Positions 1-39,049 are shown, counted from the stretch's first letter. The stretch is 39,049 nucleotides of DNA from Vicinamibacterales bacterium (GCA_036521515.1 DATDHP010000379.1:1-39049), one strand, 5' to 3'. Translations and numbers: made by a program. Notes: generated by a model not told the origin, from the sequence alone.

Positions 1-1471
1 CGACCTTGGGATAGGCGCTCAGCCACCACATCACGATGCAGATGGCGACGATCACCGTGCCGGCCGTGCGCAGGAACATGACGCCCTGGTCCTTGGCTGT
101 GAGCAGCGCATTTCTGAGCGATGGCGCCTTGTAGGTGGGGAGCTCGAGCACCATCGGGCGCGCCCGTCCCTTGAGGATCGTGCGCCCCAACAGCACGGCG
201 CTGAGGAGCGCCGCCGTCGCGCCGAGCACGTAGCAGCCGACAAACGCGAGCGCCGCAAGCGCCGGACGATTCGCGAAGATCAAGCTGGTGAGCAGGACAT
301 ACACGGGCAGCCGCGCCGAACAGCTCATGAACGGCGCCACGAGTATCGTGGCGAGACGATCGCGCCGGTTGGGAATCAGCCGGGTGCTCATGATTCCCGG
401 AAGTGCGCACGCGTGCGACGTGAGCAGCGGCACGAAGGAGTGTCCAGGCAGCCCGAAACGATAGAGCAGCCGATCCATCACGAACGCCGCGCGCGCCAGA
501 TAGCCTGTGTCCTCGAGCAGGCTGATGAGGAAGAACAGCAAGCAGATCTGCGGCAGGAACACTACCGTCCCGGCGATCCCGCCGACGATCCCGTCGGTGA
601 GCAGATCGCGGACGGGACCTTCCGGCAGCTGACTGCGCACGAGGTCGCCAAGATTGGTGAACGTGGCCTCGATGAGATCCATCGGCACCGTCGCCAGCGT
701 GAAGAGCGTGTAGAACAACGCGCCCATCACCGCCGCAAACGTCACCAGCCCGAGGACCGGGTGCGTGAAGACGCGATCGAGCCGCTCCGCGAACGTGTCG
801 GTTGCGGCGTCAGCCGAGCCCGACGCGGATTCCTCGACGATGCTCTCGGCCCAGGCGGTCAGCACCTCGGTACTCGCATCGGCAAGCGGCAGGTCGCCCG
901 GGCGCGACGTCGGCTGCGCTCCCGCGAAGCTGGTGGCCATCACGCGCCGCAGGACGTCCAGGCCCTCGCCCTTTCGCGCCACCATCGGCACGACCGGCAC
1001 GCCCAGGCGCCGCGCCATCGTCTCGGCGTTGAGCGAGAGCCCGCGCCGCCGCGCCAGGTCGATCATGTTCAGCGCCACGACGAGCGGCTGCCCGTAAGAC
1101 AGCAACTCGCCCACCAGCACCAGGTTGCGCGTGAGGTTGCACGCGTCCACGAGCACGACGACGATGTCCGGCTGCGCACCGCGCTCGCCGGCGAGCACCG
1201 CGCGCACGATGCGCGTCTCGGGAGCGTGATAGCGCAGGTCGTACACGCCGGGCAGGTCGATCACGTCCATGCGCCGGCCGTCCACGTCGCAGTGCCCGGA
1301 TCGCACGGAGGTCGTCGTGCCCGGGAAGTTGGCGGTCTTCGCTCTCGACCCGCACAACAGGTTGAACACGGTCGTCTTGCCCGTGTTGGGATTGCCGAGC
1401 AGCGCCATCCGGCCGGAGCCGGTGGCGACAGCGGCGCCGGGGCGATCAGCGGTCTGCGCGGTGGCGGGCAT
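1..1471 (-). CDS. feoB: Ferrous iron transporter FeoB, N-terminal ~490 aa; C-terminus runs off the left edge
   Basis: Absent from the ORF track because it has no stop in the window. Reverse-strand translation reads MPATAQTADRPGAAVATGSGRMALLGNPNTGKTTVFNLL...VIDLPGVYDL...ALNMIDLA, which are the G1/G3/G4 GTPase motifs. Membrane segments follow (FLPQICLLFFLISLLEDTGYLARAAFVMDRLL). Start is ATG at 1471 or the in-frame ATG at 1408 (MALLGNPN). Confidence 0.9.
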   Translation of the reverse strand, partial: MPATAQTADRPGAAVATGSGRMALLGNPNTGKTTVFNLLCGSRAKTANFPGTTTSVRSGHCDVDGRRMDVIDLPGVYDLRYHAPETRIVRAVLAGERGAQPDIVVVLVDACNLTRNLVLVGELLSYGQPLVVALNMIDLARRRGLSLNAETMARRLGVPVVPMVARKGEGLDVLRRVMATSFAGAQPTSRPGDLPLADASTEVLTAWAESIVEESASGSADAATDTFAERLDRVFTHPVLGLVTFAAVMGALFYTLFTLATVPMDLIEATFTNLGDLVRSQLPEGPVRDLLTDGIVGGIAGTVVFLPQICLLFFLISLLEDTGYLARAAFVMDRLLYRFGLPGHSFVPLLTSHACALPGIMSTRLIPNRRDRLATILVAPFMSCSARLPVYVLLTSLIFANRPALAALAFVGCYVLGATAALLSAVLLGRTILKGRARPMVLELPTYKAPSLRNALLTAKDQGVMFLRTAGTVIVAICIVMWWLSAYPKV

Positions 1472-1784
1472 GATGACGGGTGTGACGCGGCTCACCGTCG
1501 AGCACTACGTTACATGGCTCACCGTCGAGCACTACGTTACACGGCTCACCGTCGAGCACTACGTAGATGCCGCCAGCCACCGAGCTGGAGAGGCCGATGC
1601 GCGTGGCGCGCACCTGGATGATTAAGGGCTCGCCGCTCTTGCAGACGCGCAGACGCGACGCATCGGTGAGGCCGAGCGACCGCAGCAGGGATCGCGTATC
1701 GTCGTCCAGCCGCGTGGTGTGCAGGCGCGCCGACGCCCCGGCCTCGAGGGACGTTAACAGAACGGGATGTGCGTCCGGGATCAC
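1446..1784 (-). CDS. feoA: FeoA family protein with a repeat-expanded C-terminal tail
   Basis: Track ORF with a GTG start. The core LGLTDASRLRVCKSGEPLIIQVRATRIGLSSSVAGGIYV is FeoA/SH3-like. The tail VVLDGEPCN x2.9 is encoded by the 27-bp tandem repeat. It lies directly upstream of feoB and overlaps it in a different frame. Confidence 0.75.
   Translation of the reverse strand: MIPDAHPVLLTSLEAGASARLHTTRLDDDTRSLLRSLGLTDASRLRVCKSGEPLIIQVRATRIGLSSSVAGGIYVVLDGEPCNVVLDGEPCNVVLDGEPRHTRHHARHRADR
1489..1565. repeat. 27-bp tandem repeat, 2.85 copies, in frame inside the feoA 3' end
   Basis: ggctcaccgtcgagcactacgttaca(t/c) at 1489-1515 and 1516-1542, plus a partial copy at 1543-1565. There is one mismatch between the full copies. 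Confidence 0.95.
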
Positions 1785-1826
1785 GGATGCTCGATCCTAG
1801 CACACATGTTGAGACTGGATCTCAAG

Positions 1827-1981
1827 TAGCCGGCGGCAGGCAGCCTGCAGAGGCGGGCAGTTTGGCAGGCGGCCAACTCACTGGGCCGGCTGAAGCCGGG
1901 CCCTGCGACAGTCCCCGGAAACGGGCTGCCGGCTGCGAACCTGTCGGCTTCTGCCAGCCGCCCGCTGCCGGCTGCCAGCTA
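1827..1981. repeat. Low-complexity palindromic intergenic element (GGCAG/CTGCC arms around a central hairpin)
   Basis: Left arm tagccggcggcaggcagcctgcagaggcgggcagtttggcaggcggcc (1827-1874). Central hairpin gggccggc-tgaa-gccgggccc (1883-1903). Right arm gggctgccggctgcgaacctgtcggcttctgccagccgcccgctgccggctgccagcta (1923-1981). The arms are imperfect reverse complements. Confidence 0.55.
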
Positions 1982-2545
1982 TTTGTTCTGGATCGGCACC
2001 GTCCACATGTAAATCGTGCGGCCGTTGACGTTGGCCGTCTGTTCCGCCTTGATGTCGCCCATGTCGAACGCATGCGACACGACGCGCGTGCCGGGCTTCA
2101 GCTCCTTGTTCAGCTTGGGCAGCACTTTCAGGTTGAGCGACGGCAGCAGGTACAGCGTGACGACGGTGGCCTCGCTGATGTCGGTGGTGAACAGATCCTG
2201 GTTCAGGAACCGGACCCTGTCGCCGACGCCGGCCGTCTTCAGGTTCTCGGTGGCTTCGCGAATACGCTGCGGATCGATGTCGATGCCGACCCCGCGCGCC
2301 TTGTAGGTGCGCGCCGCGGTAATCGGGATGCGGCCATCGCCGGACCCGAGATCGTAAATGACGTCGTTCGGGCCAACCTTGGCCATCTTCAGCATCGCAT
2401 CGACGACTTCCTGCGGCGTCGGAACGAAAATGACGTCCGGCGACCGAAGCGGCGCCGCCGTCTGCTGCGCCGCCGAGGGCGCCGCCACTGCCGCGATGAT
2501 CGCGAACCCCAGAACGAGAGTGCGGAGTCTCATGATTCTCCTCAT
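1979..2545 (-). CDS. Class I SAM-dependent methyltransferase with N-terminal signal peptide
   Basis: Signal-like MRLRTLVLGFAIIAAVAAPSAAQQ. Motif I is VIYDLGSGDGRIPITAAR, followed by GVGIDIDP and LFTTDISEATVVTLYLLP. An alternative start ATG lies at 2533. Confidence 0.8.
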   Translation of the reverse strand: MRRIMRLRTLVLGFAIIAAVAAPSAAQQTAAPLRSPDVIFVPTPQEVVDAMLKMAKVGPNDVIYDLGSGDGRIPITAARTYKARGVGIDIDPQRIREATENLKTAGVGDRVRFLNQDLFTTDISEATVVTLYLLPSLNLKVLPKLNKELKPGTRVVSHAFDMGDIKAEQTANVNGRTIYMWTVPIQNK

Positions 2546-2687
2546 ATCGATAGTGGCCGGGCCTCGGGGAGCGGGGATCGCGGATCCGGGACCTGGGAGG
2601 CCCCGACATGCCCTTGGCGCCCGACCCGCCCCTGCTCGCCCCTCCTGAAAGCTCGCCGGGATTATATCCGGAGCCCCGTATTTTGCT

Positions 2688-2693
2688 TATGCT
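2688..2693 (+). promoter_or_regulatory. -10-like hexamer TATGCT exactly 6 nt upstream of the lysC ATG (leaderless-type promoter candidate)
   Basis: The sequence reads ttgctTATGCTgtcctcATG. No Shine-Dalgarno fits between the hexamer and the ATG. Confidence 0.35.
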
Positions 2694-2699
2694 GTCCTC

Positions 2700-3911
2700 A
2701 TGGCGGTCATAGTCCAGAAATACGGGGGCAGCAGCGTCGCCGACGTCCGGAAGCTCCGGCGGGTCGCCGAGCGCGTCATGCGCACCCAGGAACAGCGGCA
2801 CGACGTGGTCGTGGTCGTGTCCGCGATGGGCGACACTACCGACGATCTCCTCAGGATGGCCAAGCAGGTCTCGGCCAATCCCGATCGCCGCGAGCTCGAC
2901 ATGCTGCTCTCCGCGGGCGAGCGCATCTCGATGGCGCTGCTCTCGATGGCCATCCGCGAGCTGGGCGGCGACGCCATCAGCTTCACCGGCAGCCAGTCCG
3001 GCATCATCACCAACGACCGGCACGTCGACGCGCGCATCATCGAGGTGCGCCCGTTCCGCGTGCAGGACGAGCTCGCGCGCGGCAACATCGTCGTGATCGC
3101 CGGTTACCAGGGCGTGTCCTACAAGAAGGAGGTCACGACACTGGGCCGCGGCGGCAGCGACACGACGGCGGTCGCGATGGCCGCGGCGCTCGACGCAGAG
3201 TACTGTGAGATCTGCTCGGACGTTGATGGCGTCTATTCGGCCGACCCGCGCGTCGTCCCGGCGGCGCGGCGCATCGGCACCCTCTCCTACGAAGAGACGC
3301 AGGAGATGGCCGAAGCGGGCGCGAAGGTGCTGAACGCGCAGGCGGTGGAGTTTGCCAAGGAGAAGGGGATCGCCATTTACGCGCGCGCGACGAGCGGGCC
3401 GCTGCCCGGCCCGGATCCGTCGAGCGACGGCACCGTCGTACGCAAGAGCCCGCCGCGCCTGCCGGGCACGGTCGTTGGCGTCGCGAGCGAACGCGACATC
3501 ATCATGCTGGAGGGCGACACGCGTCCCGCGGATCTGCTCACCCTGCTCGACGAGCGCGGCGTGGCCGGCAAGCAGCTCCACGTCTTTTCCGACAGGACGA
3601 CGGTGGCCATCTCGCGCGAGAACCTGCACGACGAGGATCGGCTGCGCGCCGCGCTGGAGACGCGACTGGGCGGCCGCGCTCGCCTCGTCGACGGCCTCGC
3701 GGCGGTCAGCGTGGTCGGCGCCGGCATCAACGCCACCTACGCGAACGTACGCGCCGGATCCGAGACGCTCGCCGGCCTTGGGATTACGCCCGCCGGCACC
3801 GCGACGTCCTCCTTCCGCATCACGTGGATGATCCCGCGCGACCGCATCAACGACGCCGTGCGCGCCCTCCACGAGCGCTTCATCGAGTCGCAGCAGGCAT
3901 TGCTTCCCTAG
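2700..3911 (+). CDS. lysC: Aspartate kinase (403 aa, LysC-type with C-terminal ACT domains)
   Basis: [28 protein letters not shown] and [16 protein letters not shown], followed by an ACT-like C-terminal half. Confidence 0.92.
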
Positions 3912-3934
3912 CCGGCCCATCGGGCGCCCGGAGC

Positions 3935-3968
3935 CGCCCCACTCGCCCTACGCGCCCCACTCGCCCTA
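3935..3968. repeat. 16-bp direct repeat cgccccactcgcccta x2 in the lysC-to-M2-peptidase spacer
   Basis: Copies at 3935-3950 and 3953-3968 (period 18). The second copy abuts and overlaps the TATCAT hexamer at 3967-3972. Confidence 0.8.
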
Positions 3969-3972
3969 TCAT
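3967..3972 (+). promoter_or_regulatory. -10-like hexamer TATCAT exactly 6 nt upstream of the M2 peptidase ATG
   Basis: The sequence reads cccTATCATgccggtATG, with no SD. Confidence 0.35.
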
Positions 3973-3978
3973 GCCGGT

Positions 3979-5805
3979 ATGAAGTTCACCCCTTTGCTCC
4001 TTACGGCTGTACTCGGCGTCACGGCGGCCGCGTGCCGCAACGTTGTCGCCCCGGGCACCGACAGCGAATCCTCCGGGACCAACGTCGACGCTCCGACCTT
4101 CCTGGCGGAGGCCAACGCAACGATGCTTCGCCTCAGCAATGAGGCGAACCAGGCAGGGTGGGTGCAAAACGTTTTCATCACGCCCGACACCGAGGCAATG
4201 GCCGCGCGTGCCAACGAGGGGCTGATCACCGCGGTGACCCGGTTCGCGAAGACCGCGGCCAGCTACGACCACGTCCAGGGCCCGCCCGATGTTCGCCGCC
4301 AGCTCAACGTGCTCAAGAACGCGCTGACGATGGCGGCGCCCGCCGATCCGAAAGAGACGGCGGAGCTCACGCAGCTCGTAGCGTCGATGGAGGGCGAATA
4401 CGGCCGCGGCAAGTTCTGCCAGGACGGCGAGTCGGGCGAGGACTGCCTCGACATCGAGGAAATCACCGAGATCCTCGCCAAGGATCGCAATCCCGCCCGC
4501 GTGCGCGAAGCCTGGGAGGGCTGGCACACGATTTCGCCCCCGATGAAGAAGAGCTACACGCGGTTCGTCGAACTGTCGAACAAGGGCGCGAAGGAGCTTG
4601 GCTTCGCCGACACGGGGGCAATGTGGCGCTCGAAGTACGACATGCCGCCGGACGAGTTCACGAAGGAGCTCGATCGGCTGTGGGAGCAGCTTCGTCCGCT
4701 CTACCTCTCGCTGCACGCCTTCGTGCGCACGAAGTTGCGCGCGAAGTACGGCGACCAGGTACCGGCGGACGGTCCGATGCCGGCCCACCTGCTCGGCAAC
4801 ATCTGGGCGCAGGACTGGACCAACGTGGACGACATTGTCGGACCGGCAGGCGGCGGCCGCGCGACCTCGCTGACCGATACGCTGCGGGCGCGCAAGATCA
4901 CGCCGATCGAGATGACGCGCTTCGGCGAGCGGTTCTTCACCTCGCTCGGCTTCGAGGCATTGCCGCAGACGTTCTGGGAGCGATCGCTCTTCGTGAAACC
5001 GCGTGACCGCGAGGTCGTGTGTCACGCCAGCGCGTGGATCATCAACAACGTCGACGACCTGCGCTTCAAGATGTGCATCGACCAGACCGAGGAGGATTTC
5101 CGCGTCATCCATCACGAGCTGGGGCACGACTTCTACAGCCGCGCCTACAACCAGCAGCCGATGATCTTCCGCGACGGCGCGAACGACGGCTTCCACGAGG
5201 CGATCGGCGACACCATCGCGCTGTCCGTGACGCCGGAGTACCTGGTGAAGGTCGGCTTGCTCGATCGGGCGCCCGACGCGTCGGGCGACATTCCGCTGCT
5301 GCTGCGCGGGGCGCTCGAGCGGCTGGCCTTCCTGCCCTTTGGACTGGTCGTCGACCAGTGGCGCTGGCGTGTGTTCAGCGGCGAGATCACACCGGATCGC
5401 TACAACTCGGCGTGGTGGGAGCTGCGCGAGCGATACCAGGGCGTTCGGCCGCCCTCGCCGCGTGGGGAGGACTTTTTCGACCCCGGCGCGAAGTACCACG
5501 TGCCCGCGAACACCCCTTACGCGCGTTACTTCCTCGCGTCGGTGCTGCAGTTCCAGTTCCACCGCGCGCTGGCAAAAGAGGCCGGCTGCACGACGCCGCT
5601 GCACCGCTGCTCGATATACGCCAGCGCACCGGCCGGCAAACGGTTGAGGGCGACGCTCGCGCTGGGCCAGTCGCGGCCGTGGCCCGACGCGCTCGAGTCA
5701 CTCACCGGCCAGCGCCAGATGGACGCCACGGCGATGGCCGACTATTTCGCGCCGCTGAAGACGTGGCTCGACGAGCAGAACAAGGGACAGAAGGTGGGAT
5801 GGTAA
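3979..5805 (+). CDS. M2 family peptidyl-dipeptidase (angiotensin-converting-enzyme-like) lipoprotein
   Basis: Lipobox LGVTAAAC. Zinc site is HHELGH plus downstream HEAIGD. The length (608 aa) and N-terminal FLAEANATMLRLSNEANQAGWVQNVFIT are typical of bacterial ACE homologs. Confidence 0.85.
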   Translation: MKFTPLLLTAVLGVTAAACRNVVAPGTDSESSGTNVDAPTFLAEANATMLRLSNEANQAGWVQNVFITPDTEAMAARANEGLITAVTRFAKTAASYDHVQGPPDVRRQLNVLKNALTMAAPADPKETAELTQLVASMEGEYGRGKFCQDGESGEDCLDIEEITEILAKDRNPARVREAWEGWHTISPPMKKSYTRFVELSNKGAKELGFADTGAMWRSKYDMPPDEFTKELDRLWEQLRPLYLSLHAFVRTKLRAKYGDQVPADGPMPAHLLGNIWAQDWTNVDDIVGPAGGGRATSLTDTLRARKITPIEMTRFGERFFTSLGFEALPQTFWERSLFVKPRDREVVCHASAWIINNVDDLRFKMCIDQTEEDFRVIHHELGHDFYSRAYNQQPMIFRDGANDGFHEAIGDTIALSVTPEYLVKVGLLDRAPDASGDIPLLLRGALERLAFLPFGLVVDQWRWRVFSGEITPDRYNSAWWELRERYQGVRPPSPRGEDFFDPGAKYHVPANTPYARYFLASVLQFQFHRALAKEAGCTTPLHRCSIYASAPAGKRLRATLALGQSRPWPDALESLTGQRQMDATAMADYFAPLKTWLDEQNKGQKVGW

Positions 5806-5891
5806 TGGACTCCCCTCAGGTCTTCGATCTTCGGTGACTACGGGCCGAGGACTATCGGAGACCGTGGACCGTAGACCGGACCGGAGACCGA

Positions 5892-6386
5892 ATGCCGGGG
5901 GCGATCGACATTGCGCTGATCGAAGACTGGGAGCAGCTGCGACCGATCCTGCTCCCGTTCCTCGTCCGCGTTGGCGCCGCCGCGGTGTGCGGCGCGGTGA
6001 TCGGCCTCGAGCGCGAATTGAAGGGAAAGCCGGCCGGATTCAGGACGAACATCCTGATCTGCCTCGGCTCGGCGATCTACATGACCGTCGGGTTGCTGCT
6101 CGTCCGCACCAGCGGCGGCGACTTCGACCCGACGCGCATCGCCGCACAGGTCGTGACCGGCATCGGCTTCCTCGGCGCGGGCTGCATCCTGCAGGCGGGC
6201 AAGCGTGTCACCGGGCTGACCTCCGCCGCCACCATCTGGGTGGTGGCCAGCATCGGCCTCGTGGCCGGTGCCGGCTTCCCGCTGCTGGCGTTCATCTCGT
6301 CGTGGATGGTGGTGATTACGCTCGCCGCGCTTGGCACGATCGAAAAGCGCTATCTCGATCCCGAGAAGTCCGATGATTCGCCCTGA
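5892..6386 (+). CDS. MgtC/SapB family membrane protein
   Basis: AVIGLERELKGKPAGFRTNILICLGSAIYM and GIGFLGAGCIL are MgtC family signatures. The protein is 164 aa with about 4-5 TM segments. Confidence 0.85.
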   Translation: MPGAIDIALIEDWEQLRPILLPFLVRVGAAAVCGAVIGLERELKGKPAGFRTNILICLGSAIYMTVGLLLVRTSGGDFDPTRIAAQVVTGIGFLGAGCILQAGKRVTGLTSAATIWVVASIGLVAGAGFPLLAFISSWMVVITLAALGTIEKRYLDPEKSDDSP

Positions 6387-6387
6387 T

Positions 6388-6559
6388 CATCGTTGATTAT
6401 CGATCTTTGATTGTTGAATGGTTGTTGATTGTTGAATGGTGAATATCGATTCTCGTTGTCGATTGTCGATTGTCGATCCTCAATTCAACGTTTCGTCAAT
6501 CGAATCAACAATCAACAATCAACAACGAATCAATAATCAAGAATCAGAAATCAACGATG
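6388..6559. repeat. AT-rich TTGATTG/CAATCAA palindromic element, copy 1
   Basis: Perfect 11-bp termini: catcgttgatt (6388-6398) and aatcaacgatg (6549-6559). Internal arms are ttgattgttgaatggttgttgattgttgaatgg versus caatcaacaatcaacaatcaacaacgaatc. My hand count gives roughly 36% G+C, against GC-rich flanks. It lies between the convergent mgtC-family and nuclease genes. Confidence 0.9.
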
Positions 6560-6561
6560 TT

Positions 6562-9500
6562 CTATTGCCGCGGCACGGTCACCGTCGCGTGCGCGGTTGA
6601 GGTGCCGCCGGCTTCATCGGTTGCCGAAATCGTGATGGTGTAGATGCGGCCGTCTCCACGACGCGAGCGCTCCGCACGCAGCAGGACGTCGTGCGGACCA
6701 AGCACGATCCAGTCCGGCGCCGTCAGCCCGGCGAGCCCCTGACCAGCACCCAGCACCGGCTCGTCGCTCGTGACCCTGAGCGCGGAGGTCGCCAGACCGC
6801 ATGCGTCGCTCGCCGTGTAGCTCACCGCCACCGGCACCATCCGGTGGGACGGGAACAGCAGCTGCGAGCGGCTGACGGACACGTCGGTGATGGCGGGCGC
6901 CGGATTGGCCACCTCGATCGACGCAGTGGCCATGTTGTTGGTCGTGTCGGCATCCGCCGTGTCGGATTCGATCGCGACGGGAACCGCGAGGAGCGTGGCA
7001 TTGGCGACCGTGCAGCTGAGCAGGGCGGTGATATCCAGCGTGACGCTCTGGCCAGCGCCCAGGGTTCCGGTCTGACACGTGACTGTTCCACCAAGCGTCG
7101 AGCAGGCCCACCCGGCAGGTAGCGTCGCGCTCTGGAAGGTCAGGCCCGGCGGCAGCACCGCCGACACGCGCACGTTGGTCGCACCCTCGCCGTCGTTGCC
7201 GGCCACCACCTGCAGCGTCACCGCGCTACCCGCCACGGCGGGTGACGAGGCTGTCGCCGCGACACCAACGTCGGCGCGCGGGCGGAAATAGCCGACAGCG
7301 GCATCGTGGTCCGAGATGCGCGTCGTCACGGTGAAATCCGCTTCGAACGACTCGGGGAAGTCGGCGTTGTTGCGCGCGTACGCGAACAGCGTCAGGTGAT
7401 CGCGCATACGCGCGTTGATGAGCATGTGATCGAGCACCTGCGCCGAGCCTTCGAAGACGTACGAGTAGCGAAATGGTGGCGGCAGCAGGTCCGCGAGATC
7501 GAACAACGTGTGGAGCCAGCGGTCGACGCTCGGCTCCGTGACCTGGTCCGGCGGCGCGGGCGTTCCCTTCAACGTTCCGATCACGTCGACCAGCCCGTCG
7601 TTGAACTCGAACGCGTTCATGTCGCCGAGCACGACGAGGTTCTCGTCGATGTGCGCGGCGATCAGGTCGGCGAGGTCCTCGGCCTGCAAACGGCGTTTCT
7701 CGCGAACCCTTGCGCCAACCGTCAATCCGGTGGCACCGATCAGCTCGTGGCTGTTGACGTCGATCAGCGACCGCAAATGGTTGAGGATCACCGTCACCGC
7801 CGTCCCCGTGTCAATGACGCGCGCTTCGAGAATGAACGGCGGACGATCGTGGAGCAGATCGGTACTCCCGGCGAAGTCGAACGTCTTGCCGCGGTAAACC
7901 TGCTCGGTGCCGAGCACGTCGATCCGGGCACGGTTCACCAGGTAGCCGATGTTCTGCTCGAAGCCCGTGGATTGGCCGTCGCCGTCCTCGAGATATGCCT
8001 CATACGAGGTGCCTGCGGCGGCGTTCACGAGCGCGGCGAGTTGCTGGAGATCGTCGAGATCGCCGACTTCGATGGCACCCAGCACGTCTGGCGTCGCGAG
8101 AACCTCCACGATCACGCGAGCGGCCTTCTGCATGCGCTCCGCGAAATTCGGCGTGCCGTCGCGGAAGTTCTCGAGGTTGAGCGAGGCGATGGTGAACTCG
8201 CCGGCTATGGCGGCGCGCACGGGCGACGGCAGGCGGCCGCCGGCGGCGGTGGCCGAGGCATCGAGCACGACGCGGTAGTTGTCGAACGCGTAGTCGAGCG
8301 GCCCGAAGACGTTATGCACCGTGACTGGCGCGAAGAACGCGCCGGCAGCCAGATTGAGCGGGAACCGTTGATCCACCGTGTTCGACGGGGTCACCGTGAA
8401 CCGTGCATCATCGCTGTCGAGCATGACGCGCTCGAAATTGCCGTCGAATCGCGGCACCGTCGCCGGCGCCTCGCCCGGCAGCGTCTCTGCGATGTCCACG
8501 CCCGGTTGGCGGAAGGGACGCGCCACGCCGGAGATCACCGCGGAGAGCTCCCCGAATCCGTTCGTTGGAGCGACCACCTCCATCACAGGGGCTCCCACGA
8601 GCATGCCTTCGAACGACTCGAACTGCTCCTCCCGGCTTTCGAAGATCACGACGTCCGGCGGAGGCAGCAGCGTGGCGAGATCGAGCGGCGCGGGAAGCGC
8701 ATGGCCCGACGAAAGCGTCTCGATTGCGGCCCCGGTTATTTCGGTCAATGTTCCCGGCTGCACCGCGGTGCTGCCCTTGAATTCCGCGACACGTCCGGTC
8801 ACGCGCACTTCGTCGCCGAGCTGTACGTTCTGCGGCGGCACGGTGCCCGTGAACACGAACACTCCCTCGGACGTCTCCGGCCGGCCATCGTCAGCGCCGT
8901 CGGGTGTCTGGATGAAGAACCCGTTCGTCTTCCGCGTCGTGACGATGCCGGTGGTAACGACGTCCAGGCCGACAAACGGCGAACCGGGGCCATCACCCTG
9001 CAGCTCGTGGATGGTCGTCGGCGTCGGATCCGGCGGGATCACGCCGCCATTCCGCGGATTGGGCGTCGCGACGACGAAGTCAGTGCCATTCTCGTCGGTG
9101 TCCACGTTGCCCGGGGTTCGGACCACGGCGGTCGTGTTGCTCGGAGCCTGCGTGGGCTGCTGCCCTTCGAAGAAGTTGGCGCCCCCGTAACCGACCAGGT
9201 CGATGATTCGGGCCAGTGCCGCCGGGTCGCATGGCGTCGAGCCGCCGTTGCAGCCCAGCGTGTCGGTGCCCGTGACGAGCGCGACCTTGCCCGCGGTCGC
9301 GCTCATGGGGATCGGGTCGTTGTCGATGTGGTCGGGAGTGGGCAGCGGGCTGCCAACAGCTGCGTTGCTGGCCTCCTGGACGAGGAAATACGCACCCGGC
9401 CCCAGGGTCACGGCGGGCAGCTCCGTGCGCTGCGTGCTGCTGCTCCCGAAATTGGCCGCACCCGTGGCGCTCGTGTACTGGATGGAGAGACCGTCCAGCG

Positions 9501-9702
9501 AGAGAGGAGCGGTGCCGCCGTTGTAAATTTCGACGAAATCGTGGGTGAAGGGTGCGCCGCTGTTGCCGCCGCCTCCGTAGATCTGACTGATGACGAGGCC
9601 CGACGACACGGCCTGGGCGGTATGGAAGAGATCGCGGGGAGCCGCAATCGACAGACAGATCAGGGCCACCGTACCGGCAGCCAGACGTCGTATGGAAGCC
9701 AT
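6562..9702 (-). CDS. ExeM/NucH-type extracellular nuclease (LTD domain plus endonuclease/exonuclease/phosphatase domain plus C-terminal Ig/DUF11-like repeats)
   Basis: Has a signal peptide. The lamin-tail domain reads VISQIYGGGGNSGAPFTHDFVEIYNGGTAPLSLDGLSIQY...GTDFVV. The EEP region is FTIASLNLENF...VLGDMNAFEF...ISDHDAAV. The C-terminal repeats read TNVRVSAVLPPGLTF and GRIYTITISATDEAGG. Confidence 0.85.
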   Translation of the reverse strand: MASIRRLAAGTVALICLSIAAPRDLFHTAQAVSSGLVISQIYGGGGNSGAPFTHDFVEIYNGGTAPLSLDGLSIQYTSATGAANFGSSSTQRTELPAVTLGPGAYFLVQEASNAAVGSPLPTPDHIDNDPIPMSATAGKVALVTGTDTLGCNGGSTPCDPAALARIIDLVGYGGANFFEGQQPTQAPSNTTAVVRTPGNVDTDENGTDFVVATPNPRNGGVIPPDPTPTTIHELQGDGPGSPFVGLDVVTTGIVTTRKTNGFFIQTPDGADDGRPETSEGVFVFTGTVPPQNVQLGDEVRVTGRVAEFKGSTAVQPGTLTEITGAAIETLSSGHALPAPLDLATLLPPPDVVIFESREEQFESFEGMLVGAPVMEVVAPTNGFGELSAVISGVARPFRQPGVDIAETLPGEAPATVPRFDGNFERVMLDSDDARFTVTPSNTVDQRFPLNLAAGAFFAPVTVHNVFGPLDYAFDNYRVVLDASATAAGGRLPSPVRAAIAGEFTIASLNLENFRDGTPNFAERMQKAARVIVEVLATPDVLGAIEVGDLDDLQQLAALVNAAAGTSYEAYLEDGDGQSTGFEQNIGYLVNRARIDVLGTEQVYRGKTFDFAGSTDLLHDRPPFILEARVIDTGTAVTVILNHLRSLIDVNSHELIGATGLTVGARVREKRRLQAEDLADLIAAHIDENLVVLGDMNAFEFNDGLVDVIGTLKGTPAPPDQVTEPSVDRWLHTLFDLADLLPPPFRYSYVFEGSAQVLDHMLINARMRDHLTLFAYARNNADFPESFEADFTVTTRISDHDAAVGYFRPRADVGVAATASSPAVAGSAVTLQVVAGNDGEGATNVRVSAVLPPGLTFQSATLPAGWACSTLGGTVTCQTGTLGAGQSVTLDITALLSCTVANATLLAVPVAIESDTADADTTNNMATASIEVANPAPAITDVSVSRSQLLFPSHRMVPVAVSYTASDACGLATSALRVTSDEPVLGAGQGLAGLTAPDWIVLGPHDVLLRAERSRRGDGRIYTITISATDEAGGTSTAHATVTVPRQ

Positions 9703-9814
9703 GGCCTTCCCTCGAGTTAACGAGTGGAGGCCAGTAGTTGTAACAGACAGGAAGGGCTGGCGTCGCAGAATCTGCGCGACGGCCGGCGGAAATACAACGC
9801 TCTGTGCCCAGCCC

Positions 9815-9854
9815 GGGCCGGCTGAAGTACGTAGGGGCCGGCTTCAGCCGGCCC
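9815..9854 (-). terminator. GC hairpin downstream of the HTH gene (gggccggc-ttca-gccggccc, with an alternative longer pairing)
   Basis: Perfect 8-bp stem and 4-nt loop at 9835-9854, beginning 11 nt after the TAA at 9866-9868. Alternative arms are gggccggctgaag (9815-9827) and cttcagccggccc (9842-9854). No U-tract. The core ccggctgaagccgg is related to the REP-like units. Confidence 0.4.
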
Positions 9855-9865
9855 GTGGAAGATGT

Positions 9866-10366
9866 TTACGAGCTGGTGCGAGGCTGGCGCTTGGGGCGCG
9901 CGTGGTGGGTCGCCATTGCGCCTGCGGCGCGCATCCACAGAGCACGGCCCGCGCTGGCCAGGACGCCTGCGGCCGCGACGTGCCAGGGCTGCTTCTGCAG
10001 GATGTTGATCTCGGGTGCGCTCCGGCGCCGTTCCTGCTCCGGGGCGACCTCCTGCTGATACTCGGAGGTGTGGGCCACGATGGCGGCCATCTCTTCGATG
10101 GTTGGCTGCGCGCGCCGGTCGCCCTGCGGGAACAACCGGCAGAACTCGTCGACGGTATCCATCGGGTCGAGTCCGACCGCGCTGGCGTATGCGCGGATCC
10201 AGGACCGCGCATAGAGACCGCGCGGCCATCCGGACAGATCGTTCTTCTCGAGCGCCTCGAGCAACTCGGGCTTCACGTTCGTCTCGACCGCGATCTCCTC
10301 GAGCGAGATGCGATTGCGTTGACGGTGACGGCGCAGACGGATAACGAATGTTTCCTGAGCGGTCAT
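9866..10366 (-). CDS. Helix-turn-helix domain protein (RodZ/HTH_25-like N-terminus)
   Basis: MTAQETFVIRLRRHRQRNRISLEEIAVETNVKPELLEALEKNDLSGWPRGLYARSWIRAYASAVGLDP. GGGAGA lies 9 nt upstream of the ATG at 10366. The track ORF extends to 10438. Confidence 0.65.
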   Translation of the reverse strand: MTAQETFVIRLRRHRQRNRISLEEIAVETNVKPELLEALEKNDLSGWPRGLYARSWIRAYASAVGLDPMDTVDEFCRLFPQGDRRAQPTIEEMAAIVAHTSEYQQEVAPEQERRRSAPEINILQKQPWHVAAAGVLASAGRALWMRAAGAMATHHARPKRQPRTSS

Positions 10367-10612
10367 TGTCCTTGGTCTCCCGGATCGGGGTGTAACCACA
10401 GCAATTACCGCGCCTCGAGCGGTTCCAAGGCCCGCCACGCTAGCTGTTCAGCCGGCAAGACTTAGCCAAACGACCAAAATTGTGATCCAGGGCGCGTGTT
10501 TCAAAATGATGCCTGGCGATAACAATTGTGTAGCGATACCGCCACTTTTTGCGGCGTTGAGGCGCCGGGGGGAACCACCGGGAAGAGGCGTGCGGCAACG
10601 TGCAGGCCGGCC

Positions 10613-11431
10613 TCAGGAAAGTGCCGGAACTTCGCCATTCAAGTACGCGGACAGCCGGCCCGGCGCGAACTGCACTCCCGTGTAGAACGGCCCGAACTCC
10701 GCGAACTTCGCCGAAGCTTCGTCGAACCGCATCTCGTAGATCAACTTCTTGAAGACGAGCGGATCCTTCGCGAAGAGATCGACGCCCCATTCCCAGTCGT
10801 CGTAGCCAATCGATCCCGAGATCACCTGCGTCACCTTGCCCGCGTAGCCGCGGCCAATCATGCCGTGCTCGCGCATCATGCTCGCGCGGCGCTCGAAGGG
10901 CTCGGTGTACCAGTTCTCCGCTTCTCCGCGACGCTTGTTCATCGGGTAGAAGCAGACGTAGCGCGCCTGCGGCAGATCGAGGAACAGGCGGCTCATCACG
11001 CGCTGCCGCTGCGTTTCCATCTCGGCGTCGAACGCCTGCTCGAACTCCTCGCTGCCCGGCTTCAGCTTCGCACCCAGTTGCTCGTGGATCTTCGCGGTCA
11101 TCTCGTACATGCCCAGCTCCACGATCGACACGTACGACGAGGTCGCCTCGAGCCCGTCGTGCAGCTCGGTGCGAGACAGCGCGAGCTGCGCCTGCGCGAG
11201 CTGCTCGAAGTCCCGGCGGAAGCAGATGAACATCAGGTCAGCCTTGTGCCCCAGCATCTGCACGTAAGCCGTGGCGCCGGCGTCGGGGACCGTGAGCGCG
11301 GCTACCGCTTCCTCGGCCAGGCGCTCGCGCTCCGCCGTCTTCATTCCGCGCAGCCGATCCCACCGGACGCGGTACATCAGGTGCAGCAGGCTCCAGCCTT
11401 CCAGCGTCTCCGGAACTACTGGGTTGTGCAT
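10613..11431 (-). CDS. Chlorite dismutase family protein / coproheme decarboxylase (HemQ/ChdC-like)
   Basis: 272 aa. GWSLLHLMYRVRW, YVSIVELGMYE, ARYVCFYPMNKRRGEAENWY, MREHGMIGRGYAGKVTQVISGSIGYDDWEWGVDLF. Confidence 0.85.
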   Translation of the reverse strand: MHNPVVPETLEGWSLLHLMYRVRWDRLRGMKTAERERLAEEAVAALTVPDAGATAYVQMLGHKADLMFICFRRDFEQLAQAQLALSRTELHDGLEATSSYVSIVELGMYEMTAKIHEQLGAKLKPGSEEFEQAFDAEMETQRQRVMSRLFLDLPQARYVCFYPMNKRRGEAENWYTEPFERRASMMREHGMIGRGYAGKVTQVISGSIGYDDWEWGVDLFAKDPLVFKKLIYEMRFDEASAKFAEFGPFYTGVQFAPGRLSAYLNGEVPALS

Positions 11432-11453
11432 CGGATCATGTTAACTCTCAAAC

Positions 11454-12998
11454 TCACTGGGTTCCTCCAAGCTGTTGCACGCCGCCGGGGGAAACTGCCG
11501 CATTCCTCAACTGTCCCGTTCCGGTCTGCGGCGCCGGCTGCGACGGGGCCGCCGGCGGGGGCGGCGTGAACTGCTGCTGCCCTCCACCCTGTCCCGTTCC
11601 GCCGGCGCCAATCGGCAGATCAGGCAGGAGCGCGACCCGGGCGCGCGCCACCTGCAGGTCGCGACCCGCCTGCGCGCGGTTGGCCTCGGCCTGCTGGAGC
11701 AGCAGGCGCGAGTCCGACCGCTCGAGCTGCGTCGAGACGCCCGCCTGAAACCGCACGTCCGCGATCTCGTAGGCGCGAGTTGCCTGCTCGACTGTTCCTG
11801 CCGTCGCTTCCCAGGCCGCGCGGGCAGCAACCAGCTCCGCCAACGCCGACCGCGTGTCGAGCGCGGCCAGCTCCTCCGCCTGGCGAAGCTGCACTCGCGC
11901 CTGTTCGAGGTCGGCCGTCGCGACGAGTTCGTCGCCGCGCTGCCGTCCACCCGTCAAGAGGGGCATCTGCACATTCACGCCCACCGTCCAATTCAAGAGG
12001 CCGAACGTGGGCAGGAAGTTGTCCGGATACGCCACTCGTCCGTAGAGGGACGTGAGCGCCACGCTCGGCATGCGCTCCGCCTTGGCGGCCGCGAGAGCCG
12101 CCTCGCGCAGGCTGACCGCCGTCGCGGCCTGCTTGACGGGGGCGCGGTCGACCTGCGGCGCGGGCGCGCGCAGCGCGACCTGCACCGGATCGCTGACCTG
12201 GATCGCGGCTTCGATGGGGAGCACCCGGGCTGCGAACACCGGCGGCGCCGCGGCGTCGCCGGAGAGCGAATCCGCCAGCGCAATGTCCTGATCCGCCGGC
12301 AGATCGAGCAGCTGCTTGAGGCGAAGGAGGGCCACCTCGCGGTTGACCCGCTGGCGAATCAGGTTCGGGTTCTGCGTGTCGCGGCTCACGCGCGCGCGCA
12401 GCACCTCGAACTCGGGCTGCGTGCCGGCCTGGAATCCGGCCTCGGTCTGCCGCAACGTCGCGGTGGCCTGGCCGACCGTGGCTTCCGCAATCGCCACCAG
12501 GCGGTCGCTCAGAGCCGCGTTGTAATAGGCCTGCGTGACGTCGAACAACAGCTGCGCGCGCGAGGTGACCAACCCGAGCAGCGCCGACTCGCGCCCGGCC
12601 AGCGCCAGGTCGCGCTGTGCGCCGATCCGACCGCCGGAGTACAGGTTCTGGGAGAGCGCGAGGTTCACGCGAAAGGTGTTCTTGCGGCCGAACGGCAGCT
12701 CCTCGACGCCCGGCTCTCCTCCGAAGCCCACGTCGTCGAAGACGCCCTCGAACTCCGAAGCGAGCGCGCGATCGTACGAGAAGGAGACGCTCAGCTGCGG
12801 GAACAGACCGCTCCGTGCGCGGACGTCCTCGCCCTCGGCGTGCCGGATTCCGGCGCGCGCGATGGCGATCGATTCGCTGCGCTCCTCGGCGAGCGCGAGG
12901 ACCTGCTCGAGCGTCAACGGCCCCACGGCGGGGGTCTGCGCGGAGGCCAACAGCGGCAACAACGTGACAACACACACAACAGCGGCAGCTTGACGCAT
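11454..12998 (-). CDS. TolC family outer membrane efflux protein with G/Q/P-rich C-terminal tail
   Basis: Signal peptide MRQAAAVVCVVTLLPLLASAQT. LTLEQVLALAEERSESIAIARAGI and GLFPQLSVSFSY, with duplicated helical repeats. The tail reads GAGGTGQGGGQQQFTPPPPAAPSQPAPQ. Confidence 0.88.
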   Translation of the reverse strand: MRQAAAVVCVVTLLPLLASAQTPAVGPLTLEQVLALAEERSESIAIARAGIRHAEGEDVRARSGLFPQLSVSFSYDRALASEFEGVFDDVGFGGEPGVEELPFGRKNTFRVNLALSQNLYSGGRIGAQRDLALAGRESALLGLVTSRAQLLFDVTQAYYNAALSDRLVAIAEATVGQATATLRQTEAGFQAGTQPEFEVLRARVSRDTQNPNLIRQRVNREVALLRLKQLLDLPADQDIALADSLSGDAAAPPVFAARVLPIEAAIQVSDPVQVALRAPAPQVDRAPVKQAATAVSLREAALAAAKAERMPSVALTSLYGRVAYPDNFLPTFGLLNWTVGVNVQMPLLTGGRQRGDELVATADLEQARVQLRQAEELAALDTRSALAELVAARAAWEATAGTVEQATRAYEIADVRFQAGVSTQLERSDSRLLLQQAEANRAQAGRDLQVARARVALLPDLPIGAGGTGQGGGQQQFTPPPPAAPSQPAPQTGTGQLRNAAVSPGGVQQLGGTQ

Positions 12999-13017
12999 TT
13001 CTACGACCTCGACCCAT

Positions 13018-13165
13018 TATCGATTGGGGATTCTCGAATCTTGATTCGTTGTTGATTCTCGATTGTTGATTGTTGGGCTGCCGAATCGACTCGGCCATAA
13101 CTCAGCAGTCGCCAATCAACAATCAACAACGATTCAACAATCGAAGATCAGAAATCAAGAATCGA
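13018..13165. repeat. AT-rich TTGATTG/CAATCAA palindromic element, copy 2
   Basis: Left arm cgattggggattctcgaatcttgattcgttgttgattctcgattgttgattgttggg. Right arm ccaatcaacaatcaacaacgattcaacaatcgaagatcagaaatcaagaatcgac. It shares the ttgttgattgttgatt and gaatcagaaatcaa-type strings with 6388-6559. Confidence 0.85.
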
Positions 13166-14572
13166 CTAAGACCGCTCGAGGTGAAACGCCTCGTGCAGCG
13201 CGCGCACCGCGGCCGGCGCCTCGCGTTCGGTGACGACGAGCGAGATGTTGCGCTCAGACGATCCCTGTGAGATGGCGATGACGTTGATGTTCGCCGAACC
13301 GAGCGCGCCGAACACGGTCGCCGCGATCCCTGGCGTGCCGCGCATGCGATCGCCCACCGCGGCCACGATCGCGACCGACTGCTCCGCGGCGATCTCCTCG
13401 ATGTGCCCCCGCATCAACTCGATCTCGAGCGCGCGGCGCAGCGCCGTCAGCACGCGCGGCGCTTCCGACTCGTTGATGACGAAACAGATGTTGTTCTCTG
13501 ACGACGCCTGCGAAATCATCAGCACGTTGGCCTGCTCTTCGGCCACGACGTCGAACGCCTTTGCCGCAATGCCGGGGATGCCCTGCATGCCGGTGCCGCT
13601 GATCGCGATGAGCGCCACCTTGCGGATGGACGTCACCGCCTTCACGCCGCTGGCCGACGGGTCGCCTTCCACGCTGACGCGCGTCCCGGGATGATCGGGG
13701 TTGAAGCTGTTGAGGATGCGCACCGGGATGCGCTGGCGGAACGCGGGAAGAATCGTCTTGTAGTGCAGGACCTTTGCTCCGTAGTACGCCAGCTCCGACG
13801 CCTCGCTGTAAGAGATCTCGGCAAGCGTCCGCGCTTCCGGGACTTCCGCCGGATTGGCGGTCATGACGCCGTCCACGTCCGTCCAGATCCAGACTTCATC
13901 CGCGTCGACGGCCGCGCCGACGATCGACGCCGAATAGTCCGACCCGCCGCGTCCGAGCGTCGTCAGCACGCCGTCCTCCGTGGCGCCGATGAAGCCGGTA
14001 ATCACCGGGATCTCGCCCGCCGCCATCATCGGCTCGAGCCGCGCGCGCGTCTTGACGCGCGTGTCCGCCATCCGAGGCTCGGCCTCGCCGAACTGATCCG
14101 TCGTCACGATGAGCTCTGTGGCGTCCACCGCCTGGGACACAGGCCCTCTGGCCGCAATCGCCGCTGAGAGCAGCGGCGCGGTGAGCATCTCGCCGGTGCC
14201 CGAAATCGCGTCGAGCAGGCGCGGCGTGAGCTCGTGCACCATCGACAGCCCGAAGCAGAGCTTCTCGAATCGATCGAGGCGCTTCTGCAGCGAGTCGAGG
14301 ACGGCGGCATGGCGCGCCCGATCGCTCCCGATCAGCGTGTCGGCCACGACCTTGTGCCGGTCGAACAGATGGTGGCGCACCGATGCGTCCCACTGCCCTT
14401 CCGACGCGCGCCGCGCCGCGTGTATCAACGTGTCGGTGACCTTGCTCATCGCGGAGGTCACCACCGCCACCTCGTGGCCCCTGGAGGCCGTGGCCACCGC
14501 GAGCTCCGCGGCCTGCGCAATACGCTCGGCGGAACCGACGGACGTGCCACCGAACTTCATGATGATTCTCAT
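13166..14572 (-). CDS. Aspartate kinase, second paralog (468 aa, long monofunctional class)
   Basis: MRIIMKFGGTSVGS, VAVVTSAMSKVTDTL and LGRGGSDYSASIVGAAV, with two ACT-like regions at the C-terminus. Confidence 0.9.
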   Translation of the reverse strand: MRIIMKFGGTSVGSAERIAQAAELAVATASRGHEVAVVTSAMSKVTDTLIHAARRASEGQWDASVRHHLFDRHKVVADTLIGSDRARHAAVLDSLQKRLDRFEKLCFGLSMVHELTPRLLDAISGTGEMLTAPLLSAAIAARGPVSQAVDATELIVTTDQFGEAEPRMADTRVKTRARLEPMMAAGEIPVITGFIGATEDGVLTTLGRGGSDYSASIVGAAVDADEVWIWTDVDGVMTANPAEVPEARTLAEISYSEASELAYYGAKVLHYKTILPAFRQRIPVRILNSFNPDHPGTRVSVEGDPSASGVKAVTSIRKVALIAISGTGMQGIPGIAAKAFDVVAEEQANVLMISQASSENNICFVINESEAPRVLTALRRALEIELMRGHIEEIAAEQSVAIVAAVGDRMRGTPGIAATVFGALGSANINVIAISQGSSERNISLVVTEREAPAAVRALHEAFHLERS

Positions 14573-14673
14573 CGGGCTTCGGATCTCATCGGGCTTCGGG
14601 CTCGGGCTTCGGTCACGACATCACACACCTGTGCGGTTGGAGGCAGCGGGCCCGAAGCCTGAAGCCTGGAGCC
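14571..14673. repeat. GGGCTTCG/CGAAGCCC low-complexity hairpin abutting the aspartokinase-2 start codon
   Basis: Arms atcgggcttcggatctcatcgggcttcgggctcgggcttcgg (14571-14612) and gggcccgaagcctgaagcctggagcc (14648-14673), separated by a unique 35-nt centre. Confidence 0.7.
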
Positions 14674-14680
14674 ACGAGCG

Positions 14681-17386
14681 CTACTGGATGCGCGCCGGCT
14701 CCGCTGTCGGATACAAGATGCCGTTGAAGAGGAATTTGAAGGTGCCGTGCGGCTGCGCGCGAAACGTGATCTGCGGGCCGAACAGCAGCACGCGCCCGCG
14801 CCCGCGCGTAACCTCCGCGGCTGCCACGCCCTCGCGGAGGTAGTGCTGCCCCCAGGCCCACCCGCTGCGGAGCGGGGACGCAGTCGCGAACCACGCCACC
14901 CGGCGCGCGGCCGCATCGGGCTGGAGCCGCATCACGGGGCTGTTGTCGAAGAACACATCCACCTCGGTGTCGAACCCGTACCCGAGCGGTGAGCCGTTGT
15001 CCACTCGCACTCGCAGAATCGACCCGGGCACGTAGTATTTCTCCCGCGTCAGCGGCTGCATTGAGCCGTCGCCGCGCGGCTCGACGAGCGCACTGGTGAT
15101 CCCCAGGCGCAGGTGCGACGCGATCGACGTGGAGCCGCCGATCGCCAGCAGAGTCCCCCCGTCCTCGACGAACTCCTCGAGCGCCGGAACGGTTTTCGCG
15201 AGCGTCACGACCCCGGTCCGGCCGCGATACGCCTCCGGCAGATTCTCGGGCTCGCGGTGCTCCAAGCGTTCGCGCTCCGGAATCAGATCGTCCGCGAAGA
15301 TCAGCACGTCGAATCGCCGCGCCAGACGGCCCTCGTCGAGCGTTGACGGATAGACCACGTCAAAGGGAAACTCGTAGCGCTCCAGCAGCCAGCGAATCCA
15401 GCCGCTCGCGGGCGACCCGCCGTACTGATCGGCCAGCCCGATCCTCACGGGACGCAGCCTCAACGCGTCGCCGCCCGGAGCGGCCTCAACACCGGTAAAC
15501 GTGAGGCCGAGATCGACCGCCGCCTTCTCGAGACGGGCGCGCGTGGACGGCTTCGTCGCGACGTACATTGCGCCTGCTCCGCGCGGCGCGCCGCCGATCG
15601 CGCGATCCCGCGGCCAGTACACTTCCTCGCCTGCCTGAAGGAGGCGGTTCACGGCCACGAACGCATCGTTCTGGTGATGACTGACCAGGTAGCCCGCAGG
15701 GGCGTCGGCGACCTTTCCTGCTGATGCCGGCCTCCCCGCTGGCACGACACGGCCCGCTGGCGGCCCGACCTCCGCCGTCAGCTTCTCGAACGGACCATCG
15801 AAGCCGTCGAGCACGCGGTCGAAGGCCACGCCCATCTGGAACGCCAGCGTCCAGCCGGCGCTGTCGTACGGCGGCGTGGGTGACGCACCGGGATAAGGAA
15901 TGTCGTCGGGATGATCCTGGGGCTCGAACATGTCGAGCACGTGCGGGCGGAATGCCTGTGCCGCCTTCACCACGAACGAGCCCGCCGGATAGGTCTTGCT
16001 CCCCACGCTGAACACCGCGGTCGCGCGGTGCACGTCGATGCCGTTGCGGATGAGCGTGTTCACGAACTTTGTCGCCGTCGGGAAATCGGGCTGGTCCGAC
16101 GGCAGGATGTAACCACGCGCATCGCGCTGCCCGGGGTCTGGCGTGCGCGTCAGCGGCCGGTGCGGGTACACCGTCCACGAGTCGCGGCTGCCGCGCTCGA
16201 TGGAGTTCATGCCCATTCGATAGATGTTGTAGAGCAGCGTTTCCCGGTAGCGCGACGCCACGTCGAGCACGGCGCGGTTGGCGGTCATCGAGTAGTCGAT
16301 GGACTGACGGAAGCGCCACGTCTGCGGCGCGATTGGCAGCGGCAGGTCGGCGGTCGGCCGCTGCCGCTCCCGCACGAACGGGATGTCCATCGGCGTGGGA
16401 CTGCCGATGGTCTCCGTCAACAGTCCGATCTGATTGTGGAAGTACACCGTCGTCCGGAGCCCGCCGTTCCACCACGTCGAGTAGGTCGCCCCCGACCGCA
16501 TCGTGACGCCGCGCTTGCCCTCGGCAGCGAAGCGGGCGTGCATGGCGGCCGCCACGAGGTCGATGCCGACAGGAATCAGCGGGTCGTAGACGTAGTTGAA
16601 GGGGTCGCGGAACGGCGGCGCGAACATCACCGTGCCCGGAGGGGCGCTCTGATGATGGTTGTAGACGATCTGCGGGAACCACTCGTGGTAGAGCACGCGG
16701 TTCATGTTGATCGTCTCGGCCTGCGTGGACATGTAGAAGTCGCGGTTGTTATCGTGGCCCGCGTACTTCTGGTACAGCCGTGGCAATCCGGCCAGGGTCC
16801 GGCGCGTCGGCACCCGCTCGCGCATGTACCAATCGCCGACGAGCGCGTGGCCATCAGGGTTCGCGTGCACGGCGAGGACGATCACGTCTCGGAGGAACCG
16901 CTGCGTCTCCGCGTCGTTTGCACTTACGAGCTGGTACACGATCTCGATCAACTGCTGCGCGCCCAGCACTTCGTCGGCGTGGAGCCCGCCGTCGATCCAG
17001 ACGACGGCGCGGCCTTCCTGCGCGAGCGAGCGGGCGTCCTCGTCGGTCAGCCCCTCGGCGCGCGCCAGGCGGCGCGAGATGGCCTTGTAGCGTTCGAGCC
17101 GCGGAAAATTCTCAGGGGCCGTGATGACGGCCATCCACTGGCTGCGGCCCTCCTCGGTCTTCCCCAGATCGACGAGCGCCATGCGGTTGGATTCGCGATC
17201 CAGCTTCTTCCAGTAGTCCTCGAACTGGCGCCAGGTCGCGAGGAAGTAGTCGTCACCGATGGCGGCGCCGAACTGCTGCGTCGGGGACGTGATCGAGGCG
17301 GTGGCACGCGGCTGTGTGCCCGCCGGCCCGATGGACAGCAGCAGCAGCAGCGTCGCAAGCGACAGCGCGCGGGCGCGACGGACCAT
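14681..17386 (-). CDS. M14 family zinc carboxypeptidase-like metallopeptidase (about 901 aa) with signal peptide
   Basis: Start chosen at MVRRARALSLATLLLLLSIGPAGTQ (ATG at 17386). The track ORF is extended to 17575 through the REP units. Motifs are WIDGGLHADEVLG (HxxE) and LAVHANPDGH. Confidence 0.85.
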   Translation of the reverse strand: MVRRARALSLATLLLLLSIGPAGTQPRATASITSPTQQFGAAIGDDYFLATWRQFEDYWKKLDRESNRMALVDLGKTEEGRSQWMAVITAPENFPRLERYKAISRRLARAEGLTDEDARSLAQEGRAVVWIDGGLHADEVLGAQQLIEIVYQLVSANDAETQRFLRDVIVLAVHANPDGHALVGDWYMRERVPTRRTLAGLPRLYQKYAGHDNNRDFYMSTQAETINMNRVLYHEWFPQIVYNHHQSAPPGTVMFAPPFRDPFNYVYDPLIPVGIDLVAAAMHARFAAEGKRGVTMRSGATYSTWWNGGLRTTVYFHNQIGLLTETIGSPTPMDIPFVRERQRPTADLPLPIAPQTWRFRQSIDYSMTANRAVLDVASRYRETLLYNIYRMGMNSIERGSRDSWTVYPHRPLTRTPDPGQRDARGYILPSDQPDFPTATKFVNTLIRNGIDVHRATAVFSVGSKTYPAGSFVVKAAQAFRPHVLDMFEPQDHPDDIPYPGASPTPPYDSAGWTLAFQMGVAFDRVLDGFDGPFEKLTAEVGPPAGRVVPAGRPASAGKVADAPAGYLVSHHQNDAFVAVNRLLQAGEEVYWPRDRAIGGAPRGAGAMYVATKPSTRARLEKAAVDLGLTFTGVEAAPGGDALRLRPVRIGLADQYGGSPASGWIRWLLERYEFPFDVVYPSTLDEGRLARRFDVLIFADDLIPERERLEHREPENLPEAYRGRTGVVTLAKTVPALEEFVEDGGTLLAIGGSTSIASHLRLGITSALVEPRGDGSMQPLTREKYYVPGSILRVRVDNGSPLGYGFDTEVDVFFDNSPVMRLQPDAAARRVAWFATASPLRSGWAWGQHYLREGVAAAEVTRGRGRVLLFGPQITFRAQPHGTFKFLFNGILYPTAEPARIQ

Positions 17387-17429
17387 CAAGGTCCGTATGA
17401 TAGACCGGGGGTGAGACCCCGCGGCCGAT

Positions 17430-17491
17430 CTTCCGGCTGAAGCCGGAAGCCACAGGTACTCAAAGTTGTGGCTTCCGCCTTCAGGCGGAAG
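17430..17491. repeat. Inverted pair of 25-nt REP-like units (BIME-like)
   Basis: Unit 1 is cttccggc-tgaa-gccggaag-ccaca (17430-17454). A 12-nt spacer follows. Unit 2 is tgtgg-cttccgcc-ttca-ggcggaag (17467-17491). Each unit is itself a perfect 8-bp hairpin. Confidence 0.9.
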
Positions 17492-17544
17492 CACGGCTAG
17501 CGGGGTCAAGCCCCTGTCCAAGTCGACTCGAGTTGGGGGTCCTT

Positions 17545-18480
17545 CTACGCCTTGCCGAACCGGCGCAGAAGCCACGTGCCGGCGAAAGCGGTCGCGGCCA
17601 CGCCCGACAGCATCCCCCAGTGGACGCCGCCAGACCGAATCGGGGGCGGGAGGACGATGACGCCCTGCTCATCCGTAACGGCCGGCTGGTTCACGTAACG
17701 CCCCCGCCGCGGGCGGACGCGATGATCGAACTCGCGCGCGATCTTCGCCAGGTCGGCCGGCAGGTGCTCCCCCCGGAGCGGACGCCCATGCCCGGAGGCA
17801 ACGAGGGTCGGCTTCAACAGCGCCAGCCGCTCGACGGACCGCCGGGCTTTGTCCCAGTCGATCGTGAAATAGGCCGGAGGCCCCCCAAGCTCCTGCCGCT
17901 GAGTCAACACGGAAAACACCGATTCGGGGCGAGTGGTGGTGATTGCGTCGCCGGCAATCAGCATGCGGTCCTCATCGCGCACCAGCGACACGTGACCCGG
18001 CGAATGTCCCGGTGTGTGCACCCAGCGCCAGCCCGGCATCCCCGGCACGTCTCCGCTTTCCGGCAGCGCATGCACGCGGTCGCCAAGGTCGATACCCTTC
18101 TCTGGAAACAGCGGGGACAGGCGCGCCATGAGCCCCTGCCCCACCGTCGGGTCGGGGGGCGGGTAGTCGGCGTGCCCGGTCAGGTACGGCAACTCGAGCG
18201 GATGCGCGTAAACCGGCACGTCCCAGACGCCGAGCAGCGGCTCGAGCGCCCCGACGTGATCGAAATGGCCGTGCGTGAGGACGATGCCCGCGGGGCGCGA
18301 CTCCGGGCCGTAACGCTCGGAGGCAACCTCGAGGATCTGCGCCGCACCGAGCGATAACCCCGCGTCCACGAGCGCCCACGGAGACCCTGGCGCTCCCACG
18401 AAGAACACGTTGGCGAAAGCGATGCGCAAGCGCGCCACGTCCGCCGTGACTGTCTCGATCTCATGACGTTCGAGATCCAT
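17545..18480 (-). CDS. MBL-fold metallo-hydrolase
   Basis: IVLTHGHFDHVGAL (HxHxDH), plus HTPGHSPGHVSL and ASGHG. ATG at 18480 (MDLERHEI); the track uses TTG at 18498. Confidence 0.85.
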   Translation of the reverse strand: MDLERHEIETVTADVARLRIAFANVFFVGAPGSPWALVDAGLSLGAAQILEVASERYGPESRPAGIVLTHGHFDHVGALEPLLGVWDVPVYAHPLELPYLTGHADYPPPDPTVGQGLMARLSPLFPEKGIDLGDRVHALPESGDVPGMPGWRWVHTPGHSPGHVSLVRDEDRMLIAGDAITTTRPESVFSVLTQRQELGGPPAYFTIDWDKARRSVERLALLKPTLVASGHGRPLRGEHLPADLAKIAREFDHRVRPRRGRYVNQPAVTDEQGVIVLPPPIRSGGVHWGMLSGVAATAFAGTWLLRRFGKA

Positions 18481-18562
18481 ACGCAAGGGGGACTGCAACG
18501 GAAACGCCAGATCGCGGGCCGGCCGGACTCAAGGCGACACAGTGCCACTTGCCGCTCCCGCT

Positions 18563-19408
18563 TTACGCGGAAGGAAACTGCTTTACCAGAATCGCCCGTG
18601 TGTAGACGAGCCCGAAGCCGAGCCGCTCGAACGTCCGCTGGGACGTGCTGCCTGGTTCCGTGGTCGCGATGGCGAGGTCGGCGTGACCCGCGGCCTCGGC
18701 GAGCGCTTGCCCCACGAGCGCGGTCTGCACCCCGCGGCGGCGAAACCGCGGCAAGGTGGCGGTCCCGAAGATGCCAAGCACGCTGTCCCGCACGAACGTG
18801 GCCCCTCCCCCTGCGGCGACCCGGTCGGCCCAGACCAGGTAGCGCGCGATCGCCGGATGGCAGAACTGCCGCATGACGCTACGGATGTGCGAGATGGCTT
18901 CGGGCGCTGCGGGCGCCGCCGCCCCGGCCGCGGCGAAGCCGTCCGCTACCACCTGCACCCACAAGCCGTCGGTCTCGGGTGTCGTTCGCTCGACTCGGAG
19001 GCCGGCCACCAGGGGGGACAGTGGCGCCACGTCGGCCGACAGCGCGCGGGCGAGCTCGTTCTCGAAGCCCTGAAGCACGAAACGACGTGCCGACAGGCGC
19101 GGGGCGACGTCGGATGCCGCAAGCGGACAGAGCTCGATGTGCGCCGGCGCCTTGTGCGCGGCATAGAACGCTTCGACCGCATCGAGGTCCGCCTCGCTCA
19201 CCGATGCCCCGACGCCGAGACCGAGCATCTTGTTCAGCGGCGAGCCCGCGACGCCGAACAGCGCGCGGCCGCCGCCCACGTCGAGCGACGCAAGACCCGA
19301 TCGCGCGCCGATCGCGCCCGCCTCGGCACAGAAGTCGATCTCCGCGCGCTCGATCCGCCGGGCCAGTGCGCAGGTGACGTGCAGAGGCGGGTGATATCGT
19401 ACGGACAT
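18563..19408 (-). CDS. GNAT family N-acetyltransferase
   Basis: The C-terminal half reads GIFGTATLPRFRRRGVQTALVGQALAEAAGHADLAIATTEPGSTSQRTFERLGFGLVY, which is the acetyl-CoA binding R/Q-x-x-G-x-G/A region. GAGGAG lies 10 nt upstream of the ATG. Confidence 0.75.
   Translation of the reverse strand: MSVRYHPPLHVTCALARRIERAEIDFCAEAGAIGARSGLASLDVGGGRALFGVAGSPLNKMLGLGVGASVSEADLDAVEAFYAAHKAPAHIELCPLAASDVAPRLSARRFVLQGFENELARALSADVAPLSPLVAGLRVERTTPETDGLWVQVVADGFAAAGAAAPAAPEAISHIRSVMRQFCHPAIARYLVWADRVAAGGGATFVRDSVLGIFGTATLPRFRRRGVQTALVGQALAEAAGHADLAIATTEPGSTSQRTFERLGFGLVYTRAILVKQFPSA
19392..19400 (+). promoter_or_regulatory. Extended -10-like TGaTATCGT exactly 6 nt upstream of the DUF1028 ATG
   Basis: The sequence reads gGTGATATCGTacggacATG. 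The same 11-mer GTGATATCGTA recurs at the same spacing upstream of vapB (37782-37792). It lies inside the first codons of the divergent GNAT gene. Confidence 0.4.
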
Positions 19409-20399
19409 GCTGAAGCAGCTCCTCGTCTGCCTGGCGGTCGTCGCGAGCGGTCATCCGTCATATGCCGATCCGCTCGTACACACGTTCTCCATTGTGGCGC
19501 GAGACCCCGCCACGGGGGATCTCGGCGTCGCCGTGCAGTCGCACTGGTTTTCCGTCGGTTCACTCGTGACGTGGGCCGAAGCCGGCGTCGGCGCTGTGGC
19601 GACACAGTCATTCGTCGATCCGTCCTATGGCACGCGCGGGTTGGACCTGATGCGGGCCGGTCGCGCTGCGCCGCAGGCGCTCGAGGAGCTCGTCGCCCTC
19701 GACATGATGCGCGACGGGCGGCAGGTCGCGATGATCGATGCGCACGGGCGCGTGTCGGCCTACACGGGCAAGTCGGCGATCGCGGCGGCCGGGCACCGCG
19801 TGGGCCGCGAGTACGCGGTGCAGGCGAACCTCATGGCCAACGACAAGGTCTGGCCGGCCATGGCTGCCGCCTTCGAGTCAACCCGCGGCGATCTCGCCGA
19901 CCGCATGCTCGCCGCGCTCGATGCCGGGCAGGCTGCCGGCGGAGACATTCGCGGGAAGCAGTCGGCGGCCCTGTTGATCGTTCGCGGGAAGGGCACCGGG
20001 CGTCCGTGGGCCGGCGCCGACCGCGCGTTCGATCTGCGCGTTGACGATCACGCCGACCCGATTCGAGAGCTGCGCCGCCTGGTGCGCCTGCAGCGCGCCT
20101 ACACCCACGCCAACCAGGGCGATGAGCTCATGACGCAACAGAAGATCGCCGACGCGTTGAAGGAATACGCGGCCGCTGGCCGCCTCGCGCCGGAGATCGT
20201 CGAGCTGCCGTTCTGGCAGGCCGTCACGCTCGCCTCCATTGGACGACTGGCCGAGGCCGAGCCCATCTTCAAAGCGGTGTTTGCAAAGGAACCCGTCTGG
20301 GCCGACCTCGTCGCGCGCCTGCCGGCAGCGGGTCTCCTGCCGGACGACGCCGCACTGATCAAGCGCATCCAGGCACTAGCACCCAGCCGGCGCCGATGA
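19407..20399 (+). CDS. DUF1028 family (Ntn-hydrolase fold) secreted protein
   Basis: A signal peptide is followed by TFSIVARDPATGDLGVAVQSHWFSVG, the DUF1028 signature with a putative N-terminal Thr nucleophile. Confidence 0.8.
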   Translation: MLKQLLVCLAVVASGHPSYADPLVHTFSIVARDPATGDLGVAVQSHWFSVGSLVTWAEAGVGAVATQSFVDPSYGTRGLDLMRAGRAAPQALEELVALDMMRDGRQVAMIDAHGRVSAYTGKSAIAAAGHRVGREYAVQANLMANDKVWPAMAAAFESTRGDLADRMLAALDAGQAAGGDIRGKQSAALLIVRGKGTGRPWAGADRAFDLRVDDHADPIRELRRLVRLQRAYTHANQGDELMTQQKIADALKEYAAAGRLAPEIVELPFWQAVTLASIGRLAEAEPIFKAVFAKEPVWADLVARLPAAGLLPDDAALIKRIQALAPSRRR

Positions 20400-21145
20400 A
20401 GATAGCCACGTGGAACGTCAACGGCATCCGTGCACGCCAGGCGGAGCTCCAGGAGCTCATCGACCGCGAGCAGCCCGACGTGCTGTGCGTCCAGGAGATC
20501 AAGGCCGCGATCGACCAGTTGCCGGTCTGGCTCTGCGACATCGATGGCTATTGGTGCTACTGGCACGGCGGCAAGGGGTACTCCGGCGTGGGACTCCACG
20601 TGCGCAAGGCCACGTCTCCGGAGCGCCCCGCGTTCCACCATCCCGAGTTCGACTTCGAGCACCGGATCGTCTCGGCGGGGCTGCCCGAGGCCACCGTCGC
20701 GTCCATCTATGTGCCGAACGGAGGCAAGGATTTCCCGGGGAAGATGCGATTCCTCGCATCGCTCGACGCCTACGCCGCCGAATTCCAGGCGGCGGGCAAG
20801 CCGCTCGTCCTGCTCGGCGATCTGAACGTGGCGCGCACGGACATGGACGTGCACCCGAAGGAACGCCGGCCGAACATCGTCGGGCAGCGTCCCGACGAGC
20901 GCGCGCTCATCGAGCAGATTCTCGGCCGCGGACTGGTCGACGTGCACCGCACGCTCGAACCCGGCAACGCGGACCTGTTCACGTGGTGGGCACCGTGGCG
21001 CAACATGAAGCAGCGCAACATCGGCTGGCGCCTCGACTACGTGTTCGCGTCCGAGACGCTCGCCGGTGGTGTGACGTCATGCGTCGTGCAGCGCGAATTC
21101 GGCACGAGCGACCACGGGCCGGTCATTGCGACGTTCGATGCCTAG
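20396..21145 (+). CDS. xth: Exodeoxyribonuclease III
   Basis: MKIATWNVNGIRA, DVLCVQEIK, LLGDLNVA, RLDYVF and TSDHGPV. Its start overlaps the DUF1028 stop (ATGA). Confidence 0.92.
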   Translation: MKIATWNVNGIRARQAELQELIDREQPDVLCVQEIKAAIDQLPVWLCDIDGYWCYWHGGKGYSGVGLHVRKATSPERPAFHHPEFDFEHRIVSAGLPEATVASIYVPNGGKDFPGKMRFLASLDAYAAEFQAAGKPLVLLGDLNVARTDMDVHPKERRPNIVGQRPDERALIEQILGRGLVDVHRTLEPGNADLFTWWAPWRNMKQRNIGWRLDYVFASETLAGGVTSCVVQREFGTSDHGPVIATFDA

Positions 21146-21161
21146 AAAGCGTCTTCACGAT

Positions 21162-21348
21162 CACGAACCACACAGAGGCACAGACACCTTTCCCTCCAGA
21201 GACGACTCCATTACCTTCCGGCTAAAGCCGGAAGCCACATGTGGCTGGAATCGCCTTCAGGCTGTGGCTTCCGCCTTCAGGCGGAAGTTGCACTCCTAGT
21301 GAGCTCCGGCTCGACTGTCTCTGTGTCTCTGTGCCTCTGTGGTTCGTG
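21162..21348. repeat. Nested composite palindrome: CACAGAGGCACAGA-type outer arms enclosing a REP-like unit pair
   Basis: Outer arms are cacgaaccacacagaggcacagacac (21162-21187) and gtgtctctgtgcctctgtggttcgtg (21323-21348). Inside are cttccggctaaagccggaag (21215-21234), ccacatgtgg (21235-21244) and tgtggcttccgccttcaggcggaag (21263-21287). Confidence 0.85.
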
Positions 21349-21359
21349 GAATGCGGCGA

Positions 21360-22469
21360 TCAGAGTTGCCTTTCGGCAGACGACCACGCCGCCGCCAGAT
21401 CTTCGCCGACCGCGAGGTGGTTGAGGGCGAAGTCGGCGCCGCGAAACGCTTCGAGGAGCAGCGCCTGATCGAGCGGACGGCGCGCGTTCCGGCACTGGCG
21501 CGCCGCTTCGACGCGTACGAGCGCCAGCGCAGCCTGGAGCCCGCGGACGACCGACAGCAGGCCGCGTCCCTGATACGCCGTCCAGCTCGCGAACGCCTTC
21601 GCCGCCAGGTAGCGGTTCAGGGCAGCATGCCAGTCCGACCAGTGCGGAGCGACGTCTCGCACATACACGTCGAGCAGCCCCCGCTCGTCAGGCGCGGGTT
21701 TGAGGTCGTCCGGTACCGCGCCCATCACCTCGGCGTGCAGCAGCAGGCTCGCCTCGAGGCTGACGTGCGCTCGCGCATCCACGAGGTCCGCTGGCAGCGC
21801 CCGAACCGGATCCGACAACGAGCGGCCATCGGGCGCGAACGTGCGCAGTATCCGCGCGTCACGCTCCAGAGTGGCCAACACCATCTCGGGCGCGGCGGCA
21901 CGGTTCGCGCACCGCGTCACCATGTGCCGCTCCCACGCGGCGTAGCCGTCGAGATCCATCAGCACGCGCGGGTGCAGCAGCGGCGGCCAGGCGTGCGCGT
22001 CGACCTCGAGCCCGTCGTAGTCACCGGGCGGAAACGCCGGCGGCGACGTGACGATCTCGAGGGGAACATCTTCGCGAAACAGCATCGAGGCGGCCGTCGG
22101 GCAGTAGTGGGTCAACGAGATGAACGTGCCGCGCGCGTCGCGCACGGCCAAACGCGGGAAATGTCGGCACGTCGCCGGCAGCATCGCCTCGCCAAGGTCG
22201 CGATGAACGACGCAGAACCGTGAGCCGCGGTCGAAGAAGACGCAGTGGCCTTCGGCAGTCCGCGCCAATACGGCAGCGGCGTCCCCCGGCAGATCGTCGC
22301 CGGTCATGAACGCCGGACCGCTCCGTCCGGGTGGCCCCATCACCCGGAGGCGATCGCCCTTGAGCGCCGCGTCGAGGTTGCGGAACACCTGGAGCTCAAC
22401 AGGCACGTCCCAGTCGGTCGCACAACACGCGCCGGAGTGGCGACAGCGGTAATCGGCGTGAATGCTCAA
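21360..22469 (-). CDS. Cys-cluster protein, YkgJ/FliB (flagellin lysine-N-methylase)-like
   Basis: N-terminal YRCRHSGACCATDWDVPVE, then GHCVFFDRGSRFCVVH and ATCRHFPR, resemble the FliB/YkgJ CxxxxCC zinc/iron-chelating pattern. The start is uncertain: I chose TTG at 22469, while the track ORF to 22667 reads through the CTCCCAA hairpin. Confidence 0.55.
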   Translation of the reverse strand: MSIHADYRCRHSGACCATDWDVPVELQVFRNLDAALKGDRLRVMGPPGRSGPAFMTGDDLPGDAAAVLARTAEGHCVFFDRGSRFCVVHRDLGEAMLPATCRHFPRLAVRDARGTFISLTHYCPTAASMLFREDVPLEIVTSPPAFPPGDYDGLEVDAHAWPPLLHPRVLMDLDGYAAWERHMVTRCANRAAAPEMVLATLERDARILRTFAPDGRSLSDPVRALPADLVDARAHVSLEASLLLHAEVMGAVPDDLKPAPDERGLLDVYVRDVAPHWSDWHAALNRYLAAKAFASWTAYQGRGLLSVVRGLQAALALVRVEAARQCRNARRPLDQALLLEAFRGADFALNHLAVGEDLAAAWSSAERQL

Positions 22470-22485
22470 CGAGTAGACGGGCTGG

Positions 22486-22564
22486 TCAACTCCCAACTCC
22501 CAAACTCCCACCAACTCCCAAGCTTCGCACAGCCCGACGTTGGGAGTTGGGCGTTGGGAGTTGA
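22486..22564. repeat. CTCCCAA/TTGGGAG low-complexity hairpin in a divergent spacer
   Basis: Arms tcaactcccaactcccaaactcccaccaactcccaa (22486-22521) and ttgggagttgggcgttgggagttga (22540-22564). It is followed by gcagcc..ccacacatatgtgg..ctgc, which overlaps the first in-frame ATG of the transpeptidase. Confidence 0.85.
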
Positions 22565-22585
22565 TTTTGCAGCCTCGCCACACAT

Positions 22586-23560
22586 ATGTGGCTGCCGTGG
22601 ATGATGAGCTGTCTCCTGGCAGTGACGCTTCCCGCCTTCGCCCAGGCGCTTCCACCCCACCGCGCAAGCGTGCGCGGTGGGGACCCCGGGCCGTTTCCGG
22701 GCGACGTGCTCACCGTGCAGGTGATGCTCGACCGTGCAGGTTTCTCTCCCGGGGAAATCGACGGGCGTGAAGGCAGCAACCTCCGGAGGGCGCTCGCCGC
22801 GTTTCAGAAGGCGCACGGCCTTCACGAAACGGGTCGTCTCGACGAAGAGACGCGGCTCCGATTGACCGAACGTTCAGCGAACCAGCCGTCGCTCGTCAGT
22901 TACGAGATCACCGAGGCTGACGTGGCCGGTCCGTTTGCGCCAGATATCCCGCTCGACCTCGTCCAGCAGTCGACGCTCCAGGCTCTTGGCTATCGATCCG
23001 CGCTCGAAGCGCTTGCGGAGAAACACCACGCGAGCCCGCTGCTGCTGCGCCGATTGAACCCGGGCGCAACCTTCGAACGACCCGGCGAGCGGCTGATGGT
23101 GCCCAACGTGGCAGTGGCCAATCCGCTCGCACCGGCGCCCGGTGAACGGCCCGTCGCTCTGATCGCGGTGACCAAGGCGACCAGCGCGCTCACCGTCGAG
23201 GACCAGGACGGCAACGTGATCTTCCACGCGCCCGTGACGACGGGCAGTACGCACGACCCGCTGCCGATCGGCGAGTGGAAGGTCACGGGCGTGCAGAAGA
23301 TGCCGGTGTTCCACTACAACCCGGATCTGTTCTGGGACGCCGATCCAAGGCACTCAAAGGCGCGCATCGCCCCGGGGCCGAACAACCCGGTCGGCGTGAT
23401 CTGGATCGACATCACCAGGGAACATTACGGGATTCACGGCACGCCCGAACCGTCGCGCATCGGTCATGCGCAGTCGCACGGCTGCGTGCGGCTCACGAAC
23501 TGGGACGTGCAGCGGGTGGCGCAGTGGGCACGCCCCGACGTGCGCGTGGTGTTCCGATGA
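22586..23560 (+). CDS. L,D-transpeptidase (YkuD) with N-terminal peptidoglycan-binding domain
   Basis: PG_binding_1-like VQVMLDRAGFSPGEIDGREGSNLRRALAAFQKAHGL. The catalytic region is HGTPEPSRIGHAQSHGCVRLTNWD. The start may instead be ATG at 22601 (MMSCLLAVTLPAFAQA). Confidence 0.88.
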   Translation: MWLPWMMSCLLAVTLPAFAQALPPHRASVRGGDPGPFPGDVLTVQVMLDRAGFSPGEIDGREGSNLRRALAAFQKAHGLHETGRLDEETRLRLTERSANQPSLVSYEITEADVAGPFAPDIPLDLVQQSTLQALGYRSALEALAEKHHASPLLLRRLNPGATFERPGERLMVPNVAVANPLAPAPGERPVALIAVTKATSALTVEDQDGNVIFHAPVTTGSTHDPLPIGEWKVTGVQKMPVFHYNPDLFWDADPRHSKARIAPGPNNPVGVIWIDITREHYGIHGTPEPSRIGHAQSHGCVRLTNWDVQRVAQWARPDVRVVFR

Positions 23561-24264
23561 GGCGCTTCGAGCGGCGGCGGGTCGAACGTCTCCGCCGCAC
23601 GGTCGCTCTGATCGGCTTGAGCTTTGCGCTCGGGGCGCTCACCAACTTCGGATTGACGTGGCGGCTGCAGGGATTCGCCCCGGTCGCGCCACCTGGATCG
23701 AGCGCCGTCTCCGATCCGGCGCCACTGCACGATCCGGCGGAGCCGCGAGCCGTCCAACGCCCGGGCGAGCGCGGAGAGCCGGCGCCGGTCGCGACGACGG
23801 GTTCGGCGGCCCATGCCGCCGCGGTCGACGAGCTGCGCGCTCGCGATCTCGAGATGCCGGTGGACGGCGTCGACGCAGACGACCTGCGCGACACGTTCTT
23901 CGATTCGCGCGGCGGCGGGCGCGCGCACGAAGCGCTGGACATCATGGCGCCGCGACACACGCGGGTGCGCGCCGTCGACGACGGCGTCATCCAGAAGCTG
24001 TTCACGAGCGACGCCGGCGGACTGACGATCTACCAGTTCGATTCGTCCAACACCTTCACTTACTACTATGCGCACCTCGATCGCTATGCCTCGAACCTGC
24101 GCGAGGGCCAGCAGGTCCGGCGCGGCGAGGTCATCGCGTACGTCGGCAGCAGCGGGAACGCATCGCCGAATGCTCCCCACCTGCACTTCGGGATCTTCCG
24201 CCTGACGCCGGAACGCCAATGGTGGAAGGGTGAACCGATAAACCCCTATCCCGTTCTCAAATAA
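23557..24264 (+). CDS. M23 family metallopeptidase with N-terminal membrane anchor
   Basis: ATG at 23557 overlaps the transpeptidase stop (ATGA). HEALDIMAP (HxxxD), GVIQKLF, YYYAHLDRY, GSSGNASPNAPHLHFGIF (HxH). Confidence 0.85.
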   Translation: MRRFERRRVERLRRTVALIGLSFALGALTNFGLTWRLQGFAPVAPPGSSAVSDPAPLHDPAEPRAVQRPGERGEPAPVATTGSAAHAAAVDELRARDLEMPVDGVDADDLRDTFFDSRGGGRAHEALDIMAPRHTRVRAVDDGVIQKLFTSDAGGLTIYQFDSSNTFTYYYAHLDRYASNLREGQQVRRGEVIAYVGSSGNASPNAPHLHFGIFRLTPERQWWKGEPINPYPVLK

Positions 24265-24368
24265 GTCAGTTACAGCCCGTACAGAAGTATTACAGAAGAG
24301 TCGCGCCCACCCTGGTATCTTGACGTCGCTTCAACCCGATACGACTTGCGGAGGACAGGACCGTCTCG

Positions 24369-25259
24369 ATGGCGACGACAATGCCCATGTACGGGCGCAA
24401 GTATCAGAAGGGTGTGAACTGGGTCACCGCCATCGCGATGACCGCGTTTCACATCGGTGCGGCGGCGGCGTTCTTCTACATCGACGTCGGCGCCATTCTC
24501 TCCGCGATCATCCTGTGGTGGGTAGCGGGTAGCCTCGGCATCGGCATGGCCTATCACCGGCTGCTGACGCACCGGTCCTACAAGTGCCCGAAATGGGTCG
24601 AGTACGTCCTCACGATGTGCGCCACGCTCGCGCTCGAGGGAGGGCCGATCTTCTGGGTGGCGACGCACCGCGTGCATCACCAGAGGTCCGACCGCGAGGG
24701 CGATCCGCACACGCCGCGCGAGGGCACGTGGTGGTCGCACATGGGGTGGATCCTGACCGGCGCCGGGCTACACCACGATGCGTCCGTGCTGGCGCGCTAC
24801 GCGCCTGACTTGAGCCGCGACCGCTTCCACGTGTGGGTGTCTACCTGGCATTGGGTGTCGAACGTCATCGTCGGCCTCGGGCTGCTCGCGTTCGGCGGCA
24901 TTTCTTACGTGCTCTGGGGCATCTTCTTCCGCACGACAGTCGGCCTCCACGCCACGTGGCTGGTCAACTCGGCGACGCACCTGTGGGGCTCGCGCCGCTT
25001 CAAGACGCGCGACGATTCCACCAACAACTGGTGGGTGGCGGCGTTGACATTCGGCGAGGGGTGGCACAACAACCACCACGCGCATCCGACCTCCGCGCGC
25101 CACGGGCTCGCGTGGTACGAGGTCGACATCAACTGGATGGGCATCAGCCTGCTGCGCGCGCTCGGGCTCGCGTGGGACATCAAGCTCGCCAGGATTGCCC
25201 AGTCGATCCCCTACGAAGAGAACGACCGCATCGTCGTCGGCGATCAGGCGGTCGCCTAG
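24369..25259 (+). CDS. Acyl-CoA/acyl-lipid delta-9 fatty acid desaturase
   Basis: Three His boxes (HRLLTHRSY, HRVHHQRSD, WHNNHHAHP) and four TM segments. Confidence 0.9.
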   Translation: MATTMPMYGRKYQKGVNWVTAIAMTAFHIGAAAAFFYIDVGAILSAIILWWVAGSLGIGMAYHRLLTHRSYKCPKWVEYVLTMCATLALEGGPIFWVATHRVHHQRSDREGDPHTPREGTWWSHMGWILTGAGLHHDASVLARYAPDLSRDRFHVWVSTWHWVSNVIVGLGLLAFGGISYVLWGIFFRTTVGLHATWLVNSATHLWGSRRFKTRDDSTNNWWVAALTFGEGWHNNHHAHPTSARHGLAWYEVDINWMGISLLRALGLAWDIKLARIAQSIPYEENDRIVVGDQAVA

Positions 25260-25280
25260 CGACTCCGGGCGACCGCAGTC

Positions 25281-25545
25281 GTTCACACTTCCGGGTTCTC
25301 GGTTCGTGTTCAGGTTCGGTTCACGGTTCCGGGCTCGTGGTGCGTGGTTCGTCCCCGGCTACGCCGGGGAGGCGCCCCGATGAAGAACCGGGAACGCCGA
25401 ACCTCGAACCTCGAACCCCGAACCCCGAACCCCGAACCCCGAACCTCGAACCTCGAACCTCGAACCTGGAACCTCGAACCCCGAAGATCGAACCGCGAAC
25501 TGAACCTGAACACGAACAGAGAAGCGAGAACCGAGAAGCGTGAAC
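25281..25545. repeat. GTTCGG/CCGAAC long palindromic element, copy 1 (right arm expanded)
   Basis: Left terminus gttcacacttccgggttctcggttcgtgttcaggttc. Centre ccccggc-tac-gccgggg (25353-25369). The right arm is a run of cgaacc(t/c) units ending gaacctgaacacgaacagagaagcgagaaccgagaagcgtgaac. Confidence 0.9.
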
Positions 25546-25551
25546 TAGAAT
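25546..25551 (+). promoter_or_regulatory. -10-like TAGAAT 7 nt upstream of the histidine kinase ATG, abutting the palindrome terminus
   Basis: The sequence reads gcgtgaacTAGAATtgcgctgATG, with no SD. Confidence 0.35.
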
Positions 25552-25558
25552 TGCGCTG

Positions 25559-26455
25559 ATGACCCGCCGTCAGAAGGCGATTGCGTTCTTCGTGGCGCTC
25601 TGCGTGCTGCTGGTGGCCGCGGCGGTCACGCTGAACATCACCTGGATCGTCATCAATGCGCGGCGCGTCACCCCGCTCATCCTCGGCATCATCCTCTTCG
25701 CCGTCATCATTGCCGGCCTGATCATCTACACGGTGTTCCTCGTGCTCGAGATCAAGCGCAACGAGGAGCACGAGAGCTTCATCAACTCCATCACGCACGA
25801 GCTGAAAACGCCGATCGCGTCGATACGGTTGTATCTCGAGACGCTGCAGTCGCGTCACATGAGCGACGACCAGCGGCGCGAGTTCTACGGAGTGATGCTC
25901 GCCGACGCCGAGCGCCTGCACCGCACCGTGGACCAGGTGCTCAAAGCGGGCATGGCGGCCCAGAAACCGAGGATCCTGGCGCGCGCGTCCGTGGACATGG
26001 CGATGCTCGCGCGCGAATGCGTCGACCTCGCGCTGCTCCGCCATCACCTGCAGGCGGGGGCAATCGATCTCGAGACGCACGATGACGGCCCGCTCGTCGT
26101 CCGGGGCGATGCCGAGGAACTGCGTACGGTCGTCACCAACCTGCTGGACAACGCGGTGAAGTACTCGCCGGACACGGTGCGCGTCTCTGTTTCGGTGGCG
26201 GCGCCGGCGCCCCACACCGTGTGGCTGCGGGTGCAGGATCGCGGGGTCGGCATCCCGAGGAAGCAGTTGAAGCGGATCTTCAACCGCTTCTACCGGGTGC
26301 AGGCGCGCGGGCCGAAGAGCGTGAAGGGCACGGGCCTCGGGCTCTACATCGTGCGCTCGATCGCCCGGGCGCACGGCGGCCGCGTGTTCGCCCACAGCGA
26401 GGGCGAGGGCCGCGGCTCGACCTTCACCCTGGAGCTGCCGCGGCTCGCTTCATGA
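25559..26455 (+). CDS. Sensor histidine kinase, intramembrane-sensing type (two TM helices, no extracytoplasmic, HAMP or PAS domain)
   Basis: TM1 is AIAFFVALCVLLVAAAVTL and TM2 is LILGIILFAVIIAGLIIYTVFLVL. The H-box SITHELKTPIASI follows directly. The N and G boxes are LLDNAVKYS and GTGLGLYIVRSIA. Confidence 0.88.
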   Translation: MTRRQKAIAFFVALCVLLVAAAVTLNITWIVINARRVTPLILGIILFAVIIAGLIIYTVFLVLEIKRNEEHESFINSITHELKTPIASIRLYLETLQSRHMSDDQRREFYGVMLADAERLHRTVDQVLKAGMAAQKPRILARASVDMAMLARECVDLALLRHHLQAGAIDLETHDDGPLVVRGDAEELRTVVTNLLDNAVKYSPDTVRVSVSVAAPAPHTVWLRVQDRGVGIPRKQLKRIFNRFYRVQARGPKSVKGTGLGLYIVRSIARAHGGRVFAHSEGEGRGSTFTLELPRLAS

Positions 26456-26462
26456 GCGTCCA

Positions 26463-27188
26463 TTGAGCCGAATACTGATTGTCGAAGACGAGCAGCACAT
26501 CGCCGACGGCCTCTGCTTCAACCTCGAGGCGGAGGGTCACCACGCCTCCGTCGCGGCGGATGGCGAGACCGCGCTCCAGTGGATCCTCGAGGAGCGCCGG
26601 GTGTTCGACGGCGTGATCCTCGATGTCATGCTGCCCGGCAAGGACGGCTTCGCCGTCGCGTCCGAGCTCCGGCGCCGCGGTCAGTACGTGCCCATCCTGA
26701 TACTGACCGCGCGCGGCCGGGCGGAAGACGTGCTGCGTGGCTTCGAGTCGGGCGCGGACGACTACCTGCCCAAGCCATTCGAGCTCGCCATCCTGATCGC
26801 GCGGCTCAACGGGTTGCTCCGCCGCCGCCGCTGGAACGAGCAGGAGACGCCCGTCGCCGAGATCAGCGCCATCCGTCCAGCCGATACCTTCGCGTTCGCG
26901 GGGCGCACGCTCGACTTCGCGGCGATGGAGGTACACGCGGCCGGCAAGTCGTACCAGCTCACGCTGATGGAGTGCGAGCTGCTCCGCTACCTCGTCAAGA
27001 ACGCCGGTCAGCCAGTCTCGCGCCGCGCGATCCTCGAGGACGTCTGGGGCCTCGACGAAAGCACCGACACGCGCGCGATCGACAATTTCATCGTGCGGCT
27101 GCGGCGTTACATCGAGGATCGTCCCGCCTCGCCGAGGTTCCTCCAAACGATCCGGGGCGTGGGATACAAATTCGTAGCAGAGCCCTGA
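26463..27188 (+). CDS. OmpR-family response regulator
   Basis: TTG start giving MSRILIVEDE. The receiver Asp is in ILDVMLPGKDG. The winged helix reads LTLMECELLRYLV...IRGVGYKF. Confidence 0.9.
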   Translation: MSRILIVEDEQHIADGLCFNLEAEGHHASVAADGETALQWILEERRVFDGVILDVMLPGKDGFAVASELRRRGQYVPILILTARGRAEDVLRGFESGADDYLPKPFELAILIARLNGLLRRRRWNEQETPVAEISAIRPADTFAFAGRTLDFAAMEVHAAGKSYQLTLMECELLRYLVKNAGQPVSRRAILEDVWGLDESTDTRAIDNFIVRLRRYIEDRPASPRFLQTIRGVGYKFVAEP

Positions 27189-27249
27189 CGGCCTCTGAGG
27201 CGCACGGGATTGCAGCCTGCCCCGCCTGAGCCGGAGGAATGCATGGCAT

Positions 27250-27375
27250 TTGAAACTCAAGCGGATACGCGACCAGGCGCTCGTCATTACCGGCGCGTCG
27301 AGCGGCATCGGCCTGACCACGGCCGAGATGGCGGCCGAGGAGGGCGCGCGCGTGGTGCTGAACTCGCGCGCCGGC
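27250..27375 (+). pseudogene. N-terminal stub (about 42 codons) of a short-chain dehydrogenase/reductase
   Basis: The frame reads KLKRIRDQALVITGASSGIGLTTAEMAAEEGARVVLNSRAG, the classic SDR TGxxxGIG Rossmann start. Similarity then ends and the frame runs into a REP-like unit and the next gene. Confidence 0.55.
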
Positions 27376-27452
27376 TTCCCGCCTCCGCCGAAGGCTCCGG
27401 CGAGGCTCGCCGAAGCGCGTCGCGCGCAAAGGCGGCAGCCGGCCCGCTCTCG

Positions 27453-27477
27453 TGTGGCTTCCGGCTTCAGCCGGAAG
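27453..27477. repeat. Solo 25-nt REP-like unit
   Basis: tgtggcttccggcttcagccggaag lies 15 nt upstream of the TIGR00300 ATG. Confidence 0.85.
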
Positions 27478-27491
27478 ATCGTACCGGTACA

Positions 27492-28718
27492 ATGTCGCTC
27501 ATGGCTGCCAGCGACACGATCGAGGCCGAAGGACACCTCATCGACTCGGGCCTCCTCTCCTGGATCTTCGACAAGATCATCGAGCAAAAGGCCTCATACG
27601 AAATCCTCCATTTCGATATCGGCCGCACCAACGACGACGTGTCCCGCATCGAGATGCGGATTACGGCACCCGATGCCCTGGCGCTTGACGAGCTGCTGCA
27701 GCAGCTCACCACGTTTGGCTGCCATGCCGTTCGCGAGCGCGACGCCCTCGTCAAGCCCGCCGAGAAGGACCGCTGCGTGCCCGACGATTTCTATTCCACG
27801 ACCAACCATCGCACGCACGTGCGGCTCGGCGGCCGCTGGGTCGAGGTCGACAAGCAGCGCATGGACGCCGTCATCGTGGCCGCCGGCAGCCGCGCCGTCT
27901 GCCGCAAGCTCCGTGACGTCAAGGCGGGCGAGCCGATCGTCTGCGGCCACGAGGGAATCAAGGTGACGCCGGAGTTCAAGGAGCGCGACCGGCACGGGTT
28001 CGCGTTCATGAGCAACGATGTCTCGTCGGAGCGCCGGGTGGAGGGCAGCGTTGCGCGCATCGCGACGATGATGCGCGAGGTCAAGAAGACCGGCGGCCGC
28101 ATCGCCGTCGTCGCCGGGCCCGTAGTCGTGCATACCGGCGGCGTCGAACATTTCTCGGAGCTCATCCGCCTCGGCTACGTGGACGTTGTCCTGGCGGGCA
28201 ACGCCCTGGCGGTCCACGATATCGAGTTCGCCCTCTCAGGCACGTCGCTGGGCATCGACCTCGCGGCCGGCGCGCCGGTCGAGCAGGGGCATCGCAACCA
28301 CATGGCCGCGATCAACACGGTCAACCGCGCCGGTGGGATCCGGCAGGCGGTCGAACGCGGAGTGCTGAGAAGCGGCGTCATGTACGAGTGTGTCAGGCAC
28401 GGGATCGATTACGTCCTCGCCGGCAGCATCCGTGATGACGGCCCGCTGCCGGACACGGTGATGGACCTCCTGGACGCGCAGGAGCGCTACGCGGAAGCAT
28501 TGTCCAGCGACGTCCACCTGGTGCTCATGCTGTCGTCGATGCTCCACAGCATCGGGGTGGGCAACATGCTGCCATCGTGGGTGCGCGTCGTGTGCGTGGA
28601 CATCAACCCCGCCGTGGTCACCAAGCTCAGCGATAGAGGTTCGACACAGACCTTGGGTGTCGTCACCGACGTCGGCTTGTTCCTCCATCGCCTCGCAGAG
28701 GCGCTGCGAGCGGACTGA
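27492..28718 (+). CDS. TIGR00300 / LOR-SDH conserved-region protein (homolog of archaeal-type ornithine cyclodeaminase)
   Basis: MSLMAASDTIEAEGHLIDSGLLSWIFDKIIE...ILHFDIGRTNDDVSRIEMRI...VVAGPVVVHTGG...VLAGNALAVHDIE...GHRNHMAAIN...YVLAGSIRDDGPLPD. About 408 aa from the ATG at 27492. The track ORF from 27210 is an upstream over-extension. Confidence 0.78.
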   Translation: MSLMAASDTIEAEGHLIDSGLLSWIFDKIIEQKASYEILHFDIGRTNDDVSRIEMRITAPDALALDELLQQLTTFGCHAVRERDALVKPAEKDRCVPDDFYSTTNHRTHVRLGGRWVEVDKQRMDAVIVAAGSRAVCRKLRDVKAGEPIVCGHEGIKVTPEFKERDRHGFAFMSNDVSSERRVEGSVARIATMMREVKKTGGRIAVVAGPVVVHTGGVEHFSELIRLGYVDVVLAGNALAVHDIEFALSGTSLGIDLAAGAPVEQGHRNHMAAINTVNRAGGIRQAVERGVLRSGVMYECVRHGIDYVLAGSIRDDGPLPDTVMDLLDAQERYAEALSSDVHLVLMLSSMLHSIGVGNMLPSWVRVVCVDINPAVVTKLSDRGSTQTLGVVTDVGLFLHRLAEALRAD

Positions 28719-28737
28719 ACCAAGTCTGAGCCAAATC

Positions 28738-29015
28738 GTTCACACTTCTCGGTTCTGCCTTCTCGGTTCGTGTTCAGGTTCACGTTCAGTTCCGGGTTCG
28801 GAGTTCGGAGTTCCAGTTCCGGGTTCGGGGTTCGGGGTTCGAGGTTCGGAGTTCGGAGTTCGGAGTTCCGAGTTCGGAGTTCGGAGTTCGGGCACCTCGA
28901 CCCAGCCGGAGGCCATGCGAGCCTTGAACCTCGAACCGGCGCCCCGAACTGCGAACCGCGAACCGCGAACCGAACTTGAACACGAACGGAGAAGCGAGAA
29001 CCGTGAAGCGGGAAC
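28738..29015. repeat. GTTCGG/CCGAAC long palindromic element, copy 2 (left arm expanded)
   Basis: Left terminus gttcacacttctcggttctgccttctcggttcgtgttcaggttc, followed by a run of (g)gttcgg/gagttcgg units. Unique centre near 28890-28923. Right terminus cttgaacacgaacggagaagcgagaaccgtgaagcgggaac. The termini closely match those of 25281-25545 in the same orientation. Confidence 0.9.
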
Positions 29016-29055
29016 GATATAGACTTAACTCCTCCCCGCCTCGGAGGCGTCCCCC

Positions 29056-29247
29056 ATGGTGGTCGTCAACCCGGCGGAACTGCTCGAACTGATGGCGGAA
29101 CGCGAGGAGCTCGAGCGGGAACGTCAATGCCTGCTTGACAGCATCCGCAACCCCGCGGCGTTTGACGATGTCTCCGCACGCCTGAAGGACTTCAGCAGGC
29201 GCCTGAGCCTGTTCGTCCAGCGGCTCCGCACCACGCTGGAAGGGTGA
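29056..29247 (+). CDS. Small hypothetical protein (63 aa, predicted helical/coiled)
   Basis: GGAGG lies 9 nt upstream of the ATG. Third-codon positions are GC-rich and the composition is non-degenerate (MVVVNPAELLELMAEREELERERQCLLDSIRN...). I recognise no homolog. Confidence 0.45.
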   Translation: MVVVNPAELLELMAEREELERERQCLLDSIRNPAAFDDVSARLKDFSRRLSLFVQRLRTTLEG

Positions 29248-29249
29248 TT

Positions 29250-30608
29250 CTAGACGACGATCCTTGCTGCCGGCGCCTTGTCGCCGAGCGCAGCGGCCAC
29301 GCGCGTGAGCGCCTCCTCGAGGCCGGCGCGCGTGCGGGGGGTCCCGAGCGCGATCCGCACGCCGCGCGGATGGACGTCGCCGGTGGCGAACTCGCCCGAC
29401 GCATTGACGATGACACCGCGAGCCCGCGTCTGCGCCACGAATGCATCCGAGGACCAGCGCGGCGGCAGGTGCAGCCAGATGTGGGGGCTCGACGGATGCG
29501 TCTGGATCCGCTCGCCGTCGAGCAGGCGGCGCGCCATCGCCTGGCGGGCGGCCACTTCGTGCTTCTTCCACTCTACGATGCGCGCGGCGGTCCCGTCCTC
29601 GATCCAGCCGCAGAGCAGGTCTGCCCCGATCGGCGACGTCATGATCATCGACGCCCACACGGCCGCGGTAATCTTCTCGACGAGCGCCGGCGCGGCGACG
29701 GCGCACCCGAGACGCATTCCGGGGAAAAGGCTCTTCGAGAGGCTGGTGACGAAGATCGTCCGCGAGGGGATCAATGTCGTGAGCGGAACGCGCTCCGGGG
29801 AAAGGAACCCGTAAGTGTCGTCCTCGATGACCGTGAGCCGATATTTCTCCGCCACCGCGGCAATCTGACGCCGCCTCCGATCGGACATCACCGCGGACGT
29901 CGGGTTCTGCAGCCGCGGCATGCAGTAGAGGATGCGCGCCCGCGTGGTGCGGCACGCCGCGTCGAGCGCGTCGGGCCGCAGGCCTTCGGCGTCCATCGAC
30001 ACGCCGCGGAGCTTGAGGTGCATCTGCTGCGTCAGGATGCGGATGCCGCTGTATGTGAGCTCCTCGACGAGCACCGTCTCGCCAGGCTTGCTGACGGCGC
30101 TCATCGCGACGGCCAGCGCGTGCTGGGCGCCCGCCGTCAGGACGAGATGGTCGGGGTTCGCGTTCAGACCCTGTTGCGCCAGCCACGAGGCCATTGCCTG
30201 TCGATGCCGCAGGTGCCCCTGGCTGCGGACGTAGCCGAGGAGCTGCGTCCAGGGCAGGACGCGACGCTGGAAGAGGCGCGACTCGAGGACGGCCACTTCC
30301 TTGTCGGGCATGAGGATGTTGATGCTCAGGTCGATCGGCCCCTCGGCCGGCTCGTCCTCGGGCTCGGTCCCCCGGATGAACGTGCCGCGGCCCACGTGCC
30401 CCGAAATCAGGCCCCGGCGCGAGGCCTCCGCGTAGGCGCGCGTAATGGTCGTGACCGTCACGCCCAGATGGTCCGCCAGGTCCCGATGGGGAGGCAGGCG
30501 CGTGCCGGCCCGCAGGGTGCCGGCCTGGACCTCGTTGTCGATGGCGTCGGCGATCGCCCGGTACTTCGGCCCCGGCCGGCCGTCGAGGGTCGGGATCCAC
30601 ATTGTCAT
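29250..30608 (-). CDS. MocR/PdxR-type regulator (GntR HTH fused to a fold-type I aminotransferase-like domain)
   Basis: The HTH region reads YRAIADAIDNEVQAGTLRAGTRLPPHRDLADHLGVTVTTITRAYAEASRRGLI. The PLP-lysine motif is TSLSKSLFPGMRLG. Start chosen at ATG 30608 (MTMWIPTLDG); the track uses TTG at 30644. Confidence 0.88.
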   Translation of the reverse strand: MTMWIPTLDGRPGPKYRAIADAIDNEVQAGTLRAGTRLPPHRDLADHLGVTVTTITRAYAEASRRGLISGHVGRGTFIRGTEPEDEPAEGPIDLSINILMPDKEVAVLESRLFQRRVLPWTQLLGYVRSQGHLRHRQAMASWLAQQGLNANPDHLVLTAGAQHALAVAMSAVSKPGETVLVEELTYSGIRILTQQMHLKLRGVSMDAEGLRPDALDAACRTTRARILYCMPRLQNPTSAVMSDRRRRQIAAVAEKYRLTVIEDDTYGFLSPERVPLTTLIPSRTIFVTSLSKSLFPGMRLGCAVAAPALVEKITAAVWASMIMTSPIGADLLCGWIEDGTAARIVEWKKHEVAARQAMARRLLDGERIQTHPSSPHIWLHLPPRWSSDAFVAQTRARGVIVNASGEFATGDVHPRGVRIALGTPRTRAGLEEALTRVAAALGDKAPAARIVV

Positions 30609-30655
30609 GATCGCAATAATGAAATTGAAACCGCCGCAATGCAAGCGACGTCTTA

Positions 30656-30674
30656 TTGATTGTCAGACAATCGA
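30656..30674. promoter_or_regulatory. Near-perfect palindrome TTGATTGTC-A-GACAATCGA, candidate GntR/MocR operator
   Basis: 9-bp arms (8 of 9 complementary) with a 1-nt centre, containing the GT-N-AC core typical of GntR-family sites. It lies 48 nt upstream of the mocR ATG, in the spacer shared with divergent htpX. Confidence 0.35.
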
Positions 30675-30789
30675 TGATCCGTGCCGTCCGGGTCGCACGC
30701 TGCGAACGAGTCGAACGTTCCGCACCGTCCGAACGTCGAACGATCCGAACCACCCGATCGATTCGAACGATCCCAACGATTCATGAGAG

Positions 30790-30798
30790 TGATATCCT
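30790..30798 (+). promoter_or_regulatory. Extended -10-like TGaTATCCT 8 nt upstream of the htpX ATG
   Basis: The sequence reads gagTGATATCCTgagccattATG. It shares GTGATATC with the DUF1028 and vapB upstream regions. Confidence 0.35.
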
Positions 30799-30806
30799 GA
30801 GCCATT

Positions 30807-31685
30807 ATGGGAAAACGCATCTTCCTGTTCCTGCTCACGAACATCGTCGTCGTCCTGACGCTCACCGTGGTGTTGAGCGTGCTCGGCATCGGCAACTATG
30901 TCGCTGCTGACGGCGGCGTCGATATCGGGGCGCTGCTCGTATTCTGTCTGGTTTGGGGCATGGGCGGATCGCTCATGTCGCTGCAGATGTCCCGCTGGAT
31001 CGCCAAACGTGCCACTGGCGTGCAGCTCGTGAACGGCCAGACTGGCAACCACGACATGGACCGGCTGTACAACTCGGTGCGCCGGTTGACGCAGCAGGCG
31101 AATCTGCCGATGCCGGAGGTCGGCGTCTACGATTCGCCGGAAGTCAATGCGTTCGCCACCGGCCCGAGCAAGAGCCGGAGTCTCGTGGCCGTGTCAAGCG
31201 GGCTGCTGCGCTCGATGCGCCAGGAGGAAGTGGACGGCGTGCTCGCGCACGAAGTGGCCCACATCGCCAACGGCGACATGGTCACGATGACGCTGCTGCA
31301 GGGCGTGATCAACGCTTTCGTGATGTTCCTGGCGCGCGTCATCGCGCACCTCGTGGCGCGCTCGGACGACCGCAATGGCGGCGGGACATACTTCCTCGTG
31401 GTCATCGTGCTGCAGATCGGCCTCGGCATCCTGGGCTCGCTCGTGACAGCGTGGTTCTCGCGCCACCGCGAGTTCCGTGCGGACTACGGCGGAGCGACGC
31501 TTGCCGGCAAGCCGCAGATGCTGGGCGCGCTGCGCCGGCTGGCGATGAACCGCGAGGCCGTGGACACGTCGCACCAGGCGCTCGCCACGCTCAAGATCAA
31601 CGGAACGCGCGGCTGGATGGTCTTCTTCTCGACGCACCCCCCGCTCGAGCAGCGCATCGCCGCCCTCGAACGGGCCCAGATCTGA
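30807..31685 (+). CDS. htpX: Protease HtpX (M48 family)
   Basis: MGKRIFLFLLTNIVVVLTL, HEVAHIANGDM (HExxH), and the C-terminal FSTHPPLEQRIAALE. Confidence 0.92.
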   Translation: MGKRIFLFLLTNIVVVLTLTVVLSVLGIGNYVAADGGVDIGALLVFCLVWGMGGSLMSLQMSRWIAKRATGVQLVNGQTGNHDMDRLYNSVRRLTQQANLPMPEVGVYDSPEVNAFATGPSKSRSLVAVSSGLLRSMRQEEVDGVLAHEVAHIANGDMVTMTLLQGVINAFVMFLARVIAHLVARSDDRNGGGTYFLVVIVLQIGLGILGSLVTAWFSRHREFRADYGGATLAGKPQMLGALRRLAMNREAVDTSHQALATLKINGTRGWMVFFSTHPPLEQRIAALERAQI

Positions 31686-31692
31686 CGGTCCG

Positions 31693-31780
31693 CCACGAAG
31701 GTCGGGCCACGAAGAGCACGAAGACGGTCTTGCCACAAAGGGTGCGGCGTCTTGTGCCCTTCGTGGCTGATTCTTCGTGG
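31693..31780. repeat. CCACGAAG/CTTCGTGG low-complexity hairpin between convergent genes
   Basis: Arms ccacgaaggtcgggccacgaagagcacgaagacg (31693-31726) and cgtcttgtgcccttcgtggctgattcttcgtgg (31748-31780). Confidence 0.85.
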
Positions 31781-32161
31781 CTACGCCGGCGGCCGGATCG
31801 ACAGCACGAAATCCCGGGCGGGATCGAGGTCTCCGACGTTCACCTCGGTCGTGTCCGGCTGCTTGCTCACGGTCTCGCCGCCCCGCATCTCCACCTCGAG
31901 CCGGTACGTGCCCGCCGGCACCTTGATCGTGTAACCGCCGTTGGTGGCGGTTGACGCCTCGAACCGCGCGCCCGAGGCGGTGTCGATCGCGATCACCTTC
32001 CGCGCGGACACCGGCGTTGTCCCGTCACCGGCGCTGACTCTGCCGGCAATCGTGCCCCCGACGCCTACCGGCTTCGGCCCGGCGTCCACGACGGGTCCGC
32101 GCGGCAGGCACGCCACGCTCAGCAGCAGAACCCCAGCCACGAGGGCTGATCCATTTCTCAT
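31781..32161 (-). CDS. Small lipoprotein with carboxypeptidase-regulatory-like (CarboxypepD_reg) beta-sandwich domain
   Basis: ATG at 32161 with GAGGGAG 5 nt upstream. Lipobox LLLSVAC. GTIAGRVSAGDGTTPVSARKVIAIDTASGARFEASTATNGGYTIKVPAGTYRLEV. The rest of track ORF 31781..33001 is an antisense artefact. Confidence 0.65.
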   Translation of the reverse strand: MRNGSALVAGVLLLSVACLPRGPVVDAGPKPVGVGGTIAGRVSAGDGTTPVSARKVIAIDTASGARFEASTATNGGYTIKVPAGTYRLEVEMRGGETVSKQPDTTEVNVGDLDPARDFVLSIRPPA

Positions 32162-32212
32162 GCTTGCTCCCTCGGCAGCGCTTACGCTGCAATGGCCAGG
32201 CCGTCTGTCCGG

Positions 32213-32218
32213 TACACT
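32213..32218 (+). promoter_or_regulatory. -10-like TACACT exactly 6 nt upstream of the GTG at 32225 (sulfurtransferase)
   Basis: The sequence reads ggTACACTtacgggGTG. The GTG start gives VHTTLISTGTLAAQL, matching the short N-termini usual for SseA-type rhodaneses. Confidence 0.35.
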
Positions 32219-32224
32219 TACGGG

Positions 32225-33097
32225 GTGCATACGACACTGATCTCGACCGGGACGCTTGCCGCTCAGCTCGGCGGCGGCTGGGCTGTTGTCGACTGCCGCT
32301 ACGACCTCAAGGACGAGGCGTGGGGACGCCGCCAATACCTGGAGTCGCACATTCCCGGCGCCGTGTACGCCAGCCTTTCGCGCGACATGTCTACCGTCCC
32401 CGACGGGACGAACGGCCGCCATCCGCTTCCCTCGCCCGAGGCAATGACGCAGACCTTCAGCCGGCTCGGCATCGGCCCCGGTACGCAGGCCGTGCTCTAC
32501 GACCAGGACGACGGGCGATACGCCAGCCGGCTCTGGTGGATGCTGCGTTACATGGGGCACCAGGCAGCGGCCGTGCTCGATGGCGGCTGGGCGAAGTGGA
32601 CCCGAGAGGGCCGGCCGGGCCGCGGCGGGGAGGAGAAACGGTCCGCTGCCACGTTCGAAGGGACGCCGCAACCGGGCGCCCGCTTGCGCGTAGAGGAGGT
32701 GGAGAGGCTTCTCGGACGGCCCGACGCGCTGCTGGTGGACGCGCGCGCGCCGGAACGTTACGAAGGGCGCAACGAGACGATCGATCGCGCCGCCGGTCAC
32801 ATCCCCGGGGCGGCCAATCATTTCTATCAGTGGAACGTGGGCGCCGACGGCACGATGCGCCCGCCGGATCAGCTCCGGGCCCGGTTCGAACAGCTCCTGA
32901 GCGGCCGGCCCGCCAAGCAGGTCGTGATGTACTGCGGCTCCGGCGTCACCGCATGCCAGAACCTTCTTGCCATGGAGCACGCCGGCCTGCGCGGCGCGCA
33001 CCTCTACCCGGGCTCATGGTCGGAGTGGTCGAGCGATCCCGCGAGGCCGATCGAAACGGCTCAAGGCTCAAAGCTCAAGGCTCAAGGCACAACGTAA
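32225..33097 (+). CDS. sseA: Tandem-rhodanese sulfurtransferase (thiosulfate/3-mercaptopyruvate, SseA-like)
   Basis: YLESHIPGAVYASL, RLWWMLRYMGH, active-site loop MYCGSGVTAC, and YPGSWSEWS. An alternative ATG lies at 32192. The last 10 codons (AQGSKLKAQGTT) read into a heptamer repeat. Confidence 0.85.
   Translation: MHTTLISTGTLAAQLGGGWAVVDCRYDLKDEAWGRRQYLESHIPGAVYASLSRDMSTVPDGTNGRHPLPSPEAMTQTFSRLGIGPGTQAVLYDQDDGRYASRLWWMLRYMGHQAAAVLDGGWAKWTREGRPGRGGEEKRSAATFEGTPQPGARLRVEEVERLLGRPDALLVDARAPERYEGRNETIDRAAGHIPGAANHFYQWNVGADGTMRPPDQLRARFEQLLSGRPAKQVVMYCGSGVTACQNLLAMEHAGLRGAHLYPGSWSEWSSDPARPIETAQGSKLKAQGTT
33059..33088. repeat. Heptamer tandem repeat GCTCAA(G/A) x4.3
   Basis: gctcaag gctcaaa gctcaag gctcaag gc. 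It lies in the overlap of the two convergent ORF ends. Confidence 0.9.
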
Positions 33098-33524
33098 GAG
33101 ATTCAGGCATCACCGTCACCGTAAACCCATGCTGGTTGGGCGCCGCGTACTGGCGGTGGTGGCGGATGCGCGAGTACGGGATCGTCACCAGCTCCTGCGC
33201 CTGCTCGTCCGGCTCTGGTTGGATCACGATCGTCATCTCGCCAGCCGCGGCTGCGAGCTGCTCGGCCACCTGCGCGTCCGCAAACCCGATGACGACCACC
33301 TCGCCGCTTGCAAGCCTATGTGTCTCGTAGCTGCGATAGCGGCGCGTGGCGAAGAGCGGTGCGTTGGGGAGTGCGGGCGAGTACGTGAAGCCGTAGACGC
33401 CGACCGGCAGCGCGTTGACGCCGTTGCCTTCTTCCTCAGAGGAGACCAGGCGCACGGCGTGCGCCTGGCGGAGTGCCTCCTGGGCCGCAGTCGCCGGCGT
33501 GTTCGCGTATGTGACTCTGCTCAT
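33075..33524 (-). CDS. Hypothetical protein (149 aa), no family recognised
   Basis: The ORF has GC-rich third positions and normal composition (MSRVTYANTPATAAQEALRQAH...VVVIGFADAQVAEQLAAAAGEMTIVIQPEP...). A perfect TATAAT lies 9 nt upstream of the ATG. Confidence 0.55.
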   Translation of the reverse strand: MSRVTYANTPATAAQEALRQAHAVRLVSSEEEGNGVNALPVGVYGFTYSPALPNAPLFATRRYRSYETHRLASGEVVVIGFADAQVAEQLAAAAGEMTIVIQPEPDEQAQELVTIPYSRIRHHRQYAAPNQHGFTVTVMPESLTLCLEP

Positions 33525-33533
33525 TGGCTAGGG

Positions 33534-33539
33534 ATTATA
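33534..33539 (-). promoter_or_regulatory. Perfect TATAAT -10 box 9 nt upstream of the ATG at 33524
   Basis: The minus strand reads ctgccTATAATccctagccaATG. It sits in the 37-nt gap after msrA. No SD. Confidence 0.45.
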
Positions 33540-33561
33540 GGCAGGGCGGGGCGGCGGAGGG

Positions 33562-34215
33562 CTACGCACTCACGCCGATCGGGCAGCTGACACCGGTGCC
33601 GCCGATCCCGCAATAGCCGTCCGGGTTCTTGGCCAGGTACTGCTGGTGATAGTCCTCGGCGTAATAGAACGGCGGAGCGTCGGCGATCTCGGTCGTCACG
33701 CGCCCATAGCCGGCGGCGGTGAGGCGGTCCTGGTATGCGTCGCGCGACGTCTCGGCCGCACGCTTCTGCCCGGGCGAGGCCGCGTAGATCGCCGATCGGT
33801 ACTGGGTGCCGGCGTCGTTTCCCTGCCGCATGCCCTGCGTCGGGTCGTGGTTCTCCCAGAAAATCCTGAGCATCGCGTCATACGTCGTGACCTTGGGGTC
33901 GAACACGACGAGCACCACCTCGGTGTGCCCGGTCATGCCGCTGCACACCTCCTTGTAGGTCGGGTTTGGCGTATGGCCGCCGGCGTAGCCGACAGCGGTC
34001 GAATACACGCCCGGCGCCTGCCAGAACTTCCGCTCGGCACCCCAGAAGCAGCCCATGCCGAAGACCGCCTGCTCGAGACCGGCCGGAAACGGCGGCGTGA
34101 GCCGGTTTCCGTTGACGAAGTGCGCCTCGGGCACGGGGATGGCCGACTGGCGGCCAGGGAGGGCATCCTCGGGACGCGGGAGCCGGAGCTTCATCGGACT
34201 TGAGAAGATCGCCAT
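33562..34215 (-). CDS. msrA: Peptide-methionine (S)-S-oxide reductase MsrA
   Basis: Active site GMGCFWGAE, plus [26 protein letters not shown] and [21 protein letters not shown]. Start ATG at 34215 (MAIFSS) or 34194 (MKLRL). Confidence 0.9.
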
Positions 34216-34224
34216 GTGAGTAAG

Positions 34225-34947
34225 ATGCCAGATCAGGACGTGACGATTCAATCATCCGCACGGGAACGGCGGAGACCTGAGCCGGAGCCGGTGGAGCTCA
34301 CCGTGCTCTACGAGGACGCTGCGATCGTTGCGCTCGACAAGCCCGCGGGGATGGTCGTGCACCCGACTTACAAGAACACGTCGGGGACGCTGCTGAATGG
34401 CGTGCTCTGGCGCTACCGCGATCGCCGCGACATTCAGCCGGGAATTCTGACCCGGCTCGACAAGGAGACATCCGGCGTTGTCGTGGTCGCGCTGACGCCC
34501 GCGCTCCATGCCCGGTTGCAGCGTGATGCCGCCACAGGCCGCGTGACGAAGGAGTACCTCGCCATCGTGCGCGGCGCGCCAGACCCGGCCCGCGGCATCA
34601 TCACGCTTCCTCTCGCGCGCGACGCCCAGGACAGGCGACGCGTCGTCGTAACCGAGAGCGGTGCAGCGTGCGAAACGCGGTACGAAGTCGTGCGAAGGGT
34701 GGACCGATGCGACTGGTCTGTTGTCCGATGCGAGCTGATCACCGGCCGGACGCACCAGATCAGGGTGCACCTGTCCGCGCTCGGCTGTCCGGTCGTCGGC
34801 GACGCGACGTACGGAGAAGCGCACGAAGCAATCCCGCGCCAGGCGCTGCACGCCTGGCGCGTCTCGCTCCTTCATCCCGTCACGCGAGACCGGCTCTCTA
34901 TCGAGGCTCCGCTGCCACGCGATTTCCGCGACCTGATGACTCCCTAG
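34225..34947 (+). CDS. RluA-family pseudouridine synthase (no S4 domain)
   Basis: [28 protein letters not shown] (catalytic Asp), [24 protein letters not shown]. The track uses GTG at 34216, which directly abuts the msrA start. Confidence 0.85.
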
Positions 34948-37181
34948 AACCTCACGTTGTAAAGAAGCTTGAAATTGCGGCCCATCTCGGGCACCAGCTC
35001 CTTGAGCAGCGAAAGGTGGTTCCGGTAGAGCTCGTCTGTCACGTTGTCCACTCGGAACGTGATTGTGTTCGCCATGCGGTCTGTGCCGAACGTGTACGAC
35101 GTAAAGAGTTTGAGGAGGCCGTAGCCGTCGGTTGGCGTCTCGGCGCCGAACACGCGATCCTGCTTCGCGGCTGCGATGACCTCGCCGCCTGCCTGGAACG
35201 CGTTGCGCTGGTATCGCCCACCCGCGCGCACCCGGAAGGGCGGAATCCTGGGCAGGGGATCGTCGCCGTCCTTGAGCGTGCCGCGCACGTAATCGGCGCC
35301 GAGCTCGATGACAAAGCCCCCACCCACCTGGAAGTCGGAATGCGCCTCGATCCCCTGCAGGACGCTGTCGGCGCTGACGAACTCGATCAGCTGGAACTCC
35401 TCGATCTCTTCGTCCGAAAAGTCGAGCTCGCGGTTTGGAAAGCGCGCCTCGAACTCAGGCAGACGCGCCTCGAATTGCTCGACGGTGAGCGGATTTCGGA
35501 AGATGTACCTGCTGATGTCGTTGCGGAAGTAGGTCAGCTCGCCCGATGCGCGGGACGACCGCCAGCGCAGTGACACGTCGAAGCCCAGGGCGTGCTCGGG
35601 ATCAAGGTCCGGGTTGCCGATTTCGATCGCGAAGTTGCCCGGGTGCACGCCGAGGAAGAACATCTCCTCGAGCGCCGGGCTGCGCGCCGCGCGCGCCAGA
35701 CTCAACGCGAATGTCAGCCTGTCGTCCGCCGCGGCCGGGCGAAGCAGCAAACCGACCGACGCCGACCCGGTGGTGAAGTTGCGTTCACCCTCGTTGAGCG
35801 GGTTGTACCGGCTGTGGTCCAGGCGGCCGCCAAACTGGAAGGTCACGTGCGGCCACGTCACCTCTTCGTAGACGAACGCCGCGAATCCTCGCTGATCCAC
35901 GGGGGGCGACAGCGCCTCTTCGCCCTCGGCATCGAACGAGCGATCCAGGAACCAGCCGCCGGCGCTTCCCTTCAGGCGGCCGACCGCACGGTGCGATCCC
36001 ATCAGCTCGACCTCGTTGGTGTCGTTCGTGAACCGCGTGCCGACCACCTCCCCGTCGAGCTCGTCGTGCCGGTATCGCCGGAGCGCCAGCGTCGCGCGGT
36101 ACGAGTCGATCGCGCCGGTCAGGCTCTGCGCGCCGGCGCGCAGCGTCACTGCATGACGACGCGGTGTCAGCTGGATCTGGCCGCTCTCGACCAGCGGAAT
36201 CCCGTACTTCGTGTCGTCGTACCCGTAACTGCCGCCGAAGTAGGCGTTGGTGCCGGTCCACGACGCCCCGATGTTGCCGAAGCCGTTTCGCGACTGCGAG
36301 TTCGGCACGGTGCCCTCCGGCGTGTCCACGTCGCCCGAGCGGCGGCCGCCGCCGCCGGCGTGAAGGGCCACCTTCCCGTTGCCGATGTGCACGTCTCCTG
36401 CGCCAGCTGCTTCCATGGCGGCGGAACCGGCATCGAAGGTGAAATTCCCCGACGCCCCCATCATCGGACTGGTTGGGATCTCGTCGGTGATCACGTTCAC
36501 GAGTCCGCCGATGGCATTCGCGCCGTAGAGGAGCGTCGCGGGGCCGCGCACCACCTCGATTCGTTGAGCCGCCGCCGGGTTGATGGCCACACCGTGATCG
36601 CCGGACTGACTGGACACGTCGCCGAGACGCTGCCCGTCCTGAAGAATCAGCACCCGATCGCCGTCGAGCCCGCGAATCACCGGCCGCGCCGGCGCCGGAC
36701 CGAAGCTGCGTGCGGCCACGCCCGGCTGATTCTCCAGGGTCGCGCCGAGCGACATCCCCAGTTGCTTGGTCAACTCCTGGCCTGCGAGCACCGCGGTCGG
36801 CTGGAACGCCTCGAACTGGCTGCGGGCGCCGGCGCTGACGGATGTGACCTCCTCGAAATGCAGCTCCGGATCCACCGTGATGTCCCGGAGCTCAGAAGAC
36901 GGTGCTGTGACCTCGGTGCGACGCGACGAGTACCCCGAGGAGCGCACCGAGAGGTGATAGGACCCCGGCAGGACGTTATCGAACGTGAAGGTGCCATCAG
37001 GGCCCGACTTTGTTTCCCGCCGCAACTCCTCGATGAGCACGACGGCGCCGGGAATCGGGTCACCCGAGAGTGAATTGATCAAACGGCCTGACACCGCCGT
37101 GCCTGCCTGCGCTGCCGCCGCCGTCGAGTGCGACAGGACAACAGCCAGTACGGCACACGCGGCAAGAAGCGTGCGGTCCAT
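34944..37181 (-). CDS. TonB-dependent receptor with N-terminal CarboxypepD_reg domain
   Basis: Signal peptide, then VSGRLINSLSGDPIPGAVVLI...GSYHLSV. The plug region reads PVIRGLDGDRVLILQDGQRLGD...IEVVRGPATLLYGANAIGGLVNVIT. The C-terminal barrel ends YNVRF. GGAGG lies 4 nt upstream of the ATG. Confidence 0.9.
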   Translation of the reverse strand: MDRTLLAACAVLAVVLSHSTAAAAQAGTAVSGRLINSLSGDPIPGAVVLIEELRRETKSGPDGTFTFDNVLPGSYHLSVRSSGYSSRRTEVTAPSSELRDITVDPELHFEEVTSVSAGARSQFEAFQPTAVLAGQELTKQLGMSLGATLENQPGVAARSFGPAPARPVIRGLDGDRVLILQDGQRLGDVSSQSGDHGVAINPAAAQRIEVVRGPATLLYGANAIGGLVNVITDEIPTSPMMGASGNFTFDAGSAAMEAAGAGDVHIGNGKVALHAGGGGRRSGDVDTPEGTVPNSQSRNGFGNIGASWTGTNAYFGGSYGYDDTKYGIPLVESGQIQLTPRRHAVTLRAGAQSLTGAIDSYRATLALRRYRHDELDGEVVGTRFTNDTNEVELMGSHRAVGRLKGSAGGWFLDRSFDAEGEEALSPPVDQRGFAAFVYEEVTWPHVTFQFGGRLDHSRYNPLNEGERNFTTGSASVGLLLRPAAADDRLTFALSLARAARSPALEEMFFLGVHPGNFAIEIGNPDLDPEHALGFDVSLRWRSSRASGELTYFRNDISRYIFRNPLTVEQFEARLPEFEARFPNRELDFSDEEIEEFQLIEFVSADSVLQGIEAHSDFQVGGGFVIELGADYVRGTLKDGDDPLPRIPPFRVRAGGRYQRNAFQAGGEVIAAAKQDRVFGAETPTDGYGLLKLFTSYTFGTDRMANTITFRVDNVTDELYRNHLSLLKELVPEMGRNFKLLYNVRF

Positions 37182-37245
37182 AGGGCCTCCGGAAAAATTT
37201 GACGATCAGCCTGACGTCAGTGGCCTCCGCGCGCGCGGAGGAACT

Positions 37246-37608
37246 TCAGGCAGCCGGAGGCGAGCGGAGCGGAGGCTGCGCCGCCAGGGCGGCGGGCGTA
37301 ACCGAGAAGACTTCGGGACGAAGACGCAGGCTGGATTCAACAGCCGGCGCAGGCTGGTATGCGGCGTCCGGCTTCGTCCGGAGCGACCGCGCCGATTGGC
37401 ACGCAACACACTCGAGCGGATGAAGAGCCGCTCCTCCCGCGTCGCCCTGGATGCGGTGCGCGGACGCATCGTGCTCCACGGAGGCGGGAAAGTCGTCGTG
37501 GCCGGTGGCCGCGTGACTCAGTGCGCCGAGCGTCGTCGCCGCCATGCTCGTGAAGAGCACGCAAGCGGTGAGGACGGACCATCGGCGGATCCTGAACAGG
37601 CGGAGCAT
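37246..37608 (-). CDS. Small secreted His-rich protein with CxxC motif, upstream partner of the TonB receptor
   Basis: Signal-like MLRLFRIRRWSVLTACVLFTSMAATTLGALSHA, then HDDFPASVEHDASAHRIQ...LHPLECVACQS. It is loosely reminiscent of DUF2946-type proteins found next to TonB receptors (low confidence). A canonical promoter lies upstream. Confidence 0.5.
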   Translation of the reverse strand: MLRLFRIRRWSVLTACVLFTSMAATTLGALSHAATGHDDFPASVEHDASAHRIQGDAGGAALHPLECVACQSARSLRTKPDAAYQPAPAVESSLRLRPEVFSVTPAALAAQPPLRSPPAA

Positions 37609-37618
37609 GGGCCCTCAC

Positions 37619-37648
37619 AGCGTAGCCACGGTGTTTCGGGAGTGTCAA
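37619..37648 (-). promoter_or_regulatory. Sigma70-type promoter TTGACA-N18-TACGCT, 10 nt upstream of the ATG at 37608
   Basis: The minus strand reads aacTTGACActcccgaaacaccgtggcTACGCTgtgagggcccATG. The -35 is a perfect consensus and the implied leader is only about 3 nt. Confidence 0.5.
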
Positions 37649-37721
37649 GTTCGAGAAGGGGTGTTCAAGAAAGCGAGTGGTCCCGGAACCAGAGCGTCCG
37701 AACATGTCGATCCCGGGCGGT

Positions 37722-37749
37722 CGTGATCCAGCGAACACGCGTGATCCAG
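37722..37749. promoter_or_regulatory. Direct repeat CGTGATCCAG x2 upstream of vapB (candidate antitoxin operator)
   Basis: Copies at 37722-37731 and 37740-37749 (period 18). Further GTGAT cores lie at 37766 and 37783, the last inside the -10-like element. Confidence 0.3.
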
Positions 37750-37782
37750 GCGAGCAGGGTGAACGGTGATGGCTTGTGCATG

Positions 37783-37791
37783 TGATATCGT
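37783..37791 (+). promoter_or_regulatory. Extended -10-like TGaTATCGT exactly 6 nt upstream of the vapB ATG
   Basis: The sequence reads catGTGATATCGTattttcATG, with no SD. The 11-mer and its spacing are identical to those at 19391-19401. Confidence 0.4.
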
Positions 37792-37797
37792 ATTTTC

Positions 37798-38109
37798 ATG
37801 GCAAAAGAGCCTGTTTCTGTGACACTCGGCCGCGAGAACCTGTTGTGGCTTCGCGGGCGCGCGGCGCGCAGCAAGCGGCGGAGCCTCAGCGACGCGCTCG
37901 ACGAGATCGTCACGGCCGCGCGTCTCGGCGGCCAAGTCGCAGGCTCGATCCGGTCGGTGGTGGGCACGGTGGACATCGCGGCAGACGACCCGGACCTGGA
38001 GCGCGCCGACCAGTATGTGCGCGGGGAGTTCGAGGCGTCGCTGTCGCGGCCACTCGTGGTGCACGAGGACAAAGGCCGATACGGAAAGAAGAAGTCCCGT
38101 CGTGGCTGA
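37798..38109 (+). CDS. Type II antitoxin, ribbon-helix-helix (VapB-like)
   Basis: The N-terminal beta-strand plus helices read VSVTLGRENLLWLRGRAARSKRRSLSDALDEIV. 103 aa. It overlaps the downstream PIN gene by 8 nt. Confidence 0.6.
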   Translation: MAKEPVSVTLGRENLLWLRGRAARSKRRSLSDALDEIVTAARLGGQVAGSIRSVVGTVDIAADDPDLERADQYVRGEFEASLSRPLVVHEDKGRYGKKKSRRG

Positions 38110-38506
38110 ACCGGCCGCCGTCACCGACACGCACGCGCTCGTGTTCCACGCGGCCGGCGGCGGTCGCCTCGGCCCGAAGGCGCGGGCGCATTTCGTCGCG
38201 GCCGAGCAGCGGGATGCCCTCGTCTACGTTCCTGTCGTCGTGATTTGGGAAGTCAGCCTGCTCGCGCGCGCCGTTCGCGTCAACCTGCATCGACCGGTGC
38301 GCGCGTTCTTCGACGACCTCTTCAGCAATCCCGCGTACCAGCCCCACGGCCTCGATGCCTCCCAGGTCTTCGATGCCGACGAGCTTCGGTTCACCCGCGA
38401 TCCCTTCGATGCGCTCGTCTGCGCGGCGGCGCGCGACCTGGGGCTGCCGCTCATGACGCGTGACGCCGCGATCGCGGCTGCCGGCGTCGTGCCGACGCTC
38501 TGGTAG
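38102..38506 (+). CDS. vapC: PIN-domain ribonuclease toxin VapC
   Basis: GTG start at 38102. The four acidic PIN positions are visible: VTDTHALV, VVIWEVSLL, RDPFDALV and LMTRD. Confidence 0.8.
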   Translation: MAEPAAVTDTHALVFHAAGGGRLGPKARAHFVAAEQRDALVYVPVVVIWEVSLLARAVRVNLHRPVRAFFDDLFSNPAYQPHGLDASQVFDADELRFTRDPFDALVCAAARDLGLPLMTRDAAIAAAGVVPTLW

Positions 38507-38513
38507 TTCTCAC

Positions 38514-38566
38514 CAACCAGCCGAGGGCTCTGCCCTTGATATCCCAGCAGAGCCCTCGGCTGGTTG
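38514..38566 (+). terminator. Perfect 20-bp stem / 13-nt loop hairpin 8 nt after the vapC stop
   Basis: caaccagccgagggctctgc (38514-38533) pairs with gcagagccctcggctggttg (38547-38566). No U-tract follows, so an intrinsic-terminator role is uncertain. Confidence 0.45.
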
Positions 38567-38581
38567 CCAGTATCTACTCCA

Positions 38582-38793
38582 CCCCAACGCGCAAAGTCCG
38601 CGCGTTGGGGGCCCCGGCCTGGCCGCGCTCCGCGCGGCTAGGACCGCTATGCGGTCAGACGCAACGAGTACGAAATTCGCGTTCCGGACCGCATAGCGGT
38701 CCAATGCACAACGCTCAATGCTCAATGACCAATGACAAACGCCGGAGGCAGGCTCGGCGGCATTGGGCGTTGGGCATTGGGCATTGAGCATTG
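38582..38793. repeat. Array of four further independent hairpins before mmsA
   Basis: ccccaacgcgc/gcgcgttgggg (38582-38610). gccgcgc/gcgcggc (38622-38638). ggaccgctatgcggtc/gaccgcatagcggtcc (38641-38702). CAATG/CATTG low-complexity arms (38702-38743 versus 38759-38793). Confidence 0.85.
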
Positions 38794-38800
38794 CTGCAGA

Positions 38801-38806
38801 TATACT
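38801..38806 (+). promoter_or_regulatory. -10-like TATACT exactly 6 nt upstream of the mmsA ATG
   Basis: The sequence reads gcagaTATACTcgctccATG, with no SD. Confidence 0.35.
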
Positions 38807-38812
38807 CGCTCC

Positions 38813-39049
38813 ATGTCGACCCCTGCTGCCGCCCATCCCGCGTCGGCTGCCCTGACGGCGATCCCGCTGTGGATCAACGGACGATCCGTCACGTCCAACA
38901 GCACCCGACGCGGCGAAGTCACCAACGCCGCGACCGGGCAGGTCGTGCGCGTCGTGCCGTTCGCCGACGCACGCGACGTCGACGCCGCCGTCGCCGCCGC
39001 CAGGGCGGCCTTCCCCGCGTGGCGCGCCACGCCACCGCTGCGGCGCGCC
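38813..39049 (+). CDS. mmsA: CoA-acylating methylmalonate-semialdehyde dehydrogenase (aldehyde dehydrogenase family), N-terminal 79 codons; continues past the right edge
   Basis: MSTPAAAHPASAALTAIPLWINGRSVTSNSTRRGEVTNAATGQVVRVVPFADARDVDAAVAAARAAFPAWRATPPLRRA is a typical MmsA/ALDH N-terminus. Confidence 0.8.
   Translation, partial: MSTPAAAHPASAALTAIPLWINGRSVTSNSTRRGEVTNAATGQVVRVVPFADARDVDAAVAAARAAFPAWRATPPLRRA

Follow-up and report, generated by a model that had tools for sequence, protein, structure and literature searches.

Long hairpin repeats with arms of 7-base units in roughly half of the intergenic gaps of a Vicinamibacterales genome

What are the long hairpins that recur between the genes of this bacterium, and how did they come to be there? 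The window, a stretch of 39,049 nt (GCA_036521515.1 DATDHP010000379.1:1-39049), comes from an uncultured soil Vicinamibacterales bacterium (Acidobacteriota), and we compared it with 1.4 Mb of related loci (labelled L###, with positions given per locus); Vicinamibacterales make up almost all of the 79 loci related to it. Roughly half of the intergenic gaps in the source genome carry long hairpin repeats with arms of 7-base units. An einverted-like DP scan (match +3, mismatch -4, gap -8, span up to 400) found 11 inverted repeats with a score of at least 54 in the window, against a mean of 0.05 in dinucleotide shuffles (20 whole-window and 20 block-wise), and RNAfold z was -3.7 or lower in 11 of the 18 window spacers of at least 60 nt (60 dinucleotide shuffles) but in just 1 of 36 length-matched coding segments. 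An earlier note, made by reading the sequence, had placed such hairpins in 11-13 of about 22 spacers and called for an inverted-repeat scan and for folding against shuffled controls; with the shuffles far below the real sequence, the inverted repeats prove significant at its nine main sites, where it had located them, and its occupancy of about half is matched by the folding result. Its description of arms made of a repeated 5-9 nt unit stands as to the repetition, but the arrays resolved by Tandem Repeats Finder (TRF) mostly have units of 7 nt, with 9 nt as the period in the CACGAAG family.

The same architecture is seen again in the related loci, in 96 inverted repeats scoring at least 54. 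Tandem arrays of period 7 number 167 there, compared with 11-27 for periods 5, 6, 8 and 9, and 104 of the 167 (62%) have an inverted partner, the other 63 being lone. At least 90 distinct heptamer units occur, with a GC content of 53% against 67% for the genome. The motif had been thought to differ at almost every site; clustering instead groups the elements into families that recur across species, each motif of the window being found in other loci, and several families conserve non-repetitive terminal sequence as well. That arm lengths change by gain and loss of units is borne out by L009 9920-9987 and L016 2176-2236, which are exactly one heptamer apart in one arm.

Our preferred reading, to which we give a probability of about 0.6, is that many families of REPIN/MITE-like elements have colonised the window's genome: dispersed palindromic repeats that are short and non-autonomous, with arrays altered by slippage. 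The elements are about 70-290 nt long, non-coding and nearly self-complementary, each family having its own conserved termini and an arm unit of about 7 nt; they occur at many unrelated loci in many species, occupy otherwise very short spacers, and at orthologous spacers are present or absent, or exchanged for another family or a REP. Dispersed families that are gained, lost and replaced, together with slippage, explain turnover better than does in-place drift under structural constraint. We class the elements as a variant form of the REP/MITE-type repeats of bacteria and found no published description of this variant; a search of Rfam returned no family matching the hairpins, in line with the earlier impression that they belong to no described REP/MITE class.

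Two copies of the GTTCAC family lie in the window. Copy 1 (25281-25545, between a fatty-acid desaturase stop and a histidine kinase start; DP score 90 for 25296-25523, z -10.2) has the termini TCGTTCACACTTC...GAGAAGCGTGAAC, an interior of GTTCGNN / GAACCNC heptamer arrays (GAACCCC x15.6 by TRF) and a central GC hairpin, TCCCCGGCTACGCCGGGGA. Copy 2 (28735-29018, downstream of an ArgZ-like gene; arms of about 100 nt, DP 126, z -10.0, AGTTCGG x15 by TRF) is 284 nt long, and in the closest relative, L001, the spacer at this place is about 20 nt and holds no element. The 20-nt terminal pattern matches at least 120 metagenome stretches. Among the matches listed are 41 complete, non-duplicate copies; they have ordered termini of about 45 nt in common, with interiors of 17-190 nt between them. 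By tblastx, the 204 flank segments of 128 elements form 170 clusters of up to 4 members, so that the GTTCAC elements, the one family for which dispersal was measured (the others have 3-18 copies each), stand in more than 100 different contexts. Their boundaries are sharp and common, GTC|GTTCAC...GTGAAC|GAC. No target-site duplication was found in 37 GTTCAC copies, the lengths of direct repeats at the ends being equal to the null.

The other repeat-armed elements of the window are as follows. TTGATTG/CAATCAA copy A (6385-6562; arms 58-67 nt, DP 104, z -7.1, TRF period 7) has exactly the extent of the convergent spacer between MgtC (stop codon at 6386) and a minus-strand LTD/EEP gene (stop at 6562), and clusters with copy B and with elements in L054 and L064. 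Copy B (13016-13162; DP 68, z -6.3), flanked by the stop of the aspartate kinase gene (13166) and the start of an OEP gene, has the ordered blocks GATTTCTGAT ... GAATCGTTGTTGATTGTTGATTG in common with copy A, and its spacer carries other motifs in L080 and L081 (CGCGGAG, GATCTGA). The CACGAAG/CTTCGTG hairpin (31692-31781; DP 54) begins 7 nt past an M48 peptidase stop, and its family, with termini AACCACGAAG...CTTCGTGGTT, lies directly past the M48 stop in L052, L006, L021, L031, L045 and L070 too. A CAACTCCCAA/TTGGGAGTTG hairpin (22486-22564; DP 57, z -5.9) sits in the divergent spacer between an uncharacterised gene (minus) and a YkuD gene (plus); its motif is present in the orthologous spacer, L080 3007-3140, and elsewhere in L080, L032, L033 and L130. 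In the convergent spacer at 21162-21348 (z -8.6), outer arms of CACAGAGGCACAGA type, 26 nt long and 81% complementary, surround a nested REPIN-like doublet at 21215-21287 (inner inverted repeat, DP 54), and the orthologous spacer of L080 has a CAACTCCCAA-family hairpin with a REP-like centre. The hairpin with GGGCTTCG/CGAAGCCC arms (14571-14677, from an M14 peptidase stop to the aspartate kinase start; DP 36 for 14589-14677, z -5.2 on the plus strand, arms also detected by TRF) is weaker and includes an exact 17-nt duplication over the start-codon region (14567-14599); the orthologous spacer is empty in L080 (19 nt) and holds a one-armed relative in L081. An irregular GGCAG/CTGCC-rich hairpin (1828-1973; arms 46 nt, DP 61, z -4.2) fills the spacer downstream of a methyltransferase gene (1979-2545, minus strand) and has at its centre a perfect REP-like hairpin, GGGCCGGCTGAAGCCGGGCCC, at 1885-1905. 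The last, CAATG(NN)/(NN)CATTG (38709-38793; DP 63 for 38716-38793, GGCATTG x5 by TRF), is the fourth and last of consecutive hairpins in the spacer past a PIN-domain gene, and its motif is found again in L023, L038, L115 and L130.

An alternative that we consider unlikely is that the host selects for these hairpins, as RNA or DNA, for example as terminators that lack a U-tract, as protectors of 3' ends or as processing sites, and keeps their structure at each locus while the sequence turns over in place by slippage. Position speaks for it: the median distance from an element's end to the neighbouring stop codon is 3 nt, and divergent spacers hold 6 of 60 elements although they make up 22% of all junctions, an approximately two-fold depletion. 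As had been reported, the elements are intergenic and occur in tandem, convergent and divergent contexts, and those in divergent promoter regions count against the alternative. Canonical stem-plus-T-tract terminators are not enriched in the source genome (5 vs 8.8 expected), which makes another termination or stabilisation signal plausible. On the sense strand, G.T mismatches outnumber A.C (73 vs 42) and the fold is more stable by 3.3 kcal/mol. This can be counted for the alternative and also, as tolerance at the transcript level, for the preferred reading. Orthologous copies, which are not independent, inflate the G.T excess, the seven elements of the window in tandem contexts do not show it, and it could instead reflect a transcription-associated mutation bias. 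One family, AATTCAAA, surrounds a conserved, central terminator-like stem with compensatory changes.

Orthologous spacers cut both ways. The expectation that the motif changes while the hairpin persists holds at several of them, which in different species have hairpins built on different motifs; yet outside the source species just 0-30% of orthologous spacers have any hairpin, and many are shorter than 40 nt and empty, which suggests that the genes do not need it. Both position and motif are kept across species by CAACTCCCAA at the YkuD spacer, by AATTCAAAATGCAAA between the desaturase and the kinase gene (at least 10 species) and by CACGAAG past M48 (7 species), and such retention fits vertical inheritance under constraint, and hence host function, at least as well as mobility. 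No base-by-base alignment of an empty and a filled site was obtained, so insertion was not directly observed, and a search for a transposase or autonomous partner with the same termini found none, the genes between nearby copies being ordinary. Drift in place cannot account for families that share conserved, non-repetitive end sequences across more than 100 unrelated contexts, which speaks against host selection. Nor did the earlier inference of selection on structure hold up: in 22 in-register GTTCAC copies, columns are either invariant periodic sequence cores (TTC/GAA every 7 nt) or hypervariable, and at the variable columns the two arms of an element differ by 7.14 mismatches per 31 nt, close to the 7.93 of randomly re-paired arms.

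It is distinctly improbable, in our judgement, that the elements arose locally without mobility, as slippage-grown heptamer arrays beside a small GC hairpin or REP that were copied in inverted orientation by fold-back or template-switch synthesis, the families then representing a limited set of slippage-prone motifs. Such a process would account for the strong heptamer bias, for the 63 of 167 lone arrays, which could be precursors, for the observed gain and loss of units, and for the perfect GC-rich or REP-like hairpin at the centre of many elements (1885-1905, 21215-21287, L080 4277-4407, L081 1983-2110). It cannot explain why diverged, non-identical heptamers keep their order within the 45-nt termini throughout the more than 100 contexts of the GTTCAC elements, or why these have sharp boundaries in common; recently copied arms should agree at variable positions and barely do; and terminal conservation in the GTTCAC, TTGATTG, CACGAAG and CAACTCCCAA families weighs heavily against it. 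More improbable still is that the elements serve as arrays of double-stranded DNA sites bound by a host protein (for nucleoid organisation, supercoiling barriers or regulation), with mirrored periodic cores as symmetric multi-site operators and hairpin potential as a by-product: conservation does lie on periodic cores and not on pairing, GAA/TTC is the trinucleotide most enriched among the 90 distinct units (30 vs 16.4 expected, z = 4.3), three heptamers span 21 bp or about two helical turns, TRF reports super-periods of 14 and 21 nt, and enterobacterial REP/BIME elements bind gyrase and IHF, but at least 90 units in many unrelated families make a single protein implausible, no conserved neighbouring regulator gene was seen, depletion from promoter-bearing divergent spacers is the opposite of what operators would show, and occupancy of orthologous sites is erratic.

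If the elements are dispersed palindromic repeats, new copies would arise by a transposition-like process acting in trans. Since duplications are lacking, the elements are hairpin-shaped and classical REPs and REPINs occur alongside them, a single-strand, hairpin-recognising enzyme of HUH/Y1 type (RAYT/TIRYT-like) is a likelier candidate than a DDE transposase. Conserved cores that recur periodically, such as TTC at every seventh nucleotide with GAA as its mirror image, may serve as a recognition register for this enzyme or for a host protein, and a strong heptamer slippage bias in the lineage would lengthen and shorten the arms after insertion. Co-transcribed with the upstream gene, the elements would form long 3'-UTR hairpins that are tolerated, some of them probably co-opted as terminators or RNA-end protectors.

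The closest precedent is the inverted GGGAATC heptamer pairs of Xanthomonas. Rehm et al. (2015; PMC4692102) described intergenic heptamer repeats, many of them in convergent inverted pairs, in Xanthomonas (GGGAATC) and Nostoc (GGGGAYT). In Xanthomonas, 70-75 cases per genome consist of two nearby arrays on opposite strands with stem-loop potential; arrays show a strong preference for stop codons, which they overlap or from which they are at most 50 nt away, are under-represented in divergent spacers, and differ in unit number between related species while retaining their type (single or inverted pair), with no function assigned (PMC4692102). The likeness extends to the 7-nt tandem unit, the strongly intergenic location, the inverted pairs, the proximity to stop codons, the rarity in divergent spacers and the variation in unit number. 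The Xanthomonas repeats, however, have essentially one G-rich motif, read by the authors in terms of G-quadruplexes, whereas here there are at least 90 units (53% GC), most without G4 ability, in a different phylum, the Acidobacteriota; and conserved non-repetitive termini and defined boundaries, which make ours discrete dispersed elements, were not reported by Rehm et al.

The elements also resemble REPs and REPINs in being extragenic, palindromic, multi-copy, mostly downstream of genes and without target-site duplication, in having several families per genome, and in their erratic presence in relatives, with different elements in one spacer. RAYT transposases of Y1/HUH type are said, after Bertels and Rainey in 2011, to mobilise REPs and REPINs (inverted REP doublets). 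GTAG- and CGTC-tagged REP superfamilies are known, as are acidobacterial TIR-associated Y1 transposases (Di Nocera et al., 2013; PMC3733652), and many GTTCAC copies start (C/T)GTC|GTTCAC, like the CGTC tag. REP units, however, measure 20-40 nt and their stems are GC-rich and 5-13 bp long, whereas here the arms are 25-100 nt, imperfect, built of units of about 7 nt and less GC-rich than the genome, no universal head tetranucleotide runs across families, and the RAYT link for the heptamer families is inferred. Bacterial MITEs (Correia/NEMIS, ERIC/IRU, RUP, Nezha) are likewise small, non-coding, multi-copy and intergenic, with terminal inverted repeats, potential for long hairpins when transcribed, and insertion polymorphism among relatives; unlike them (ends of 15-30 nt), our elements are self-complementary along their whole length, have internally periodic arms that change length by slippage, and show neither target-site duplication (37 copies) nor, as far as found, a related autonomous insertion sequence. 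Cyanobacterial STRR heptamers were reportedly described by Mazel and colleagues in 1990. Other short repeats include prokaryotic long SSRs with heptanucleotide units (Mrazek et al., 2007, as cited in PMC4679880 and PMC4692102), TAACTGA repeats in Beggiatoaceae (PMC4679880) and 6-8-nt microsatellites in Burkholderia (PMC6749651). Heptamer SSRs share with ours an intergenic excess of 7-nt tandem repeats in particular lineages, with polymerase slippage on a footprint of about 7 nt as the proposed cause, but are described as direct arrays, not as families with conserved termini and not typically as hairpins; MacGregor noted one inverted case among 170 sets.

Repeats of REP/REPIN type occur in the window itself at 17403-17518, at 9814-9855, in the core of 21162-21348 and at the centre of 1828-1973. 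The first two are strong hairpin spacers that the earlier note had not listed. The element at 17403-17518 (MBL stop to M14 start; DP 81, z -8.8) is a REPIN-like doublet of a separate class, built from a pair of short GC-rich hairpins, inverted relative to each other (CTTCCGGCTGAAGCCGGAAGCCACA / TGTGGCTTCCGCCTTCAGGCGGAAG), with more complementary sequence on their flanks, and it clusters with 21215-21287 and L001 16958-17083; the MBL-M14 spacer has three different elements in three genomes, the counterparts in L080 and L081 being heptamer-armed hairpins. Downstream of an HTH_25 gene, 9814-9855 is a single REP-like hairpin, GGGCCGGCTGAAG...CTTCAGCCGGCCC (DP 42; spacer z -4.5), and CCGGCTGAAGCCGG-type sites are present in 29 loci. 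A perfect 20-bp stem with a 13-nt loop and non-repetitive arms (38514-38566; DP 60) directly follows the stop (38506) of a PIN/VapC-like gene (Pfam PIN match for 38015-38506). Two sites proposed as weaker hairpins turned out to be direct simple repeats: GGACCG (5815-5890) is a period-12 repeat by TRF at 5856-5890, with no inverted repeat scoring 36 or more and a spacer z of -1.7, and CGAACG (30703-30782) is a CGAACGATC-type repeat of period 9/25 by TRF at 30703-30780, in a divergent GntR/M48 promoter region with a spacer z of -0.6. Unlike the window's, the orthologues of this GntR/M48 spacer in L066, L028, L049, L041 and L033 carry hairpins.

The intergenic hairpins of the window are best explained, with a probability of about 0.6, as dispersed, non-autonomous palindromic repeat families of a REPIN/MITE-like kind, whose heptamer-periodic arms have been remodelled by slippage. 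Long imperfect inverted repeats do lie where the earlier note, a reading of the sequence alone, had described hairpins: in an einverted-like local alignment (match +3, mismatch -4, gap -8, span at most 400), 11 inverted repeats of the window score at least 54, against a mean of 0.05 in dinucleotide shuffles, whether shuffled over the whole window or in 100-nt blocks (20 each). A repeat search of the window gives arms of 69 nt at 25282-25537, 60 nt at 13016-13162, 58 nt at 6385-6562, 47 nt at 28735-29018, 36 nt at 38709-38793, 28 nt at 31692-31781, and 26 nt at 21162-21348. G+C content is 67% throughout the window, and, on a gene map built from Pfam hits and GC3, 11 of the 18 spacers of at least 60 nt fold with z of -3.7 or below relative to dinucleotide shuffles, as does 1 of 36 length-matched coding segments. 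Two weaker candidates, 5815-5890 (z -1.7) and 30703-30782 (z -0.6), turn out to be direct repeats without hairpin potential. The arms are repetitive, as had been proposed, and their unit, put at 5-9 nt, is mostly a heptamer: Tandem Repeats Finder resolves them into tandem arrays, mostly of period 7, with units TCGATTG, AATCAAC, GAACCCC, AGTTCGG, GTTGGGA, and GGCATTG. The observation is thus confirmed, and its interpretation, selection on structure with slippage-driven turnover of sequence, is supported in part. No tRNA or tmRNA genes were found in the window.

The motifs belong to families common to several loci and species, and every motif of the window recurs elsewhere, which overturns the idea of a motif private to each locus. 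The two GTTCGG elements of the window, at 25281-25545 and 28735-29018, have ordered termini in common, and so do the two TTGATTG elements; among related loci, the GTTCAC family to which the former belong occurs once in L045 and twice in L059, the TTGATTG family in L054, the CAACTCCCAA family in L032 and L080, and the CACGAAG family in L006. Clustering of 179 inverted repeats yielded 18 copies of the AATTCAAAATGCAAA / AATTCAGAATGCAGA family, five copies each of GTTCAC and GGTGGTTGG, four each of TTGATTG, CAACTCCCAA, AAATCCCAAA, and AACCACGAAG...CTTCGTGGTT, three of CGTTCGGAT, and recurrent REPIN types. A terminal motif universal to all families was sought and not found, TCGTT ending two families only. 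Set aside from the clustering was a long inverted repeat in the middle of a contig (L041 11350-11733), whose 138-nt arms are non-repetitive.

The same design recurs in related loci. A protein-anchored scan limited to one genome per species returned 79 of them, with amino-acid identities of 74-89%; nearly all come from Vicinamibacterales or from MAGs of unclassified Acidobacteriota, which speaks against an origin in Burkholderia, a possibility raised by GC content and simple repeats. The best relatives of the aspartate kinase are 90% identical, and look-ups of three window proteins gave no exact match. These loci, 1.33 Mb in all, contain 96 inverted repeats scoring at least 54, most of the strongest with the design seen in the window. 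Their density is 0.72 per 10 kb, and that of the window 2.8; other acidobacterial classes, represented by a small sample of four loci, have almost none. Among arrays of at least four units in the window and 81 loci (1.40 Mb), 167 have period 7, compared with 27 of period 5, 18 of period 6, 11 of period 8, and 19 of period 9. An inverted partner lies within 350 nt for 104 of the 167 heptamer arrays and is missing for the other 63, and 49 of 112 strong inverted repeats have period 7 or 14 in their arms. One lone array in the window (33058-33092, five units of GGCTCAA) sits unpaired at the 3' end of a rhodanese gene and overlaps a convergent ORF of 149 aa. The 90 distinct heptamer units average 53% G+C against 67% for the genome; GAA/TTC is their most enriched trinucleotide (30 against 16.4 expected, z = 4.3), yet it is present in only a third of the units and cannot serve as a universal core. 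Palindromic repeats of this lineage are not confined to 7-nt units, since a longer type of about 22 nt, containing TGTCGGTGCAAG, occurs in both hairpin and direct-repeat forms (L080 155-329 and 20259-20479, L060 12041-12794).

Dispersal was followed in the GTTCAC family, whose 20-nt terminal block matched at least 120 metagenome stretches. The 41 unique complete copies have in common about 45 nt of ordered terminus, with consensus (Y)GTC-GTTCAC-R-CTTCT-nnn-TTCTC-nnn-TCTC-R-GTTCGTGTTCAGGTTC, mirrored at the other end around interiors of 17-190 nt, so that, as in MITEs, they carry terminal inverted repeats (GTCGTTCACRCTTCT... against ...AGAAGYGTGAACGAC); the ends of other families are similarly mirrored. 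The family also has the many unrelated contexts of a MITE: 128 elements stand beside many different neighbouring genes, and tblastx sorts the 204 segments that flank them into 170 clusters of at most four members, which indicates real dispersal rather than a single orthologous site sampled over species. Boundaries are sharp, falling between GTC and GTTCAC at one end and between GTGAAC and GAC at the other, but, contrary to what defines a MITE, there is no target-site duplication, since in 37 copies the best flanking direct repeats are as long as those of randomly re-paired flanks. GTC, often (C/T)GTC, stands directly outside GTTCAC in about two-thirds of copies; the other families have no common head. 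In the loci that hold GTTCAC copies (L082-L161), left flanks are mildly A-rich and right flanks T-rich (e.g. ...GTGAACGACGGTTTT in L082, L142, and L161), a hint that the consensus may be longer and include A/T tracts, or that insertion has a preference for such sites.

An alignment of 22 GTTCAC copies whose two arms are both in register has only hypervariable and invariant columns, the latter being TTC cores every 7 nt, mirrored as GAA. At variable columns the two arms of a copy differ by 7.14 mismatches per 31 nt, against 7.93 for arms taken from different copies, an agreement reached by 0.85% of 10,000 re-pairings. With cores invariant and arms agreeing only slightly beyond re-paired ones, conservation in this family is mainly on a periodic sequence code and pairing as such is secondary; this is the main counterpoint to the earlier proposal that structure is selected while sequence is free. 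The accompanying proposal of slippage fares better: unit number in the interior arrays varies widely between copies and between the two arms, and copies of one element at L009 9920-9987 and L016 2176-2236 differ by exactly one heptamer in one arm. The arms thus fall under the definition of simple sequence repeats, head-to-tail arrays with a unit in the 1-9-nt range that vary in length by whole units.

Orthologous spacers show how occupancy changes. Synteny with the window extends to two loci, L080 (a 1.1-Mb ENA contig) and L081, and gene order around the ArgZ-like gene is kept across the order. The divergent YkuD spacer has the same CAACTCCCAA motif in the window and L080, and the convergent EEP spacer has CACAGAG arms around a REPIN centre in the window and CAACTCCCAA arms around a REP-like centre in L080. 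The desaturase-kinase spacer holds a GTTCAC-family element in the window and a hairpin of TGTCGGTGCAAG units in L080; the MBL-M14 spacer a REPIN in the window, a GGTTCC hairpin in L080, and a CAGTGGG hairpin in L081; and the spacer downstream of aspartate kinase TTGATTG, CGCGGAG, and GATCTGA, respectively. Between M14 and aspartate kinase, the window has an element where L080 has an empty spacer of 19 nt. Among 61 species, 17 have an inverted repeat scoring at least 45 in the desaturase-kinase spacer, at least 10 of them from the AATTCAAAATGCAAA family and 3 from the AAAGGTC family. Directly after the stop codon of the M48 peptidase (65 loci), seven loci carry the CACGAAG family, others CGTTCGG, CCCAAAT, GGTGGTTGG, or REP-like hairpins, and in many the next gene begins within a few tens of bases. 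Downstream of the ArgZ-like gene, the closest relative, L001, has a spacer of about 20 nt, compared with the 284-nt element of the window (28735-29018), and the two spacers are too diverged to place an insertion point base by base. The hairpin thus remains while its motif changes at some sites, in keeping with the earlier note, but its persistence is patchy, with 0-30% of species occupied at the remaining spacer types and empty spacers typically of 20-90 nt. Patchy presence, replacement of one family by another, and occasional long persistence form the pattern of dispersed selfish repeats, unlike that of an indispensable structural signal. The ArgZ-like ORF (502 aa, TTG start, N-terminus at window 27210-27500) is aligned by most orthologues only from about residue 98, and its N-terminal extension is therefore variable, or untranslated in some species; in several species that point is closely preceded by a hairpin element, such as L009 9920-9987.

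Among known classes, REP/REPIN sequences come close: the elements are extragenic, without target-site duplication, and patchy among orthologous spacers. A separate REP/REPIN-like class, built on CTTCCGGCTGAAGCCGGAAGCCACA / TGTGGCTTCCGCCTTCAGGCGGAAG, is present in the window at 17403-17518, 21215-21287, 9814-9855, and the centre of 1828-1973 (1885-1905). The first three are short GC-rich palindromes or inverted doublets; hairpins of this class (CCGGCTGAAGCCGG / GCCTTCAGGC) form inverted doublets with a CCACA/TGTGG junction, and GTAG-tagged REPs occur in related loci L039, L041, and L059. Heptamer-armed elements differ from the 20-40-nt GC-rich REP unit in having arms of 25-100 nt, made of units of about 7 nt, with 53% rather than 67% GC. 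In two cases a REP/REPIN-like hairpin forms the centre of a heptamer-armed hairpin, where it was either nested or acted as a seed.

The nearest precedent is the set of GGGAATC heptamer arrays in Xanthomonas, which form convergent inverted pairs (70-75 cases per genome), hug stop codons, are rarer than expected between divergent genes, vary in length by species, and have no known function (Rehm et al., 2015, PMC4692102). An excess of heptamers has been known since Mrazek et al., 2007, according to the summary in PMC4679880, and is reported for Burkholderia too (PMC6749651). Our elements share with the Xanthomonas pairs the opposite-strand array pairs (104 of 167), the intergenic location, and the proximity to stop codons (median 3 nt), but not the G-tract motif (GGGNATC, with its G-quadruplex and preference for four units), most of the 90 units lacking GGG; motifs of the window include TTGATTG, GTTCGGN, CAACTCC, and CATTGNG. 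They further differ from these precedents in their many unrelated motifs, bounded families with conserved termini, periodic-core conservation, and phylum. Rfam 15 has no match at gathering threshold and, at E up to 1, sub-threshold hits only, to eukaryotic miRNA-precursor models, which are generic hairpins; in the paper library searched, elements of this kind are nowhere described for Acidobacteria or Vicinamibacteria.

The elements do not have the form of intrinsic terminators, their arms being long and mostly without a T-tract in place of a short GC-rich stem-loop followed by a T/U tract. A scan of 20 kb with a terminator consensus finds 5 sites against 8.8 expected, so classical terminators are not enriched, and none of these sites falls at an element core, except for an overlap with the 6385 end. 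On crude GC3-based gene calls, 60 hairpins with periodic arms lie in 34 tandem, 20 convergent, and 6 divergent spacers, against 276 tandem, 142 convergent, and 116 divergent background junctions, an about two-fold depletion in divergent spacers; the distance from element end to adjacent stop codon has an interquartile range of -2 to 12 nt (median 3 nt, n = 74). On the sense strand of 42 tandem-context hairpins, many of them orthologous copies and so non-independent, there are 73 G.T mismatches against 42 A.C mismatches (binomial p = 0.005), and RNA of this strand folds with a mean advantage of 3.3 kcal/mol in stability (Wilcoxon p = 0.003), in line with elements that are transcribed and to some extent tolerated or selected as RNA. 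A transcription-associated C-to-T bias would push the G.T excess in the same direction, and the seven tandem-context elements of the window itself show no sense-strand G.T bias. An exception to the general lack of terminator form is the AATTCAAA family, whose centre in related loci is a conserved GGGGTGAA...TTCACCCCTTTT stem with compensatory changes, so that some elements probably serve as terminators.

In the desaturase-to-kinase spacer of at least nine species (L020 7479-7606, L034 4328-4455, L023 7408-7517, L028 8191-8315, L071 8138-8248, L033 8215-8315, L027 7694-7853, L066 7517-7678, and L005 4893-5008), a conserved stem that resembles a terminator lies between AATTCAA/TTGAATT arrays; it consists of GGGGTGAA, a loop, and TTCACCCC, with a T-run and GTACG after it, and shows compensatory substitutions such as GGAGGTGAAAA/TTTTCACCTC. 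The repeat appears to contain a genuine bidirectional terminator. Other features of the window's gene edges are a PIN-domain (VapC-like) ORF at 38015-38506, which with the region upstream (about 37780-38015) is probably a toxin-antitoxin pair and is followed by a 300-nt spacer with successive hairpins at 38514-38566 (a perfect 20-bp stem), 38585-38612, 38641-38702, and 38709-38793; and an exact 17-nt duplication at 14567-14599 (TCTCATCGGGCTTCGGA, plus strand) over the start-codon region of aspartate kinase, at the edge of the GGGCTTCG element, which gives the coding strand a short upstream mini-ORF, ATG...TGA. A 27-nt tandem repeat at 1488-1564 (2.9 copies, 96% matches), at the junction of overlapping minus-strand ORFs 1-1504 and 1446-1796, may be an in-frame coding repeat or mark a point where the window's first gene is frameshifted.

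As to what mobilises the elements, the window contains no transposase gene and no RAYT (Y1/HUH transposase) gene. Nor, over 1.96 Mb of loci, does an autonomous partner or REPtron-like gene lie between inverted copies at distances of 450-4000 nt; the genes found there are ordinary ones (PaiB-like, SDR, hydrolase, SHMT). Mobilisation by a single-strand HUH/Y1 mechanism (RAYT/TIRYT-like) would be the more likely guess, favoured by the absence of target duplications, the hairpin shape, the (C/T)GTC outside GTTCAC, which resembles the CGTC tag of one REP superfamily, and the coexistence of classical REP/REPINs; acidobacterial Y1 transposases flanked by long TIRs form a distinct group (Di Nocera et al., PMC3733652). 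It is possible, though improbable, that the heptamer-periodic palindromes are an unrecognised superfamily of self-propagating hairpin elements, with a code made of a core every 7 nt on both arms (e.g. TTC...GAA) and read by an oligomeric single-strand DNA/RNA-binding or HUH-type protein, much as TRAP and HutP read spaced triplets, a change of core giving rise to new families. Were this true, it would constitute a new mobilisation and recognition system and supply a mechanism for the intergenic heptamer excess in Xanthomonas, Burkholderia, cyanobacteria, and Acidobacteriota. CRISPRs, retrons, integron attC sites, and IS200/IS605 ends can be dismissed, the window having neither a spacer-repeat architecture nor a gene for RT, integrase, or TnpA/TnpB. 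A 1307-bp inverted duplication, 100% identical and 2 kb apart (L013 13678-14984 and 16942-18248), probably represents two copies of an insertion sequence.

The Vicinamibacterales, an order whose genetics are almost uncharacterised, rank with the most abundant bacteria of soil. If the reading as dispersed repeats is right, dozens of hairpin-repeat families make up a sizeable share of their intergenic DNA (about half of the longer spacers here) and unite REP/MITE-like dispersal, microsatellite-like slippage, and an unexplained 7-nt register, which are usually studied apart. They would offer a multi-family system for asking what reads or creates bacterial heptamer repeats, a puzzle since 2007, how hairpin repeats spread without target duplications, and whether such elements act as terminators or RNA stabilisers in GC-rich genomes without classical terminators. 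The elements also mimic miRNA-like or sRNA-like hairpins, are found at artefacts at two MAG contig ends, and may break assemblies more widely, all of which is relevant to annotators of soil metagenomes. The contig-end inverted repeats at L048 11115-11514 and L015 1-277 have arms of 136-172 nt, perfect in L015, and in L048 the ArgZ-like 3' end appears in both orientations around a heptamer hairpin; rather than true long hairpins, both look like fold-back assembly artefacts, possibly triggered by the hairpin elements.

Follow-up and report, generated by a model that had tools for sequence, protein, structure and literature searches.

In an uncultured soil acidobacterium of the order Vicinamibacterales, hexamers of the form TANNNT stand at a fixed distance before the start codons of a set of genes; they are enriched at this distance throughout the genome, restricted to genes that can have a promoter of their own, and conserved in position among orthologues. 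These hexamers are most probably –10-only promoters yielding leaderless mRNAs for about 6–10% of the genes, a reading to which we assign a probability of roughly 0.85. The arrangement is real and conserved, and it represents a known mode of expression that has already been predicted for the phylum. The source is a 4.02-Mb Vicinamibacterales MAG, in which 2609 genes were called genome-wide with start codons chosen by coding potential only, blind to the TANNNT motif. The called gene starts are noisy (13% of them are TTG calls), so that all leaderless percentages are rough and probably underestimates.

The window, that is, the whole stretch of DNA analysed (39,049 nucleotides), holds seven genes for which the earlier note had claimed a TANNNT hexamer followed by exactly 6 nucleotides (N6) and the start codon, with no room for a Shine-Dalgarno (SD) sequence. 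Each pair lies where it had been placed, and the 6-nt spacers are free of any SD 4-mer:

2688..2702, plus strand: lysC (aspartate kinase, 403 aa), TATGCT at 2688-2693, N6, ATG at 2700
3967..3981, plus strand: M2 peptidase (608 aa), TATCAT at 3967-3972, N6, ATG at 3979
11429..11443, minus strand: hemQ-like gene of the chlorite-dismutase family (272 aa, family confirmed), TAACAT at 11443-11438, doubling as an in-frame stop, N6, ATG at 11431
19392..19409, plus strand: DUF1028 protein (330 aa, family confirmed), TGaTATCGT at 19392-19400 (hexamer 19395-19400), N6, ATG at 19407
32213..32227, plus strand: rhodanese/sseA-like sulfurtransferase, TACACT at 32213-32218, N6, GTG at 32225
37783..37800, plus strand: VapB-like antitoxin (103 aa), TGaTATCGT at 37783-37791 (hexamer 37786-37791), N6, ATG at 37798
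38801..38815, plus strand: mmsA-like aldehyde dehydrogenase running off the contig end, TATACT at 38801-38806, N6, ATG at 38813

For all seven start codons (six ATG, one GTG) there is support from the structure of the ORF or from the N-termini of orthologues. The Pfam AA_kinase match of lysC begins at residue 3; ATG 3979 of the M2 peptidase is the first start codon of its ORF and also the top one by coding potential, with the Peptidase_M2 domain (Pfam, E=2e-218) running from residue 36; and the DUF1028 ORF opens only 12 nt upstream of ATG 19407. Downstream of the vapB-like gene lies a PIN gene (38102-38506; PIN domain E=1.5e-6). Chance combined with a free choice of start codons might be invoked for the window, since the raw count of TANNNT-N6-RTG on its two strands is unremarkable (8 occurrences vs 4.3 ± 2.3 in shuffles), two of the seven starts (sseA and mmsA) are not the first in their ORFs, and for vapB a downstream GTG was favoured by the coding-potential caller. 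However, 7 of the 8 occurrences fall on gene starts, which make up about 1.6% of RTG sites (binomial p ~2e-12), and for each of the three starts open to dispute the orthologue N-termini give confirmation. The sseA orthologues carry M-F/H-T-T-L at the aligned N-terminus and their ORFs open 6–12 nt upstream, for which reasons GTG 32225 is favoured over ATG 32192, and the mmsA orthologue ORFs open 0–12 nt upstream of aligned residue 1; such shared N-termini indicate only that the start codon is right. The window is richer in TANNNT at start codons than the genome average, but the enrichment recurs genome-wide with the motif-blind starts, by which the chance explanation is refuted and left with a negligible probability.

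A genome-wide histogram of the distance between TANNNT and start codons, proposed as a check in the earlier note, has its sharp maximum at –12 and trails out to –15, with no excess at –11 or nearer to the start codon. The hexamer is found at offsets –12, –13, –14 and –15 (N6, N7, N8 and N9) in 80, 50, 45 and 30 genes, respectively, vs a genome-wide background of 12.2 (p = 7e-38 at –12), and at –11 in 18 genes, which is background level; N9 is still enriched (30 vs 12, p ~1e-5) and N10 is barely over background. The background itself (12.2/2604, or 0.47%) agrees with the earlier estimate of well under 1% of genes at any one fixed offset. A histogram that breaks off at N6 and trails towards longer spacers is what would be expected if the transcription start site (TSS) is fixed 6–7 nt past the –10 element and is barred from the ORF interior. 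At 38,230 internal in-frame ATG/GTG codons, TANNNT occurs at about 0.1% at all offsets with no peak, which speaks against an artefact of base composition, and in the subset of genes with unambiguous starts it reaches 15% vs 1.9% in the control. The same –12 peak recurs elsewhere: 10 vs 1.4 in a second family within the order, and 19 vs 2.0 in a distantly related member of the phylum.

A TAA or TAG stop codon, either the one ending the upstream gene or the in-frame one at which the ORF opens, could mimic TANNNT and produce the –12 peak as an artefact. The TAACAT of the hemQ-like gene is such an in-frame stop, the unambiguous-start subset has an in-frame periodicity (27, 14 and 5 genes at –12, –15 and –18), and a small operon-internal bump at –12/–13 vanishes once TAA/TAG hexamers are left out. 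Yet a peak at –12 remains (42 vs 7.2, p = 6e-19) when only TAYNNT, a form that no stop codon can take, is counted, and it extends to the out-of-frame offsets –13 and –14 (22 and 28 genes); the TANNNT background is equal in frame and out of frame (12.6 vs 12.0); and the peak is highest in divergent genes, where there is no stop codon of an upstream gene. Stop codons account for a minor part of the –12 peak only, and it is extremely improbable that they explain it as a whole.

The genes with longer spacers (N7–N10) that had been listed as near-misses were found as described, and are given here with two genes of the contrasting SD class:

25546..25561, plus strand: histidine kinase, TAGAAT at 25546-25551, N7, ATG at 25559
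mocR: CATTAT at N7
30793..30809, plus strand: htpX-like M48 peptidase, TGaTATCCT (hexamer 30793-30798), N8, ATG at 30807
33522..33539, minus strand: 149-aa ORF, TATAAT at 33539-33534, N9, ATG at 33524
1782..1799, minus strand: feoA-like small ORF (marginal), TAGGAT at 1799-1794, N9, GTG at 1784
M14: –10-like hexamer N10 from the start and N7 from a TTG
Small secreted protein: –10-like hexamer at N10
37186..37190, minus strand: Shine-Dalgarno GGAGG of the TonB receptor, 4 nt before ATG at 37181
29043..29047, plus strand: Shine-Dalgarno GGAGG of the 63-aa ORF, 8 nt before ATG at 29056

The histidine kinase mRNA is probably leaderless or provided with a 1-nt leader. Family searches with the 149-aa ORF gave no match; the feoA-like ORF has a low coding score (0.23), and the AGGA within its TAGGAT could equally well play a weak SD role.

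The existence of two initiation classes, as proposed for the window, is borne out genome-wide, where two kinds of hexamer top the enrichment at –12, SD-like ones (AAGGAG, AGGAGG, CGGAGG, GGAGGA) and –10-like ones (TAGAAT, TAAGAT, TAGCAT, TATAAT). TANNNT and an SD 4-mer occur together in 1.4% of well-defined starts, and 58% of the genes with such starts have neither. The commonest hexamers in the TANNNT peak are TAGAAT, TACAAT and TATAAT; relative to control TANNNT sites they are A-rich at positions 4–5, and TGn is 2.3-fold enriched upstream of them. The start codons of TANNNT genes are ATG or GTG in 93% of cases genome-wide, with TTG depleted (odds ratio 0.44, p = 0.005). Upstream of the hexamers, the position frequency matrix is flat where a –35 element would stand, and a consensus scan stays at or below shuffles and flags, among the seven genes, mmsA only (TGGGCA, 17-nt spacer). 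The TTGACA-like –35 element lying 16–18 nt upstream of the –10 in canonical sigma-70 promoters is thus undetectable here, and it is the –10 box by itself that would identify these sites as promoters.

The occurrence of the hexamer depends on gene context. Among overlapping co-directional genes 0.3% carry TANNNT, against 7% of co-directional genes with a gap of at least 60 nt and 13% of divergent genes (Fisher 9e-15), and the share rises up to 22–44% where the divergent gap is below 60 nt; the TAYNNT peak is absent from operon-internal genes. By these rates, the TA-led geometry is confined to genes heading a transcription unit, about 5–10% of which carry it in net terms (strict motif, noisy starts). 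The earlier suggestion of widespread leaderless transcription is supported, with the qualification that “widespread” stands here for a minority of the genes, about 6–10%.

The context dependence bears also on the possibility that TANNNT is an A/T-rich non-SD translation signal (S1-binding or unstructured) on leadered mRNAs whose promoters lie further upstream. Non-SD initiation on leadered mRNAs must indeed be common, given the 58% of well-defined starts with neither motif, and no –35 element backs the promoter identity. However, a translation signal should serve operon-internal genes too, contrary to the 0.3% vs 13% reported above; the motif is specifically TAnAAT-like and not A/T-rich in general; the spacing stops hard at N6; and orthologues exchange TANNNT for GGAGG instead of adding one to the other. 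This explanation is improbable, and a promoter is preferred because of the dependence on gene context, the A-rich inner positions of the hexamer, and the retention of its position while its sequence drifts.

This last property emerges from the orthologue comparison, the counts of which are without phylogenetic independence. In lysC, TANNNT at N6–N9 is present in 32 of 71 distinct orthologue upstream regions, 16 of them with N6, and the hexamers differ. For the hemQ-like gene, a spacer of exactly N6 follows TANNNT in 11 of 31 Vicinamibacteria orthologues; a further 4 carry CATAAT at that spacing, and in several AGGAGG takes the place of TANNNT; outside Vicinamibacteria (mostly other Acidobacteriota classes) TANNNT-N6 is found in 1 of 24. 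The DUF1028 orthologues are split between TACAAT/TATATT at N6–N7 and a GGAGG-type SD, and GGAGG at SD distance is found in other orthologues that lack TANNNT. In the vapB-like homologues, TANNNT precedes the aligned ATG by exactly N6 in 14 of 15 cases. In lysC, hemQ and vapB-like genes, therefore, the N6 geometry is kept across the order, with drifting hexamers and flanks that cannot be aligned.

In type II toxin-antitoxin (TA) modules, autorepression by the antitoxin at palindromes is established. The TATCGT of the vapB-like gene, and possibly that of DUF1028, might belong primarily to an antitoxin operator palindrome, of which it would form one half, and its fixed distance from the ATG would reflect the geometry of the repressor and not that of the promoter. 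The vapB-like and DUF1028 upstream regions have a common 11-mer, GTGATATCGTA; in the vapB-like homologues palindromes of the ACGATATCGT type enclose the hexamer, their upstream regions include ATACGATATCGTAT-type palindromes that take in the hexamer, and an operator function could partly explain its conservation. Nevertheless, the two roles are compatible, as operators normally overlap the –10 box, N6 is also held by homologues with TATATT, TATAGT, TATGGT, TATGAT and TATTTT, and 32 of the 37 TA modules of Mycobacterium tuberculosis are leaderless by experiment (Cortes et al., 2013; PMC3898074), a parallel to the 14 of 15 vapB-like homologues at N6. A primarily operator role is accordingly very unlikely.

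The promoter reading has precedents in several systems. “TA-led” leaderless genes have been predicted across bacteria, including all three Acidobacteria genomes considered (13.3% leaderless, range 9.7–19.4%), and orthologues that switch initiation mechanism have been described (Zheng et al., 2011; BMC Genomics, PMC3160421). As in those genes, the first T of TANNNT precedes the start codon here by about 12 nt and an SD-led class coexists; as in the high-GC genomes of that survey, the inner hexamer positions hold little information. The strict-motif estimate of 6–10% falls at or just under its range, and positional conservation is here followed gene by gene as well, in lysC, hemQ and vapB-like genes. 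As no more than three Acidobacteria genomes could be used in 2011, it is unlikely that any of them came from Vicinamibacteria. In group C of GeneMarkS-2, comprising mostly Actinobacteria and Deinococcus-Thermus, a Pribnow box lies 6–8 nt from the start of operon-first genes and an RBS at an equal distance in the others, with 25–50% leaderless transcripts predicted (Lomsadze et al., 2018; PMC6028130). The unbiased hexamer enrichment at –12 likewise returns two motifs localised at a common distance, but the share here appears lower than that predicted 25–50%, with a strict motif and noisy starts, so that its assignment to group C could go either way.

In M. tuberculosis, TANNNT lies 7–12 bp upstream of 73% of mapped TSSs with no –35 consensus, and 26% of those genes that have a primary TSS are leaderless (Cortes et al., 2013; PMC3898074). 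The present genome resembles it in the –10-only TANNNT and in the use of both ATG and GTG, with TGn somewhat commoner (13% vs 7%); the TSS has been mapped on the start codon experimentally in M. tuberculosis, whereas here the arrangement, in about 6–10% of all genes, is known from sequence. In Deinococcus deserti, according to the figures quoted for it, leaderless genes make up 167 of the 262 whose starts have been mapped (de Groot et al., 2014, cited in PMC6028130); by that account the –10 box abuts the start codon in another non-actinobacterial lineage, with leaderless genes in the majority there and in the minority here. A literature search for a TSS map of any acidobacterium found none.

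We infer that in these mRNAs the TSS lies at the start codon and that their translation is leaderless. The TANNNT hexamers would be the –10 elements of housekeeping sigma-70-type promoters; with a spacer of 6–7 nt, the RNA polymerase would start on the start codon's A or G, and with 8–9 nt transcription would begin 1–3 nt ahead of it. The resulting mRNAs would have neither a 5′ leader nor an SD site, and their translation would have to follow the leaderless route, with the 5′-terminal AUG or GUG recognised by a ribosome that carries the initiator tRNA. Leaderless genes would exist alongside a class with a canonical SD of the GGAGG type and another, large one in which both signals are missing. 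More tentatively, leaderless expression in Vicinamibacterales may be a selected, gene-specific trait, a suggestion prompted by the retention of N6 in lysC, hemQ and vapB-like genes over order-level divergence, by the switch of sister lineages to GGAGG, and by the more than half of genes with neither signal. If this is true, an abundant and almost uncultured soil lineage would operate three parallel modes of initiation, one of them uncharacterised.

The earlier note had described a TANNNT hexamer exactly 6 nt before the start codon of at least seven genes (lysC, an M2 peptidase, a hemQ-like gene on the minus strand, DUF1028, sseA, a vapB-like gene and mmsA), and this observation is confirmed: the hexamer and start positions are exact for all seven, with a spacer of 6 nt each, and the listed near-misses (spacers of 7 to 10 nt) and Shine-Dalgarno (SD) examples are present in the window. 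The gene labels essentially agree with family models (AA_kinase, Peptidase_M2, chlorite-dismutase family, DUF1028, rhodanese and aldehyde dehydrogenase). No contig of the source assembly (4.02 Mb in 540 contigs, 67% G+C, estimated completeness 85.6%) is longer than the window, C379. Orthologues of the window's aspartate kinase (lysC), at 72–90% identity, are found almost only in MAGs that carry the label Vicinamibacterales or Acidobacteriota gp6, which places the source organism among uncultured Acidobacteriota of the class Vicinamibacteria. The chosen start is the first start codon of the ORF in five of the seven genes, and the three disputable starts (sseA, mmsA and vapB-like) were checked against orthologous DNA. 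In sseA, orthologues start M-F/H-T-T-L where GTG 32225 aligns and their ORFs open 6–12 nt upstream; in mmsA, orthologue ORFs open 0–12 nt upstream of ATG 38813, which is preceded by 81 nt of non-coding heptamer repeat; and 15 of 15 vapB-like homologues align from ATG 37798. The mmsA search, at E ≤ 1e-18, returned two relatives only, sufficient for fixing the start and too few for judging conservation. Positions 1–141 of another contig, C84, duplicate the window's final 141 nt (38909–39049), and C84 continues mmsA as an open frame of 479 aa, so the two contigs abut. Counting both strands, the window has eight occurrences of the string TANNNT-N6-RTG, a number that is not unusual (shuffles, 4.3 ± 2.3); seven of the eight occurrences are gene starts, which make up about 1.6% of RTG sites (binomial ~2e-12). 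With 7 of ~35 genes at the exact 6-nt spacing, the window exceeds the 3–4% that is average for the genome.

The spacing was then measured over the whole source genome (G000). Stop-to-stop ORFs were scored by an iteratively trained in-frame dicodon log-odds model, with cleanly bimodal scores, and the start of each of 2609 genes was the candidate with maximal downstream coding score, a choice blind to upstream motifs. The counts around the start codon are as follows.

Genes with TANNNT at each offset from the start codon (2609-gene set; offset -12 corresponds to the 6-nt spacer and -15 to 9 nt)
Offset -11: 18 genes
Offset -12: 80 genes, Poisson p = 7e-38
Offset -13: 50 genes
Offset -14: 45 genes
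Offset -15: 30 genes
Offset -16: 19 genes

The background between -60 and -21 is ~12.2 genes per offset, or 0.47%, in line with the earlier estimate that TANNNT at one fixed offset is expected in well under 1% of genes, and from offset -10 on the counts are back at this level. The TANNNT-to-start histogram, which had been proposed as a check, is therefore enriched at -12 (80 vs 12.2). With a single best start per gene the excess amounts to 161 genes (6%), and when all starts no more than 4 nats from the best are admitted the peak becomes 101/75/61/45 vs ~23, with about 200 excess genes (8%). The presumed leaderless class, which had been called widespread, is a minority of ~6–10% of genes.

An in-frame TAA or TAG at -12, -15 or -18 fits TANNNT and is at the same time the stop at which the ORF opens, so that any subset of unambiguous starts is biased; because the well-defined-start subset carries this bias, the analyses were repeated with TAYNNT, which cannot be either stop codon. 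The peak persists (42 vs 7.2 at -12, p = 6e-19; 22 at -13; 28 at -14), and a stop-codon artefact was rejected as its main source. As a composition control, 38,230 internal in-frame and 11,334 out-of-frame ATG/GTG codons gave ~0.1% at every offset; all these controls are internal to the source genome. The motif also depends on gene context: TANNNT with a spacer of 6–9 nt stands before 0.3% of genes overlapping an upstream co-directional gene, ~7% of those that follow a co-directional gene at a distance of at least 60 nt and 13% of divergent genes, among which the share is 22% for gaps of 25–59 nt and 44% for gaps of 0–24 nt (overlapping vs divergent genes, Fisher p = 9e-15). A small bump in operon-internal genes disappears with TAYNNT and so reflects the stop codon of the neighbouring gene. 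The hexamer could alternatively be a translational enhancer, an explanation that this dependence on gene context speaks against.

The TANNNT sites are instead very probably leaderless-type promoters, a reading to which we give a probability of about 0.85. The housekeeping sigma factor would use the hexamers as its -10 elements, RNA polymerase would start 6–7 nt past the box, on the purine opening the start codon, and the resulting mRNA would lack a leader and take the leaderless route of translation. The sharp limit at 6 nt and the tail to 9 nt fit a start site that lies on the start codon or shortly ahead of it, never within the ORF. The most frequent hexamers are TAGAAT, TACAAT, TATAAT, TAGGAT and TATCAT, and A occupies positions 4 and 5 in 48% and 55% of cases; for control TANNNT sites farther upstream the values are 27% and 38%. 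The extended -10 element TGn precedes 35 of 275 hexamers (15 expected, a modest enrichment), position matrix and consensus scans upstream of the hexamers gave no signal of a -35 element, and 93% of the start codons behind TANNNT are ATG or GTG, TTG being depleted.

When all hexamers at -12 are ranked without bias, only two families emerge, one SD-like (AAGGAG, AGGAGG, CGGAGG, GGAGGA) and one -10-like (TAGAAT, TAAGAT, TAGCAT, TATAAT), so the two initiation classes suggested for the window are real. Of 366 genes whose starts are structurally well defined, 15% carry TANNNT with a spacer of 6–9 nt (control 1.9%, with some bias from stop codons), 28% carry an SD 4-mer (control ~9%), 1.4% carry both signals and 58% carry neither. 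SD use is low in this genome, with GGAG, GAGG or AGGA at -16 to -4 in 25–28% of starts (background ~10%).

The position of the box is also seen in relatives, with orthologue counts that are not phylogenetically independent. Among 71 distinct upstream regions of lysC orthologues, TANNNT has a spacer of 6 nt in 16, 7 nt in 8, 8 nt in 3 and 9 nt in 5, with at most 2 per offset farther upstream; the hexamers differ (TATGCT, TACCAT, TAGACT, TATTCT, TATGAT) and the flanks are unalignable. Fixed position together with changing sequence argues for function. A phylum-level lysC search at E ≤ 1e-80 gave no match besides the window's own gene. The hemQ-like gene has TANNNT at exactly 6 nt in 11 of 31 Vicinamibacteria orthologues and CATAAT there in 4 more, a subclade carries AGGAGG at SD distance in place of the box, and the box occurs in only 1 of 24 orthologues of other lineages (mostly other Acidobacteriota classes). 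The orthologues of DUF1028, sseA and mmsA are mixed, with a box at 6–8 nt in some and GGAGG or GAGGA in others. Since a -10 box at 6–7 nt alternates with a normally spaced GGAGG-type SD among the orthologues of DUF1028 (L081–L095), hemQ (L213–L243) and mmsA (L129), the initiation mode has been switched repeatedly within the order.

The same pipeline, applied to 400-kb samples, gave a -12 peak of 10 vs 1.4 in another family of the order and of 19 vs 2.0 in a distant member of the phylum, quoted as peak to background and not as percentages because genes were over-called in one relative's genome, G107 (572 in 400 kb). The signal is weak and smeared in the G011 sample, and a clear peak is absent from G017 (50% GC), a genome in which the GC3/dicodon caller performs poorly and which is uninformative. 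Near-identical Vicinamibacterales-type lysC/hemQ sequences also stand on public MAG contigs labelled Acidimicrobiia, Bifidobacteriaceae, Gemmatimonadaceae, Polyangiaceae, Verrucomicrobiae and Alphaproteobacteria (loci L003, L021, L040/L217, L038, L048 and L064), labels that are probably binning or labelling errors. The distance between lysC and hemQ is ~1–2 kb in several relatives vs 7.5 kb in the window.

The vapB-like protein (103 aa) matches no Pfam or NCBIfam model; it is followed by a PIN-domain gene, and its putative label is based only on this partner and on homologue conservation. Among 15 homologues, which come from many families, 14 have TANNNT at exactly 6 nt, inside ACGATATCGT-type palindromes. 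The -10 box (window 37760–37800; loci L294–L307) falls within a conserved element that resembles a palindrome (in some homologues, ATACGATATCGTAT) and is probably the antitoxin operator. The 11-mer GTGATATCGTA at this gene is identical ahead of DUF1028 (19388–19400), and GTGATATC, ahead of htpX, occurs 45 times genome-wide. The DUF1028 ATG (19407, plus strand) and that of a divergent 281-aa GNAT acetyltransferase ORF (19408, minus strand) share one CATG (19406–19409), and the upstream signals of each gene therefore lie inside the first codons of the other.

The window also contains intergenic period-7 tandem repeats of up to 15 copies (6446–6555, 13016–13129, 22487–22563, 25385–25545, 28788–28976, 38701–38793 and others), often as inverted pairs that could form long hairpins (AGTTCGG x15 facing GAACCGC x7; CAATGCT facing GGCATTG x5). 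A distance of 7 nt separates the last array (38701–38793) from the mmsA -10 box, and heptamer arrays of a similar kind precede lysC orthologues elsewhere in the Vicinamibacterales.

Leaderless genes have been reported in three of three Acidobacteria genomes, at 9.7–19.4%, with orthologues switching mechanism and from the same signal as here, TANNNT ~12 nt upstream of the start (Zheng et al. 2011; PMC3160421), and a leaderless/-10-box architecture of this kind is modelled as "group C" in GeneMarkS-2 (PMC6028130). In M. tuberculosis, 73% of start sites have TANNNT 7–12 bp upstream, the -35 consensus is absent, and leaderless transcripts account for 26% of genes with a primary TSS and for 32 of 37 toxin-antitoxin modules (PMC3898074); the architecture matches, although there it was mapped experimentally and here it is read from sequence. 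The papers searched contain no transcript start-site map of an acidobacterium. The mechanism is not new, and the feature is real, conserved and moderately frequent in an order for which it had no specific earlier description, which adds another Acidobacteriota class to the sequence-based case for leaderless initiation. For annotation, this means that callers built on the assumption of an SD will set gene starts wrongly in MAGs of Vicinamibacterales; a coding-potential caller alone misplaced those of sseA and vapB. The TANNNT spacing offers a ready rule for promoter recognition in a major soil lineage, and the orthologue series of lysC, hemQ and DUF1028 would allow switches between leaderless and SD-led initiation to be placed on the tree.
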